DNA from: an uncultured Acidobacteriota bacterium
Lineage (GTDB): Bacteria; Acidobacteriota; Thermoanaerobaculia; UBA5066
Direction: 5' to 3'
Length of the DNA: 64,000 nucleotides
Assembly (NCBI GenBank): GCA_963779415.1
Contig: CAVZYA010000001.1
Span: 992,001 to 1,056,000 of the forward strand
In this document: piece by piece, positions 1 through 64,000 of the stretch
Position numbering within the stretch: position 1 is the stretch's first letter
Layout of the letters: every line of letters begins with the position of its first letter
The notes under the pieces: generated by a model
What the model was told of the DNA's origin: nothing
The model's database searches: none
The model's input: only the letters and a program-made list of their open reading frames with translations
Made by a program: the position numbers and the translations under genes

Positions 1-243
1 TCCGCAGCCCCCTTCGAGCGTCGCCACGCAATCCTCGAGGGCCGCGACCGTGGGGTTTCCGAGGCGCGTGTACTTGTAGCCGGGATCCTCTCCGAGGAAC
101 CGGGCCGCGCCTTCGTCGGCATTGCGGAACGCGAAGGTCGACGTCTGGTAGATCGGCGTCGAGACGGCTCCGGTGGCCGGGTCGCGGTGCTGTCCTGCGT
201 GAATGAGCCGGGTAGCCATCTTCATCGGCCGGTCGTCCTTCAT
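1..243 (-). CDS. Methionine gamma-lyase / Cys-Met metabolism PLP enzyme, N-terminal part (runs off window)
   Basis: Manual translation [18 protein letters not shown]...[13 protein letters not shown]...[13 protein letters not shown], typical family motifs; ATGA overlap with upstream gene. Confidence 0.85.
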
Positions 244-1775
244 GTCGCTTCTTTCCCGACGCCCGGGACGGAGGTCCGCCTCGCCCACTCGCCCGTCGCG
301 TCGTTCAACTCGTATTCGTCCGCGTGCTCATGGCCGCGCCGGGCCACGTAGTCGACCGCCTCGAGAAGCGCCTGGAACTCCTCCTCGCTGACGGTGGGGG
401 CGAGGCTGATCCGGACCCAGCCCGGCTTCTCGCCGATGTGCCCCTCGTCCAGACGGTGACGAATGGCCTTCGACCGCTCTTCGTCTATGTGAAGGAGAAG
501 GTGTCCGTAGGGTCCCGCGCACATGCAGCCCGCGCGGACCTGAACGCCGAAGAGATCGTTCAGGAGCCGGGCGGCGAGATTGTGATGGAGATCGCGGAAG
601 ATCACCGAGAGCACCCCGAGCCGGTGCGTCGTGAGGTTCCCGAGGATGACGAGATCGTGGCGCTCGCGCCACTCCCGGAGCGCCCGCCCGAGGTAGTCCT
701 GCTCGATCCGCCCGATCCGGTCGGCGCCCATCGCCGCTTTCAGGTCGAAGGCGAGGCCGGCCTGGATCGACTGGACGATCGGCGGCGTCCCTCCCGTCTC
801 CCGGAGCGCGATGGACGAGAGATATCGGTGGTCCCACGGCGACGTGTAGAGAACGGTCCCGCCCCCCGGCTCCGCCGGAACGCGGTTCGTGAAGAGGCGC
901 CGGTTCGCGACAAGGAGTCCCGGCGTCCGTGGCCCTCCAAGGAACTTGTGGACGGAAAAGAAGACGGCGTCGAGGCCGCCGTCGGGGTCCGCCGCGGGGT
1001 GCATGTCGACGTCGACGTAGGGACCCGCGGCCGCGAAGTCGAAGAACGCCCACGCGCCGTGACGGTGAAGAACGCGGGCGAGGAGGTGAACGTCGTTCAG
1101 GATGCCGGTGACGTTCGAGGCCGCGCTGAAAGTCCCGATCTTCCAGGGTCGGGCGACGAATGCGGAGAGCTTCCGGTCCAGATCCTCGGCGCTGATCCGC
1201 CCGTCCGCGTCGAAATCGACGTAGACCGACTCTCCGATCGTCTCCCTCCAGGCGATGTCGTTCGAGTGGTGCTCCATCAGCGACCGGAAGACGACCGGGC
1301 GGTCCGCTTCGGGAATCTGCCGGAGGAGGTGATGCCTCTCCTCGAGCTGGTCCGGAATCCGGAGGCCGAGGACGAGGATCAGCCGGTTGATGGCTCCCGT
1401 GGAACCGGAGCCGACGGGGATCAGAACGTCCTCGCCCGACGCCTCGACATAGGCGCCGATCCTGGAGAACGCCTTCTCGTAGCACTCCGTCATGTAACGG
1501 CCGCAGGTGCTGCTTTCGGTGTGTGTGTTGGCCATGAACGGGAGAACCCGCTCGGCCAGCTCCTCCTCGACGTCGCGGTGAAATCGTCCGGAGGCGATGT
1601 AGTCGAAATAGCGGAGCTTCTTCGGACCGAAGGGCCCGGGGATCGACGTGTCGGCGCCGAGGACGCGGCTTCGAAGGCGCCCGAGAAAGGCGGCTTCTTC
1701 CGCCGGCGACGCGGTCGCGAACGGCTCCCGGGGCGTTGAGGAGGTCACGTCGACGAGTCGGTGGAAATCGATCAT
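240..1775 (-). CDS. Class V aminotransferase / cysteine desulfurase-like PLP enzyme
   Basis: [26 protein letters not shown] (PLP lysine), ETGGTP, RAGCMCA motifs; exact start uncertain. Confidence 0.85.
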
Positions 1776-1832
1776 CGGAACAGTTCGCCACGAAGGACGC
1801 CGGGAAGGCGTGTCCTCAAGCGGCCGCGAGTC

Positions 1833-2321
1833 TCATCTCCCCGAGGCGTTCCCGTTTCCGGGGGCGCGCTTGATCATGTGGATCTCGGTCCCGCCCTTCT
1901 CGAAACGGACTTCGTCCATGAGCTGGTTGATCAGGAAGATCCCCCGTCCATGGGTCGAGAAGAGGTTCGTTCCCTGGACAGGGCTCGGAAGCTCCTTCGG
2001 GTCGAATCCCCGGCCCGGGTCGCGGACGACGATCAGCATCCCCCGCTCCCGGTCGCAGGCCACGCAGCATTCGATCTGCTTCGAAGGGTCGCTCCCGCCC
2101 CCGTGCTTGATGGCGTTTGCCAGCGCCTCCCGGAGGGCCAGCTCGATGTCGAACTCCTGCCCGGCCGCGCAGCCCAGATCCCGAGCGACCCTCATGACCT
2201 CTTCCACGACGGGCGAGATGAGGTTGACGTCGGCCGGGAGCCGGTGGAGAACCCGGACGACCAGCTGGTCGCTGTCGAATTCCTGGGTCGGCGGTGGATT
2301 GCAGGACACGGGCGGGCGCAT
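1833..2321 (-). CDS. Anti-sigma factor / serine kinase RsbW-like (HATPase_c_2)
   Basis: LALREALANAIKHG, VRDPGRGFDP, HGRGIFLINQLMDEV; shown fused to deoB in the ORF track, probably via a 1-nt error. Confidence 0.8.
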   Translation of the reverse strand: MRPPVSCNPPPTQEFDSDQLVVRVLHRLPADVNLISPVVEEVMRVARDLGCAAGQEFDIELALREALANAIKHGGGSDPSKQIECCVACDRERGMLIVVRDPGRGFDPKELPSPVQGTNLFSTHGRGIFLINQLMDEVRFEKGGTEIHMIKRAPGNGNASGR

Positions 2322-2340
2322 TGTAGTGGAGGACCCGGCA

Positions 2341-3527
2341 TCACGACAGAGGCTCCAGCGCGCACCGGCCAGCTCGCGGAGAAAGCTGGATCCGCCGGGC
2401 GAGGGGACGCCGAGGTGCTCGGCCACCGTGGCCCCGACGTCCGCGAAGCTCGAACGCGTCCCGACGTCGGATCCGGCCGCGACGTCCCGGCCGGCCGCCA
2501 CGACGGGGACGTATTCGCGGGTGTGGTCCGTCGAGATGTCGGACGGGTCTCCTCCGTGGTCGGCCGTGATGAGGAGAAGATCCCTCTCGCGCATCGTTCC
2601 GAGGAGCGCCGGGACGAAGGAGTCGAATTCCTCGAGGGCGCGGGCGTAGCCATGCGGGTCGTTCCGGTGGCCGTACTTCGTGTCGAAGTCGACGAGATTC
2701 GTGAAGACGAAGTCGTCGCCGCCGTCGCGGAGGGAGGCGACGGTCTTCTCGAGCCCGTCCCGGTTCGACTCCGTGTGGACGGCGCTCGAGAGCCCCCGTC
2801 CGACGAAGAGGTCCTCGATCTTCCCGATGCCGTGGACCGCGAGGCCTCGCCCGCGACAGGAGTCGAGGACCGTGGGGCCGGTCGGCGGAACGGAATAGTC
2901 GCGTCGGCGGTGCGTCCGCGTGAAGCTCCCCGGCGCGCCGACGAACGGCCGCGCGATGACGCGCCCGACGCGGTGAGGCGGGACGAGGAGCTCCCGGGCG
3001 ATCTCGCACCAGCGGTAAAGCGTCGCGACCGGAATGATCTCCTCGTGCGCGGCGATCTGGAAGACCGAGTCCCCCGAGGTGTAGACGATGGGCCGGCCGG
3101 AGCGGAGGTGCTCCTCTCCGTACTCCCGGATCACCTCCGTGCCGGAGGCGGGCCGGTTGTGGAGGACCTTCTTCCCGACCGCCTTCTCGAACGGCTCGAT
3201 GACCTCGGGCGGAAAGCCGTCGGGATAGAGCGGAAATGCCGTGTCGAGAGTCAGCCCCATCAGCTCCCAGTGACCCGTCGTCGAGTCCTTCCCCGGCGAG
3301 GCCTCGGCGCAGCGTCCGAAGGCCCCCGTCGGAGCCGGAAGGCCGGCGGGAGCGTCGGCATAGAGCGTGTGCAGGAGGCCGAGGCGCGAAAGGTGCGGCA
3401 GCGAAGGCCGCCCGTCGCGCAGGACGTGCTGGAGGGTACGCGTCCCTTCGTCCCCGTAAGGGCCGGCGTCGGGCGTGGCGCCCACGCCCAGCCCGTCACA
3501 GACGATCACGACGGCCCGAGGCTTCAT
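2341..3527 (-). CDS. deoB: Phosphopentomutase
   Basis: IVCDGLGVG, GKDSTTGHWE, YTSGDSVFQIAAHE, TNLVDFDTKYGHRND, TADHG, STDHTREY; natural stop probably TGA at 2341 after a 1-nt indel near 2360. Confidence 0.9.
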
Positions 3528-3535
3528 CCGCCGGT

Positions 3536-4246
3536 CTAGAGGCCTTGTGAGCGCTGCTGTGCTTCGGCGCGCATCGGAGAGTCGGGATAGTCCGACAGGA
3601 CGCGCTGGTAGTAGCTCTTCGCCTCGGAGGGCTTCCCGTTCTTCTCGGAGAGTCGGCCGAGCTCCACGAGGAGAACGTCCTTCGGCACCGGGGCATCGCC
3701 GGAGTCGAGTGCCTTCTTCGCCACCTCCAGCGCGTCGCTGGCGCGCCCGGTCGCGGCCTCGGCGTCGAGCATCGAGACGAAAGCGACGCCGGCGGAGAGG
3801 CCCCCCGATTCACCCTTCGCGAGACCTTTCGCCGCGTCGAGAGCGCCGCCGGTGACCCCTTTCGGCCCGTCGAGCCCCATGACCAGGAGCGCCGCGGCCC
3901 TTCCGGCGAGAGACGTCGGTGCGTCTGCCGCGAGCTTCTTGAGCTCGTCCTTCGCGGCCGCGTTCCTCTCGGCCGCGTCCTTGAAGACGCGCTGGCCGGC
4001 CGGGGCCGTCCCTTCCGAGGCGAGCGGGGCGTCGAGGAGGGCGATGGCCGCGGAGAGGCGGGTCCCGCGCCGGCTCTGCCGCCAGGCGATCCCGCCCCAG
4101 AACGCGCCGGCCACGACGAGCACCGCGACGACGAGGGCCGTCGTACGGACGCTCTGACTCTGGTGCGAGGTCAGGTAGTCGCGGGCGGAGAGGAGCACCT
4201 CGCGGAGGTCGTTCTTCTGCAGATCGTGTCGATGTTTCTTGTCCAT
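3536..4246 (-). CDS. Membrane-anchored TPR protein (YfgM-like)
   Basis: N-terminal RHDLQKN motif, one TM helix, C-terminal TPR (EAKSYYQRVLSDYPDSP). Confidence 0.7.
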   Translation of the reverse strand: MDKKHRHDLQKNDLREVLLSARDYLTSHQSQSVRTTALVVAVLVVAGAFWGGIAWRQSRRGTRLSAAIALLDAPLASEGTAPAGQRVFKDAAERNAAAKDELKKLAADAPTSLAGRAAALLVMGLDGPKGVTGGALDAAKGLAKGESGGLSAGVAFVSMLDAEAATGRASDALEVAKKALDSGDAPVPKDVLLVELGRLSEKNGKPSEAKSYYQRVLSDYPDSPMRAEAQQRSQGL

Positions 4247-4270
4247 GAGTGGGTACCGGCGATCCCGCCC

Positions 4271-4411
4271 TCAGCAGAACACGGCGGACGCCGTGTCCGG
4301 GTCGTCGAGCAGGAAGCCTTCGGTCTCCTTTTCGGGGTCGTCGTCGATGGCCGCGCCCTCGAGGCGCGAGAAGGAGAGAACGTCCGGAAGGACGACGAGG
4401 CCGCCGCCCAC
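4271..4411 (-). CDS. Putative 46-aa acidic small protein
   Basis: GTG...TGA, GC3-biased codons, purine-rich upstream stretch; MGGGLVVLPDVLSFSRLEGAAIDDDPEKETEGFLLDDPDTASAVFC. Confidence 0.5.
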   Translation of the reverse strand: MGGGLVVLPDVLSFSRLEGAAIDDDPEKETEGFLLDDPDTASAVFC

Positions 4412-4440
4412 CTCGCGGCTCTTCCTCGAACGTGCTCCGG

Positions 4441-5277
4441 TTACTTCCGCCGGGCGGCCTTCTTCTTCGGCGCCGCCTTCTTGGCGGCTTTCCTCGTCTT
4501 CTTCTTCGGCGCCGCCTTCTTCGCGACCTTCTTCGTCTTCTTCTTCGGCGCCGCTTTCTTCTTCTTCGGAGCGGCCTTCCAGGTCGCCTTCTTGACGGCC
4601 TTCTTCACGGCCTTCTTCGCCGTCTCCGCCTTCGCGGCGACGACCTTGGCGGCCTTCTCGACGGCCTTCCGGGCGTCCTTGGCGGCCTCGCTCATCGTGG
4701 CCTGCACGGCTTGAGCGGCCTTCTCGACGGCCTCCACGACGGGGGCGGTCGGGGCCGGCGCCGCAGGCTTCGGCTCGGGAGCGGGGGGCTGGGAGCCACC
4801 GGGCGGGTTGGAGCTTTGCATGGCTTTCAGAACCTCCTCTGCGTGGTGTTCGGTATCGACGTTGTGGAAGACGTGCAGGACGTGACCGTCCTTTCCGACG
4901 AGAAACGACATTCGAAGCGGCCCGACGCCCCACTTACTCTCGCCCCACGCGCCGTACGCCTCGTGGATCGCGTGATCCACGTCCGACAGGAGCTCGAATG
5001 GAAGGGCGAATTTCGCGGCGAACGCCTCGTGCGTCGCGACGGAGTCCCGAGAGATGCCGAGGACTTCCACGTCGAGCGAGGAGAGCGCCCTCCATCCGTC
5101 GCGCAGGCTGCAGGCCTCGCGCGTGCAGCCCGGCGTGTCGTCCTTCGGATAGAAGTAGACGAGGACGTTCTTGACGCCACGATAGCCGGCGAGCGAGACG
5201 ATCCGCCCCGATCGCCCGGCGAGCGCGAAATCCGGCGCGGCGCTGCCGACCGCCGGTGACGTCCTCTTTTCGACCAT
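4441..5277 (-). CDS. bcp: Peroxiredoxin BCP/PrxQ with C-terminal Lys/Ala/Pro-rich histone-H1-like tail
   Basis: YFYPKDDTPGCTREAC motif; tail KKAVKKAVKK...KKAAPKKK repeats. Confidence 0.85.
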   Translation of the reverse strand: MVEKRTSPAVGSAAPDFALAGRSGRIVSLAGYRGVKNVLVYFYPKDDTPGCTREACSLRDGWRALSSLDVEVLGISRDSVATHEAFAAKFALPFELLSDVDHAIHEAYGAWGESKWGVGPLRMSFLVGKDGHVLHVFHNVDTEHHAEEVLKAMQSSNPPGGSQPPAPEPKPAAPAPTAPVVEAVEKAAQAVQATMSEAAKDARKAVEKAAKVVAAKAETAKKAVKKAVKKATWKAAPKKKKAAPKKKTKKVAKKAAPKKKTRKAAKKAAPKKKAARRK

Positions 5278-5354
5278 CGTTCGGGATGCTCCCGGGCGCG
5301 AAGAATAGCAGCATTGCACGACGATGGGACGCGTGTGGAGATAATCTCGGGGGG

Positions 5355-6146
5355 ATGGGACGAGCCGCCGTTCTCGCCGCCGGCGCCCTCGAAACGGGGG
5401 GCGGAGGAGGTCTCGCAGCCGACCTCCTCACCCTCGATTCCCTGGGCCTCGCCGGCACCCCGGTCGTTACCGCCATCACCGTGCAGGAGGGGGCTTCCCT
5501 CTCGGTCGTCCACGACCTCCCTCTTGCGGCCGTCCGGGAGCAGCTCCGGGGAGCCCGCGAATCCTATCCACCCCGTGCGGTCAAGGTCGGCCTCCTCACG
5601 ACGGTTCCGGTCGTCCGGCTCCTCGCGGAAGAAATCTGGAGCCTCAGGGTGCCGGCGGTGGTCGATCCGGAGATGACGGATGGCGTGGCGCCCCGGCTTC
5701 TCCGCCGCACCACTCTCGAAGCCCTCGTCCGCGAACTCCTTCCGGTCACGACCCTCGTTACGCCGAACCTTGCGGAAGCGGTCCTGATAGCCGGCTTCCC
5801 CATTCACGGGGAGTCCGATGCCAAGCGGGCCGCCCGGGCCATCCAGCAGCTCGGTCCGCAGGCGGTTCTGATCAAGGGAGGGGCGGCCGGGGGAGAGATC
5901 GTCGTGGACGGACTTCTCGACGGACGCACCTGGACGACATTCCGCCGTCCCCGGCTCGGGACGCGCCACCACCACGGCGTCGGTGCGACGCTCTCGTCGG
6001 CGCTTGCTGCCTATCTTGCTTTGGGAGAAACACTTCCGGATGCCGTAGGAAAGGCCCTCGACTACACCCACCGCGCTCTCGCCGCCGCTCCCGGCCTGGC
6101 CGCGGGCCGGGGACCGCTCGGACACCGGGAGGCGGCGCCTTCCTAA
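5355..6146 (+). CDS. thiD: Hydroxymethylpyrimidine/phosphomethylpyrimidine kinase family (ThiD-like, divergent)
   Basis: VKVGLL, VVDP, TLVTPNLAEA, VLIKGG; anion-hole motif reads HGVGATLSS. Confidence 0.7.
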   Translation: MGRAAVLAAGALETGGGGGLAADLLTLDSLGLAGTPVVTAITVQEGASLSVVHDLPLAAVREQLRGARESYPPRAVKVGLLTTVPVVRLLAEEIWSLRVPAVVDPEMTDGVAPRLLRRTTLEALVRELLPVTTLVTPNLAEAVLIAGFPIHGESDAKRAARAIQQLGPQAVLIKGGAAGGEIVVDGLLDGRTWTTFRRPRLGTRHHHGVGATLSSALAAYLALGETLPDAVGKALDYTHRALAAAPGLAAGRGPLGHREAAPS

Positions 6147-7110
6147 CGGGGGACGAGACGGTAACGGTCGCGGAGCCGTCCCGCGATCCGCTCCACCCGC
6201 CCTTTGTCCTCGAGGTACATCAGGAAGCCCAGGACCTCGGAGTAGGCGAGGAAGACGTTCACGGCGGTGACCTTCGGGAAGAGGGCCACGACCAGATCGC
6301 GCACCGTCTTCGGGCCCGGGGCGAGGAAGCGCTCGATATGGTGGATCCGGAGGGCGTACTTCCGCTTCATCCTCTCGTGGTGCTTCGGGTAGTCGGGGAT
6401 GGGGCGCCCGTGCCCGGTCAGGAGGCAGGAGCCCGCGCTCGAGGCCTCGATCGCGTCGAGCGTCTCGAAGTAACGGGAAACGCTCCGGAACGGGGCGCCC
6501 GGATGCTCCGGGTCCTCGTCGACGATGGCGTTCGGCGTGATGTCCCGAAGGACCGTGTCGCCGGTGAAGAGGATGCCGGCCTCGGGGACCTCGAAGGTGA
6601 GGCTTCCGGGCGTGTGTCCCGGGGTCGAGCGGACGACGACCGACCAGCCGTCGCCCAAAAGAGTCTCCCCCCGTCCAGCTCCTCCCACGCCGAGAGAGGC
6701 GAGGCGAAATGATCCACGTGGCTGACGGAGAGCATCATCGCGAAGCGGGGGAGGATGCCGAAATCGGCTCGCGCGAGGTTGTCGAGGAGAAGCTTCGAAT
6801 TCCGGCGCATCCGGAACTGCTGACGATCGAGCCTTCCGCCCCAGAGCGCCGCGCCCGAGCGATCGGCCACCCTCCGCGCGAGGCCGAAGTGATCCTGATG
6901 GCCGTGCGTCAGGAGGACGCGGCGGATCCCGGCGACCTTCGGTCCCGCGGCCGAGAGGCCGGCGGTGAGGACGTCCCAGGCGTCCTCCGTGAGGGGTCCC
7001 GTGTCGATCAGGGTGACGGGATCGCGGAGGACGAGATAGACGTTCACCGGCCCCACCGGAAAAGGGGTGGGGAGGGTGATCGTCCGGATGAAGTCAGGGC
7101 CTACGCCCAC
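6143..7110 (-). CDS. MBL-fold metallo-hydrolase (one frameshift in a G-run near 6670)
   Basis: THGHQDH in the upstream frame; TPGHTPG, FTGD and GHG in the downstream frame; one added G joins them. Confidence 0.85.
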
Positions 7111-8885
7111 AGATCGTAGGGATAGCCTCCCGCCTCGTAGACGCGCTCGCTGATGGAGGTCGTCAGGCGATCGCGATTCCGCTCGAGCGCCTTCAGGTTT
7201 CCGACCATCCGGTGGAGCGCCTCGTGGCAGAACCAGCGCGCGATCTCGACCTCCCCCGCCGCCTTTTCCTCCCCCTTCTTCGAGATCGAGGAGGTGACGC
7301 GCGAAAGGACCGCGATCTGCGCGAAGAGATCGATCACGACGTCGGCGAGCCGCTCGTGCTGGTACTCCCGGTCGACGACCTTCTTCCCGTGCCGGCGGAG
7401 GATGGTTTCGGCCGCGTTCGCGAAGACGCCCGCGTACTTCCCGACCTGGTCGCCCTCGGGAGCGAGGGACGGGTGGACCTTCGTCAGCTTGTCGCGGGTG
7501 ATGACCCCCTTCATCCTCTTCTTGCCGTACTCCGCCAGGATGCCGCGCTCCTTGAGCGGGCTCTTCAGGGCGTGCGCGACCTCCTTGAGGCTGTCCCCGA
7601 GCTCCTTGAACCCGGAAAGGGCGATCAGCATCCGGAGGATCTCGTTCGTCCCCTCGAAGATCATGTTGATCCGGCTGTCACGAAGGGCGCGCCCGTACGG
7701 ATACTCGTTCATGAAGCCGTTGCCGCCGGCGATCTGGAGCGCGTCGTTGATGTTCTGCCAGAGCACCTCGGTGCCGAAGACCTTGCAGCAGGCCCCCTCC
7801 AGCGAGTAGTCGATCCCCCCCCGGTCGATGAGCCCTGCCGTGAGGTAGCTCATCGCCTCGAGCGCGTAGGTCTTCGCCGTCATCCGGGCGATCTTGTGGC
7901 GGATCATCTCGAACTCGGCGATGGGGGTCTTGAACTGGCGGCGCTGCCTGGCGTGCTCGATCGCGAGATTGATCATCATCTTCGAGCCGCCGGCGGCGCC
8001 GGCGCCGAGCGACGTCCGCCCCGTGTTGAGCGTCTCGAGGGCGACCTTCAGGCCACGTCCCTTGCCGCCGATGATGTTGAAGGCGGGGACGCGGCAGTTC
8101 TCCAGGATGATCTGACAGGTCGAGGAGGCGCAGAGCCCCAGCTTCTTCTCCTCGGGGCCGCGCGAGAGGCCGGGCAGGGTGCCGTCGGGGTTCGTCACGA
8201 CGGCGAAGCAGACGATCTCCTTGTGCGGGTCCTTTCCTTCGGCGCTCCCCGGGATCCGGGCGAGGACGGTGAGGAAGCTCGCGAAGCCGCCGTTCGAGAT
8301 CCACTGCTTCGTCCCGTTCAGGACGTACTCGTCGGTCTTCTCGTCGTAAACGGCGGTCGTCTTGAGGGAGCCGGCGTCCGAGCCCGCCTCGGGCTCGGTG
8401 AGGCAGAAGGCGCCGATCAGCTTTCCCGTCGCGAGGTCCGGCAGCCATTTCTTCTTCTGCTCGTCCGTCCCGAACAGGAGGAGCGGCTTGATGCCGATCG
8501 ACTGGTGCGCGCCGACGACGATGGAGGCGGAAGCATCGAGGACGCCGATCACCTCCATCATCCGGCAGTAGGCGGCTGAGGAGAAGTCGCTTCCGCCGTA
8601 CTCCTCCGGGATCGTCATGCCGAGGACGCCCAGCTCTCCCATCGCCTTGACGGCCTCACGGGGGAAGAAGTGGTCCCGATCGATCTTGTCCGAGTCGATG
8701 TGCGCGGCGTCGAAGTCCTTGTAGGCCTCGCTGAAGGCCGCCACGGTCTCCTTGACGTCCGGAGGGATCTCGGGGAAGGGAAAGACCAATTCTTCCTGGA
8801 AATCGCCCTGGAAAAGCGACTTCAGGAACGAAGGGGCCTCGGTGGCGGCGGGCGCTTCGGCGACGGAGGGCTTGGCGCTGTCCAT
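7101..8885 (-). CDS. Long-chain acyl-CoA dehydrogenase (ACAD9/VLCAD-like)
   Basis: AHQSIG, FCLTEPEAGSD, NGTKQWISNG, RINMIFEGTNEILR; GGAG upstream of ATG. Confidence 0.92.
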   Translation of the reverse strand: MDSAKPSVAEAPAATEAPSFLKSLFQGDFQEELVFPFPEIPPDVKETVAAFSEAYKDFDAAHIDSDKIDRDHFFPREAVKAMGELGVLGMTIPEEYGGSDFSSAAYCRMMEVIGVLDASASIVVGAHQSIGIKPLLLFGTDEQKKKWLPDLATGKLIGAFCLTEPEAGSDAGSLKTTAVYDEKTDEYVLNGTKQWISNGGFASFLTVLARIPGSAEGKDPHKEIVCFAVVTNPDGTLPGLSRGPEEKKLGLCASSTCQIILENCRVPAFNIIGGKGRGLKVALETLNTGRTSLGAGAAGGSKMMINLAIEHARQRRQFKTPIAEFEMIRHKIARMTAKTYALEAMSYLTAGLIDRGGIDYSLEGACCKVFGTEVLWQNINDALQIAGGNGFMNEYPYGRALRDSRINMIFEGTNEILRMLIALSGFKELGDSLKEVAHALKSPLKERGILAEYGKKRMKGVITRDKLTKVHPSLAPEGDQVGKYAGVFANAAETILRRHGKKVVDREYQHERLADVVIDLFAQIAVLSRVTSSISKKGEEKAAGEVEIARWFCHEALHRMVGNLKALERNRDRLTTSISERVYEAGGYPYDLWA

Positions 8886-8886
8886 C

Positions 8887-11103
8887 TCATTCTCCTTCGG
8901 CATCTCGGGCGTTGAAGAACTTCTTGCCCGTGCGGGCGAGGTCTGAAAGGAGCGGGGCGGGGGCGAAGCGCGGCCCCTTCTCGGCCACGAGCTTCAGGAG
9001 CCCGTCGACGATCGCGCTCGCGCCGACCGAGTCGGCGTACGCGCAGAGCCCGCCGCGAAACGGCGGGAACCCGGTCCCGAAGATCATCGCGAGGTCAAGC
9101 TTCGCCGGGCTCTCGACGACTCCCTCGGCGAGGCAGAAGGCCGCCTCGTTCACCATCGGGAAGAGAAGACGTCGTTCGATCTCCGAAGAGGAGGGACTCC
9201 TGGAAGGCGAAGAAAGGCCCAGCTCGCCGTAGAGCGCGGGATCGGGGCCGCTCCGTTTCTCTCCCTCGTAGGAATAGAAGCCCTTTCCCGACTTGCGGCC
9301 GAGCCTCCTGGCGGCGACCATCTTCTCGAAGGCCGGGTCGATCGGCATCCGATCCGAAAAGGCGCCGGAGAGCGTTTCGGCTCCCTTCGTGGCCACGTCG
9401 ATCCCCACGTCGTCCAGGAGCTCGAAGGGGCCGACCGGCATGCCGAACGCGCGCATCGCCCTGTCGACGGCGGCCGGGTCGGCGCCTTCCAGAAGGAGCC
9501 GTACGGCCTCCCCCAGATAGGGCGCGAGAATCCGGTTCACGAGGAAGCCCGGGGCGTCCTTCACGACGACCGGTGTCTTCCCCATCCGCTTGGCGAGCTC
9601 GAAGATCGTGGCGGTGACCTCCGGGTCGGTCTTCGCCCCGTAGATCACCTCGACGAGCGGCATCTTGTGGACGGGATTGAAGAAGTGCATCCCGACGACT
9701 CGCTCCGGGTGCGCCGCATCCGCCGCGATCTGAGTGATCGGAAGCGTCGAGGTGTTGGAGGCGAAGATCGCCGAGGGGGGGACGACCGCTTCCCACTCCT
9801 TCAGCACGGCCTTCTTGACGGCCATCTTCTCGAGGACCGCCTCGATCGTGACGTCGCAGCTCTCGAAGCCGGCGTAGTCGAGCGACCCGGAGAGGAGGGA
9901 CATCTTCCCGGCGAACTCCGCGCGCGTCATCCGACGCTTCCGGAGCTTCTCCTTCCAGATCTTCGCGGCCTGGGCGTAGCCGCCGGCGAGGGGCTCGGGC
10001 CTGATGTCCTTCATCCGGGCCGGATGGCCCTTGTCCGCCGCGAGCTGGGCGATGCCGCCCCCCATGACACCCGCGCCGAGGACGCCGATCCTCCGAACGG
10101 GTCGCGGCTTGACGCCCTCACGAACGCCCGTCTCCTTCTTCACCTCTTCCATCCGGAAGAAGAGATTCACGAGGTTCCTCATCGTGGGAGTTCCGGCGAG
10201 CGCCAGGACCCCGGCGACCTCCTCCTCGAGCGCCTGCGCGAGCGGGGCGCCGAAGCCCTTCCGGATCGCCTCGAGCGCCGCGAGCGGAGCCGGATAGTGC
10301 CCCCGGGTCTCCTTGAGGACGGACGCCTTCGCCCTGGAGAAGACGATCCCCTTCCCGACGCCTTCGAGCAGCTTCTCCTGAAGCGTCGCGGCCCGCGCGC
10401 GGACCGGCCCACCGTCCGGGGCGGCGTTCGAGCGCTTGGGCGTTCCGAACTTTCCACGGGCGAACTTCTTTGCTTCCTCGAGGAGGATCGGCCGCGGGAC
10501 GACCTCGTCCACGAGGCCCATCCGCCGGGCGCGCTTTCCGTCGACGCTCTTCCCCGCGAGGATGATGTCGAGGGCCCCCGCCAGTCCGATGACGCGCGGG
10601 AGCCGCGAGCAGCCTCCCCACGCCGGCAGGATTCCGAGCCGGATCTCGGGAAGGCCGATCTGGGTCTTCTTCGAGTCGGACGCGAGGCGCCAGTCCATGG
10701 CGAGGGTCGTCTCGCACCCTCCTCCGAGGCAGGCGCCGTCGACGGCCGCGACCGTCGGGTAGGGGAGGCGCGCGAGCTTTCCGAAGACCTTCTGGCCGAA
10801 CCGGACTCCTTCGGCGACGAGGCTCGCCTCCGCTTTCGCGATCTCGTTCACGTCCGCCCCCGCGATGAAGATGTCGGGCTTGGACGAAACGAGGAGGAGC
10901 GCCTTGATCTCCGTCCGCTTCGCGAGGTCGTCGAGGAAGGCGTCGAACTCGCGGATGACGCCCGCCGAATACTTGTTCACTTTCTCGCCGGGCGTGTCGA
11001 AGAAGACGATTCCCAGCCCGTCGGGCTCGACCGCGAGCCGGAACGAGGGGCCGGCGGCATGGGGGGCGGCGGCCAGCTTCTCTTCGAGGAGCGTCGTCGA
11101 CAT
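8887..11103 (-). CDS. fadJ: Fatty acid oxidation complex alpha subunit (enoyl-CoA hydratase/3-hydroxyacyl-CoA dehydrogenase)
   Basis: FIAGAD, GACLGGGCE, GLPEIRLG, GAGVMGGGIA, SNTSTL, GMHFFNPV, GTGFPPFRGG. Confidence 0.92.
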   Translation of the reverse strand: MSTTLLEEKLAAAPHAAGPSFRLAVEPDGLGIVFFDTPGEKVNKYSAGVIREFDAFLDDLAKRTEIKALLLVSSKPDIFIAGADVNEIAKAEASLVAEGVRFGQKVFGKLARLPYPTVAAVDGACLGGGCETTLAMDWRLASDSKKTQIGLPEIRLGILPAWGGCSRLPRVIGLAGALDIILAGKSVDGKRARRMGLVDEVVPRPILLEEAKKFARGKFGTPKRSNAAPDGGPVRARAATLQEKLLEGVGKGIVFSRAKASVLKETRGHYPAPLAALEAIRKGFGAPLAQALEEEVAGVLALAGTPTMRNLVNLFFRMEEVKKETGVREGVKPRPVRRIGVLGAGVMGGGIAQLAADKGHPARMKDIRPEPLAGGYAQAAKIWKEKLRKRRMTRAEFAGKMSLLSGSLDYAGFESCDVTIEAVLEKMAVKKAVLKEWEAVVPPSAIFASNTSTLPITQIAADAAHPERVVGMHFFNPVHKMPLVEVIYGAKTDPEVTATIFELAKRMGKTPVVVKDAPGFLVNRILAPYLGEAVRLLLEGADPAAVDRAMRAFGMPVGPFELLDDVGIDVATKGAETLSGAFSDRMPIDPAFEKMVAARRLGRKSGKGFYSYEGEKRSGPDPALYGELGLSSPSRSPSSSEIERRLLFPMVNEAAFCLAEGVVESPAKLDLAMIFGTGFPPFRGGLCAYADSVGASAIVDGLLKLVAEKGPRFAPAPLLSDLARTGKKFFNARDAEGE

Positions 11104-11104
11104 G

Positions 11105-12361
11105 TCAGGCTTTCTCCAGAAGGATCGAGGCTCCCTGCCCTCCCCCGACGCAGAGCGTGGCGAGGCCGCGGGAGACGTTGCGGCGGCGCATCTCGAGGAG
11201 CAGCGTCAGGATGAGGCGCGTCCCCGAGGCGCCGACGGGGTGGCCGAGTGCGATGGCGCCGCCGTTCACGTTCAGGAGGCTCTCGTCGAGGGCGCCGAGG
11301 GCGGCATCCGTCTCGAACGCCCTGAGGTTCGCGAGAACCTGCGCCGCGAAGGCCTCGTTGATCTCGACGAGGCCGATCTCCTTCATCGTCCAGCCCGCCT
11401 TCCGGAGCGCGAAGGGCGTGGAGCGCGAGGGCCCGAGTCCCATCCGTTCCGGCTCGAGCCCGGCGAAGCCCCACCCCGCGATTCGGCCGAGCGGTTTCAG
11501 ACCTCTTTTCGTCACGAAGCTCTCGGAGGCGACGATGACGGCTGCCGCGCCGTCGGTGATCTGCGAGGAGTTGCCCGGGGTAACGCTCCCGTACTTCCGG
11601 TCGAAGAAGGGCTTCAGCCTCGCGAGCGCCTCCATCGTCTGGCCCTCGCGGATGCCGTTGTCGAGCATGGAGACCTTGTCGTAGTTCGGGGGGAGCGGCA
11701 CGGCCACCAGCTCCTCCGCGAGCCGCGCACGCCCCGCCGTCGCGCGCTGGTGCGACCGGAGGGCGAAGGCGTCCTGGCTTTCGCGGGTGATCCCCCCTTC
11801 CTTGGCGAGAATCTCGGCGGTCTCCCCCATGTTCAGGCCGCAGACGGGGTCCGTGAGCCCCTCCTTCAGGCCGATGACGGGGTTGAACAACTGGCCCCAC
11901 GGCATCTTCGTGAAAGCGCCGATCCGCTTCCCGGCGCTCTTCGCCGTCCCCGCCTTCGTGAAGACCGCCTTCACTCCGTCGCGGTAGAGGAACGGGATCT
12001 GCGACATGCTTTCGGTCCCGCCGGCGAGGACGACGTCGGCCTCTCCCGTCTGGATGAGCCGGGCCGCATGGACGACCGAATCGACGCCGGACGCGCAGTT
12101 GCGCGAGACCGAATACGCCGGACGCTCCTTCGGGACCCCGGCGCGAAGGGCGATGACACGGCCGATGTTGGCGGCGTCGACCGGCGTCGCGATGTTGCCG
12201 AAGATCGTCTGCTCGATGTCGGCCGGCTCGAGGCCGGCGCGCGCCATCGCTTCCACCGAGGCCGATCGCCCGAGGTCGACGGCGCTAACGTCCGAAAAGT
12301 CGGTGCCGGCCCGCGTGAACGGGGTGCGGGCGCCGTGGATGACGAAAGCGGAACGGGTCAT
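11105..12361 (-). CDS. fadI: 3-ketoacyl-CoA thiolase
   Basis: GARTPF, RNCASG, EINEAFA, GHPVGASG, LCVGGGQG. Confidence 0.9.
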   Translation of the reverse strand: MTRSAFVIHGARTPFTRAGTDFSDVSAVDLGRSASVEAMARAGLEPADIEQTIFGNIATPVDAANIGRVIALRAGVPKERPAYSVSRNCASGVDSVVHAARLIQTGEADVVLAGGTESMSQIPFLYRDGVKAVFTKAGTAKSAGKRIGAFTKMPWGQLFNPVIGLKEGLTDPVCGLNMGETAEILAKEGGITRESQDAFALRSHQRATAGRARLAEELVAVPLPPNYDKVSMLDNGIREGQTMEALARLKPFFDRKYGSVTPGNSSQITDGAAAVIVASESFVTKRGLKPLGRIAGWGFAGLEPERMGLGPSRSTPFALRKAGWTMKEIGLVEINEAFAAQVLANLRAFETDAALGALDESLLNVNGGAIALGHPVGASGTRLILTLLLEMRRRNVSRGLATLCVGGGQGASILLEKA

Positions 12362-13145
12362 GCGCGCTTTCTCCTCTCGCGGCCCGGCGGGGCACGGCCG
12401 CGCTTCTTCCTTTTCTTCCGCGCGGGAGGGCGACGGTGGGGGGCCCCGTTGCCCGGGGGAACCGCCGATCGGGTTCCCCCTGTTCATCCTCGGGGGCGAA
12501 GCCCGAAAGGAGCATCCCGACGACCTTTCGCGCGTCCGTCAGGAGAGTCGGCTCTCCCGAGAAGAGCCATTCGGAGACGATCTCGTCGGCCGCGCCGAAG
12601 AGGACCCGGACGGCGAGACGGGGCGAGAGCTGGGCGCGGAACTCGCCGCTCTCGATCCCGTCCTTGAGGACGCCGCCGAGAAGCCGGAAGTAATCGACCA
12701 GCTTCGAGCGGATGACGCGCTGGAGCATCCGCGCGCTCCGCCGGAGCTCGATCTGGAAAAGCGACGCGAGGTCGCGGTCCGACGCGAGGAACGTCAGGTG
12801 GAGGTCGACGAGGCGCGTCAGCCGTTCGGCAGCGGGATCTCCGCTCGCGGCGATCTCCCGCCCCCTCGCAAGGAGCAGGTCCATCTTCTCGTCGAAGACC
12901 GTCGCGAAGAGATGCTCCTTGTTGCGGAAGTAGAGGTAAACCGTCCCCTCCGCCACGTGGGCCTCGGAGGCGATCTCGGCGATCTTGGCGTCGTGGTAGC
13001 CGCGGCGGCCGAAGGTCCGGACGGCGGCATCGAGGATCCGTTGCCGCTTCACCGGGTCCGCGCCGGAGGGCGACATCTCTCGAAGGGAGCCCGCCGAGCT
13101 CTCGTGCGCGACCCCCTGCGGTTCAGGCATACCGACCCCTGCCAT
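12285..13145 (-). CDS. TetR-family regulator, Bacillus FadR(YsiA)-like (3' end uncertain)
   Basis: ILDAAVRTFGRRGYH...AEGTVYLYFRNKE HTH; LFQIELRRS; heads the beta-oxidation genes. Confidence 0.85.
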   Translation of the reverse strand: MAGVGMPEPQGVAHESSAGSLREMSPSGADPVKRQRILDAAVRTFGRRGYHDAKIAEIASEAHVAEGTVYLYFRNKEHLFATVFDEKMDLLLARGREIAASGDPAAERLTRLVDLHLTFLASDRDLASLFQIELRRSARMLQRVIRSKLVDYFRLLGGVLKDGIESGEFRAQLSPRLAVRVLFGAADEIVSEWLFSGEPTLLTDARKVVGMLLSGFAPEDEQGEPDRRFPRATGPPTVALPRGRKGRSAAVPRRAARGESAHDPFRFRHPRRPHPVHAGRHRLFGR

Positions 13146-13162
13146 CCGACCCCCTCGGCCCA

Positions 13163-13182
13163 CTGAATGAGCCGTCATTCAG
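13163..13182. promoter_or_regulatory. Palindromic operator CTGAATGA-N4-TCATTCAG (FadR-box-like)
   Basis: Perfect 8-bp inverted repeat directly upstream of the TetR gene, touching the -10 element. Confidence 0.85.
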
Positions 13183-13210
13183 CGTATGCCCCCACGGAGG
13201 CCGATGTCAA
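13181..13210 (-). promoter_or_regulatory. Sigma70-type promoter TTGACA-N18-TACGCT of the tetR-fad operon
   Basis: Consensus -35 at 13210-13205, TANNNT -10 at 13186-13181. Confidence 0.7.
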
Positions 13211-13257
13211 GGCCTCGGACGCTTCACCCCGGAGGGCGCGAGAGGGAAACCGGGCGC

Positions 13258-15049
13258 TCAGCCCGCTTTTTCGACGTACAGGCCGTCGATGATCGCCTTG
13301 TACTTCTGGTCGATGATCCGCCGCTTCACCTTGAGCGTCGGGGTCAGCTCGCCCCCCTCGATCGACAGGTCGGCCGGAAGAACCGCGAACTTGACGATCT
13401 GCTGCTCGTGCGGCTTCTCGGCGTTCCACTCGTCGATCGCCTTCTGGTAGAGATCCCTCACGCGCGGCTCCTCGGCCAGAGACTCGAACGACAGGGATCC
13501 GAGCCCGTTCTGCCCCGCCCAGTCCTTCAGCTTCTCGAAGTTCGGGATGATGAGGCAGGAGAGGTATCGGCGGCGGTCGCCGAGGATGACGGGCAGGGAG
13601 ATGAACGGGTTCCCCTTCAGGAAGCCCTCGATGGGAGCCGGGGCGATGTTCTTGCCGTTGGCGTTGACGATGATCTCCTTCTTCCGGTCCGTGATGGAGA
13701 GGAAGCCGTCCTCGTCGATCCTGCCGATGTCCCCCGTATGGAACCATCCGTCGGCATCGATCGCCTCCTTCGTGGCTTCGGGCTTGTTGAAGTACCCCCT
13801 CATGACGTGCGGTCCGCGCGTCAGGATCTCGCCGTCGGGGGCGATCTTGCACTCGACGCCCGGGAGGATCCGGCCCACCGTGCCGAGCCGCCACGCTGCC
13901 GGATAGTTCACCGCGATGACCGGGCTCGTCTCGGTGAGGCCGTACCCCTCGTAAACCTCTACCCCTGCTGCCCAGAAGAACTCGGCCAGCTCCTTCGAAA
14001 GCGGCGCGCCGCCCGAGATGCAGTAGCGGAACCGCGAGCCGAGCAGGGCCCGGATCTTGTGGAGGACGAGCCGGTCGAGGACGAAGTGCTGGAGAGCGAG
14101 GACGACGTCGGGGGTCTTCTTCTGCGCCCGGAAGGAGAGGACCTGCTTGCCGACGTCGAGCGCCTTCCAGAAGAGCTTCTGGCGGGCCGCCGGCGCCTTC
14201 GAGACGTTGTCCATGACGCGGCCGTAGACCTTCTCGTAGACCCGCGGCACCGCGGCGAAGATGTGCGGGTTCACCTCGCCGAGGTTGTCCCGGAGCTTGT
14301 CGATCGACTCGGCGAAGGCGATCGTCGCGCCGAAGTGGTAGTAGAGGTACTCCGACCATCCGCTCGAGGACGTGCGAGAGCGGCAGGAACGAGAGCGCGA
14401 CGGTCGTGGGGGGAAGCGGCAGCAGCTCCGCGCAGGCGAGGACGTTCGAGACGAAGTTGCTCTGGAGGAGCATGGCCCCCTTCGGCTCCCCCGTCGTTCC
14501 CGACGTGTAGATCAGCGTCGCGAGATCGTCGGGTTTCCGCGCATCGGCCCGCCGGTCGAACGCGGCCGGATCGGCCGCGTGAGCCTTGCGTCCCTCCACG
14601 AGCACCCCTTCGAACGGCTCGGTCCCCTTGACGAACACCTCGTCGAACAGAACGACTCTCTTCAGGGAGGGGCAGGTGCGCCGGGCGTCCAGCACCTTCT
14701 GCGCCTGAACGGCGTTCGAGCAGAAGGCAACGACGGAGCCCGAGTCTCGCAGGAGATACTCCGCCTGCTCCGAGACCATCGTCGGGAAGATCGGGACGAG
14801 GATCGCGCCGTAACACTGACATGCGAAATCGACGATCGCCCACTCCGGCCGGTTCTCCGAAAGAAGCGCGACGCGGTCGCCCGTCTTCGCGCCGAGCCCT
14901 TCCAGCGCCGCGGCGAGCGTCTGCACGCGCTCGATGAACTCCTTCGTCGAGATCGGGTGCCAGGCCCCGTCTTTCTTGTAGAGGAGGAGGTCCGGCTTCT
15001 GGAAGCCCGAGAGATTCCGGAAGATATCGACGAGAGTTCGAGGTGCCAT
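13258..15049 (-). CDS. fadD: Long-chain fatty acid-CoA ligase (one frameshift near 14352)
   Basis: YTSGTTGEPKG, SFLPLSH, then EGYGLTETSP, WFHTGDIG, LTPTLKVKR; removing one G joins the frames. Confidence 0.9.
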
Positions 15050-15133
15050 AAGTCCCCTCCGACGCGTTCGGGCGTAGCTCTTCTGCGATTATAGGCACGC
15101 CCGAAGCAGCGGGGCGGGAAGGAGATACGTCCG

Positions 15134-15891
15134 ATGACGAGGCGCCTGACACGGCAAAGGGACGCGGAAGCCCGACCGGTCGCGCTTGTGACCGGCAGTG
15201 CGCACCGCCTCGGCCGGGAACTCGCTCTCGGCTTCGGAAGAGCCGGCTACGACGTCGCCGTCCATTTCAGAAGCCAGCAGGAGGACGCCCGAGGAGACCG
15301 GGAGATTGCTCCGAAAGGAGGGGGCGAAGGCAGCCTCTTTCAGAGCGGACCTTGCGCGGGACGGTGCCCCTCTCCTGCTCGTGGAAAAGGTGCTCTGCCT
15401 TCTTCGGCCGTCTCGACGTCCTCGTCCACGCCGCCTCCCCATGGGTGACGAAGGCCATCGCGGACGTCACCGTTGCCGACTGGGAGGCGGCCTTCCGGGT
15501 CGGGCCGAAGGCGGCGTTCTTTCTCGCCCAGGCGGCCGCGCCCTATCTCGCGAAGAGCCTTGGGGCGATCCTCCTGATCTCCGACGTCGCCGCGACGAAA
15601 GCCTGGCCGAACCACGTCCCGCACGCCGCCGCGAAGGCCGCCGTCGACGCGCTCGTCCGGAACCTCGCCGTCGCGCTCGGGCCCTCGATTCGAGTGAACG
15701 GCCTCGCACCAGGCATCGTCCTGCCACCGGCTCAGCTCCCCTCCGACGTCGTGCGGCGCCTCGTCGTCCGAACGCCCCTTCGCCGCCGCGTCGCCGTGGA
15801 AGACCTCGTCTCGATGGCCGTCGCCATGGCGTCGAACCGGTCGATGACCGGACAGGTCGTGGCCGTCGACGCCGGGCGGTCGTGCGTCTGA
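15134..15891 (+). CDS. SDR oxidoreductase, pteridine-reductase-like (about two frameshifts)
   Basis: VALVTGSAHRLG, FRADL, GRLDVLV, RVNGLAPG, MTGQVVAVDAG distributed over three frames. Confidence 0.75.
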
Positions 15892-15942
15892 AACGGAATG
15901 CTCTTCGTAGAATGGGAAGAGCGCGGGGGGATTCTTCAGAAG

Positions 15943-16951
15943 GTGGGAGAAAAGACGTCGAAGCGCCCGGGAGCCGTTTCTGTCCTTCTTGCGGCTGCCC
16001 TCGGCGTCGCCTCCGGGAGCTGCGGCAGAAAAGCGCTCGACCTCCTCCGCCCGTCCGGCATTCCGAGTCGCGCTCCTGACCCCGGGCCCGATCTCCGACG
16101 CCGGCTGGAATGCCGGCGCGTACGACGGGCTCATGGCCATCGAGAAGGAGCTGGGGGCGAAGGTCTCCCACGTGCAGGTCAGGTCCCCCTCGGAATTCGA
16201 GGAGCAGTTCCGCGCTTACGCGGCCGAAGGCTACGACCTCTGTTTCGGGCACGGCTTCGAGTTCCAGGACGCGGCTGCCCGCGTCGCGGCCGACTACCCG
16301 CGGACCGTCTTCGTGACGACCTCGGGCTCGCGGACGGCCCCGAACCTCGCGCCGATCGTCTTCGAGCTGGAACAGGCGACCTACCTCTGCGGCCTCGTCT
16401 CCGGACGCCTCTCGAAGACCGGTCGCGCCGGAATGGTGGGCGGCGTCGAGCTTCCGTCGATCAAGTCGACGTTCCTCGCGTTCGAGGCGGGAATGAAGGC
16501 CGTGAGGCCCTCGGCCGAGGTCCGCACCGTCTTCACGGGCTCGTTCGAGGACGTCGCTGCGGCCAAGGCGGCCGCGCTCGCGCTCGCCGACCAGAAGTGC
16601 GACTTCCTCTTCCAGAACGCGGACAGCGCCGCCGTCGGCGTCTTCGCGGCGGCGGAGGAGCGGGGGATCCGCGCCTTCGGGTCGAACCGGGATCAGAACG
16701 CCCTCTCCCCCGCCATCCTCGCGTCGGCGGTCATCGACATGCCGCGGGCCTTCGTGGAGACCGCGCGCCGCGTGAAAGAGGGGCGCTTCGATGGCACGCC
16801 GCTCCGATACGGCCTCGCTTCGGGGGTCATCTCCTTCGTCTGGAGCCCGTCGCAGAAGGCGACGGTTCCGGTCGCCGTCCTCGACGAAGTCGCGCGCGTC
16901 GAGGGCGAGATCGCATCCGGGACGAGGAGGGTGCCGCGGGGGAATTTCTGA
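15943..16951 (+). CDS. BMP-family ABC substrate-binding lipoprotein (frameshift just after the signal peptide)
   Basis: Signal ending GSC; PGPISDAGWNAGAYDGL, GHGFEFQD, TGSFEDVA; start uncertain. Confidence 0.8.
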
Positions 16952-16987
16952 GAGGATGACGGGAGCGGCGGCCACGGTGCCTCTGGC

Positions 16988-18603
<1,616 letters not shown>

Positions 18604-18607
<4 letters not shown>

Positions 18608-19623
18608 GCCTCGCCTCGCCCCGACGCGCCGTCCGGGCCGCGGCTCTCGGCGCAGGGCTCCTCGCGCTCCTCGCAGCCCTCGTCCTGATCGCCGGCGCAT
18701 CGCCCGCAGCGGCTCTCGCCGCCCTCGTCCGGGGATCGGCCGGCTCTCCGGCGGCGCTCGGAGAGACGTTGACGCGCGCAACGTCACTCGTCCTTTGCGC
18801 CTCCGGGGCGGTCCTCGCCCTCCGCGCCGGCGTCCTGAACATCGGGCTCGACGGGCAGCTCCTCGCGGGGGCCGCTGCGGCCGCGGCGGCAGGATCGCTC
18901 TTCCCGGAGGCGCCTGCCACCGCCCGTCTGACGATTCTCGTCGCGGCCGCAACCGCCGGGGCTCTCTTCGCCGCCCCCGCGGCGTGGCTCGCGGAGCGAC
19001 GGGGCGTTCCGCCCGTCCTGTCGACGCTTCTCCTCAATCTCATCGCGGCCGCGGCCGTGACCTGGCTCGTACGGGGTCCACTTCAGGATCCGTCGGCCGA
19101 CTACCCGCAGAGCCGCCCGCTCCCGGCCGCGGTGCGCCTCGCCCCTCTCGCTCCCGGCTTCCGGACGACGGCGGCGTTCCCCCTCTCCCTTCTCGCCGCG
19201 GCGGGTGTGGGCGTCTTCCTTTCCCGTACACCCGCGGGGCTGAAGCTCCGGGCCGCCGGCGCCGCGCCGGCGGCGGCGCGCGCCATCGGCATCTCGGACG
19301 TCCCTCTTCGTGCGGGGGCCTTCCTCGGATCGGCCGCTCTTGCGGGCCTCGCGGGAGGCCTCGAAGTGGCAGCCGTGACGGGACGGCTCTTCGATCCGTT
19401 CGGCTCGGGAGTCGGCTATCTCGGCATCGCGGCCGCGCTCCTCGGCGGATCGGGCGCGGGGGGAGCCGTCGTCGCGGCTCTCTTCTTTGCCGCGCTCGGC
19501 GCCGGCTCCGGCGCGCTCCAGCGGGACATCGGCGTCCCCGCGGCCGTCGCCACCGTCGTCCCGGGTCTTCTGGTCCTCGCCGTCCTGCTCCTCGGGCGGC
19601 GGAGCCCCGGAGAGGCCGGATGA
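18604..19623 (+). CDS. ABC transporter permease (BPD_transp_2)
   Basis: RAGVLNIGLDGQ, hydrophobic, GYLGIAAALLG. Confidence 0.88.
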
Positions 19624-20483
19624 GCGGGTTTCTAGAGATCGCCCTTCTCTTCTCGGCGCCGCTCCTTCTCGCGGCCTGCGGAGAGCTGGTCCTCGAGCGC
19701 GCCGGGTCGATTCAGATCGGCATCGAGGGGACGATGCTGATCGGCGCCTTCTCGGCCTTCGCCGTCGGGTTCCGGACCGGGAGCCCGGCGCTTTCCCTCG
19801 CGGCGGGGGCCGCCGCGGGGCTCCTCGGAGGAGCCGCCTTCGCCGCCGTGGCGGTCGCGGGGCGGGCCGATCCGATCCTCACCGGGACGGCGTGGAACCT
19901 CGTCGCATTCGGCGGCACCGCGTTCGGCTACCAGCTCCTCGCCGGCACGACGGGCGCGGTCCTTCAGGTCGCGACGCTCTCCCGAGGGTTCCTCGGGCTC
20001 GACGGGGCCCTTCTCGCGGTCTTCGCGCTTCCGGTCGCCGTCCAGCTCGGTCTCCGCGTCACGCGGCCGGGCCTGCGCCTCGCCGCCGCCGGAGAGAATC
20101 CGGCCGCCCTCCACTCGCAGGGAATCTCGGTCGTCGCGGTCCGGACGGGGGCGTCGCTCTTTTCGGGAGTGACGGCGGGGCTCGCCGGGGCGCTCCTCGT
20201 CGTGACCGTTTCGCCGACGTTCGTCGAAGGGATGACCGCGGGCCGCGGCTTCCTCGCGCTCGCCGTCGTGGTCTTCGCGCGGTGGAAGCCGCTCCGCCTC
20301 CTTCCGACCTCTCTCCTGATCGGCGCCGCGTCGGCCCTTCAGGTACGCCTGCAGGCCGCGGGGTCGTCGGCCATCCCGTACGCGTTCTTCGTCGCGCTTC
20401 CCGCCCTTCTCGCGCTCTCTGCTCTCGCGATCTCGCCCGGGCGGGGCGGGGCGCCGAAGGCCCTGGGAGCCCCGGCGCCCTGA
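19620..20483 (+). CDS. ABC transporter permease (BPD_transp_2), second subunit
   Basis: ERAGSIQIGIEG, AAGENP, MTAGRGFLALA, APKALG; ATGA overlap. Confidence 0.88.
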   Translation: MSGFLEIALLFSAPLLLAACGELVLERAGSIQIGIEGTMLIGAFSAFAVGFRTGSPALSLAAGAAAGLLGGAAFAAVAVAGRADPILTGTAWNLVAFGGTAFGYQLLAGTTGAVLQVATLSRGFLGLDGALLAVFALPVAVQLGLRVTRPGLRLAAAGENPAALHSQGISVVAVRTGASLFSGVTAGLAGALLVVTVSPTFVEGMTAGRGFLALAVVVFARWKPLRLLPTSLLIGAASALQVRLQAAGSSAIPYAFFVALPALLALSALAISPGRGGAPKALGAPAP

Positions 20484-20492
20484 CCTCCCGCC

Positions 20493-20996
20493 CTATTCGT
20501 CAGAGCCGGGCGGGGGCTGGGGGGCCGGGGGACGCGGGTCAGGCCCTCCGCGATACTCCCCGCGCACCCGGTCGCGCCTCTCCTGCCGCCACTGATCGCG
20601 GCGCTCGAGCAGCTGTTTCCATTGCGCATCGGTCAGGACGCCGCGCATGTCGAGCACCATCATCGACACGGCCTTCCGGAGCTTCGAGCGGGACTGCCCG
20701 AGGGCGTCGACGGCGGCCTCGACTTTCTTCGGGTCGCTGTTCTTCTTCGCCATCAGATCATCCACGTCGAGCTGCTTCTTCTCGATGTCGGCCTTCAGGT
20801 CGACGAATTCGCGCCGGTTCTTCTGGAGGATCTGGTCCAGCTTGTCCTGCTGCTCGGCCGTGAGGTCGAGCGTTTTGACGACCGCCGGGCGCTTCCACCA
20901 CTTCCCGATCGGGACGTCGGACATCTGGGCCATCGCCAGGCCGGAGGTCAGGGCCGCTGCCGAAAGGAGGGAGAGAACCGGAATTCCTGCGCGCAT
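20493..20996 (-). CDS. Periplasmic Spy/CpxP-like (heavy-metal sensor family) protein
   Basis: Signal peptide, WW motif, two LTxxQ motifs (LTAEQ, LTDAQ). Confidence 0.75.
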   Translation of the reverse strand: MRAGIPVLSLLSAAALTSGLAMAQMSDVPIGKWWKRPAVVKTLDLTAEQQDKLDQILQKNRREFVDLKADIEKKQLDVDDLMAKKNSDPKKVEAAVDALGQSRSKLRKAVSMMVLDMRGVLTDAQWKQLLERRDQWRQERRDRVRGEYRGGPDPRPPAPQPPPGSDE

Positions 20997-21014
20997 CGAA
21001 ATCTCCTCGGGCTT

Positions 21015-21572
21015 CTAGGTTGTCTCGTCCGGGACGAGGCTGGCAAAGGCGGGCTCGTCGTGAAGGACCTGCTCGATCGAAAGGAGGAAGTCGTCGTCGG
21101 CCTGGTCGGCGGCCGGAACGCCCGCCGCCGTCGGCGTCGCCATCGCCTGCGGGGCCGGGGTCGGCACGGCACGCGATCCGAAACGGGCCACGGAGAGCCC
21201 CGCCATGAGAGCCACGGCGGCGGCGAGGCTCCCGAGGGCGAGGAACGGATGGCGGAAGAGACGCCGGCCCCGGACGGCCGCCGGGAACGGGAGGATGCCG
21301 CTCGTCACGGGACGCTCCGGCACCGCACGTCCCTCGACGGCCGCGAGAATGGCCGTTCGCTCGGATTCCCAGAACGACTCCGGAAGGCCGTCGACGAATC
21401 CGTCCACGGCGCCGCGGTCGAGAAGCCACGCCTCGCGAAGGCGCGCCACCTTCGCCTGGCACTCCTCGCAGCCGGCGAGGTGCTCCGGGACGGCGGAGGG
21501 CCGGTCGTCTCCGGGAAAGACCCGCGCGACGATTTCATCCGTGGTGAGGTGGCGATCCTCGGAGAGCTTCAT
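21015..21572 (-). CDS. Zinc-binding anti-sigma factor
   Basis: HLAGCEEC (HxxxCxxC), one TM helix, coupled to the ECF gene. Confidence 0.8.
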   Translation of the reverse strand: MKLSEDRHLTTDEIVARVFPGDDRPSAVPEHLAGCEECQAKVARLREAWLLDRGAVDGFVDGLPESFWESERTAILAAVEGRAVPERPVTSGILPFPAAVRGRRLFRHPFLALGSLAAAVALMAGLSVARFGSRAVPTPAPQAMATPTAAGVPAADQADDDFLLSIEQVLHDEPAFASLVPDETT

Positions 21573-22264
21573 CGGAGATCCTCCAGCCGCTCGCGCAGCT
21601 TCCGCGCCGCGCGGAAGAGGTGGGATTTGATCGTCCCCTCGTCCAGGCCGGTGGCCACGCCAATCTCCGCGATCGAGCGCTCCTCGTAATGCTTCATGAC
21701 GAAGACGGTCCGCTGGCGGGGCGAGAGGGCGACGAGCGCATCGGCGATCCGGCGTCGGATCTCGCGCGACATCAGGTCCCGCTCGGGAGACGTTCCGTCC
21801 GCAGGATCGAGGCGGTCCGGAATCTCCGGCCCGCCCTCCTCGTCGGCGCCCCGGAGATCGCTGAAGGAGACGACCGGCCGCCGCCGCCGGACGAGGTCGC
21901 GCACCGCGTTGATGGCGATCCGCGTCACCCAGGTCTCGAACGCGGCGCCGCCCTTGAAGTCCCGGAGCGCCCGGTAGGCCTTCACGAAGACGTCCTGCGT
22001 CAGCCCGTCCGCCTCCGCGGGATCACGGAGGAGCGTGTAGGCGAGCCGGTAGATCCGCTTCTGATACGTCCGGACGAAGTACTCGTAGCGGTCCGTCTCG
22101 CCCGCAAGGATTCTCTCGATCTCGGCCCGCTCGAGCTCCTGCCGCTCGGCGGCCGAATGGTCCGGGGCACGGTCTACCGGCTTCAACTCGGCCGCTCCGG
22201 TCCGGTTCCCGAACCGTGCCACGCCGGGAAAGCCGAAGACCTCCGCGAGACCTGTCGCACCCAT
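21569..22264 (-). CDS. ECF RNA polymerase sigma factor
   Basis: Region 2 (TQDVFVKAY...FETWVTRIAIN) and region 4 (LSPRQR...GTIKSHLFRA). Confidence 0.92.
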   Translation of the reverse strand: MGATGLAEVFGFPGVARFGNRTGAAELKPVDRAPDHSAAERQELERAEIERILAGETDRYEYFVRTYQKRIYRLAYTLLRDPAEADGLTQDVFVKAYRALRDFKGGAAFETWVTRIAINAVRDLVRRRRPVVSFSDLRGADEEGGPEIPDRLDPADGTSPERDLMSREIRRRIADALVALSPRQRTVFVMKHYEERSIAEIGVATGLDEGTIKSHLFRAARKLRERLEDLR

Positions 22265-22273
22265 GCTTCATGA

Positions 22274-22300
22274 GACGGTTCGAACACGCTGCCGGTTTAC
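22274..22300 (-). promoter_or_regulatory. Candidate ECF autoregulatory promoter GTAAAC-N17-CGTC
   Basis: AAC...CGT spacing typical of ECF promoters; ends 9 nt before the ATG at 22264. Confidence 0.55.
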
Positions 22301-22332
22301 CTTCTAAGACGCTCGGCTCCGGAAGGATAGCT

Positions 22333-23058
22333 TCAGACTTCCTCCCGCCGCTTCCAGGGCCGCAGCCACGCTTTCGAGTCGTCCCACAGCACGATCCGCT
22401 TCCGGAAGAGCGAGAGCGCCCACTCGACGCCGCCCGGCGAAGTTTCGGGCTCGAAGTAGCTCGAGAGAAGGAGCTTCCGGTCCTCGGGCCGGTTCAGACC
22501 GAGACGGGAGAGATCCCGAAGCCGGTTCCAGAGAGAGACCGGGCTCTCCCCAAGGCGTGCCCGGGTCAGGTCGACGAGCCAGATCGAGAAGCCCGCACCT
22601 TCGCGCGTGACGAGAACGTTTCCGTCAGAGAGGTCCCGGAAGAAGACGCCGGAGTCGTGCATCCTCCTCGCGAGCCGGCCGAGGGCCGCGAGCAGCGGTT
22701 CGAGGGGAATCCCGAGCCGCGGCTCGCCGCGTGCCGGATCGTCGCGCCGGAGGAACCACTCGCGGACCTGAACCGCCCCTTCGAGACGCCGGCTCACGTA
22801 CCAGCTCTCCCCACCCCGTCGGACGACGCCGAGCGGCTCGGGCGTCGGGATGCCGCGCGCGATCAGCTCCTTCGCCACCGAAGCGGAGCGCTCGGCGCGC
22901 GTCCGACCGGGCTTGTCGAAGAGGCTCGCCGGCGTCTTCTTGACGACCACCGGGATTCGGCCCTCGCTTCCAACCAGCGTCGCCTCCACCACCTCGTATC
23001 GCCCCGGATGGCGGACGGGGCTCTCGTCGAATTCGAGGTCCGATTCGCGGAGAATCAC
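22333..23058 (-). CDS. Lipopolysaccharide kinase (Kdo/WaaP/InaA family)
   Basis: GIPTPEP, MHDSGVFFRDLSDGNVL, LVDL; GTGA overlap with arnT-like gene. Confidence 0.8.
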   Translation of the reverse strand: MILRESDLEFDESPVRHPGRYEVVEATLVGSEGRIPVVVKKTPASLFDKPGRTRAERSASVAKELIARGIPTPEPLGVVRRGGESWYVSRRLEGAVQVREWFLRRDDPARGEPRLGIPLEPLLAALGRLARRMHDSGVFFRDLSDGNVLVTREGAGFSIWLVDLTRARLGESPVSLWNRLRDLSRLGLNRPEDRKLLLSSYFEPETSPGGVEWALSLFRKRIVLWDDSKAWLRPWKRREEV

Positions 23059-24689
23059 GGGAGCCCCATCAGGACGACCTTCCCCTGACCCACCGGCGAC
23101 CGGTCGACCACGACGAGAGACTTCAGAAGGGGATCCTCCCACCTTCCGAGATGATCCTCGGTCACGAGAACCATCCCCCGCGGCTCGGAGCGGAGCCAGG
23201 TCGCGAGCTCCTCCTCGCTCCTCGGGTGCGCGGTCTTCCGGCGGAGGACGAGAATGGGGTAGCAGCGGTAGGGATCCCCGTAATACGCGAGCGGCTCGCC
23301 ATGCGCGAACGAGGGCGCGATCCGTTCGTAGAAGGCGCGCCCCGTCTTCCTCGCGTCGACGGCGGGAAAGACTGCCGCCGCCACCGACGCCTCCCCGGCC
23401 GCCACCGCCGCCGCGAGGGCGAGGAGGACCGGGATCGCCTCGCGACGCCTCGCGAGCGCCACGGCCGCCACGCCGAGCCCTCCGATCGCGAGCGGGGCCG
23501 CGACCCACGGAGCGAGGCCGGCGTACGCCGGGAACCGGCCGGCCACCCGGGTCGGGAAGAGAGCTGCCGATGCGACGAGCAAGACGCCTACGAAGAGCGC
23601 GTAGCCCCGGAAGAGCCGGGCCCGGAGCGGGGAGCCGGAGACGCGCGCCTCGCGATCCGCGGCCCCCGCCGCGGCGGCGAGAAGGACCGCCGCGAACGGG
23701 TAGGCCATCAGGAGGTACTTACCCTGCTTCGCCTGCGAGATCGAGAGGAAGACGAACGAGGTGGCGAAGACCGCCGCGGCGAGCCGCAGCTCCGACCGCT
23801 CGCGGAAGAGCCCGGCGCGCGCCGCGACGAACGGAGCCGCGAGTGCGGGAAGCGTCCAGGGCTCGAAGTCGATGGAGATCGACTCGAAATAGAACCACCA
23901 GGGCTGGATGTGGTCGAAGGCTCGGAAAAAGCGGTTCCAGTTCTGGTTGACGACGAGGTCGTACGCATACTCCCGCCCGCCGTGGAGCGAGGCCGCCACG
24001 TACCACGGGACGACGAGGAGGCCGACGACGAGCGCTCCGCGGGCCGGGGCGAGGTCGAGAAGCGGGCGGGCCGATCGCGCCCGCACGCATTCCACGACGA
24101 CGACGAGACCGAGAAGGACGAGCGTGAGCGGACCCTTGGCGAGGATCCCCGCCGCGATCAAGAGGTGCAGCGCCGTCCGCCACCGCCCCGCGCGCTTCGG
24201 GTCGTTCCAGACGCCCCACTCGGCGACGTATCCCCAGACGACGAGCGCCGAGAAGAGCGCGTCGATCTGAAGGAACTGTCCCTGCCACCAGACGACCGGC
24301 ACCGTGGCCGTCACCGCCCCCGCGAGGAGCGCTTCGCTCCGGCTCCCGCGTCGCCCGGCGAGCCACGCGGAGGCGAAGACGATTGCCCCCGCGGCCAAAG
24401 CCGACGGCAGGCGCGTGGCGGCGGGGTGGACGTCTCCCCCCGAGAGAAGCGTCGTGGCGGCGATCGCCCAGTAGAAGAGCGGCGGCTTTTCCGAGTAGGG
24501 GACGCCGTTCTGGTACGGGATCAGGAGGTCCCGGCGCTCGAGCATCTCGCGTGTCTGCTCGGCGAAATCGGGCTCGTCCGGCGCCCAGAAGTCGCGCCAC
24601 GCCCCGGCGAGGAAGAAGAGCGCCGCCGCGGCGAGGGCGAGGGCCAGGGGGACGCGGGAGCGGGCCGAGCCCGCCGTCGGGTCGATCAA
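23055..24689 (-). CDS. ArnT/PMT-family membrane glycosyltransferase
   Basis: APDEPDF, EKPPLFYW, RLPSA, LAKGP, HIQPWWFY, KQGKYLL; start (TTG) approximate. Confidence 0.85.
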   Translation of the reverse strand: MIDPTAGSARSRVPLALALAAAALFFLAGAWRDFWAPDEPDFAEQTREMLERRDLLIPYQNGVPYSEKPPLFYWAIAATTLLSGGDVHPAATRLPSALAAGAIVFASAWLAGRRGSRSEALLAGAVTATVPVVWWQGQFLQIDALFSALVVWGYVAEWGVWNDPKRAGRWRTALHLLIAAGILAKGPLTLVLLGLVVVVECVRARSARPLLDLAPARGALVVGLLVVPWYVAASLHGGREYAYDLVVNQNWNRFFRAFDHIQPWWFYFESISIDFEPWTLPALAAPFVAARAGLFRERSELRLAAAVFATSFVFLSISQAKQGKYLLMAYPFAAVLLAAAAGAADREARVSGSPLRARLFRGYALFVGVLLVASAALFPTRVAGRFPAYAGLAPWVAAPLAIGGLGVAAVALARRREAIPVLLALAAAVAAGEASVAAAVFPAVDARKTGRAFYERIAPSFAHGEPLAYYGDPYRCYPILVLRRKTAHPRSEEELATWLRSEPRGMVLVTEDHLGRWEDPLLKSLVVVDRSPVGQGKVVLMGLP

Positions 24690-24717
24690 CGCCGGATACG
24701 ATACGCGACCCGGAGGC

Positions 24718-24957
24718 ATGCCGATGGCCCAGCAGTTCCTGCACCTCTTCCGCCTCACCGTCGATGGGCTCCCCGAGACGGTCGAGTTCCGGATGTTCCA
24801 CGAGCTCGACGACGTGACCGAAGTGACGGACGCCTTCTCCAAGTACGTCGCCCGGCAGGAAGACGATTTTCTCCCGCTCGGCCCCGCGGCGGCCGTCCGC
24901 GCGAACCGGATTCTCCACATCGCCCATGTCCGCGTGGAGAGAGCGCCGACGACGTGA
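24718..24957 (+). CDS. Hypothetical protein (79 aa)
   Basis: GGAGG upstream, GC3-biased codons, fills the gap before the tRNA. Confidence 0.65.
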   Translation: MPMAQQFLHLFRLTVDGLPETVEFRMFHELDDVTEVTDAFSKYVARQEDDFLPLGPAAAVRANRILHIAHVRVERAPTT

Positions 24958-24962
24958 GGAGA

Positions 24963-25039
24963 TGGTGGGCCCGGGGAGACTCGAACTCCCGGCACGCAGT
25001 TTAGGAAACTGCTGCTCTATCCACCTGAGCTACGGGCCC
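24963..25039 (-). tRNA. tRNA-Arg(CCT)
   Basis: GGGCCCG acceptor stem, anticodon arm GCAGT-TTCCTAA-ACTGC, GTTCGA T-loop, encoded CCA. Confidence 0.96.
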
Positions 25040-25068
25040 CGGACTAGGATTGTAGCCGGGGGGAATCC

Positions 25069-26598
25069 ATGGGAAACGAAAGCGAAAAGCCCGGAGGACC
25101 CGACTTCGAGGCCGGAGTCGCCCTCGAGGACATTCCTGACGGCGGGATGCTGTCGGGCCACGTCGGGAACGACGCGGTCCTGATCGCGCGAATCGGGGAC
25201 AAGGTCTTCGCCGTCGGGGCGACGTGCACCCATTACGGAGGGCCACTCGCCGAAGGGATTCTCGTGGGCCAGACGGTCCGGTGTCCCTGGCACCACGCGG
25301 CCTTCGACCTCGAGACCGGCGACGCGATCCGGCCTCCGGCGCGGGATCGGGTCCCCTGCTGGCACGTCGAGCGCCGCGGCGGAAGAGTCATCGTGACCCG
25401 CCGGGCGGAGCCTCCCGCCCGCTCGCCCGCCGCGGGTGGGCACCCGGCCCGGATCGTCATCGTCGGCGGCGGCGCGGCCGGGAACGCCGCGGCGGAGACC
25501 CTGCGGGCGGAGGGCTTCGGTGGGACCCTGACGCTCGTCAGTTCCGATCCCGACCTCCCCTACGACCGGCCGAATCTCTCGAAGGACTATCTCGCGGGAC
25601 ATGCGCCCGAGGAGTGGCTTCCGCTCAGGGACCGCGAGTTCTACGACAGATCGAAGATCGATCTCCGCCTTGGCGTCGCCGCCACGGCCCTCGACCGCAC
25701 GAGCCGACGGCTTCTCCTCTCGGACGGATCGGCGCTCGGGTACGACGCGCTCCTTCTGGCGACCGGCGCCGAGGCGATCCGCCTGCCGATCGACGGTGCG
25801 GATCGTCCCCACGTCCGGACGCTGCGGACGCTGGCCGACAGCCGCGCCCTCATCGCGGCCTCGGGGGGCGCCCGGCGCGCCGTCGTCATCGGAGCCAGCT
25901 TCATCGCGCTCGAGACGGCGGCCTCCCTCAGGTCCCGCGGACTCTCCGTCGACGTCGTGGCGCCGGAGGCCGTCCCTCTCGAGAAGGTGATGGGGAGCGA
26001 GGTCGGTACATTCGTCAGGCGGCTCCACGAAGAGCACGGCGTCGTCTTCCACCTCGGGAGGACGCCGAAAGAGATCGGCCCGTCCGCCGTCACCCTCGAC
26101 GACGACGCCAGACTTCCCGCCGATCTCGTCGTCATGGGTGTCGGCGTGAGGCCGTCCACGGCTCTCGCCGAGAGTGCCGGCCTCGCCACCGAGCGAGGCG
26201 TCCTCGTCGACGAGCGGCTGCGGACGAACGATCCCGCCGTCTTCGCTGCCGGCGACATCGCGCGTTATCCGGACAGGCGCTTCGGCGGGAGAATCCGGAT
26301 CGAGCACTGGATCGTGGCTCAGCGCCAGGGGCGGACCGCCGGGCGCAACATGCTCGGCCTCGGCGAGCGGTTCGACGCCGTCCCGTTCTTCTGGAGCGCC
26401 CACTACGACGTGACGATCTCCTACGTCGGGCACGCGGAGGCGTGGGACTCCGTCGAGATCGACGGAAGCCTGGACAGGCGCGACGCAAAGGTCACCTATC
26501 GGAAATCGGGCCGGACGCTGGCGGTGGCGACGGTCGGTCGGGACCGGGACAGTCTTTCGGCCGAAGTTGCAATGGAGGGGGGACCGAAAACGGCCTGA
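25069..26598 (+). CDS. Rieske [2Fe-2S] + FAD-dependent pyridine nucleotide oxidoreductase (AIF3-like)
   Basis: CTH...CPWH, GGGAAG, YDRPNLSK, LLATG, AAGD, RIEHW, VPFFWS. Confidence 0.92.
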   Translation: MGNESEKPGGPDFEAGVALEDIPDGGMLSGHVGNDAVLIARIGDKVFAVGATCTHYGGPLAEGILVGQTVRCPWHHAAFDLETGDAIRPPARDRVPCWHVERRGGRVIVTRRAEPPARSPAAGGHPARIVIVGGGAAGNAAAETLRAEGFGGTLTLVSSDPDLPYDRPNLSKDYLAGHAPEEWLPLRDREFYDRSKIDLRLGVAATALDRTSRRLLLSDGSALGYDALLLATGAEAIRLPIDGADRPHVRTLRTLADSRALIAASGGARRAVVIGASFIALETAASLRSRGLSVDVVAPEAVPLEKVMGSEVGTFVRRLHEEHGVVFHLGRTPKEIGPSAVTLDDDARLPADLVVMGVGVRPSTALAESAGLATERGVLVDERLRTNDPAVFAAGDIARYPDRRFGGRIRIEHWIVAQRQGRTAGRNMLGLGERFDAVPFFWSAHYDVTISYVGHAEAWDSVEIDGSLDRRDAKVTYRKSGRTLAVATVGRDRDSLSAEVAMEGGPKTA

Positions 26599-26675
26599 CC
26601 ACCTCTACGCCGGCCGCAGAACCTCGTGCGAGACGTGGAACCCGGGCTACATGGCAGGGAGCCGGGCCTCCGGAT

Positions 26676-26957
26676 TCACCGATCGCACTCCAACTTCTCG
26701 CCCCAGAAGAAGAGCGTGCCACCCGTCTCCTCTCTCTTCTTCTTCTCCTCGACGAACTGCCAGAGGAAGGCCTTGGCGGTAGCCCGCTGGCACCCCTTCT
26801 GGACCATCAGGTCGAGGACGGTGCCCGGCAGGTCCTCGGGGAGGCTCGCTTCGATCCCGAGGTAGTCACACTTCCCCGCGAGATCATCGTCGACCCAGAG
26901 CTGGTACCGGGTTACGTCCCCGGCGTCCCGGACCTGAAACCGGCGCGTCACCTTCAT
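26676..26957 (-). CDS. Hypothetical protein (93 aa)
   Basis: GGAGG upstream, coding-like codon use. Confidence 0.6.
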   Translation of the reverse strand: MKVTRRFQVRDAGDVTRYQLWVDDDLAGKCDYLGIEASLPEDLPGTVLDLMVQKGCQRATAKAFLWQFVEEKKKREETGGTLFFWGEKLECDR

Positions 26958-27003
26958 CCGGGCCTCCGCTTGCGACTCCTCTCAGGACCTTTCCCCCGTA
27001 TCT

Positions 27004-28989
27004 TCACCCGAAAAGCCTCTGCGAACGAAGCTCGCGGATCCGGTCGCGGAGGGAGGCCGCCGTCTCGAACTCGAGGGCACGCGCGGCTTCTTTCATCTTC
27101 TTCTCGAGATCCCCGATCTCGGCTTCGAGCGCGGCGGCGCCGCGCGGCTCCTTCCGCTCCCCCAGCCGCTGCGGCTCTAAGTAGTCGAGGTTCGCCATGG
27201 CGAGGAGAGGCGAGTCGACGGCCTTGACGATCGACTCGGGGACGATCCCGTGCTCGTCGTTGAAGGCTTTCTGCGTCGTTCGCCGGCGCTCCGTCTCGGC
27301 CAGGGCCCGCCGGATCGAGTCGGTGACCTTCCCGGCATAGAAGATCACGAGGCCGTTCAGGTTCCGCGCCGCGCGCCCGGCCGTCTGGATGAGCGACGTC
27401 TCCGACCGGAGAAACCCTTCCTTGTCGGCGTCGAGAACCGCGACGAGCGACACTTCCGGCAGGTCGAGCCCTTCCCTCAGGAGGTTGACTCCCACGAGCA
27501 CATCGAAGACGCCGCGGCGGAAATCGCCAATGATCTGGACCCGCTCCAGCGTCTGGATGTCCGAGTGGAGATAGCGGACGCGGACCCCCAGCTCGAGAAA
27601 GTAGTTCGTCAGGTCCTCGGCCATCCGCTTCGTCAGGGTCGTCACGAGCGTCCTCTCCCCGCGAGCTGTCCGTTCGCGGACGCGCGAGAGGAGATCGTCC
27701 ACCTGCCCCTTCACCGGCCGGATCTCGATCGGCGGGTCGAGGAGCCCCGTCGGGCGGATCACCTGCTCGACGACCTCGCCACCCGTCTGCGAAAGCTCCC
27801 ACGGGCCTGGCGTCGCGGAAACGTAGAGCCGCTCCCCCACCCGCTCCATCCACTCCTCGAACGTGAGCGGCCGGTTGTCGAGGGCGGACGGGAGGCGGAA
27901 GCCGTACTCCACGAGCGTCGCCTTCCGCGACCGGTCGCCGTGGAACATGGCGCGAACCTGCGGGAGCGTCTGGTGGCTCTCGTCGACGATCGTGAGGTAT
28001 CCCTCCGGGAAGTAGTCGAGGAGGGTCGGGGGCGGCTCGCCCGCCTTACGCCCCGAGAGGTGCCGCGAGTAGTTCTCGATCCCCGGGCAGTACCCCAGCT
28101 CGCGGATCATCTCGAGGTCGAAGCGGGTCCGCTGTTCCAGCCGCTGCGCCTCGAGAAGCTTCCCCTGCTCCTTCAGCTCCTCGACGCGGACGACCATTTC
28201 CGCCTCGATGGAGCCGAGGGCGCGCGTCCGGATCTCCTCCGGAGTGACGTAGTGAGAGGTCGGGAAGAGCTCGAAGCGCGGGATCGCCCCGAGCGTCTTT
28301 CCCGTCACAACCTCGAAGCGCGAGATCCGGTCGATCTCCTCGCCAAAGAACTCCACGCGGAGCCCCGTCTCCTCGTACGCCGGCAGGATCTCGAGAAGGT
28401 CCCCCCGGACGCGGAAGCTCCCGCGCGAAAGGTCCAGCGCCGTCCGCTCGTACTGCGCCTCGACGAGCCGCTTCAGGTACCAGGTGAGGCCGAAGCGGGC
28501 CCCCTTCTCGAACTCGATCGCCATCTTCCCGAACGACTCCGGGCTCCCGAGGCCGTAGATGCACGAGACCGAGGCCACGATCAGGACGTCGCGGCGCTCG
28601 AAGAGGGCGGCCGTCGCCGAGATCCGGAGCTTGTCGATCTCCTCGTTGATGTCCGTCTCCTTCTCGATGTACGTGTCCGACTGCGGCACGTACGCCTCGG
28701 GCTGGTAGTAGTCGTAGTAGGAGACGAAATATTCCACCCGGTTCTTCGGGAAGAACCCCCGGAACTCCTGGTAAAGCTGCGCGGCGAGCGTCTTGTTGTG
28801 CGAGAGGACGAGCGTCGGTCGGTCCAGCGCCTCGACCACCTTCGCCATCGTGAAGGTCTTTCCGGAGCCGGTGACGCCGAGGAGGACCTGCGTCCTTCGC
28901 CCCTCGCGAAATCCGCGGACGAGCGCCTCGATGGCCTGCGGCTGGTCGCCGGAGGGCGTCAGCGGGGAGACGACCTCGAACGGAGGCAC
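27004..28989 (-). CDS. uvrB: Excinuclease ABC subunit B
   Basis: [30 protein letters not shown]-terminal UVR domain. Confidence 0.98.
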
Positions 28990-28990
28990 G

Positions 28991-29422
28991 CTAGGGGGCG
29001 GCCTTCTTCAGCGCGGCGGTCAGATCCCGGATCTCCTCCGGCGTCACTTTGCCGTCCGCCGCCACCGCCGTCGCCTTCTCCTGGATCTCCTTCACCTTCG
29101 TCGGGGGGACTTTGCTCGCCGTCGCCTCGTCGCGGAAGCGCTCGAACGCCGAGCGGAACTCGGCTCGCTCGGCGGGCGTCACGTCGGCTGTGCACCCCAT
29201 CAGGACGGCGTCCTCGAGCCTCGTCAGGGCCCAGCCCATCATCTGCCGCGCGTTCGACATCAGGAAGACGAGCCCGACGATGACGATCACCGACGCCGCC
29301 GCGCAGCCGACGAGCCCCCACGAGAGGCATCCGCTCCTCTTCGCGTCGACCGGCGGCGGCAGGGGCGGCAGGACGAGGGGCGGAATCGCCGGTGGCGGGT
29401 TCGGAGGGACCTCTTCAGACAT
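28991..29422 (-). CDS. Hypothetical single-pass membrane protein
   Basis: Pro-rich N-terminus, KRSGCL...GC then TM helix. Confidence 0.65.
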
Positions 29423-29465
29423 GCCGTGCCTCGGGCCCGAAAGTTACCACGTGCGAAAATGATCC

Positions 29466-31868
29466 GTGGGCCGCCGCGCCGCCGCGATCGCCGTCCTGCT
29501 CCTTCCCGTCGTCGTCACGGCGGGGCTCGGCGTCGGGGCCGGCTGGGCGCTTTCGAACGCCATCACGGTCCCGCGCGTCTCGGAGCTGGCGACGTACCGC
29601 CCGGACGTCGTGACGGAGCTGCGCGGGTGCGACGGGAGCGTTCTCGCCCGCTTCGCCCTCGAAAAGCGGACCCTCGTCGAGCGGAAGGACATTCCGGACG
29701 TCATGGTGAAGGCGCTCCTCGCCGCCGAGGACGCACGTTTCTACGAGCACAGCGGCATCGACATGATCCGGATCGGCGGCGCGCTCGTGAAGGACCTCGT
29801 CCGGCATCGGATGGCGCAGGGGGCCTCGACCCTGACGCAGCAGCTCGCGCGATCGATCTTCCTGACGCCCGAGAAGACGATCGCCCGGAAGGTGAACGAG
29901 GCGTTCCTCACGGTCGAGATCGAGAAGCGGTTCTCGAAGGACCAGATCCTCACCTTCTACCTGAACAAGATCCCGTTCGGGCACGGCGCCTACGGCGTCG
30001 AAGCCGCCTCGCAGCTCTATTTCGGCCACACCGAAAGGACGCTCTCCCTCCCCGAAGCCGCCCTCCTCGCCGGCCTCGTCCAGCGTCCCGCCGCCTACTC
30101 CCCGTACCGGGACCCGACCGCCGCGAAGCGCCGGCGCGACTTCGTCCTCCGGCGGATGGCCGAGGAGGGCTTCATCACGGAGAGGGAGCGCGCGGCGGCC
30201 GCCGGGAAGCCGGTTTCCGTCACCCGGACGTCACGAGAGGCGACCGTAGGACCGTACTTCTGCGAGGAGGTGCGCCAGTACGTCGAAAAGGAGTACGGCG
30301 AGTCGGCGCTCTACCGCAGCGGCCTCCGGATCGACACGACGCTCGACCCGAAGCTCCAGGCGGCTTCGGAGGAGGCGCTCCGGTGGGGCCTTCGCCGCGC
30401 CGACCGGCGCGCCGGCTTCCGCAAGCCCCGAAACCTCGTCTCCGAGGGGATCGACCCGCTGACATGGCGCGACCCGTCGTGGGACGACCCAAACGCTCCC
30501 ACCGACGCCGTGACCGGCGTCGTCCTCTCCGCGACGAAGACTATGGCGGAGGTTCGGGTCGGGGAGAGACGGCTCGCCCTTCCCGCGTCGGCCATGCGCT
30601 GGACGAGGGCCGAAAGCCCGGCCCGGCTCCTCGCCCGCGGGGACGTGATCCAGATCGAGTCGACGAGGGACGAGAGTGGAAAGCCCGACACGTTCCTTTC
30701 CCAGGAGCCGCAGGTGGAGGGAGCCGCGATCATCCTCGAGAACGCCACCGGCGCGGTCCGGGCGCTCGTGGGCGGCTACGATTTCGGCCGGTCCAAGTTC
30801 GATCGCGCGGTACAGGCCGTCCGGCAGGTCGGCTCGTCCTTCAAGCCGTTCGTCTACCTGACCGCCATAGAGGCGGGCTTCACGCCGGCCGACACCGTCC
30901 TCGACGCGCCGATCACGATCGTCATCGACGCCGCGCAGGAGCCGTACCGGCCGCAGAACTACGAGCGGAAGTTTTCCGGAATCGTGACGTACGAGTACGC
31001 GCTCGAGCACTCGATCAACGTCCCGGCCGTCCGCGTGGGGCTCCTCGTCGGAACGCAGAAGGTCCTGGAGACCGCGCGCCGGCTCGGCATCCGGCAGAAC
31101 CTCCTCGCCTATCCCTCGCTCCACCTCGGCGCCTTCGAGGTGACGCCGATGGAGATGGCCTCCGCGTACGCCGCCTTCGCCTCGGGCGGTCTCCTCTACA
31201 GGCCGCGGATGGTGGAGCGGATCCGGAGCTTCGACGGGCGCCTCCTCGAGCAGAGCCTCCCCGAAGGCACGGAAGCTGCCTCGCCGCAGGCGACGTACGT
31301 CCTCCTCGGGATGCTGCGGGGGGTCACGCAGCGCGGGACGGCCGCCGCCGCCGCGCGCCTCAAGCTCAACATCGCCGGAAAGACGGGGACGACGAACGAC
31401 TTCACGGATGCCTGGTTCATCGGCATGACGCCGAAGCAGACGATCGCCGTCTGGGTGGGGCACGACACGAAGAAGACGCTGGGACCGAAGTCGGCGGGCG
31501 CCGACGTTGCCCTGCCGATCTGGATGCGGATCGTCGCGCGGATGAAGGAGCTGGGGTACGTTTCCGAGACGGACGACTTCGAGATGCCGGGAAACATCGT
31601 CCTCGTGCCGGTGGACGAGGCGACGGGCTACCGGGCGACGCCGGCCTGCAGGAACACCGTCCTGATGGCCTTCGTGAACGGCACCCAGCCGACCGAACTC
31701 TGCGGCGAGGCGCCGCACGCGGTCACGAACCTCCCGCAGTACCTCCAGCGCGCCCTCTACGCGCCGAAGCGCGGCGAGCCCGCCGGGGGCGAGTACCACG
31801 TCACCGACGCCCCGAAGCTCGCCCCGCCGCTGCCGAAGGCGGGACCTGACGGGGGACCGCCGGGCTAG
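29466..31868 (+). CDS. mrcA: Class A penicillin-binding protein (PBP1A family)
   Basis: EDARFYEH, GASTLTQQ, SSFK, SIN, KTG motifs. Confidence 0.93.
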   Translation: MGRRAAAIAVLLLPVVVTAGLGVGAGWALSNAITVPRVSELATYRPDVVTELRGCDGSVLARFALEKRTLVERKDIPDVMVKALLAAEDARFYEHSGIDMIRIGGALVKDLVRHRMAQGASTLTQQLARSIFLTPEKTIARKVNEAFLTVEIEKRFSKDQILTFYLNKIPFGHGAYGVEAASQLYFGHTERTLSLPEAALLAGLVQRPAAYSPYRDPTAAKRRRDFVLRRMAEEGFITERERAAAAGKPVSVTRTSREATVGPYFCEEVRQYVEKEYGESALYRSGLRIDTTLDPKLQAASEEALRWGLRRADRRAGFRKPRNLVSEGIDPLTWRDPSWDDPNAPTDAVTGVVLSATKTMAEVRVGERRLALPASAMRWTRAESPARLLARGDVIQIESTRDESGKPDTFLSQEPQVEGAAIILENATGAVRALVGGYDFGRSKFDRAVQAVRQVGSSFKPFVYLTAIEAGFTPADTVLDAPITIVIDAAQEPYRPQNYERKFSGIVTYEYALEHSINVPAVRVGLLVGTQKVLETARRLGIRQNLLAYPSLHLGAFEVTPMEMASAYAAFASGGLLYRPRMVERIRSFDGRLLEQSLPEGTEAASPQATYVLLGMLRGVTQRGTAAAAARLKLNIAGKTGTTNDFTDAWFIGMTPKQTIAVWVGHDTKKTLGPKSAGADVALPIWMRIVARMKELGYVSETDDFEMPGNIVLVPVDEATGYRATPACRNTVLMAFVNGTQPTELCGEAPHAVTNLPQYLQRALYAPKRGEPAGGEYHVTDAPKLAPPLPKAGPDGGPPG

Positions 31869-33061
31869 GTTTCGTCGGGCGGTCCGCCCTTGCGCTTCAC
31901 CGCGAGAATCGCAACGTCGTCCGTCGGGTCGAGTCCCGCGCTGTGGGCCCGAACGGCTTCGGAGATCGAGGAGACCGTCGCCGCGGCCGGCCCGCCGTCG
32001 AGAAGCGCGAGAAGGCGTCGCTCGGAAAAGCGCTCGCCCGAAGGCGCCATCGCGTCCGTGACGCCGTCGGTGTACGCCAGCAGAAGGTCCCCTTCCCAGA
32101 GCCGCTCCTCCCGCGATTCGAACTCCATCCCGGGCATCAGTCCGACGGCGGGCCCCGTGGGCCGCAGACGCTGGGTGTGGCCCGACGGGCGATGGAGTAC
32201 CGGTGGCTCGTGCCCGCCGTTCACGTATGCCAGGAGGCCGGACGCCGGTTCCAGAATGCCGAAGAAGGTCGTCGCGAACATGTTCGCGTCCCCGTGGGTC
32301 CCGGCGACGTAGTCGTTGATCGCGCGGATCGTCCGGCGCGTGATCTCGGCGGGGGTCGCCCCCTCGTCCGCCTCGCGCGTCGCGGCCACCCGGATCAGGC
32401 TCCGGAAGACGGCCATGAAGAGCGCCGCGCCGACCCCCTTGTCGCAGACGTCCGCGACGATGAGGCCGAGGGTCCCCCCCGCCAGATCGAAGACGTCGTA
32501 GAAGTCCCCACCGACCTGCCGCGCCGGACGAAGGAGGGCGGCCAGCTCCCACCCGGGGCAACGGGGGAGCACCCCCGGGAGAAAGCTCGACTGGATGTTC
32601 CGCCCGATCTCCAGCTCGCGCTCGAGGCTCTTCGCGTGGAGCTTCTCGCGGTCGCGGAGGCGCTTCTTCTCGAGGGACGAATCGACCCGCGCCTTCAGAA
32701 GGACGGCGTTGATCGGCTTCGAGAGGTAGTCCGCGGCACCGCGCTCCAGGCACCGGACGACGCTCTCCATCTCGTGAAGCGCCGAGACCATGACGACCGG
32801 AAGCTCCCGGAGCGCCTCGTCGCCGCGAAGGGCCTCGAGGACCTGGACTCCGTCCATCTCCGGCATCATCACGTCGAGGAGCACGAGATCGAAGCTTTCC
32901 CGGCGGATCCGGTCGAGCGCCTCGCGCCCGTCGGAGGCCATCTCCACGACGTGCCCCATCTGGCGCAGCCGCCGCGAGAGGAGGTCACGGTTCGCCTCCA
33001 CGTCGTCGACCACCAGCAGCCGTCCCGGCTCCGGCACCGGGCGCTCCGCTCCGCCGCTCAC
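31865..33061 (-). CDS. Response regulator receiver + PP2C/SpoIIE phosphatase
   Basis: LVVDD...LLDVMMP...SKP; VGGDFYD, ADVCDKG, YTDGV, DDVA. Confidence 0.92.
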   Translation of the reverse strand: MSGGAERPVPEPGRLLVVDDVEANRDLLSRRLRQMGHVVEMASDGREALDRIRRESFDLVLLDVMMPEMDGVQVLEALRGDEALRELPVVMVSALHEMESVVRCLERGAADYLSKPINAVLLKARVDSSLEKKRLRDREKLHAKSLERELEIGRNIQSSFLPGVLPRCPGWELAALLRPARQVGGDFYDVFDLAGGTLGLIVADVCDKGVGAALFMAVFRSLIRVAATREADEGATPAEITRRTIRAINDYVAGTHGDANMFATTFFGILEPASGLLAYVNGGHEPPVLHRPSGHTQRLRPTGPAVGLMPGMEFESREERLWEGDLLLAYTDGVTDAMAPSGERFSERRLLALLDGGPAAATVSSISEAVRAHSAGLDPTDDVAILAVKRKGGPPDET

Positions 33062-33936
33062 GCCGCCGGAGACTGGAGAAGGCGGTGGAGCTGCGGAAGC
33101 TGCTTCTCGGCCGTCCTTTCTCCCTCTTCGATGATGTACGGGATCCTGTCGGTGTCGAACAGATGCAGCCGCTCCCGGAACTCCGGGATGATCGGCAGGA
33201 TCTCCGTGAAGTGCGCGAGGTTGTGGAACGAGTAGTTCGCGCGGAGAAGGTTGTTCGACGTGATGCTGGAGAGCTGGAAGGCGAAGTGGAGGAGGCCGTC
33301 GATCTTCGCCTGGTACGGGCTCTCGAATCCCATCGTGACGATGACGTTCGCGCCCTCCCGGATGGCGACGCCGACGGGCATCGGGTCGGACATGAAGCCG
33401 TCCACGAGCAGCCGGTCGCCGACCTTCCACGGGGTGAAGACGTACGGGATCGAGATGCTCGCACGGAGTGCGTCGAAGAGCCGGCCCTCCGAGAAGACGA
33501 CCTGCTCCCCCGTCCAGAAGTCGGTCGCCGTGAGGAAAAGAGGGATCCGGGCGTCCGCGAAGGTCTTCTCGCCGAAGGCCGTCCGGAGGCGCTGGTTGAT
33601 GAGGCCGTCGTTCACGAGGCCGAAGCGCTCGGAGAAGCCGAAGATCTGCGGCAGCATCGCGCCGAGGACGGCCCGGACGTTCCGCTTCTTCGTCAGCTCG
33701 CGCGTCCAGAGGCGCCGCGTCAGATCAACCGCCTCCTCGACGTCGAGGCCGAGCGCGATCGTCGTGGCATAGAGGCTCCCGCCGCTGCAGCCGACGACGA
33801 GGTCGATCGGGATCCCCTCGCGCTTCAGGACGCGCAGGAGCCCGAGGGCCGCGGCGCACTTCACGCTTCCCGAGCCGATGACCAGCGCGACGCCGCGTTT
33901 CCGTTGCATGGGTCCCTCCCGTCCGCCCCCGCTCAC
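33058..33936 (-). CDS. Patatin-like phospholipase (RssA-like)
   Basis: GSGSVK, GCSGG nucleophile elbow, ASISIP, LVDGF. Confidence 0.88.
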   Translation of the reverse strand: MSGGGREGPMQRKRGVALVIGSGSVKCAAALGLLRVLKREGIPIDLVVGCSGGSLYATTIALGLDVEEAVDLTRRLWTRELTKKRNVRAVLGAMLPQIFGFSERFGLVNDGLINQRLRTAFGEKTFADARIPLFLTATDFWTGEQVVFSEGRLFDALRASISIPYVFTPWKVGDRLLVDGFMSDPMPVGVAIREGANVIVTMGFESPYQAKIDGLLHFAFQLSSITSNNLLRANYSFHNLAHFTEILPIIPEFRERLHLFDTDRIPYIIEEGERTAEKQLPQLHRLLQSPAA

Positions 33937-34271
33937 GCCGCGAAGCTCCCGGCGGCCGCGGCCGTGTCGGGAAAGACCTTCAGGATCCGGGTGAAGCCCG
34001 AGAGGTCGAGCACCCGGAGGACGTCCGGGCGGACGGCCGCGAGGCGCAGGTCCCCTCCGCGCTGCCGCGCCTCCTTCACCGTCTCCAGGAGCGCCCGCAG
34101 GCCGGCGCTCGACATGTAGTCGACGCCCGAAAGGTCGCCCACCAGAAGCACACGCCCCGCGAGGACCTCCTCCCGAAACGAGGCGACGAGGGCCCCCGAG
34201 GTGGAACCGTCCACGCTCCCAGCCACCGCCACCACCGTGACCGGATCCTGCCGTTCGACCGAGACATCCAT
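33933..34271 (-). CDS. STAS-domain anti-sigma factor antagonist (RsbV/SpoIIAA-like)
   Basis: DLSGVDYMSSAGLR with phosphorylatable Ser. Confidence 0.92.
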   Translation of the reverse strand: MDVSVERQDPVTVVAVAGSVDGSTSGALVASFREEVLAGRVLLVGDLSGVDYMSSAGLRALLETVKEARQRGGDLRLAAVRPDVLRVLDLSGFTRILKVFPDTAAAAGSFAA

Positions 34272-34292
34272 GCTGTCGTTCCCCTTTCCGAT

Positions 34293-34721
34293 TCAGCTCC
34301 GCGCGGAGCCGCGCTTCTTCATGAGCGTGAGCCGGTTCTCGCCGTCCGGCGTCCTGTCGTAGTCAACCGTGTCGACGACGGACCGGATGAGATGCCATCC
34401 GAGCCCGCCGATCTTCCTCATCCCGCTGTCGGACTCGAGGTCCGGCGGCGGAGCGTTTTCCGGCGGGAAGTGGCGTCCCCGGTCGCGAATCGTCACGACG
34501 AGCCGCTCCCGGTCCGCCTCGAAGCGGACCGTCACGTTGCCGGCGGGAAGCCCCTTGTGGCCGTGGACGGCGAGGTTCGTTAGGGCCTCGTCGACCGCGA
34601 GCTTCAGGCCGAAGATCTCCATCTCGTCCGCCCGTGCCTTCCGGCACTCCTCCTCGATGAAGGCGCGGACCCGCGGAAGCTCGTCGAGGCGGGCCGCGAA
34701 GGTCCGATCGGCCCCCCTCAC
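34293..34721 (-). CDS. Anti-sigma factor / serine kinase RsbW-like
   Basis: LAVDEALTN, IRDRG, GGLGWHLI, ENRLTL; GTGA overlap with the kinase gene. Confidence 0.88.
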   Translation of the reverse strand: MRGADRTFAARLDELPRVRAFIEEECRKARADEMEIFGLKLAVDEALTNLAVHGHKGLPAGNVTVRFEADRERLVVTIRDRGRHFPPENAPPPDLESDSGMRKIGGLGWHLIRSVVDTVDYDRTPDGENRLTLMKKRGSARS

Positions 34722-36517
34722 GCCACGCGCTCCTTCCGGACCGTCCGGAGCACCGCCGTGAGCCGGTCGCGGTCGACGGGCTTCACGAGCACCTCGGACG
34801 CTCCCTGGGCGAGGCCCCGCTCCCGCTCGTCGGCGATGGTGTGGAGGATGACGGGGATGCGGGCGAGGAGCGCGTCGGCCCGGAGCTCCCGGAGGACGTC
34901 CCAGCCGTCCCGTCCGGGCATGACGACGTCGAGCGTGATGACGTCCGGGTGGAACTCGCGGGCGAGACGGAGTCCTTCGTCTCCGCTCCGCGTCGTCAGA
35001 ACCTGGTAGCCCTCGCGGCCGCAGACGCGGACCATCAGGTCGCACACCGCCGGATCGTCGTCGATGACGAGGAGCCTCCGGAAGAAGATTCCCTGGCTCG
35101 CGAAGGGCTTCGAATCGCCGTTCGACAGGCGCCGGAGCGGCGAGGGCCTCACCGTCGTCGCCTCTCCGTCCACGTTCTCGATCTCCGCCGGGAGGCGGAC
35201 GGTGAAGGTCGAGCCGCGGCACGCCTCGCTCTCGACCCGGATCCCGCCGCCCATCAGTTTGCAGAAGCTCTCGCTGATGGCGAGCCCGAGGCCCGTTCCG
35301 CCGTACTTCTTCATCGTCCCGGCGTCGGCCTGCGTGAAGGGCTGGAAGAGGCGCGTCCTCTGCTCCGGCGTGATCCCGATCCCGGTGTCGCGGACGCGGA
35401 AAACGACCCAGTCCCCTTCCTCGGCCGACTCCCGCGAAGCCTCGAGCGTGACGACGCCCTTCTCCGTGAACTTCCCGGCGTTCGACAGGAGGTTGAGGAG
35501 CACCTGGCGGACCTTCGTGACGTCCTCGCGGAGCGCGCCGATGTCCGGGGGGACCACGACGTCGAAGCGGTTTCCGTTTCTCTCCACGAGAGGGCGCACC
35601 GTGGCCACGACGTCCCGGACGACCTCCGCGACCTCGAACGTCTCGAGGAAGAGACGCATCTTTCCCGCCTCGATCTTCGAAAGATCGAGGACCTCGTTGA
35701 TGAGGCCGAGAAGGTGCCGCCCCGCCCCCTGGATCTTCTTCAGGTCCGCGAGGATCGGCGCCTGCCCGGCGGCCTGCGCGTCCTCAGCGAGGATCTCGCT
35801 GTAGCCGATGATGGCGTTCAGAGGCGTCCGAAGCTCGTGGCTCATGTTCGCGAGGAAGACGCTCTTCGCCTGGTTGGCGGCCTTCGCCGCCTCGTTCGCG
35901 TCGAGGGCCGCCTGGAGGGCCCTTTTCACGATCTCGTAGGTCTCCGCGATCTGCTGGTGCTGGTCCGCGACCTCGTTCTTCGCCTGGACGAGCCGGCGCG
36001 TCTGGGCGAACAAGTGGTAGCCGAAGATCGAGGTGAAGGCGAGCGTCCCCGCCGCCGAGAGGACCGTCGTCAGGAGGCTCGACTCGAAGTGCGTCCGGAA
36101 ACCCGACGAGGCCCCGACGAGGGCCACCCCGAAGGCGAATGCCGCGACGGCGCGGAGCGCGAACCGGGGCCCCGCCACGCTCAGGCTCGCCGCCGTGATT
36201 GACACGAAAAACGCGAGGGCGACGAACGGGTTGAATTCCATCGCCGCGACCCAGGCGCCGGTGAGGAAGGCGTCCACCAGGACGTTCCGGAGCTCGGCCG
36301 CCTTGCTGTCGGCCGCGCGGGCGGCATGAAGACGGGCGAGCTGCGGCCAGGCGAGCGACGTAAAGGCCAGCGCCACCCAGAACCAGATCCCGTGGTCCCG
36401 GTCGGTGAAATCCGAAAGGACGATGACGCCCACGACGAGGTACGTCAGGATCCGGAACCGGTATCCGATCGCGACCAGCGGGTGGAGGCGGCGCTCGGCC
36501 GCGGCGGCTTTCGTCAT
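34718..36517 (-). CDS. Hybrid histidine kinase: MASE2-like membrane sensor + HisKA + HATPase + REC
   Basis: WPQLA...NVLVDAFLTGAWVAAM...AGPR resembles AdrA MASE2; FLANMSHELRTPLN, NLLSNA, DTGIG, GGTGLGL, TLDVVMP. Confidence 0.9.
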   Translation of the reverse strand: MTKAAAAERRLHPLVAIGYRFRILTYLVVGVIVLSDFTDRDHGIWFWVALAFTSLAWPQLARLHAARAADSKAAELRNVLVDAFLTGAWVAAMEFNPFVALAFFVSITAASLSVAGPRFALRAVAAFAFGVALVGASSGFRTHFESSLLTTVLSAAGTLAFTSIFGYHLFAQTRRLVQAKNEVADQHQQIAETYEIVKRALQAALDANEAAKAANQAKSVFLANMSHELRTPLNAIIGYSEILAEDAQAAGQAPILADLKKIQGAGRHLLGLINEVLDLSKIEAGKMRLFLETFEVAEVVRDVVATVRPLVERNGNRFDVVVPPDIGALREDVTKVRQVLLNLLSNAGKFTEKGVVTLEASRESAEEGDWVVFRVRDTGIGITPEQRTRLFQPFTQADAGTMKKYGGTGLGLAISESFCKLMGGGIRVESEACRGSTFTVRLPAEIENVDGEATTVRPSPLRRLSNGDSKPFASQGIFFRRLLVIDDDPAVCDLMVRVCGREGYQVLTTRSGDEGLRLAREFHPDVITLDVVMPGRDGWDVLRELRADALLARIPVILHTIADERERGLAQGASEVLVKPVDRDRLTAVLRTVRKERVA

Positions 36518-36606
36518 CGAGAAATGAAACTGCGTCTCAACGACTCTACCGCAGACGGGCCGGCTCCGTCCCGGAAAAACTCGCCCCCCGGACGGGGACC
36601 GCCGCG

Positions 36607-37065
36607 TCAGGCGGCCGCGACCGGCTGAACGTCGATCGTGAGGCCCACCGTCACGTCCTTGAAGAGCCTGACGTGGACGGTGTGCTCACCGAGGCGCTTG
36701 ATCGGCTCTTCGAGTTCGATGCGACGCTTGTCGACGGTGATCCCCTTGGCCCCGAGCGCCTCGGCCAGCTCCGCCGAGGTGACGGTGCCATAGAGCGTGT
36801 CGTGCTCGCCCGCCTTCTTCCTGAAGACGAGGCGGATTCCCTCGATCGCCTTGGCGATCTCGAGCGCGGCGTCGCGCTCCTTGGCCATCCGGACGTCGTA
36901 CCGCTTTCTCTCCTGCTCGAGCCGCTTGATGTTTCCGGGCGTCGCCGTATAGGCGATCTCCTTCGGGAGAAGAAAATTGCGGGCGTAGCCCGCCGCGACG
37001 TTCACCACGTCGCCGCGCTGTCCGAGGCCCTTGACGTCGTCGGTCAGGATCACTTTCATCGACAT
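36607..37065 (-). CDS. rplI: 50S ribosomal protein L9
   Basis: MKVIL...LG...GYARNFLLP. Confidence 0.97.
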   Translation of the reverse strand: MSMKVILTDDVKGLGQRGDVVNVAAGYARNFLLPKEIAYTATPGNIKRLEQERKRYDVRMAKERDAALEIAKAIEGIRLVFRKKAGEHDTLYGTVTSAELAEALGAKGITVDKRRIELEEPIKRLGEHTVHVRLFKDVTVGLTIDVQPVAAA

Positions 37066-37134
37066 CTCTCCGTTTTGTCCCTGTCGTGTCTCTCTTCTCT
37101 CATCTCCGCCCTCCGTTCGCCGTCCCGGCCTTCT

Positions 37135-38139
37135 TCAAGGCCCGCCGGGGGGCCCGTCCCGCCGTGCCGCGGCCCATCTTTCCACCCGGCCCCGAACGTC
37201 GAGGAACTCGTCGAGGATTCCCCCGAGCGCGAGGACGAGCGGAAGCGGCATCTGAAAGACCACGACCCAGACGAGAGCCCGGAGGAAGAGGCCGGCTCTC
37301 CCCCGCTCGAGAAGAGCGCGGATTATGGCGAGGCCCCGCAGAAAAAACAAGGCAACGAGGGGAAGGATCACGTCCACGGCCGCCTGGCGGGCGGGAGGCT
37401 CCGCGAGGGCCGCGACGATACCGGCCGGGATGAAGGCCACGGCGGCAACGAGGGGGGTCCGGAATCGCGCGAACGACGGCTCCGCGAGTCCTCGGGATTC
37501 GGCCCCCCAGAGCCGGCCGAGCAAATAGACGACGACCCCCCCGAAGAGGACCGCCGCCGCGAGGACGAGCCCCGGGAGCTGCTCGGAGAAGGCCGAGGCC
37601 ATCATGTGGAAGATCCGCCCGGCCGCTTCGACGGCGGACTCCTCCCAGCCGCTCGTCCGGTAGAAAGCGAGGATCTCCGGCACCTTCTCGTCGAAGCGGG
37701 CGGCGAGCCATGGCCCCGGATCCCGGCCCCCCAGCGCGACGCCGAGAAGGATCGCGAGGAGGCCGATCCCCGACACCGCGGCGACGACGAGGAGGACCTC
37801 GTCGCGCCGGCGTCCGTCACGCGCGGAGGCGACGAGCGCCAGAGCGGGGAGCGAAAGGAGCGCCGCGGCGAGGATCGCCGCCGCAAAGGCGCTCCCGGAG
37901 CCGAGGAAAGTCCCTAAGACGAAAGCCGCCGCCGGAGAGAGCGCCGCCATCGCGAAGGCCTCGAGGGCGGTCGGCGCCTCGAACGCCGACCGGGCGAGGC
38001 GCGCCGCCCCGATCGGGACGAGGGCGATCCCCGCCGGCGGGACCGCGATGGTGAGCGCCGCCCCGAGCCCCGCCCAGATCGGGGCGAGGAGGAGGCGGAA
38101 GGAGCGCCTTAAAGATGAAGACATCGGAGCTCGGGACAC
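37135..38139 (-). CDS. DUF2232/YybS-like membrane protein
   Basis: Multi-TM, FFLRGLA and GILDEFLDVR motifs, located between rpsR and rplI. Confidence 0.7.
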   Translation of the reverse strand: MSRAPMSSSLRRSFRLLLAPIWAGLGAALTIAVPPAGIALVPIGAARLARSAFEAPTALEAFAMAALSPAAAFVLGTFLGSGSAFAAAILAAALLSLPALALVASARDGRRRDEVLLVVAAVSGIGLLAILLGVALGGRDPGPWLAARFDEKVPEILAFYRTSGWEESAVEAAGRIFHMMASAFSEQLPGLVLAAAVLFGGVVVYLLGRLWGAESRGLAEPSFARFRTPLVAAVAFIPAGIVAALAEPPARQAAVDVILPLVALFFLRGLAIIRALLERGRAGLFLRALVWVVVFQMPLPLVLALGGILDEFLDVRGRVERWAAARRDGPPGGP

Positions 38140-38196
38140 CGGCGAAAGACGCCGGGCTCGGAGGGGGGCGCTTTGCCCTCCCTCCGGTCCTCCCCC

Positions 38197-38478
38197 TCAG
38201 TCCGCCACGTAGGGAAGAAGCGCGAGGTACCGGGCCCGCTTGATCGCGGCGGCCAGCTTCCTCTGATAGAAGGCGGAGGTGCCGCTGATCCGGCGCGGGA
38301 GGATCTTGGCCCGCTCCGGGACGAACTGCGAGAGGAGCTTCACGTCCTTGAAGTCGATGTAGCCGATCTTCTCGACCGTGAACTTGCAGACGCGCTTGCG
38401 GCGGACGAAGAACTTCTTCTTTCCCCCCTTGCGCGGAGGGCCGCCGGGACCGGAGCCGCTGGACGGATTCGACGACAT
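38197..38478 (-). CDS. rpsR: 30S ribosomal protein S18
   Basis: [27 protein letters not shown]. Confidence 0.97.
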
Positions 38479-38499
38479 GGCTTTCTTCTCCTTCCCCTC

Positions 38500-38931
38500 T
38501 TACTCGCGCGGCGGCTCGGCCGCCGGGGCCTCGGGAGCCGCGGGCGCGGCAGGCGCGGCTTCGACGGAGGTCGACTCCGTCCGGCGCGGCAGGCGCGGCT
38601 TCGTTCGCCGGGCGACTTTCTGGCCGTGGCGCATCTCCTCGTCGACGCGGACCGTCAGGTAGCGGAGGACGCTCTCCGAGAGCCCGAGCTTCCGCTCGAC
38701 TTCCCGGACGCAGGCGCCCGACCCGTTGAAGAGGAAGTTGTGGTAGGTCGCTTCGTTCTTCTTTCGGATCGTGAAGGCGAGGCGGCGGCGGCCCATCGTC
38801 TCGTCCTTCTGGAGGGTGGCGCCGTTCTCGAGCAGGAGCTTGCGGAACTCGTCGATGACGGCCGCCGTTCCCTGCTCGTCCTTCTCGGGCGTCACGAGAA
38901 AGACCATGTCGTAGAGGCGTTCCTGGGGCAC
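38500..38931 (-). CDS. rpsF: 30S ribosomal protein S6
   Basis: YDMVFLV, GRRRLAFTI, VLRYL; AGGAGG SD. Confidence 0.95.
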   Translation of the reverse strand: MPQERLYDMVFLVTPEKDEQGTAAVIDEFRKLLLENGATLQKDETMGRRRLAFTIRKKNEATYHNFLFNGSGACVREVERKLGLSESVLRYLTVRVDEEMRHGQKVARRTKPRLPRRTESTSVEAAPAAPAAPEAPAAEPPRE

Positions 38932-38934
38932 GGG

Positions 38935-39018
38935 GGGTACCTCCTTCCGGATCGCGGGGACCTTTCGGCCCCGCGAGGCACGGCGTTGGACCTCGGGTCC
39001 GGTGCCGGGCCAAGGGTT
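38935..39018 (-). ncRNA. Probable S6:S18-binding rpsF leader RNA
   Basis: CCCTTG at 5' side able to pair with AAGGAG SD, adjacent CCG, internal GAAA-capped stem. Confidence 0.6.
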
Positions 39019-39023
39019 GTCGA

Positions 39024-39614
39024 TCAGTTCTCCGGCAGCTCCTCCGGAGAACGGTTGAAACGGTTCATGGCGGCGTCGATCCCCTCGGCCACGAAGAGCT
39101 CGAGGGCCTCGGCGGCCGACGCGATCGCCTCGTCGATGACGGGGCGCTCCTTCTTCGAGAAGCGGGAGAGAACGTAATCGTCCTTCGGCTCGCCGGGCTG
39201 GAAATTCTCGCCCCTCACGCCGAGACGCACCCTCGGGATCTCGTTCGTCCCGAGACAGTCGAGGACGGACTGGAGCCCCTTCTGGCCGCTCGACGACCCG
39301 GAGCGCCGGATCCGGAGCGATCCGACGGGAAGCGCGACCTCGTCGAGGACGACGACGAGGCGCCCGGTCGGGACCTCGTACTTCGTCGCGAGCCCCTTCA
39401 CCGACTCCCCCGAGAGGTTCATGTACGTCTGCGGGCGAGCGACGAGGACGGGGGTCTCCCCCACGCGGACGCGTCCCGTCAGCGCCCGGCAGTCGAGCCG
39501 GTCGAGACGTACGGCGCCCCCGGCCACGCGCCTGGCAAACGCCTGCACGGCGTCGAAGCCGACGTTGTGCCGCGTCCCGGTGTACCGGTCGCCGGGGTTG
39601 CCGAGTCCCACCAC
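39024..39614 (-). CDS. pth: Peptidyl-tRNA hydrolase
   Basis: VGLGNPG, TRHNVG, PQTYMNLSG, AMNRFN; start approximate. Confidence 0.95.
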   Translation of the reverse strand: MVGLGNPGDRYTGTRHNVGFDAVQAFARRVAGGAVRLDRLDCRALTGRVRVGETPVLVARPQTYMNLSGESVKGLATKYEVPTGRLVVVLDEVALPVGSLRIRRSGSSSGQKGLQSVLDCLGTNEIPRVRLGVRGENFQPGEPKDDYVLSRFSKKERPVIDEAIASAAEALELFVAEGIDAAMNRFNRSPEELPEN

Positions 39615-39637
39615 GAGGACGAGCTCCTGTCCGCCGA

Positions 39638-40396
39638 TTACTTCTTCTCCTTCTTCTCGGCCTTGGCCGGCTTCTCGGCCTTTACCGGCTTCTCGGCCTT
39701 GCCCGGCTCGGCCGCGGCCTCCTCCGTCTCCTTCTTCCCCTTCTTGATCACCTCGGGCTCGGACGGAGTCTCCGGGACAGCGCCCTCGACGGCCGTCGTC
39801 GCCGCAGCCACGACCTCCTCGGCGCGCGGCATGCCGACGTGGACGACGACGCGGTCCGGCGCCTCGAGGATCCGCAGCTTCGCGTCGAGCTTCAGGTCGC
39901 CGGCGCGCACGGCCTCGCGCGCGTGGAGGTGGGAGACGTCGACCTTGATCGAGGCGGGGATGTCGGCCGGAAGGCACTCGATCTCCAGCTCGTGGGTGAC
40001 GACGTTCAGGAGGCCCCCTTCGTTCTTGACGCCGACCGCGATCCCCTCGCACTCGACGGGGACGGCCACGCGGAGCTTTCTGTCGAGAAGGATCCGGACG
40101 AAGTCGACGTGGAGAAGCTCGCGCGAGATGGGGTCGATCGCCATGTCGCGGATCATGACGTGCCGCTGCTGATCGGTCCCCTTCAGGGCCAGCTTGAAGA
40201 TGGCGTTTTCGGAGAGGCCCTTCCGCAAAAGGCTCACCAGAGTCTTCCGGTCGACCTTCAGGGCGAGGGTCTCCATCTCCTTCCCGCCTCCGTAGATGAC
40301 GGCCGGGATCTGATCGACGGCGCGCAACCGGTTCGCGGCGTTCTTTCCGGTCTCGTGGCGGCGCTCCACCTCTACGACGATGTTCTCCTGGATCAT
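39638..40396 (-). CDS. rplY: 50S ribosomal protein L25/Ctc
   Basis: IPAVIYG, LHVDF, GVKNEGG, EPEVIKKGKK. Confidence 0.96.
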   Translation of the reverse strand: MIQENIVVEVERRHETGKNAANRLRAVDQIPAVIYGGGKEMETLALKVDRKTLVSLLRKGLSENAIFKLALKGTDQQRHVMIRDMAIDPISRELLHVDFVRILLDRKLRVAVPVECEGIAVGVKNEGGLLNVVTHELEIECLPADIPASIKVDVSHLHAREAVRAGDLKLDAKLRILEAPDRVVVHVGMPRAEEVVAAATTAVEGAVPETPSEPEVIKKGKKETEEAAAEPGKAEKPVKAEKPAKAEKKEKK

Positions 40397-40483
40397 GGGG
40401 GCGTCCTTTCTTCGGGCGTCCGGTCCGGGGCGTTCCTCACCGGGCGGACGGTCCGGTCTCGCGAGCGGCGGAGTATAGCCGAA

Positions 40484-41437
40484 TCAGACGAAGAGCGAGG
40501 AGACCGATGCGCCCTGGTGAATCCGCTGGATCGCCTCGGCGAGGAGCGGCGCCACGGAGAGAGGGGAGAGGAGCGGGCAGCGCGAGAGCTTCTCGTCGAC
40601 CGGCAAGGTATTGGCGCAGAAGACCTTCTCGATCGAAGAGGCGTTGATCCGGTCGATCGAGGGCCCGGAGAGGACGGGGTGGACGCACCCGGCGAAGATC
40701 CGGTTCGCCCCGGAGTCCTTGAGCGCGATGACCGTGTTGATGAGCGTTCCGGCAGTGTCGATGATGTCATCCACGACGACGACGTTCCGTCCCTTCACGT
40801 CGCCGATGACGTGGAGGACCTCGACCTCGTTCTTCCCCTTCCGCCTCTTGTCCACGATGGCGAGCTGGGCGCCGAGGCGCTTGGCGAAGGCACGCGCCCG
40901 CTCGACGCCTCCGGCGTCCGGCGAGACGACGGTGAGCGGGTCGACGTTCATGTCGCGGATCGCGTCGAGGAGTACGGGCGCCGCAAAAAGATGGTCCACG
41001 GGGATGTTGAAGAAGCCCTGGATCTGCGCTGCGTGCAGGTCGATGCAGAGGGCGCGGTCGGCCCCGGCCGCCGTGACAAGGTCGGCGATCAGCTTCGCGG
41101 TGATCGGGACGCGCGGCTTGTCCTTCCGGTCCTGACGGGCGTAGCCGTAATACGGAAAGACGGCCGTGACGCGCGACGCCGACGACCGTTTGAACGCGTC
41201 GAGCATGATCAGGAGTTCGACGAGGTTCGCATTCACCGGCGGGCACGTGGGCTGGACGATGAAGACGTCCGCGCCGCGGACGTTCTCCTCGATCTGGCAG
41301 TAGTTCTCGCCGTCGGAGAAGTTGTAGAGCGTGACGCGGCCGGCCTCACGCCCGAGGTTCCGGCAGATTTCCGCCGTCAGCGCCGGGTGCGCCCGCCCGC
41401 CGAAGACCTTCAGGTCACCGTAAGCGAAGCCGTCCAT
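40484..41437 (-). CDS. prs: Ribose-phosphate pyrophosphokinase
   Basis: FSDGE, YGYARQDRK, DLHAAQIQGFF, SPDAGG, VDDIIDTAGT. Confidence 0.98.
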   Translation of the reverse strand: MDGFAYGDLKVFGGRAHPALTAEICRNLGREAGRVTLYNFSDGENYCQIEENVRGADVFIVQPTCPPVNANLVELLIMLDAFKRSSASRVTAVFPYYGYARQDRKDKPRVPITAKLIADLVTAAGADRALCIDLHAAQIQGFFNIPVDHLFAAPVLLDAIRDMNVDPLTVVSPDAGGVERARAFAKRLGAQLAIVDKRRKGKNEVEVLHVIGDVKGRNVVVVDDIIDTAGTLINTVIALKDSGANRIFAGCVHPVLSGPSIDRINASSIEKVFCANTLPVDEKLSRCPLLSPLSVAPLLAEAIQRIHQGASVSSLFV

Positions 41438-41458
41438 CGCGCCCCTCCTCGACGAGTG

Positions 41459-41533
41459 TGGCTGGGGAGGGAGGATTCGAACCTCCGAATGGCGGTTCCA
41501 AAGACCGCTGACTTACCGCTTGTCGACTCCCCA
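41459..41533 (-). tRNA. tRNA-Gln(TTG)
   Basis: TGGGGAG acceptor, anticodon arm GCGGT-CTTTGGA-ACCGC, GGTTCGAATCC, CCA; conserved ispE-prs position. Confidence 0.96.
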
Positions 41534-41547
41534 CCGCTTTTCGAATC

Positions 41548-42429
41548 TTACGGCTTTAGGCTTTCCGGTTCATTCCCGGCCGAGGGGAGCGCCCGTCGGC
41601 GCCATTCGGCACGCGAGAGCGTTCTCGTGACGAGGGCACGGACGCCTTCCTTCCTGCCGAGCGCGAGGGCCGCCGCACGCGCCTCCGCTTCGCCCGGGAA
41701 GAGTCCGAAGACCGTGGAGCCGCTCCCCGAGAGGCGCGCCGAGACCGCTCCGTGCGAGAGGAGCGCCGAGCGGAGCAGGGAAAGCTCCGGTCTCAACCGC
41801 TCGGCCGCCGGCTCGAGGTCGTTCCGGTCGGGCATCGCGGAGGAGTCCGCGAGGAGCGGCGGAGGATCCGGCGCCGGGCCGGCGGCGAGCGCACGGTAGA
41901 CCTCCGGAGTCGCCATGCCGAACGGTGGCAGAAAGAGGACGAGGCATTCGGAGGCCCGATCCGGGAGTGGCTCGATCCTCTCTCCCCGGCCGGTGCCGCG
42001 GGCCCTTCCGCCAAAAAGGAAGAACGGGACGTCCGATCCGACCGTCGCCGCGATCGCCCAGAGATCGTCCGCGCTCCTTTCGAGTCGCCAGAGCGCGTTC
42101 AGGCCGAGGAGCGTCGCCGCCGCGTCGGCGCTCCCCCCTCCGAGCCCGGCGCCGACCGGAATCCTCTTCCAGAGCCGGATCCGGGCGCCGCGGACGACGC
42201 CGGCGTGCTCCGAAAGAGCGTGCGCCGCACGGACGATGAGGTTCTCGCCCCCTTCCGGAAGGTCGATCCCCCCGGCCGAGAGCGAGAGAGATCGGTCCTC
42301 CTCGAAGCGGATCTCGTCGGAGAGGTCGATCGTCTGGAAGAGGGTGTCGATCTCGTGATAGCCGTCGGGACGGCGTCCGAGGACGACGAGCGAGCGGTTC
42401 ACCTTGGCGAAGGCCTCGAGCGCGATCAC
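41548..42429 (-). CDS. ispE: 4-diphosphocytidyl-2-C-methyl-D-erythritol kinase
   Basis: AKVN, DGYHE, IPVGAGLGGGSADAA, GSDVPFF, LSGSGS. Confidence 0.96.
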   Translation of the reverse strand: MIALEAFAKVNRSLVVLGRRPDGYHEIDTLFQTIDLSDEIRFEEDRSLSLSAGGIDLPEGGENLIVRAAHALSEHAGVVRGARIRLWKRIPVGAGLGGGSADAAATLLGLNALWRLERSADDLWAIAATVGSDVPFFLFGGRARGTGRGERIEPLPDRASECLVLFLPPFGMATPEVYRALAAGPAPDPPPLLADSSAMPDRNDLEPAAERLRPELSLLRSALLSHGAVSARLSGSGSTVFGLFPGEAEARAAALALGRKEGVRALVTRTLSRAEWRRRALPSAGNEPESLKP

Positions 42430-43076
42430 GAGGCCGCCCCTGACGGTGCCGGCTCGTCCGCCGGCCACTCCGCCCAGCTCTCGAGGACGAGCGTCGCCCT
42501 CCCGCGCGGCCCTTTCGCCGAGAGCCGGAGCGGAAAAGGCGCCGCGCCCTCGAGCGTCACGCGCGTCCCGCCCGGAAAGACGAGGGCCGTCACCGTCCCG
42601 TCCGGCAGAAGGAACGCCTTTCGCCCCGCGTCATCGAGCGAGAGCCGGATCTCCCTCCCGATCCGGTCGACGGGGCGGCCGGCGGCCGGGAGATCGAGGA
42701 CGCCGAGAAGCGCACCGACGACGTCCGCCGAGGTCAGACCCGAGGGGAAGGGAGACGCCTCTCCCGCCGGCTCGGCGCTCAAGACGAGCCTCCCCTCGCG
42801 CCCGCTTCCGGCGAGCGGCGCCGAGGCCTTCCAGACGAGCGTCGTCCCGTCCCAGAAGACGGTCAGGTACCCGCGCATCGTGGCGCCGATCTTCGGAGCG
42901 GCCTCTCCCCTGAAGAGGGCCTTGAGCCTCCGGGGTGCGTATGCGGCGGCGCGCCGGGCGTCCCACGCCTTCACGACGGCCGACGCCTCTTCCACAGAAA
43001 GAGGAACGGGAGGCGGTACCGTCGCGCAGGCGGCGAGGAGCGCCAGAACGAGGCCGAGGGCGGCCGCCCGCCTCAC
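42426..43076 (-). CDS. Lipoprotein in the lolB position
   Basis: Lipobox LLAAC, about 216 aa, beta-rich looking, between TPR gene and ispE with GTGA overlaps. Confidence 0.7.
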   Translation of the reverse strand: MRRAAALGLVLALLAACATVPPPVPLSVEEASAVVKAWDARRAAAYAPRRLKALFRGEAAPKIGATMRGYLTVFWDGTTLVWKASAPLAGSGREGRLVLSAEPAGEASPFPSGLTSADVVGALLGVLDLPAAGRPVDRIGREIRLSLDDAGRKAFLLPDGTVTALVFPGGTRVTLEGAAPFPLRLSAKGPRGRATLVLESWAEWPADEPAPSGAAS

Positions 43077-45053
43077 TTCGGTTCGCGCGCGTCCGCGACG
43101 GGCTCGGTGCGGCGGAGCTTCTCGTTGAGCTTGTTCACGCCATCTTCCGGCTTCAGGGTCAGCGCCTTCTTCCAGTGCGTTCGCGCCCCCGCGACGTCGC
43201 CTTTCTTCTCGCAGAGGTCCCCGAGATGCTCTTCGATCGTCGCGTCGTCGGGCGTCAGCTCCGACGCCTCCTTGAGGTTCTTTTCCGCGAGGTCGAGCTG
43301 GCCGAGCTGGTAATAGGCCCACCCGAGCGAGTCGAGGTACGCGCCGTTACCGGGGTCCAGCTCCACGGCCTTCTTGATCAGGTCGAGGGCGCGCGGGAGG
43401 TTCTCCCCGCGCTCGGCCCACATGTAGCCGAGGTAGTTGAGGCCGGGGGCGTGGTCGGCCCGGACCTGGAGAAGCCGCTCGAAGACGGCCACGGACTCCG
43501 CGGTCTTCTTCTCTCGTTCCAGCGAGGCGGCGAGCCGGAAGAGAAGATCCGGGTCTTCGCGGTAGGTCTCGAGGGCCGTGCGGGCCGTGTCGGCCGCCTT
43601 TCCGAACTTCTCGAGGCGCTGCCACGCGTCGGCGGCGGCCAGGGCGCCTTCGCGGCTCTCAGCGGCGAGGGCTCCGAGCCGTCTTTCCCCTTCGGCCTTA
43701 TCGGTGGCCGAAGACGAGCGACAGAGAAACTCCGCGAGCGTCGCGCGGACGACCGGGGACTTGCTCTTTTCGGCCGCCTCGCGGGAGACCTTCAGGCCGT
43801 CGGCCGGCCGGTCGCGGTCACGCGCGATCTGGACGAGGAGGTTGAACGCCTGCTGGTTGAGCCCCTCGGCGTCCACGAGGTGGGGCGAGACGGCCGCCAC
43901 GGCGGCGTCGTAGTCCTTCCGGAGGAACGCGATGTAGCCGAGCTGCCCGTCCACCTCCGAGAGCTCGGGCCCCTTCGTCTTCCGCTTGACGAGGGTCTCG
44001 CGAAGATCGCGGAGGATCTTTTCGGCCTCGTCGAGCCGCCGCGCCTCGACGAAGTTGACGGCGCGGCGGAACGGAACATCCGGGTCGTCCGGGTCGAGAG
44101 CCTGAAGCTTCCGGAGCAGCTCGTCCGCCCGGTCGATCTCGCGCGTTTCCGACAGGAGCCCCGCATAGAGGCGAAGGGCCTCGCGGTTTCCGGGATCGGC
44201 GGCGAGGACCTGGTCGAGGACCTTGCGCGCGTCGTCGAAGCGCCGGGCCCGGAGGAGGAGCGACGCGTATTGCACCTTCAGCCCGAGGTTCGTCGGCTGC
44301 GCCTTCAGATAGCGCTGGACGAGCGGAATGGCCCGGTCCCACTGGCGCGAGCGCTCGTAGACCCGGAGAAGCCCCAGCGACGCGGCACGGTTCTCCGGGT
44401 CCATCCGGAGGACCGCCTGGAAGACCTCCTCCGCATCCCCGAAGCGGCCGCTCTTCTCCAGCGCCTCGCCGTAGAGAAGGGGAATCGCCGGCCCGTGGGC
44501 CCGGTCGAGCACCCGCTCGAGGACGGTGACCGCCTCCTGCGGCTTCTCCTGCTTGAGGAGGACCTGCGCGTAGGCCAGGGCGCCGGACGGCTCTCCCGGC
44601 CGGGCTTCGTTCGCCTTTCGGAGCGCCGTCGCGGCTTCCTCGATCGACTCCGGGCTCTTGGCGTTCAGGAGGAGGATCTGGCCCAGGACCCGCTGGACAT
44701 AGGGGTCGTCCGGCGAGAGTTCCGCCGCCTTGCGGGCTTCCTTCTCCGCATCCGCCGGAATCGAGAGGTCCCGGAGCAGCTCGGCGAACTCCGCATGGAG
44801 GGTCGCGTCGGAAGGGTCCAGCTCGATGGCTTTCCGGAAGGCCTTCACCGCGGCCTCGAACTCCATCTCCTGCGCATGGAGGCGCCCCAGGAGGTACCAG
44901 TCCACCGCATCGCGCCGCCGCGCCTCGGCGGGCGTGAGGGCCGGTTTCGCCTCCGTGCCCGCGTCCTTGTTTGCCTCCTTGGGCGTGTCGGCCGTCAGGG
45001 CCGGCGCCAGCAGAAGGAACGGAAGAAGGAGGAGAGAGCCGTCGAATTGTCAT
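43073..45053 (-). CDS. Exported multi-TPR protein (frameshift in the signal-peptide region near 45035)
   Basis: Many TPRs; [25 protein letters not shown]-terminal motifs. Confidence 0.88.
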
Positions 45054-45096
45054 CGTATCGAGGATACCGCGCAAGAACCGCGCCCGGATTCAGAAC

Positions 45097-46804
<1,708 letters not shown>

Positions 46805-46899
46805 GTCAGGGATTCTAAGCGACCGGCGGGACGAGACGATGTCTCAGAAAGTCGCCTGCCGGGCGTCGAGGAGCGACCGGACGGACGGCGGCGTACCCA

Positions 46900-49855
46900 T
46901 CAGCGCGCGGCGGGGCCCATCGTGCGGTCGAGCCAGGCGTTCACGGCGGGTACGAGGACCTCGGCGGGCGGAATGTGCCCGCCGTCGAGAGCTGAAGGTG
47001 CTTCGGCTCGGAGAGGAGCTTGAACAAAGGCTCGGCTTCGGTCTTGAACGCGAAGTCTTCGTCCCAGCGGCCGTTCAGCATGAGCTTCGGCGGGCGGACG
47101 TGCGGCGCGAAGTTCACCGGGTTTGCCTCGGCGATCCACTTCGCCTGGTCCGGATAGACGCCGTCCGCGACGAAGACGACGCTCCGGTAGCGCGACTCCA
47201 CCGCGGCGAAGATGATCCCCTGCCAGCTGATGCTGGCGTTCATGAACGCGATGCGGGATCCGTCGACGTCCTTCCGCGTCAGGAGGTAGTCGACGCCCCG
47301 CCGGATGTCGACGGACTCCGCGACCGCCCTCTGCCGGAACGCGACCGAGTCCCCGTCGGGACGCCGATACCCATTGGGCCACTCGCGACCGGGATAGCCC
47401 GGAAGGTCCACGACGAAGATCGCCCGTCCGGCTTTCACGAGCGGAGCGATCGGTCGCTCTCGACGACCGTGCTCACGGCCGTCCCCGAGTAGACGATCGA
47501 TGAGAGGACGAAATGGATCACCTGGTAAGGAGGCCGCGCGTTCTTCGGGAGGTAGAGCCACCCGCCGATGCGCGCCCCTCCCGCCCCGGCGAAGGTCACG
47601 CGTTCGCGCGTCCAGTCGGGCGTCTCGACCCGCTCCTCCACCCTCCCCTCGGGCAGCACGCGGTCGTAACGGTAGTGCGCGAGCCACGCTTCGAACTGCG
47701 CGCGGCTCGACCGCAGGTACGTCGGAGCCTGCTCGGCGCGCGAGATCGGTGCGTCGCCCTCTTCTCCCGCCGAACCGGGTACCGCGAGCGCGCATCGGAG
47801 GCCCAGGCGTTCCGAGCTCGCGAGTCCGGGGTAGATCCCGTAGTCGCCGAAGACGTACGACGGGTCCGTGAAGGCGCCTCCCGCCGTCACACGGCCGTCC
47901 GGTGCGGCGTTGCGCGTCCACTCGGAGACATTGCCCGCCATGTGGTAGCAGCCGTATGGGCTCATCCCCGCCGCGCCCCGCCGCACGGGGACAGTGCCCT
48001 TGCCGTCGAAGTTGGCGCGCGGGTCCGCGCCGCGCTCGAGGCCCCACGGCATCACGGTATCTCCGGTGAACACGAAAACGCCGTCGCGCGCCGCCTTCTC
48101 CCACTGGAAGATCGTCGGAGATTCTTCCCGCGGAAGCGCGCGTAGGCATTCGCTTCGTACCACGACACGCCCGTCACCGGATGGTCGGCCACCCTTGGGG
48201 AAGGTCCCCCCCGTCCAGCTCGCGCCGCTCGGCGGCCCCGAGAGGTCCACGAGCCCGCGGACCCCTCCTCCCCCCGAGGGCGCGGCCGCGTCCTCGAACG
48301 GCTGCGTCGAGAGATCGCGAACCGATATCCGCCCGGCGCGACGAAGCCGGCGTAGTCACGGTTGCTCACCTCGTACCGGTCGATAAAGTACTCGCGCAGT
48401 GGGACGCGAGCGGCGGTAGGCTGACGGCAGCCGACGAGCTTGCACCCCCTCCGGCACGACGCGATGTCGGCCGGAGCCGGTCCCCGCCTTTCGCAGAGTC
48501 CACGTCACGGAAATCGCCGTCTTGAAGTCGTTTGGATTCGACCGGGCGAGGGGTCGAGGTGTTCGCTCGAAGCGTACCCCTCCCGGCCGAGAAGCGGGGC
48601 GAAGTCGCGGCGGCAGTCGCCGCGTCCTTCAGAGGCGTAAGGCCCAGATCCTGCGGCGCACCCGGCTCGGCCCCCTGCGCCGCCTCGTACCGCCGGAGGT
48701 AGACGCGCGCACCGGGCGGGTCCGTGGTGACGAAAGTACGTCCGTGACCTCAGGGAGGAGGACAGCGAGCTTGGCGTCACGGGGAGTTAGCCGCGTCCGC
48801 GCGGGCTGAGGTCGAACGCTTCGGCCGACCGGCCCAGGTCGCGAGACAGGCGGCGGAGGACGGCCTCCTCGGCCCAGCGGGGCGCGAGTGCCGCAGCCAG
48901 AGCAGCGCCCCCGCTTGGCGGCGGCGACGACAAGCGCGAGGAGCGCGAAACGCGCGGGGCGGGAGAGCGTCAGGCCGCCTCCGCGCACGAGCCGCGACCG
49001 GAAGCCGAGCTCGCCCCGCGCCGATTCGAGCGCGGCGGCCATGGGAGCGGTCTCCCAGCGCTCCTCCGGCGCCTTGCGGAGCGCGCGGCGGACGATCGCC
49101 TCCGTCTCCGCCGGAACGCTCCCGACCTCGGGGCGGAGCGCCGGCGGCTCCGTGGTCAGGATGCGCGAGGCCGTCTCGGCCACGCTCGGTGCGTCGAAGG
49201 GACGGCGGCCCGCGAGGAGCTCGTAGAGGAGCGACGCCGAGCGAGAAGACGTCGCTGCCGGGCGTCGACGCCGGCTCGCCGCGGCGCTGCTCGGGCGACA
49301 TGTAAGGGACCGTCCCGAGGACGAGGCCGCCGGTGCGTGAGGGCGGCCCGCAGGTCGGCGCCTCGGCCCCGGCCGCCGCCCAGGGAACCTTCGCGAGGCC
49401 GAAGTCGAGGAGCTTCACCAGGCCGTCGCGCGCCGACGAAGACGTTCTCGGGCTTGACGTCGCGGTGGACGATGCCTTTCGCATGCGCCGCCGCGAGCCC
49501 GCGCGCCGACCTGCGCGGCCGTGTCGAGGGCCTCCCGCGGCGGCACTCTTCCGTGCCGGAGTCGCTCGCGCAGGGTCGCCCCCCGAGCAGCTCGTCGACG
49601 ACGTACAATCGGGCCTTCACGCCCCACGTCGTAGACGGCGGCGATGATCGGGAGGTTGAGCGCCGCCGCGTCGCGGGCCTCGGCTCGAAGCGCTCGAGCC
49701 GCTCGGCGTCTCCCGATACATCGTCCGGGAGAACTTGAGCGCGACCTCGCGGCCGAGGCGCGGGTCCCGGGCGCGGTACACGACACCATCCCGCCCGCGC
49801 CGAGAACCGTAACGATCTCGTACGGCCCCAGCTTTGAGCCCACCGAAAGCGGCAC
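46900..49855 (-). CDS. Ser/Thr kinase + FGE-sulfatase + alpha/beta-hydrolase fusion (many frameshifts)
   Basis: Fragments [39 protein letters not shown]; [23 protein letters not shown]; [10 protein letters not shown]. Confidence 0.75.
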
Positions 49856-49887
49856 GCCGGACAGATTATAGGCCGCAGGCCGGGTCG

Positions 49888-51174
49888 TCAGAACGGGGGC
49901 GTCTGCCGGGCCTGCAGCTCCGCGACGCGTGGCGGCGGCGAAGGAGGGCGAGCCGTCCCTTCCGGACCCCGACCTCGGCCGGCCACTCGTGCGACAGAAA
50001 GAGCGGCATCGACTCGGTGAAGCCATACGCTCCGGCTTTCTCGAAGGCGAGAAGGTCTCCGCGCGAAGGGAGCGGGAGGCGGGCGGACGCGGTGGAGGAC
50101 GTCGAGAGAGGTACAGAGGGGACCGGAGACGACCAGGGGTTTCCTAGAAGGTGAAGACGGTCGCGGGCGCCGGCCGTCTTCTTCCGGGACGAGCCTCACG
50201 CGGTGGGGCGTCCCGATGAGGACGGGGCGGAGGAAGTGGTGGATCCCTCCGTCGACGAGAACGTACTCCGCGCCGCGGCTCCGCTTCGTTCCGAGAACTC
50301 TGACGACGTACGTGCCGCTCTCGGCCACGAGAAATCGCCCGGGCTCGAAGACGAGGCGGGTCGACTCGGGAAGGCCGTTCGCGCGCGCCTCCCTGGCAAC
50401 CGCTCTCAGCCCCTTTCTCAGAACTCCGAGGTCGAGCGGGCTTCTCGCCATCGGCGTACGGGACGCCGAAGCCTCCGCCGAAATCGACGGAACGGAGGGG
50501 GACCGAGAATCTCTTCGAAAGCGAGAGAGCCAGAGAGAGGACGCGCCCGGTGTTTTCGACGAACAGCTCCGCGTCGAGGACGTTCGAGGCGTTGAAGACC
50601 TGAAACGCGCAGAGGTCGAGATGCGGGAAGGCCCCCCGGTCTCTCTTCAGTTCGAAGAACTCTCGCGGCGCTCGCGAGGTCGAAGCCGAACTTCCCGGCG
50701 CCCGGCCCCCCGATGATGACCCGCTTCTCCGCGATCCCCCAGGGGGGATTCAGCCGGAGGCCGACCTTCACGCGGCGCCGAAGTCGCCGCGCGACCTGCT
50801 CCAGCGCCTCCAGCTCCCACTCCCCTTCGGCATGGATGATCGACACCCCGGCACGGACGAGCGCCCCAAGATCGGCTTCGCTCTTCGCCGGGCCCGTGGA
50901 GAGGATCTTCGAAGCGGGAAATCCGGCCCGGCGAGCGGCCAGCAGCTCGCCCCGGGATGCGACGTCCGAAGAGAGACCGAATCTGCTCAGAAAGGAAAGG
51001 AACGCCGAGAGAAGGGTTCGCCTTGACCGCGTACGCAATCTCGAAGCGGCGGCCGACAGCGTGTTTGAGACGAGCGACCTGTCTCTCAATGACTTCGAAA
51101 TCGTAGAGATAAAACGGCGTCCCGAAACGCTCCGCCGCAAGACGGAGAAGGCGGGCAGGGGGAAGTTCATTCAT
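49888..51174 (-). CDS. lysA: Diaminopimelate decarboxylase family (many frameshifts)
   Basis: TPFYLYD, YAVKANP, VASRGE, TGPAK, GKFG, EPGRFLVAESG, GPLCT; last gene of the dap operon. Confidence 0.8.
50141..50189. repeat. Inverted pair of the dispersed motif inside lysA
   Basis: TTCCTAGAAGGTGAAGACGG...CCGTCTTC---TTCCGGGA hairpin. Confidence 0.6.
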
Positions 51175-51229
51175 CCTTCGAAGCACGCGCGGCGGAACGC
51201 CGCGCGCCAAATCCTTTCTCGATTCCCTC

Positions 51230-51997
51230 TCATCGAAGCGCCCCTTCCAGCGTCGTTTTCGCGTCGGTCTTTTCGTCGCGGTACTTGACGATGACCGCGG
51301 CCGAGAGCGAGAGGCCCCTCTCCTTCGCCCACGTCCCCGGCGCCGGGCGCGCGCCGGGGACGACGACGGCCCCCTCGGGAATCTCGAGCGGCGAGCCGGC
51401 CGAAGAGCGGAGCTCCCGCTCCTTCACGAGGTCGAAGACCGCCGTCGAGCCGGTCAGGATCACCCCCGACGCGAGGACCGCCCGGCGCCTCACGCAGACG
51501 CCTTCGTAGATCCCGACGCCGCCGCCGACGAAGACGTCGTCCTCGATCACGACGGGGACGGCGCCCACCGGCTCGAGAACTCCCCCCACCTGTGAGGCCG
51601 CCGAGAGGTGGACGCGCTTCCCGATCTGCGCGCACGAGCCGACGAGGGCGTGGCTGTCGATCATCGATCCCTCGTCGACGTACGCGCCGACGTTGATGTA
51701 CGCGGGGGGCATGACGACGACCCCTTTCGCGACGAAGGCGCCGCGGCGAATGGCGGTCCCGCCCGGGACGACGCGGACTCCTTCGGGAAGGGGCCGACGC
51801 GGCGGGAGCGTGTCGCGATCCCGGAACGAGAGCGGCCCCGCGATCAGCTCCACGTCGGCCCCGATGCGAAAGGCGGCGAGGATTCCCTCCTTGACCTCCC
51901 GGTTCGGGACCCAGCGCCCCGACGCGTCCTTCTTCGCCGCACGTACCTCGCCCGCCTCGAGCGCCTCGAGAAGGGCGAGCACTTCGTCCCGCGTCAT
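51230..51997 (-). CDS. dapD: Tetrahydrodipicolinate N-succinyltransferase
   Basis: RVVPGG, VGSCAQIG, GGVLEP, VKYRDEKTD. Confidence 0.95.
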   Translation of the reverse strand: MTRDEVLALLEALEAGEVRAAKKDASGRWVPNREVKEGILAAFRIGADVELIAGPLSFRDRDTLPPRRPLPEGVRVVPGGTAIRRGAFVAKGVVVMPPAYINVGAYVDEGSMIDSHALVGSCAQIGKRVHLSAASQVGGVLEPVGAVPVVIEDDVFVGGGVGIYEGVCVRRRAVLASGVILTGSTAVFDLVKERELRSSAGSPLEIPEGAVVVPGARPAPGTWAKERGLSLSAAVIVKYRDEKTDAKTTLEGALR

Positions 51998-52932
51998 GGC
52001 GCTCCCTCCGTCGGCTTCCCGTCGGCGTCGAGGAGCCCGGCGATCCGGAGCGCTTCCTCCATCGCCGCATGATGCGACGCCGAGAGCGCGACGAGCGGAA
52101 GCCGGAGCGCCCCGCCGCAGACGCCGAGGCGCTTCATCGCCCACTTGACCGGGATCGGGTTCGACTCGCGGAAGTTCGCGCGCATGAGCGGGAAGAGCTT
52201 CGCCTGGAGGGCGGCCGCACGGCCGCGGTCGCCCGCGAGCCCGGCCGCGACGAGCTCGGACGTCGAGCGGGGCGCCTCGTTCGACACGACGGCGATCAGG
52301 CCGTCGGCCCCGCACGCGATCATCGGGAGGGCGAGCGAGTCTTCGCCCGAAAGGACGGCGAAACCGGCGGGTCGGGAGCGGAGGATCTCGCAGGCCTGGT
52401 CGAGGCTGAGCGAGGCTTCCTTCACGGCGGAGAAGCGCGGGTCCTCGGCGAGCGCGAGAACGGTCTCAGCGAGCATGTTCACCCCCGTCCGCCCCGGTAC
52501 GTTGTAGAGGACGATCGAAAGCTCTCCCGCGTCGGCCACCGCGCGGAAGTGCTCGATCAGCCCCTTCTGTGTCGGCTTGTTGTAGTAGGGGGTCACGACG
52601 AGAAGAGCGTCCGCGCCCGCCTTTGCGCACCGCTTCGCGAGCCTCTGCGCTTTCTTCGTGTCGTTCGACCCGCACCCGGCGATGACGCGGACGGGGCGGG
52701 GCGCGCGGCGCGCTTCGTCGGCCACGACGGCCACGACCCGCTCGTGCTCGTCCGGGTCGAGCGTGACCGCTTCGCCCGTCGTTCCGCACGGGACGAGCCC
52801 CTGGACGCCCCCCTCGATCTGGCGTCGGACCAGCCTCCGGAGGGCGAACTCGTCCACCTCCCCCGCTTCCGTGAAGGGCGTGATGAGTGCCGTGAAGGTG
52901 CCGGAGAGTCTCGAGGCCGGCGTCGTCGTCAT
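51994..52932 (-). CDS. dapA: 4-hydroxy-tetrahydrodipicolinate synthase
   Basis: TALITPF, GTTGE, PYYNKP, YNVPGRT, KEAS, NPIPVK. Confidence 0.97.
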   Translation of the reverse strand: MTTTPASRLSGTFTALITPFTEAGEVDEFALRRLVRRQIEGGVQGLVPCGTTGEAVTLDPDEHERVVAVVADEARRAPRPVRVIAGCGSNDTKKAQRLAKRCAKAGADALLVVTPYYNKPTQKGLIEHFRAVADAGELSIVLYNVPGRTGVNMLAETVLALAEDPRFSAVKEASLSLDQACEILRSRPAGFAVLSGEDSLALPMIACGADGLIAVVSNEAPRSTSELVAAGLAGDRGRAAALQAKLFPLMRANFRESNPIPVKWAMKRLGVCGGALRLPLVALSASHHAAMEEALRIAGLLDADGKPTEGAP

Positions 52933-53717
52933 GGCGTTCCCCCTCTGGAGATCGAATCGAGAAACTCGTCGAAGGTGACGGGGCCGGTCCGTCCGCTCGC
53001 GAGGAGCCACTCGGCCGCGGCGACGGCGCCCGACGCGAAGATCGCCCGTGAGCGGGCGCGGTGGACGATCTCGAGGCTCTCCGACTCTCCTTCGAAGAAG
53101 AGGACGTGCTCGCCCGGCTGTCCCCCCTGCCGGAGCGCCACGACGGGGACGGCCGACCCCGGCCGGACCGATTCGACGGCCGCCGCGATCAGCTTCGCCG
53201 TCCCCGAGGGCGCGTCCTTCTTCGCGGAGTGATGCCGTTCGAGGATCCCCGGCTCGAAACCGGTAAACGGCCCAAAGAGCGCCGCCGCGCCGGCGGCGAG
53301 CCGCTTCATCACCGCGACGCCAATCGAAAAATTCGGAGAATGAAGAAAGGGAGTTCCGTTCCGCCTCGAGACCTCGATCACACGAGATACGTCCCAGCCG
53401 GTCGTACCGGAGACGACCGGGATCTGCTTAGAAAGAAGAGAGACGACGAGGGCTTCCGCCGAAGCCGGAGTCGTGAACTCGAAAGCTACATCCACCGCCG
53501 CCGGATTCTTTGAAGGTGAACTCCGGCGACGCCCCTTGCCTGCTGCTGCACGCCGACCTGAATCGGACGATGCCGGCGACCTGCCCGATTCACCTTCTAA
53601 GAAAATCTCCGGTGGGTCTCCCTCGTCGATCTTTCCCGCGAGGACGTGACCGCGCGCGGCGAGCGCCGCCTCGATCGCCTTTCCCATCTTCCCGTAGCCG
53701 ACGATCAGCGCCCTCAT
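52929..53717 (-). CDS. dapB: 4-hydroxy-tetrahydrodipicolinate reductase with a roughly 30-aa insertion
   Basis: GYGKMG, GTTGW, NFSIG, ERHHSAKKDAPSGTA, FASGA. Confidence 0.95.
   Translation of the reverse strand: MRALIVGYGKMGKAIEAALAARGHVLAGKIDEGDPPEIFLEGESGRSPASSDSGRRAAAGKGRRRSSPSKNPAAVDVAFEFTTPASAEALVVSLLSKQIPVVSGTTGWDVSRVIEVSRRNGTPFLHSPNFSIGVAVMKRLAAGAAALFGPFTGFEPGILERHHSAKKDAPSGTAKLIAAAVESVRPGSAVPVVALRQGGQPGEHVLFFEGESESLEIVHRARSRAIFASGAVAAAEWLLASGRTGPVTFDEFLDSISRGGTP
53506..53603. repeat. Element bounded by 15-bp inverted repeats, in frame in dapB
   Basis: TTCTTTGAAGGTGAA (53506-53520) and TTCACCTTCTAAGAA (53589-53603), 14/15 complementary. Confidence 0.75.
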
Positions 53718-55087
53718 GCCGCGCCCCCTTCGAAGAAGTCCCGGTGAAGCCGCCGGAGCGCCTCGGGGCCGTCCTTCGCGTCGACGACGAAAGTGATGTT
53801 CGTCTCCGAGGCTCCCTGCGAGATCAGGACGACGTTGACGTCCCGAAGCGCCGCGAAGACCCGCGCCGCCACGCCCGGCGTCGTCCGGAGCCCCTTCCCG
53901 ACGACGGAGACGACCGCGAGGTTCCGGAGGATCGAAACCTCCGCGAACTCCGAGAGGCTCGCCGCGAGGAGGTCGAGGGGCGCCTTCTCGTCGACCGTGA
54001 TCGAGATCGAGACCTCGCTCGTCGCGATGACGTCGACCGGGACCCGGTGCTTCTCGAAGACGGTAAAGACGCGGGCGGCGTATCCATGGGCGAAGAGCAT
54101 CCGCGGGCTCCCGACGAAGAGGGCCGCCACCCCTTTCCGCATCGCGACGGCGCGGACACCGTGCCCCGGAGCGTCGGCCTTGACGACCGTTCCGGCCACT
54201 TGCGGACGGAAGGTGTTTCGGACGGCCACGGGGATCCCGCGCGCGACGGCCGGACGGATCGCGGCCGGATGGAGGACCTTCGCTCCGAAAAAGGAGAGCT
54301 CGGCCGCCTCGGCATAGCCCACCTCGGGGACGAGCCGCGCCGCCGGGACGATTCGCGGGTCGGCCGTCAGAATGCCGTCCACGTCGGTCCAGATCTCGAT
54401 GACAGGAACGTTCGCACCGGCGTCTGCGAGGGCCGCGCCGAGAAGCGCCGCCGAGTAGTCCGACCCGCCGCGCCCGAGCGTCGTCGTGGAGCCGTCGGGC
54501 GCCTCGCCGAGAAACCCGCCCGTCACGACGACCTTTCCGGCGGAGAGCTCGGGAAGGGCCGCCGCGCCGACACGCCGGCCCGTCTCCGCCTCGTCGGGGA
54601 CTGCGCCCCCGTACGTCGCGTCCGTGGCGACGAGGCGCCGCGGATCGACCCAGACGGCCGGGACGCCGCGGGCGCGAAGGGCCGCGGCGACGAGGCGCGA
54701 GGAGATCAGCTCGCCCATGCTCAGGATCGCATCCGAGGTCCGAAGAGAGACTTCTTCGAGAAGGGAGATCCCCAGCGAGAGCTCGCGGACACGGCCCATC
54801 TCCCGCTCGAGGGCGTCACCGCACTCCCGAGCGTCCGCCCGGGGAAGCGCGAGAAAGTCGAGCGCGGCGCGGTGGCGGGCGCCAAGGACGTCGACGGCGG
54901 ACTCGGCCGACTCCCGGTCCTTCGCCTTCGAAGCACTCTTCAGGGTCTCCAACTGATCCGTGACCCCCCCCATCGCCGAGACGACGACGAGGGGCTGCTC
55001 GCCCCGGCGGGACGCGACGAGGTCGGCGACGCGGCCGATCCGCTCGCCGTCGCCGACGGAAGTTCCCCCGAATTTCAATACGATCAT
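53714..55087 (-). CDS. lysC: Aspartate kinase (AKIII-like)
   Basis: KFGGTSV, VVSAMGG, TLGRGGSDYSA, WTDVDG, FGAKVLHP, two ACT domains. Confidence 0.96.
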   Translation of the reverse strand: MIVLKFGGTSVGDGERIGRVADLVASRRGEQPLVVVSAMGGVTDQLETLKSASKAKDRESAESAVDVLGARHRAALDFLALPRADARECGDALEREMGRVRELSLGISLLEEVSLRTSDAILSMGELISSRLVAAALRARGVPAVWVDPRRLVATDATYGGAVPDEAETGRRVGAAALPELSAGKVVVTGGFLGEAPDGSTTTLGRGGSDYSAALLGAALADAGANVPVIEIWTDVDGILTADPRIVPAARLVPEVGYAEAAELSFFGAKVLHPAAIRPAVARGIPVAVRNTFRPQVAGTVVKADAPGHGVRAVAMRKGVAALFVGSPRMLFAHGYAARVFTVFEKHRVPVDVIATSEVSISITVDEKAPLDLLAASLSEFAEVSILRNLAVVSVVGKGLRTTPGVAARVFAALRDVNVVLISQGASETNITFVVDAKDGPEALRRLHRDFFEGGAA

Positions 55088-56163
55088 GTTCGGACGGAGA
55101 GACGGCCGGTCGCCGCGAGAAGCTCGGCGTTCAGGAGCGCCGCGCCGGCCGCGCCACGGATCGTGTTGTGGACGAGGAGGGTGAAGCGGACGTCGTAGAC
55201 CGGGTCGACGCGGAGCCGTCCCACCGTCACCGTCATTCCCTTCCCGGCCTCCACGTCGCGGGCCGGCTGCGGCCGGTCACGCTCTTCCCTCACGGCGATC
55301 GGCCGCTCCGGCGCGGAGGCGAGACGGAGCCGCTGCGGCTCGCCGGAGAACGTCTCGAGCGCGTGCTTCAGGTCGGCGAGGGACGCCCTCGACTTCAGCT
55401 TCAGGAAGACCGACTCGGTGTGCCCGTCCCGGACCGGAACGCGGTTGACGGAGACGGAGACCGCAAAGTCGGCGTCGACGACGCGCGTCTTCTCGAGCCT
55501 CCCGAGGATCTTCTTCGGCTCGCGCTCGATCTTCTCCTCCTCGCCGTCGATGAAGGGGACGACGTTCCCTTCGGCGTCGAGCGAAGGGACGCCCGGGTAG
55601 CCGGCTCCCGAGAGCGCCTGCATCGTCGTGACGCAGACGGCCTCGACGCCGAAGGCCCGGTGAAGCGGCGCGAGCGCCATCGCGAGGCCGACGACCGAGC
55701 AGTTCGGGTTCGTCACGATGCCCCCTCCCGACGCGCGCCACGGCTGCTCCTCCAGAAGAGCGAGATGGTCGGCGTTCACCTCCGGGATGACGAGCGGGAC
55801 GTCGGACCGCATCCGGAACGACTTCGTGTTCGAGACGACGAGCCGTCCCTTCCCGGCCTCGAGAGGCTCGACCGAGTCGGCCACGGCGGCGTCGAGCCCC
55901 GAGAGGAGGACGGGCGACGAGAAGTCGGCGTCGACCGGCTTGACGACGAGGCCGCGCGCTTCCTCCGGAACGTCCCCCGGCAGGATCCAGCGCGTCGCCT
56001 CGAGATAGCTCTTTCCCGCCGACCGCTCCGACGCCGCGACCTCGGCCAGGACGAACTGCGGGTGCCCCTCGAGAAGCGAGACGAGCCGCTGTCCGACGGC
56101 CCCGGTCGCCCCGAGCACGCCGACGGGGATTCTCTCTCTCAGGGCTTCCTTCGATCGGGCCAT
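55084..56163 (-). CDS. asd: Aspartate-semialdehyde dehydrogenase (archaeal/fungal-like subfamily)
   Basis: GATGAVGQ, IPEVN, NPNCS, MQALSGAGYPGV, HNTIRGAAG. Confidence 0.96.
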   Translation of the reverse strand: MARSKEALRERIPVGVLGATGAVGQRLVSLLEGHPQFVLAEVAASERSAGKSYLEATRWILPGDVPEEARGLVVKPVDADFSSPVLLSGLDAAVADSVEPLEAGKGRLVVSNTKSFRMRSDVPLVIPEVNADHLALLEEQPWRASGGGIVTNPNCSVVGLAMALAPLHRAFGVEAVCVTTMQALSGAGYPGVPSLDAEGNVVPFIDGEEEKIEREPKKILGRLEKTRVVDADFAVSVSVNRVPVRDGHTESVFLKLKSRASLADLKHALETFSGEPQRLRLASAPERPIAVREERDRPQPARDVEAGKGMTVTVGRLRVDPVYDVRFTLLVHNTIRGAAGAALLNAELLAATGRLSVRT

Positions 56164-56185
56164 AAGTCGATCCTTTCAGAAAACG

Positions 56186-56210
56186 AAAAAGCCCGCCGTC
56201 TCCGGCGGGC
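56186..56210 (-). terminator. Intrinsic terminator (attenuator) upstream of asd
   Basis: GCCCGCCG-GAGA-CGGCGGGC followed by TTTTT on the minus strand. Confidence 0.85.
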
Positions 56211-56247
56211 CTGGTTGAATCGGTTTCCTCTCCTGACCTTGAGCCTT

Positions 56248-56328
56248 CTAGAGGACCTCTTCCCCGGCCGCCGTCGGCGTCGTCTTTCGAATCGTCGTCC
56301 GCTTTCGGGTGGCGAGGGGCGGAATCAT
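56248..56328 (-). CDS. Leader peptide MIPPLATRKRTTIRKTTPTAAGEEVL
   Basis: 26-aa ORF (6 Thr, 2 Ile, 2 Lys) between promoter and terminator. Confidence 0.75.
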   Translation of the reverse strand: MIPPLATRKRTTIRKTTPTAAGEEVL

Positions 56329-56337
56329 TGGCGCAAA

Positions 56338-56366
56338 AGCCTAGGGACAACGTCTCCCGGTGTCAA
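56338..56366 (-). promoter_or_regulatory. Sigma70 promoter TTGACA-N17-TAGGCT of the lysine operon
   Basis: Consensus -35, 17-nt spacer, -10 ends 9 nt before the leader ATG. Confidence 0.8.
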
Positions 56367-56421
56367 GCCGGACGCGCCGCGGTCCATAATCCGCTCCCCG
56401 CCTTCGCGGGCCTCTCCGACG

Positions 56422-57393
56422 ATGACGCCTCTCCCCCCGGAGCGCCTTCTCGACCTCTATCGGCTCATGCTCCTGAACCGGCTGCTGGAAGAGCGCCTCG
56501 TGAACCTCTATCGGCAGGGAAAGATCGTCGGCGGGCTCTACCGCTCGCTCGGGCAGGAGGCGACGTCGGTCGGGACGGCCTTCGCGCTCGAGGAGGGGGA
56601 CCTCCTGTCGCCGCTGATCCGGAACCTCGGCTCGGTCCTGACGCGGGGCGCGGCGCCGCGGGAGATCTTCGCCCAGTACCTCGGCCGTGCGACCTCCCCT
56701 TCTCGCGGGAAGGAAGCGCACCTGAACTTCTGCCTCCCGGATCGGGGGATCTACGCCGGGACAGCGATGCTCTCCACGATGATCCCCGTGATGGCGGGGA
56801 TGCTCCTCGCCGATGGCATTCTCGGGAAGCGGACGGTCGGGATGACGTACGTCGGCGACGGAGCGACCTCGGTCGGCGCGTTCCACGAGGGGCTCAACTT
56901 CGCCGCCGTCCGGAAGCTGCCGCTCGTCCTCGTCGTGGAGTTCAACCGCTGGGCCTACTCCACCCCCTTCGAACGGCAGTCGGCCGCGCGGACGCTGGCC
57001 GACAAGGCGCTCGGATACGGCATGGCCTCCGAGGTCGTGGACGGGAACGACGTCGTCTCGGTCTTCCAGGCGGCTCGCGGGGCGGTCGCCCGCGCCCGGC
57101 GCGGCGACGGGCCGACGCTCCTCGAATGCAAGACCTACCGGATGAAAGGGCACGCCGAGCACGACGCACAGGGCTATGTCTCGAAAGAGGAGCTCTCCGC
57201 GTGGCACGAGCGCGACCCGATCGCGCGCCTCGAGCGGGATCTCGAAGCCGAAAGCCTCCTCACCGAGGCGGGACGGCAGGCTCTTCGCGAAGAGATCCTT
57301 TCGGGCCTCGACGGGGACCTCGCCTGGGCGGAGTCGTCCCCCATGCCCGATCCCGCGGAGGCGCTCCGGGGCGTCTTCGCGGAGGCGCCCTGA
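56422..57393 (+). CDS. 2-oxoacid dehydrogenase E1 alpha (branched-chain-like)
   Basis: GQEA, GDGATS...N ThDP motif, YRMKGHAEHD. Confidence 0.92.
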   Translation: MTPLPPERLLDLYRLMLLNRLLEERLVNLYRQGKIVGGLYRSLGQEATSVGTAFALEEGDLLSPLIRNLGSVLTRGAAPREIFAQYLGRATSPSRGKEAHLNFCLPDRGIYAGTAMLSTMIPVMAGMLLADGILGKRTVGMTYVGDGATSVGAFHEGLNFAAVRKLPLVLVVEFNRWAYSTPFERQSAARTLADKALGYGMASEVVDGNDVVSVFQAARGAVARARRGDGPTLLECKTYRMKGHAEHDAQGYVSKEELSAWHERDPIARLERDLEAESLLTEAGRQALREEILSGLDGDLAWAESSPMPDPAEALRGVFAEAP

Positions 57394-58427
57394 TGGCCGA
57401 CCCGCGGGCGAAGGAAGGAGCGGCCCTGACGCTCGAGCCGCCCGACGCGCCGGGGGCCGAGACGTTCTTCGTCGAGGCGGTCCGGCAGGCGCTCTTCGAG
57501 GAGATGGAGAGGGATTCGCGCGTCGTCCTGATCGGCGAGGACATCGGGCACTACGGCGGCGCTTTCAAGGCGACCGACGGTCTCCTCTCCCGCTTCGGCG
57601 AGCGGCGCGTCCTCGACACCCCGATCAGCGAGGAGGCGGTCGTCGGTGGCGCGATCGGCGCCGCGCTTCGCGGGCTCCGACCCGTCGCCGAGATTCAGTT
57701 CATGGACTTCATCGCGCGCGCCTTCGACCTCCTCGCGAATTTCGCGGCCAAGTACCGTTACCGGACCGGCCTCGGCGTTCCGATGGTCGTCCGCGGGCCG
57801 TGCGGCGCCGGCGTCCACGGCGGGCCGTTCCACTCGCAGACGCCCGAGGCGTGGTTCACTCACGTTCCGGGGCTGAAGGTCGTCTTCCCGGCCACCGCCC
57901 GGGACGCGAAAGGGCTCCTCAAGTCCGCGATCCGGGACGAGGACCCCGTTCTCTTCTTCGAGCACAAGTTCCTCTACCGCCGAGTCCGCGACCGGATTCC
58001 CGCGGGAGACGGCGCCGTCCCGATCGGAAAGGCCGCCCTCCGCCGGCCGGGGCGGGACCTGACGATCTTGACGTACGGCGCGATGCTCTGGACGGCGCTC
58101 GAAACGGCCGAGGAGCTTTCGAGGGAGGGGATCGAAGCCGGCGTGCTCGACCTCCGGACGCTCCGGCCGCTCGACGAAGAAGCGATCCTCGCCTCGGTCT
58201 CCCGGACGTCGCGGTGCCTCATCTTTCACGAGGACACCCGGACGGCGGGGGTGGGGGCCGAGGTAGCGGCGCTCGTCTCGGAGAAGGCGTTCGAGAGGCT
58301 CGACGCTCCGATCGTCCGGGTCACGGCTCCCGACACGCCCGTCCCCTTTTCCCCGCCTCTCGAGGAGGCGTTTCTCCCGAACACCCGTACACTCATTGCC
58401 GCGGCCCGGAAGCTGGCCGCCTACTAG
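57393..58427 (+). CDS. 2-oxoacid dehydrogenase E1 beta
   Basis: GEDIG, DTPISE, EIQFMDF, GGPFHSQ, FFEHK, DLRTL. Confidence 0.93.
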   Translation: MADPRAKEGAALTLEPPDAPGAETFFVEAVRQALFEEMERDSRVVLIGEDIGHYGGAFKATDGLLSRFGERRVLDTPISEEAVVGGAIGAALRGLRPVAEIQFMDFIARAFDLLANFAAKYRYRTGLGVPMVVRGPCGAGVHGGPFHSQTPEAWFTHVPGLKVVFPATARDAKGLLKSAIRDEDPVLFFEHKFLYRRVRDRIPAGDGAVPIGKAALRRPGRDLTILTYGAMLWTALETAEELSREGIEAGVLDLRTLRPLDEEAILASVSRTSRCLIFHEDTRTAGVGAEVAALVSEKAFERLDAPIVRVTAPDTPVPFSPPLEEAFLPNTRTLIAAARKLAAY

Positions 58428-58436
58428 AGAGGTCCC

Positions 58437-59891
58437 ATGCCGACGAACGTCATCATGCCGCAGATGGGCGAGTCGATCGCCGAGGGAACGCTGACGAAGT
58501 GGCTCAAGAAGCCGGGCGAGAGCGTCAAGCGCGACGAGCCGCTATTCGAGATCTCCACCGACAAGGTGGACGCCGAGATTCCGGCCCCGGCCTCGGGAGT
58601 CCTCGTTCAGGTCCTCGTCGAAGAGGGAAAGACGGTCCCGATCAACACCGTCGTCGCCATTCTCGGAGAAGCCGGCGAATCCGCCGGGGCGGGAGTACCG
58701 CCTTCGGCGGCCGATTCTTCGAATGCACCGGAGGAGGCGGCCCCTGCTCGCCGCTTCGAGGCGCCCGTGCCGCCACCTGCCGCCCCGGCGCCGAGCGCTC
58801 TTCCCGCCTCGGCTCCGCCGCAGCCTGGCGAAACGACGGAGGAAATCCTCCGTCGCCGCTCCTCCCCGGTCGTCCGCGCCATCGCGGAAGAGCACGGCGT
58901 CGACATTTCGGGAATCGCCGGCACGGGAATCTCCGGCCGCGTGACCAAGGCCGACATTCTCGCGGTCGTCGAGAGCGGCGGGCCGAAGGCCGCACCGACA
59001 CCGGTCCCGGCCACGGCTCCTGCCCCGGCTCCGGCGCCGGTGGTGGCGCGTCCGGCGCCCCCGGCTCCCGCAGCTCCCGCGCCGGCACCGCCCCCTGCCG
59101 CCATGACCGTTGCCGCTCCGGCTCCGACCGTACCGGCGCCTCCGGCCCACGCGCCGATCGTCACCTTCTCCGGATCGGCCGTCGTCGTCGAGCCGATGTC
59201 GGCGATGCGGAGGAAGATCGCCGAGCGGATGGTGGAGTCGAAGCACACCTCCGCGCACGTCACCTCCGTCTTCGAGGTCGACTTCACGAACATCGCGCGG
59301 CTCCGCGACCGGGTGAAGGAGCGCTTCGAGGGGCAGTACGGGACGAAGCTGACCTACATGCCGTTCGTCTTCCGGGCGGCGATCACGGCCCTCAAGGCGC
59401 GGCCGCTCCTGAACGCCTCGATCTCGGGCGACGAGATCGTCTTCCACAAGGAGATCAACCTCGGGATGGCCGTCGCGCTCGATTGGGGGCTCATCGTCCC
59501 GGTCATCCGGCGCGCCGACGACCTCTCGCTCGTCGGCCTCGCCCGCGCGGCGAACGACCTCGCGGGGAGGGCCCGGACGAAGAAGCTCCTTCCCGACGAG
59601 GTGGCGGGTGGGACGTTCACCATCACGAACCACGGCGGGTTCGGCTCTCTCTTCGCCTCCCCCGTCATCAACCAGCCGCAGGTGGCCATCCTCGGCGTCG
59701 GCGCCATCGAGAAGCGGGCGAAGGTCGTCACGATGGCGGACGGCTCCGACACGATCGCGGTCCGGACGATGGCCTTCATGGGGGTCACGTTCGACCACCG
59801 CCTCGTCGACGGGGCCGAAGGCGACACGTTCATGAGCATCGTGAAGAACACTCTCGAGAACGAGCGGTGGACGGAGCTGGAGTCGCTCTGA
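58437..59891 (+). CDS. Dihydrolipoamide acyltransferase E2
   Basis: Lipoyl domain STDKV, E3-binding GTGISGRVTK, catalytic DHRLVDG. Confidence 0.94.
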   Translation: MPTNVIMPQMGESIAEGTLTKWLKKPGESVKRDEPLFEISTDKVDAEIPAPASGVLVQVLVEEGKTVPINTVVAILGEAGESAGAGVPPSAADSSNAPEEAAPARRFEAPVPPPAAPAPSALPASAPPQPGETTEEILRRRSSPVVRAIAEEHGVDISGIAGTGISGRVTKADILAVVESGGPKAAPTPVPATAPAPAPAPVVARPAPPAPAAPAPAPPPAAMTVAAPAPTVPAPPAHAPIVTFSGSAVVVEPMSAMRRKIAERMVESKHTSAHVTSVFEVDFTNIARLRDRVKERFEGQYGTKLTYMPFVFRAAITALKARPLLNASISGDEIVFHKEINLGMAVALDWGLIVPVIRRADDLSLVGLARAANDLAGRARTKKLLPDEVAGGTFTITNHGGFGSLFASPVINQPQVAILGVGAIEKRAKVVTMADGSDTIAVRTMAFMGVTFDHRLVDGAEGDTFMSIVKNTLENERWTELESL

Positions 59892-60583
59892 CGCGGCCGA
59901 TCGAGGTCGTCTCTCTTCTCTCCGAGGGCCGCGTCGCGTACGACGCGGCCCTTCGGCTTCAGCGCGAGGCCGAGGCGCGGGTCCTCGCCGGCGGTCAGGA
60001 AAGCCTCTTTCTCCTCTCGCACGAGGACGTCATCACGATCGGCCGGAACGCGGGCCGGAAAGACCTTCTCGTCTCCGAGGGCTTTCTCGCGGAGAGGGGG
60101 ATCGCCCTGTGCGAGTCGGACCGGGGCGGGAAGCTGACGTTTCACGGCCCCGGCCAGCTCGTGGCCTACCCTGTCATGAACCTCGTCCCGGACCGGACCG
60201 ACGTCCGGCGGTACGTTCACGACCTCGAGGAGACCCTGATCCGGACCGCGGCCGACTTCGGTGTCACCGCCGGGCGCAGTGCCCTTCCCGGACGCTGGTC
60301 CTCCGTCTGGGTCGGGAACGACAAGCTCGCCGCGATCGGTGTCCATCTCTCCCGGTGGGTCACGACGCACGGCGCCGCCCTGAACGTCTCGACCGACCTC
60401 TCGCGCTTCGGGCTGATCGTCCCCTGCGGCATCCCGGACGGAGGCGTCACGTCCCTCGAGCGTCTCCTCGCGCCGAAGCCGGCGCCGTCGCTCTCCGAGG
60501 TCGCCACGCGTTTCGTGGCCCGCTTCGCCGAGGTCTTCGACCGGACGCCGGTGGAACCCGGAGGGCCGGTGTCCGCCTCCTAG
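59888..60583 (+). CDS. lipB: Octanoyltransferase
   Basis: DRGGKLTFHGPGQLVAYP, KLAAIG, HGAALN, IVPCG; start uncertain (CTG overlapping E2 stop). Confidence 0.9.
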   Translation: MTRPIEVVSLLSEGRVAYDAALRLQREAEARVLAGGQESLFLLSHEDVITIGRNAGRKDLLVSEGFLAERGIALCESDRGGKLTFHGPGQLVAYPVMNLVPDRTDVRRYVHDLEETLIRTAADFGVTAGRSALPGRWSSVWVGNDKLAAIGVHLSRWVTTHGAALNVSTDLSRFGLIVPCGIPDGGVTSLERLLAPKPAPSLSEVATRFVARFAEVFDRTPVEPGGPVSAS

Positions 60584-60924
60584 GCTTTGTCCGGGGCCGC
60601 CGCCCCCCTCGAGAAGGCCGCCTCGAACTCCTTGTAGGCCGCCCGGATCTCGGGACGCGCGGGCTTCTCCGCGACGAGGTAGTGGAGGAACGTGCTCTTC
60701 CTCGGGGTCACTTTCGACTTCACCTTCGTATCCATCAGGGCGTCTAGCAGCGCCTCACCCACACCCCTCACGGTTCGGGGATCCGCCGCTCCCCCGGAGC
60801 GGAGCGCTTCCAGAACTTCGTGGGCTTTCTTCGCTCCGTCTCCCCCGAATGGCTTCAGGATCCGCGCGGCTTCCTCCGCCGCCTTGAGCCGCCGCACCGT
60901 GCCGCGGTCATCGGTCTCTCCCAT
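60580..60924 (-). CDS. Hypothetical protein (114 aa)
   Basis: Coding-like helical ORF filling the lipB-lipA gap. Confidence 0.6.
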   Translation of the reverse strand: MGETDDRGTVRRLKAAEEAARILKPFGGDGAKKAHEVLEALRSGGAADPRTVRGVGEALLDALMDTKVKSKVTPRKSTFLHYLVAEKPARPEIRAAYKEFEAAFSRGAAAPDKA

Positions 60925-60991
60925 ACGGTGTCCAAGTATGGCTCCCGTCGGCCCCGGACACCAGCGCCGGCCGCGCGGCTAGACTCCCCCC

Positions 60992-61903
60992 GTGAGCACG
61001 AAGCTCCCCTCGTTCCAGCCGAATCCGGACCGGCCGCTCTACCGCGTCACCCCCCGGCCGGAATGGCTGAAGATCCGGATCGAGGAGACCGGAGATTACC
61101 GGGAGGTCCGGGAGCTTCTCGCGAAGAGGAAGCTCAACACCGTCTGCGAGGAAGCCGAGTGCCCGAACCTCTTCGAGTGCTGGGGACGCGAGCGGACGGC
61201 GACGTTTCTGCTCATGGGGGACGTCTGCACCCGGCATTGCGGCTTCTGTGCGGTGACCCAGGGGAGCGGGCGTCCGCTCGACCCCGACGAGCCGCGGCGC
61301 GTGGCCGACGCCGTCCAGGCGATGGGGGTCCGCCACGCCGTCGTCACCTCGGTGAACCGGGACGAGCTTCCGGACGGGGGCGCCGCGCACTTTGCCGCCA
61401 CGATCCGGGAGATCCGCGCCCGAGTCCCCGGGGTCACCGTCGAGGCGCTGATCCCCGATTTCCTCGGGAGCGAGGCGGCGCTGAAGACGGTTCTCGACGA
61501 ACGCCCCGAGGTGCTGAACCACAATCTCGAGACGGTCGAGCGGCTCTACCGCCGCGTCCGCCCGGACGCGGTCTACGCGCGGTCGCTGGAGCTGCTGCGC
61601 CGGGCGGCCGAGAGGGGAGACGAAGAGGAGAATTCCTTGAAAGTGAAGAGCGGCTTGATGGTCGGCCTCGGCGAGTCGAGGGACGAAATCGAGGCGACGC
61701 TGTGCGACCTCCAGGCCTCGGGCGTTGATGTCGTGACGATCGGCCAGTATCTCCAGCCGCACGCCCGCCGCCTGCCGATCGAGCGGTACGTCACGCCGGA
61801 GGAGTTCCGGGAGCTGAAGGAGTTCGGGGAGGGGATCGGAATCCGCCTCGTGGAGTCAGGCCCGCTGGTCAGGTCGAGTTACCACGCCCGAAGGGCGCTT
61901 TGA
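60992..61903 (+). CDS. lipA: Lipoyl synthase
   Basis: [33 protein letters not shown]. Confidence 0.97.
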
Positions 61904-61907
61904 GAGG

Positions 61908-62141
61908 TCATTCTCCGTCGTTACCGATCGCCTCGACCGGGCAGGAGTCCAGCGCCTCCTGGCACTGCGCTTCCTCTTCCGGGGTCTCGGCCGCCTTGAA
62001 GACGTAGGAGTAACCCTTCTCCTCGTTCCTCTTGAAGTTGTTCGGCGCCGTCACCCGGCAGACGTCGCAGTCGATGCACTGGGTGTCGACATAGAACTTC
62101 CCGGCGGCGTTGTCCTCGTACTTGTCGTCTTTGTTCGCCAT
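61908..62141 (-). CDS. Ferredoxin (single cluster)
   Basis: CIDCDVC...CPVEAIG, 77 aa. Confidence 0.92.
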   Translation of the reverse strand: MANKDDKYEDNAAGKFYVDTQCIDCDVCRVTAPNNFKRNEEKGYSYVFKAAETPEEEAQCQEALDSCPVEAIGNDGE

Positions 62142-62169
62142 GGCGCGGGAAGATACCATGCGCCTCCCG

Positions 62170-62535
62170 ATGAGAAGAAGACTCCGGCTCGTCCGCGTGC
62201 TTCCCGCAGGGGCGGCGCTCCTCGCCGTCGCGTGCGGGCCATCGGATCCGGGCGAGAGGGTCTGGATGCGTAAATGCTCGGCCTGCCATGGTCGCGAGGG
62301 GCGCGGCGACACGCGTTTCGCGGCGGGGCGGCCCTTCGCCGTCCTGACCGACGACCTCTGGAAGCACGGCGGCGACCTCGCCTCCATCCGCCTGCTCGTC
62401 GCCAGCGGCGATCCGGGGAGCCAGATGCCCCCCTTCGAAGGGCGCCTGTCGCCCGAGGAGATCGACGCCGTGTCGCGGCATGTCCTCACGCTCTGGGCCC
62501 GCGCGCACGGGACGCCCGTGCCGGAGGCGAAGTGA
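62170..62535 (+). CDS. Small c-type cytochrome (probable lipoprotein)
   Basis: LAVAC lipobox-like, CSACH, QMPPF axial Met. Confidence 0.85.
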   Translation: MRRRLRLVRVLPAGAALLAVACGPSDPGERVWMRKCSACHGREGRGDTRFAAGRPFAVLTDDLWKHGGDLASIRLLVASGDPGSQMPPFEGRLSPEEIDAVSRHVLTLWARAHGTPVPEAK

Positions 62536-63197
62536 GCGGATTCCGTCGGCTCCCCCTCTTTCCTCTTTCGGGCGTCGTCTTCCTCCCGGAGACGACGCTC
62601 CCGCTCCACGTCTTCGAGCCCCGCTACCGCGCGATGCTCTCGGACGTCCTCGCCGGAGAGAAGCTGATCGGCGTCCACCTTCTCGCACCCGACGCGGCGC
62701 CGGATCCAGCCGGGCGTCCGGCCGTCCATCCGGTCGGATGCGCGGGCGAGATCGTCGAGCACGAGCCGCTCGAGGACGGGCGCTCGAACATCGTCCTTTA
62801 CGGGCTCTTCCGCTACCGGATCGACCGCGAAGATCCCGCCGTAAAGCCGTACCGGATCGCCGAGGTGACGCCCCTCCCCGTCGTCCCGCTCCCCGACGCC
62901 CCGGGCGCTCCCGCCGCGGCGCGCCGGATCCGTCTCGTCTCCGAGGTCGGAAGGCTCGCCGAGGCCGTCGGCCGGCCGCAGGCGAGGGAGCTTCCGGAAG
63001 GCCTCTCCGAGGAAGGGCTCGTGAACGAGATCCTCCTCCGGCTCGGCATCGACGCCGAGGACGGATACCGCCTCCTCGAGATGGACCGGCTGGAGGAGCG
63101 GTACGCATGGGCGGAACAGCTCGTCACCTCGATGACGCGGCGGATCGAGCTTCTGGCGCCGTACCGGCCGCCCGGGATGGAGCCCCGCTGGAACTGA
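62532..63197 (+). CDS. LON peptidase N-terminal (substrate-binding) domain protein
   Basis: LPLFPL..VFLP..LPLHVFEPRY, VGC, DGR, PYR. Confidence 0.88.
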   Translation: MSGFRRLPLFPLSGVVFLPETTLPLHVFEPRYRAMLSDVLAGEKLIGVHLLAPDAAPDPAGRPAVHPVGCAGEIVEHEPLEDGRSNIVLYGLFRYRIDREDPAVKPYRIAEVTPLPVVPLPDAPGAPAAARRIRLVSEVGRLAEAVGRPQARELPEGLSEEGLVNEILLRLGIDAEDGYRLLEMDRLEERYAWAEQLVTSMTRRIELLAPYRPPGMEPRWN

Positions 63198-63198
63198 C

Positions 63199-64000
63199 TC
63201 AGGCCTTCGAGGCCGGCATCGCGCGGTCGTGCGCCCAGCTCTTGATCGCCTTGAGCTGCTCGTCCATCGTCTTCGAGAGCGGGACGCTCGCGCTGATGAT
63301 CCGCGAGAGGTCGTCCTCCGTCATCGGCCTCCCCTCGTTGTAGGCGTCCACCGCGGCCGACTGGACGATCGACTCGATCTCGGCCCCGTTGAAGCCGACG
63401 GTGGCCTTGGCGAGAAACACGATGTCGAACTTGTTCAGGTTCACGCCGCGCTTCTTCAGGTGGACCGCGAAGATGGACTTTCGCTCGGTCTCCGTCGGCA
63501 GGTCGATGAAGAAGACCTGGTCGAAACGCCCCTTGCGGATCACCTCGGCCGGAAGGAGGTGAATCCGGTTCGCCGTCGCGGCGACGAAGACGAGGGCGTT
63601 CTTCTCCTGCATCCACGTGAGGAACGTCGAGAAGATCCGGCCGAGCGACGCGTCGCCGCTCCCCGCCTCGCGCCCCGAGGTGATCGCCATCTCGAGCTCG
63701 TCGATCCAGAGGACGGCCGGGGCCATCGCCTCCACGGACTTCAGGGCGCGGTGGAACGTCGCCTCGGGATTCTCCGTCCCGAAGACGAGGTTCATGTCGA
63801 GACGGAAGAGGGGAAGGTTCCAGAGCGCCGAGATCGCCTTGACGGAGAGCGACTTTCCGCACCCCGACATCCCCATCATGAGGATTCCCTTCGGCACCGG
63901 GAGGCCGGCGTCCAGGGCCTCCTTCGTGAAGAGGGAGCGCCTCTTCGTCAGCCATTCCTTGAGGTTCTCGAGGCCGCCGATGTCGTCGATCGTGAAGCGG
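63199..64000 (-). CDS. AAA ATPase, Ycf46-like (C-terminal part; starts outside window)
   Basis: IGGLENLKEWL, GMSGCGKS, LWIDE, ATAN, RKGRFD. Confidence 0.9.
   Translation of the reverse strand, partial: RFTIDDIGGLENLKEWLTKRRSLFTKEALDAGLPVPKGILMMGMSGCGKSLSVKAISALWNLPLFRLDMNLVFGTENPEATFHRALKSVEAMAPAVLWIDELEMAITSGREAGSGDASLGRIFSTFLTWMQEKNALVFVAATANRIHLLPAEVIRKGRFDQVFFIDLPTETERKSIFAVHLKKRGVNLNKFDIVFLAKATVGFNGAEIESIVQSAAVDAYNEGRPMTEDDLSRIISASVPLSKTMDEQLKAIKSWAHDRAMPASKA

Follow-up and report, generated by a model that had tools for sequence, protein, structure and literature searches.

Paired AT-rich motifs written into genes of Thermoanaerobaculia: a possible lineage-specific family of stem-loop signals

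The closest described systems are REPINs, the uptake sequences USS and DUS, Rickettsia palindromic elements (RPEs) and the HIP1 motif of cyanobacteria; a comparable system of motif and pair seems not to have been described so far. REPINs multiply as entire units that include the spacer. They go with RAYT transposases, and the motif reported here resembles them in having two conserved inverted sequences of ~20-25 nt at a preferred spacing, in its predicted hairpin in single-stranded DNA or mRNA, and in the over-representation of doublets relative to singlets. GI REPINs have 71 bp between conserved 16-mers according to the available text of PMC3116915, and the starts of the two arms here lie ~71-76 bp apart. 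The same text describes REPINs as extragenic and tied to a RAYT gene, whereas 102 of 135 strong copies here are intragenic. Also unlike REPINs, the spacers here are unique or native protein sequence, and Y1_Tnp genes do not vary in number with the motif or have it at their flanks.

Known uptake cores are about half as long as the present motif, which is also far less dense and, unlike USS and DUS, forms convergent pairs of ~100 bp and has a transcript-strand bias in the host genome (G000). Uptake sequences resemble it in being dispersed, substituted into coding regions in several frames and at tolerant positions, and common to relatives, as far as the available part of PMC2817400 describes them. 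RPEs are palindrome-like repeats translated in frame within unrelated metabolic genes (available text of PMC10969869), and the inserts in dapB and alr behave alike. However, RPEs are insertions of ~150 bp that encode a conserved peptide, whereas the interior here is not conserved, most pairs overlie native sequence insertion-free, and arms fall in all six frames. HIP1 (GCGATCGC) is, like the present motif, over-represented and conserved in and between ORFs (PMC5861425, in the part available), which implies selection at the nucleotide level. HIP1 is an unpaired, perfect 8-bp palindrome that can exceed one copy per gene, whereas the motif here is 24 bp long, asymmetric, paired and ~100-fold rarer.

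The window, by which we mean the whole 64,000-nucleotide stretch of DNA analysed, belongs to a soil bacterium with a genome of 4.36 Mb and 68% GC. The consensus of the motif is ~24 bp, about GAGATTTCTTAGAAGGTGAAGAG, and thus longer than the 17-mer first noticed; its layout is roughly GAGAT-TTCTTAGAA-GGTGAAGAG, and it is asymmetric as a whole despite a palindromic core, TTCT-N-AGAA. With at most three mismatches the 17-mer TTCYTAGAAGGTGAAGA occurs six times in the window (9197, 15904, 50141, 53506, 53587-53603 on the minus strand, and 61633) against 0.07 expected, and none of 100 shuffles reached six. The whole genome holds 91 such matches: 7 are exact, while 10, 22 and 52 carry one, two and three mismatches respectively. 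A 24-bp position weight matrix (PWM, a per-position scoring table) was trained on 51 genomic copies of TCTTAGAA[AG]G, which are counted within the matches. At a score of at least 20 it found 135 matches in the genome; the reversed sequence gave 9, and five codon-shuffled genomes averaged 0.6. When the cut-off is lowered to 16, codon shuffling would lead one to expect 7.4 matches per genome. The dispersed AT-rich motif proposed by an earlier, sequence-only reading of the window is therefore real, and larger than first claimed. Its density is alike on all three contigs (25-43 per Mb; ~1 strong copy per 32 kb in G000) and it is equally common on both strands, with a patchy distribution that leaves free stretches of 200-250 kb. 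Copies of TTCTTCGAAAGTGAAGA outside the window fall within a Ser/Thr kinase paralogue family, and none of the Rfam families compared matched the motif. Gene calls throughout are those of a crude codon-usage caller, and the assembly appears to hold frameshifts.

Copies in the window scoring at least 14, with the lower-scoring dapB arm B and the neighbouring or host genes, are as follows (window position is genome coordinate minus 992000):

15899-15922, plus strand: weak copy, PWM 18.4
21569-22264, minus strand: ECF sigma factor gene beside the intergenic copy (ORF and Pfam)
22292-22315, minus strand: intergenic copy, PWM 21.7
22333-23508, minus strand: Kdo-family kinase gene beside the intergenic copy (ORF and Pfam)
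50136-50159, plus strand: lysA arm, PWM 25.4, GGGGTTTCCTAGAAGGTGAAGACG; minus-strand reading SSPSRK
50418-51170, minus strand: ORF with an Orn_Arg_deC_N domain (Pfam), the N-terminal part of lysA
50506-50529, plus strand: weaker arm in the N-terminal part of lysA, PWM 20.2
50979-51002, plus strand: weaker arm in the N-terminal part of lysA, PWM 22.6
52929-53717, minus strand: dapB ORF (4-hydroxy-tetrahydrodipicolinate reductase), carrying arms A, B and C
53081-53104, minus strand: weak dapB copy, PWM 17.2, near the PWM noise level
53327-53350, plus strand: further match, PWM 15.8
53420-53443, plus strand: dapB arm C, PWM 27.3, GGATCTGCTTAGAAAGAAGAGAGA
53499-53600, minus strand: in-frame stretch of dapB, ~102 bp (33-34 residues), comprising most of arm A, a GC-rich spacer and arm B
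53501-53524, plus strand: dapB arm B, inverted partner to arm A, TTCTTTGAAGGTGAA, translated SSPSKN
53585-53608, minus strand: dapB arm A, PWM 36.2, AGATTTTCTTAGAAGGTGAATCGG, translated EIFLEGES; the top-scoring copy in the window and the 5' arm of the dapB mRNA
53719-53742, minus strand: further match, PWM 15.1
60992-61903, plus strand: radical SAM (LipA-like) gene (Pfam Radical_SAM)
61628-61651, plus strand: copy in the radical SAM gene, sense orientation, PWM 18.2

Among the copies named by the sequence-only reading, those at 50141, 53589-53603, 53506, 22310, 61633, 15904 and 53425 stand, while those at 9197 (three mismatches, in a FadJ-like gene), 15932, 23121-23150 and 38107 found no support at a score of at least 14. 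The copy at 53506, arm B of dapB, is a genuine one, a 15-mer with one mismatch that scores below 14 because one T is missing. The copy at 22310 had been placed within a protein but lies between the ECF sigma factor and Kdo-family kinase genes, and the DUF2232 host suggested for the copies around 15900 was not confirmed, the ORFs there having no Pfam match at E<=1e-5.

Three lines of evidence support that the motif signal acts at the nucleotide level and not at the protein level, in agreement with the original proposal that selection or insertion acts on DNA. First, the 135 matches comprise 33 intergenic, 53 sense and 49 antisense copies, and the motif is read in all six frames and on both strands. 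Secondly, A occupies the centre of 24 of the 33 intergenic copies, whereas in the two frames in which it would create TAG or TAA the centre is C (14 of 16 copies in one frame, 16 of 16 in the other), so that the switch from A to C falls exactly where A would make a stop codon. Thirdly, rare codons, such as CTT-CTA-AGA, are preserved at orthologous sites across two genera.

Most units were made by base substitution, not by a jumping element. When copies were compared with genome G003, 16 of 22 aligned sites were free of gaps of 6 nt or longer, and GC-richer synonymous codons stood there instead. At the lysA arm (50136-50159) the G003 orthologue is nearly colinear, with one 1-nt and one 6-nt gap, and reads SSPSKR in GC-richer codons. 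Only two genera of Thermoanaerobaculia carry the motif, in 2 to 196 copies per genome. The hisA pair was found in all 10 aligned genomes, from both genera, with CCTTCT invariant and the next AAG nearly so, and the hisD pair and the dapB arms also occupy orthologous positions in both. The between-arm sequence of HisA and HisD is native protein, colinear with solved PDB homologues, and dapB arm C overlies the native sequence LLSKQIPVVSGTTG, insertion-free and colinear across all DapB alignments. In dapB and alr an arm is accompanied by a short in-frame insertion, which in alr measures 6 residues. The ~102-bp dapB stretch is missing from two congener orthologues (G001 and G005, which lack query positions 351-452) and from two distant relatives (L099 and L100), and PDB homologues of DapB cover query positions 4-34 and 75-252 only. 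An in-frame insertion of 29 residues was also found in hisD of genome G022.

The pairs in G000 are 56 convergent, 6 divergent and 16 tandem. A convergent partner is present for 75 of the 135 strong copies, and 60 have no partner scoring at least 14. Of 30 arms in a second genome, G024, 23 are matched by a convergent partner and none by a divergent one; 12 of the 23 convergent pairs span 90-104 bp. The commonest total pair length is ~95-105 bp; pairs usually measure 90-105 bp but can reach ~300 bp, with loops of up to ~250 nt. Sequences between the arms are unique except in paralogues and nested copies, and 30 G024 loci read by eye had interiors with nothing in common. Convergent inverted pairs ~100 bp long are the main structural feature of the family, and were absent from the sequence-only reading.

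We hypothesize, with a probability of roughly 40%, that the units are a lineage-specific family of stem-loop signals that are not mobile, and that the pair acts in the transcript, where it would be read by a trans-acting factor. Each unit consists of two inverted copies of the ~24-nt AT-rich motif that always face each other, located in spacers but mostly inside housekeeping genes. Nucleotide substitution creates and keeps the units, at the price of rare codons and some amino-acid changes, and an occasional short in-frame insertion brings an arm together with a GC-rich spacer. The purine-rich 5' arm would pair with the pyrimidine-rich 3' arm into an AU-rich stem, unusual at 68% GC. A factor with sequence specificity for the stem, perhaps RNase III or another ribonuclease that acts on double strands, or else an RNA-binding protein, would then set processing or stability.

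Hairpins are predicted to form, and 5 of the 7 folds reach z-scores between -2.9 and -4.5. At arm mismatches in G000, G·U in the sense transcript is favoured in 24 pairs versus 7, with 4 ties (sign-flip p=0.0013), and the bias is seen both in genes with a G-rich sense strand (17:4) and in those with a C-rich one (7:3), whereas solo arms lack it (0.48 versus 0.61 in paired arms). This bias suggests that the signal is an mRNA stem-loop with sequence specificity. Subtracting antisense from sense folding energy gives a mean of -4.8 kcal/mol, versus -1.6 when control segments from those genes are taken (p=0.033). In the smaller G024 sample of 16 partly overlapping pairs the wobble bias did not recur (5 versus 4, 7 ties), and the energy difference there, -1.8, is the same as in the G000 control. 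Compensatory changes were not found: within-pair arm identity is 685 positions versus 686 when arms are shuffled between loci, and none of 16 arm base pairs in the hisA alignment changed on both sides. Watson-Crick pairing accounts for just 504 of 864 arm positions, and sense-strand G·U adds ~13%. The transcript-strand bias of the G000 pairs is a further feature absent from the earlier reading.

A strong rival to the transcript signal, though in our judgement a somewhat unlikely one, is that the pairs are double-stranded DNA sites for a lineage-specific protein, such as a nucleoid-organising factor, a recombinase or a domesticated transposase. Such a protein would need two head-to-head sites, kept by selection even inside genes, as are matS, Noc and SlmA sites and HIP1. 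A long asymmetric motif with a palindromic core is typical of protein sites, and every arm is conserved toward a single consensus, covariation between arms being absent. The equality of strands, the similar contig densities, the persistence of solo copies, and the origin of sites by substitution with conservation at orthologous positions all fit as well. HIP1, in the available text of PMC5861425, sets a precedent for a motif conserved in and between ORFs and tied to chromosome structure. However, double-stranded DNA would not be expected to show the sense-strand wobble bias and folding asymmetry of G000, helical phasing of the pair spacing was not found (best period 11.8 bp, p=0.26; R at 10.5 bp = 0.05), and no candidate protein was found. 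Chromosome-organising sites and uptake sequences, both named by the sequence-only reading, are possible analogies.

We consider it improbable that the motif serves in DNA uptake or as another self-recognition tag, in the manner of USS in Pasteurellaceae and DUS in Neisseriaceae, accumulating by mutation together with biased uptake and recombination (molecular drive). Its spread by substitution through all coding frames, its tolerance where constraint is weak, the orthologous sites common to related genera and the patchiness along the genome would suit such a tag and agree with the properties described in the available part of PMC2817400; a ComEA-like protein was seen in G024. Drive, however, predicts neither convergent pairs with a preferred spacing nor a transcript-strand bias, and the density in G000 is low; uptake sequences number 765-1,892 per genome in the same source.

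Also improbable are remnants of a non-autonomous in-frame mobile element of the MITE, RPE or REPIN type, the arms being its terminal inverted repeats. The convergent arms do resemble such repeats, at a usual length of ~96-100 bp, and restriction to a single lineage with variable copy number would fit, as would the true in-frame insertions in dapB (some congeners only), in hisD of G022 and in alr. The spacer-separated inverted doublets of REPINs (PMC3116915) and the in-frame entry of RPEs into genes (PMC10969869), both as given in the available texts, offer parallels. However, the interiors have nothing in common, native colinear sequence underlies the pairs of HisA and HisD, pair lengths modulo 3 divide 12/17/13, and copies are mostly intragenic, unlike those of REPINs. 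No target-site duplication was visible at the dapB empty site and flanks, and among the distant pairs checked none encloses a single ORF. A matching transposase was not found either: DDE_Tnp_1 was absent from 5 of 5 genomes searched, Y1_Tnp does not track the motif (G019 has 159 copies and no matches, G003 3 copies and 3 matches), and two Y1_Tnp loci examined in G000 lack flanking repeats. The earlier suggestion that the motif ends a miniature mobile element is not upheld by these results.

Intragenic invertons, in which an invertase would recombine at the arms and flip the segment between them, are highly implausible: short segments at many loci are indeed bounded by identical inverted repeats, but simulated inversion leaves 18 of 42 genes open versus 58% of 2000 control draws, and the host genes are essential housekeeping genes.

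The sequence-only reading had described a dispersed AT-rich motif of about 17 bp in the window, whose GC content is 67-74%, and with up to three mismatches allowed this 17-mer does recur there, with 6 copies against 0.07 expected. Across the whole assembly (4.36 Mb in three contigs, with the window at C1:992001-1056000) there are 7 exact copies, and 10, 22 and 52 copies with one, two and three mismatches, respectively. A core, TCTTAGAA[AG]G, is found 51 times in the genome, and alignment of these copies gave a conserved stretch of ~24 bp, flanked by a weak RGAT(T/C)T upstream and a purine-rich tail, with no conservation further out. The 51 copies served as seeds for a position weight matrix (PWM) and are counted among the real matches; an iterated matrix drifted to poly-A low complexity and was dropped in favor of the seed matrix.

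Matches to the 24-bp PWM in the genome (codon-shuffled values are means, n=5)
Score ≥20 (strong copies): 135 in the real sequence, 9 in the reversed sequence, 0.6 after codon shuffling
Score ≥18: 170 in the real sequence, 21 in the reversed sequence, 2.2 after codon shuffling

In the shuffles, codons were permuted inside our own crude gene calls, with codon usage and amino-acid content kept, and the enrichment holds under this codon-preserving comparison, which the sequence-only reading had proposed (135 versus 0.6). The motif family is real, and no previously described element that we found accounts for it. Some matches, reading TTCTTCGAA, represent a family of Ser/Thr kinase paralogues, and these copies were left out of later pair statistics where so stated. 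A cluster of the paralogues (C1:943000-978000 and C1:376000) carries a motif-like 112-bp pair over the native segment VLP..F(F/L)ESE...IYSFEEI, and the orthologues in the relative G003 have GC-richer versions of that segment.

Our own gene calls divide the 135 strong copies into 33 intergenic ones and 102 within genes (53 sense, 49 antisense), where all six frames are occupied; intergenic enrichment is less than twofold, because genes make up 85% of the genome. The core, TTCT-N-AGAA, is palindromic. Between genes its center base is usually A (24 of 33 copies), but in the two frames in which an A there would produce TAG or TAA it is C, in 14/16 and 16/16 copies. Likewise, in the frame where GGTGA would yield TGA, the tail becomes AGGAAG or GGGGAA. 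From these stop-avoiding variants it follows that the DNA motif is primary, and that the reading frame has been accommodated around it.

Copies no more than 400 bp apart make up 56 convergent pairs, against 6 divergent and 16 tandem ones, and 75 of the 135 strong copies have a convergent partner. The pairs range from 66 to 323 bp in total length, most commonly ~95-105 bp, with no significant helical phasing of the spacing (p=0.14-0.98). Rfam returned only two tRNAs for the window at the gathering threshold, and only sub-threshold plant microRNA model and gyrA RNA matches for seven element-bearing loci at E≤1. Few copies lie in C1:550-750 kb, C1:1350-1450 kb and C2:200-450 kb. The cumulative GC skew has turning points near C1 ~450 kb, C1 ~2.05 Mb and C2 ~400 kb, and is monotonic over C3; C1, C2 and C3 may belong to a single chromosome and not be three replicons.

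The titles of the related genomes place the organism in the Acidobacteriota, class Thermoanaerobaculia. We tallied the motif in them as a 15-mer with up to one mismatch.

Copies of the motif 15-mer in related genomes
Own genus (g1): present in 7 of 7 genomes, 2-30 copies each
Second genus of the same family (g4): present in 4 of 4 genomes, 73-196 copies each
Sixteen other genera searched: 0-1 copies per genome

The tally takes in the unpublished genome G025, from one of the other genera; it adds a single one-mismatch match and underpins none of our claims. The g4 genome G024 has a convergent partner for 23 of 30 exact arms and a divergent one for 0 of 30; 12 of the 23 convergent pairs span 90-104 bp, and purine runs lie upstream of the arms and pyrimidine runs downstream. 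A pair in hisA occupies the same position in all ten aligned genomes, from both genera, with CCTTCT invariant and the next AAG almost so, although CTA and AGA are seldom used as codons here (0.59 and 2.6 per thousand in our own training set); both genera also share the pair in hisD and the arms in dapB. Since pairs stand at orthologous positions in both, the motif is older than the genus split. Match quality differs by species and is poor in G003, which has three 15-mer copies only; individual lineages have either kept or lost the motif. Adjoining the 3′ arm of the hisA pair on its outer side, in-frame pyrimidine-run expansions of 20-40 nt (TCTTCCTCTTC..., alignment A1 columns 120-160) produce Ser/Leu/Pro-rich HisA inserts in L073, L074, L083, L084 and L085 (genomes G004, G002, G019, G024 and G010). 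These are three g4 and two g1 genomes (G002 and G004); the other five aligned, including G022 (g4), have no insert. The expansions suggest replication slippage beside the motif.

We propose, with a probability of roughly 40%, that the pairs constitute a family of stem-loops that are sequence-specific and act at the level of the transcript. Substitution, and in some cases a short insert, would have placed them in genes, and a lineage-specific factor would read them. First, among 35 in-gene pairs (kinase paralogues excluded) the excess of G·U pairs falls on the sense strand in 24, on the antisense strand in 7 and is tied in 4 (sign-flip p=0.0013). This bias tracks the sense strand, at 17:4 where that strand is G-rich and 7:3 where it is C-rich, is weaker in the replication frame (28:15, p=0.07) and is missing in solo arms (0.48 versus 0.61 for paired arms). 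Secondly, the sense strand folds better than the antisense strand by 4.8 kcal/mol, compared with 1.6 in control segments taken from those genes (p=0.033). The sense-strand asymmetry in wobble pairing and folding therefore favors a function in mRNA. An important caveat is that the 16 in-gene pairs of G024, a small and partly overlapping sample selected for near-perfect arms, displayed no wobble bias (5:4, 7 ties). Among the sequencing runs searched, none of RNA contained the locus, and the best DNA match had a word share of 0.11, as contigs only.

That the pairs are instead paired sites in double-stranded DNA, for which the strand asymmetry would not be expected, we consider less likely, but it is a strong rival. 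The two arms of a pair show no covariation (identical positions number 685, and 686 with partners shuffled), and compensatory change occurred in 0 arm base pairs of the hisA alignment. Each arm thus adheres to one shared consensus, which fits recognition by sequence. A Shine-Dalgarno role was rejected, with 2 of 135 strong copies having ATG or GTG 5-10 nt past GGTGA and an ORF of at least 100 codons. One G024 copy lies 7 nt upstream of a start codon. At L219 (G024:C8:862400-864200, positions 640-790) a pair lies across the beginning of an acyl-CoA synthetase-like gene, with the GGTGA of its 5′ arm 7 nt before the ATG and its 3′ arm ~30 codons into the gene, and the stem would enclose the start codon. 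A foldback or quasi-palindrome origin of the pairs was also rejected, there being no overall excess of arm-to-arm similarity; by eye, a few insert-type pairs share non-consensus bases. Recoding by inversion of the segment between the arms was likewise rejected.

Uptake sequences, chromosome-organizing sites and mobile-element ends had been suggested from the sequence alone. Like USS and DUS, the motif is over-represented, occurs on both strands and in coding frames, and arises by substitution. USS and DUS number hundreds to thousands per genome; the window's genome has 135 strong copies, and the g4 genomes have 73-196 15-mers. An uptake-sequence-like drive is in our view improbable.

A decayed in-frame mobile element is a further alternative, to which we give little credence. 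The inverted ends, typical length and restriction to one lineage are MITE-like, and some pairs or arms do add residues. The dapB unit (arms at 53585..53608, minus strand, and 53501..53524, plus strand) is an in-frame insert of 33-34 residues (FLEGE...SSPSKN), absent in the G001 and G005 orthologues, in solved homologues and in distant relatives, and present but diverged in G002, G003 and G004. One arm adds 6 residues to alr, and 29 extra residues in the hisD product of G022 correspond to a new arm and spacer. On the other hand, BLAST of 56 interiors against the genome and one another gave only kinase-paralogue and nested-copy matches, and the common interior characteristic of MITEs and Rickettsia palindromic elements is lacking. 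The HisA and HisD pairs, arms included, are colinear with solved structures. Of the 22 sites that could be aligned to G003 within a syntenic block of 275 kb, 16 are free of gaps of 6 nt or longer. At these sites G003 encodes the same peptide with ordinary codons; within VEEILRRGR, for example, ATT CTT AGA AGG GGA AGA corresponds to GTT CTC CGA AAG GGA CGG in G003. Pair length modulo 3 has no fixed class (12/17/13 for 42 in-gene pairs), and no direct repeat indicative of target-site duplication was seen by eye at the dapB empty site or flanks. DDE_Tnp_1 (PF01609) is absent in 5/5 genomes searched, and among distant pairs none encloses a transposase-like single ORF, nor was a full-length element found.

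REPINs offer another comparison, in that the pairs are inverted doublets with a preferred spacing and a predicted hairpin. Unlike the extragenic REPINs, the motif lies largely in genes (102 copies versus 33 intergenic, on our own calls), and unlike in the REPIN/RAYT system its counts do not follow those of Y1_Tnp (4 matches in G000, the window's genome, 3 in G003, 2 in G007, 1 in G024 and 0 in G019); no inverted repeats flank Y1_Tnp at the 2 of 4 G000 loci looked at. The bulk of the evidence (unique interiors, colinear HisA and HisD, no matching transposase) thus speaks against the mobile-element end, and the idea that motif peptides mark insertions is borne out in dapB and alr and fails in hisA, hisD and the 16 of 22 G003 sites. 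A viral source was rejected: the 43 exact 17-mer matches in IMG/VR come without exception from contigs with a GC content of 28-55%, none with a paired element. The four Y1_Tnp (IS200-like) genes of G000, at C2:1647136, C1:1391112, C2:1274029 and C2:1690907, have ORFs of ~320 residues, and similar genes occur in G003 and G007. A literature search found no description of the motif, and in papers that contain its 11-mer strings these were unrelated primers or human sequence.

A wider and less probable version of the transcript stem-loop reading is that the two Thermoanaerobaculia genera carry a genome-wide, sequence-specific stem-loop code in housekeeping ORFs (among them hisA, hisD, dapB, lysA, alr, rnr and the hem genes). 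A single trans-acting factor would then address ~100 mRNA hairpins per genome, more in g4, and selection would have overridden codon usage, and sometimes protein, since before the genus split. If true, a nucleic-acid signal would have been imposed genome-wide on essential coding sequences by substitution alone, and would have outlasted a genus. It would be a clear case of overlapping codes, with protein and RNA/DNA signal jointly selected, and a dispersed repeat of a new type, with the pairing of a REPIN and the evolution of an uptake sequence. The motif also provides a handle on a putative RNA- or DNA-binding factor in an uncultured Acidobacteriota class. For annotation, low-complexity FLEGE...SSPSKK inserts and rare-codon patches should be taken neither for errors nor for mobile-element scars.

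In the window, lysA (49415-51170, minus strand) is split across at least two frames, with Orn_Arg_deC_N in 50418-51170. The ORF at 49888-50451, after that part of the gene, is out of frame past ...GPLCTSLDVL, and the start of a downstream Ser/Thr kinase (LGAGGM...) also appears frameshifted; these broken frames reflect either assembly indel errors or pseudogenes.

The 16S rRNA in locus L218 (G000:C1:1283300-1286000; positions 497-2052, minus strand) has the 3′ end GGATCACCTCCTTTCTAAGGG, which the pyrimidine strand of the motif (CTTCACCTTCTAAGAAA) resembles minus CCT. Eight of the 9 positions in the purine arm AGAAGGTGA are complementary to the anti-Shine-Dalgarno sequence, and in the variants CTTAGAAAGG the match to the complement of CCTTTCTAAG is exact. 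This likeness could be chance, or a link to the ribosome or rRNA processing. At ~2240-2290 and 390-440 of L218 (minus-strand reading), the 16S leader and spacer contain the usual long processing stem (GGTTCCTTGAAAACTGAACGGAGAC / GTCTCCGTTCAGTTTTCAGGGAACC), and by eye its 5′ arm, which has the polarity of the pairs, agrees with the motif at ~14 of 24 positions.
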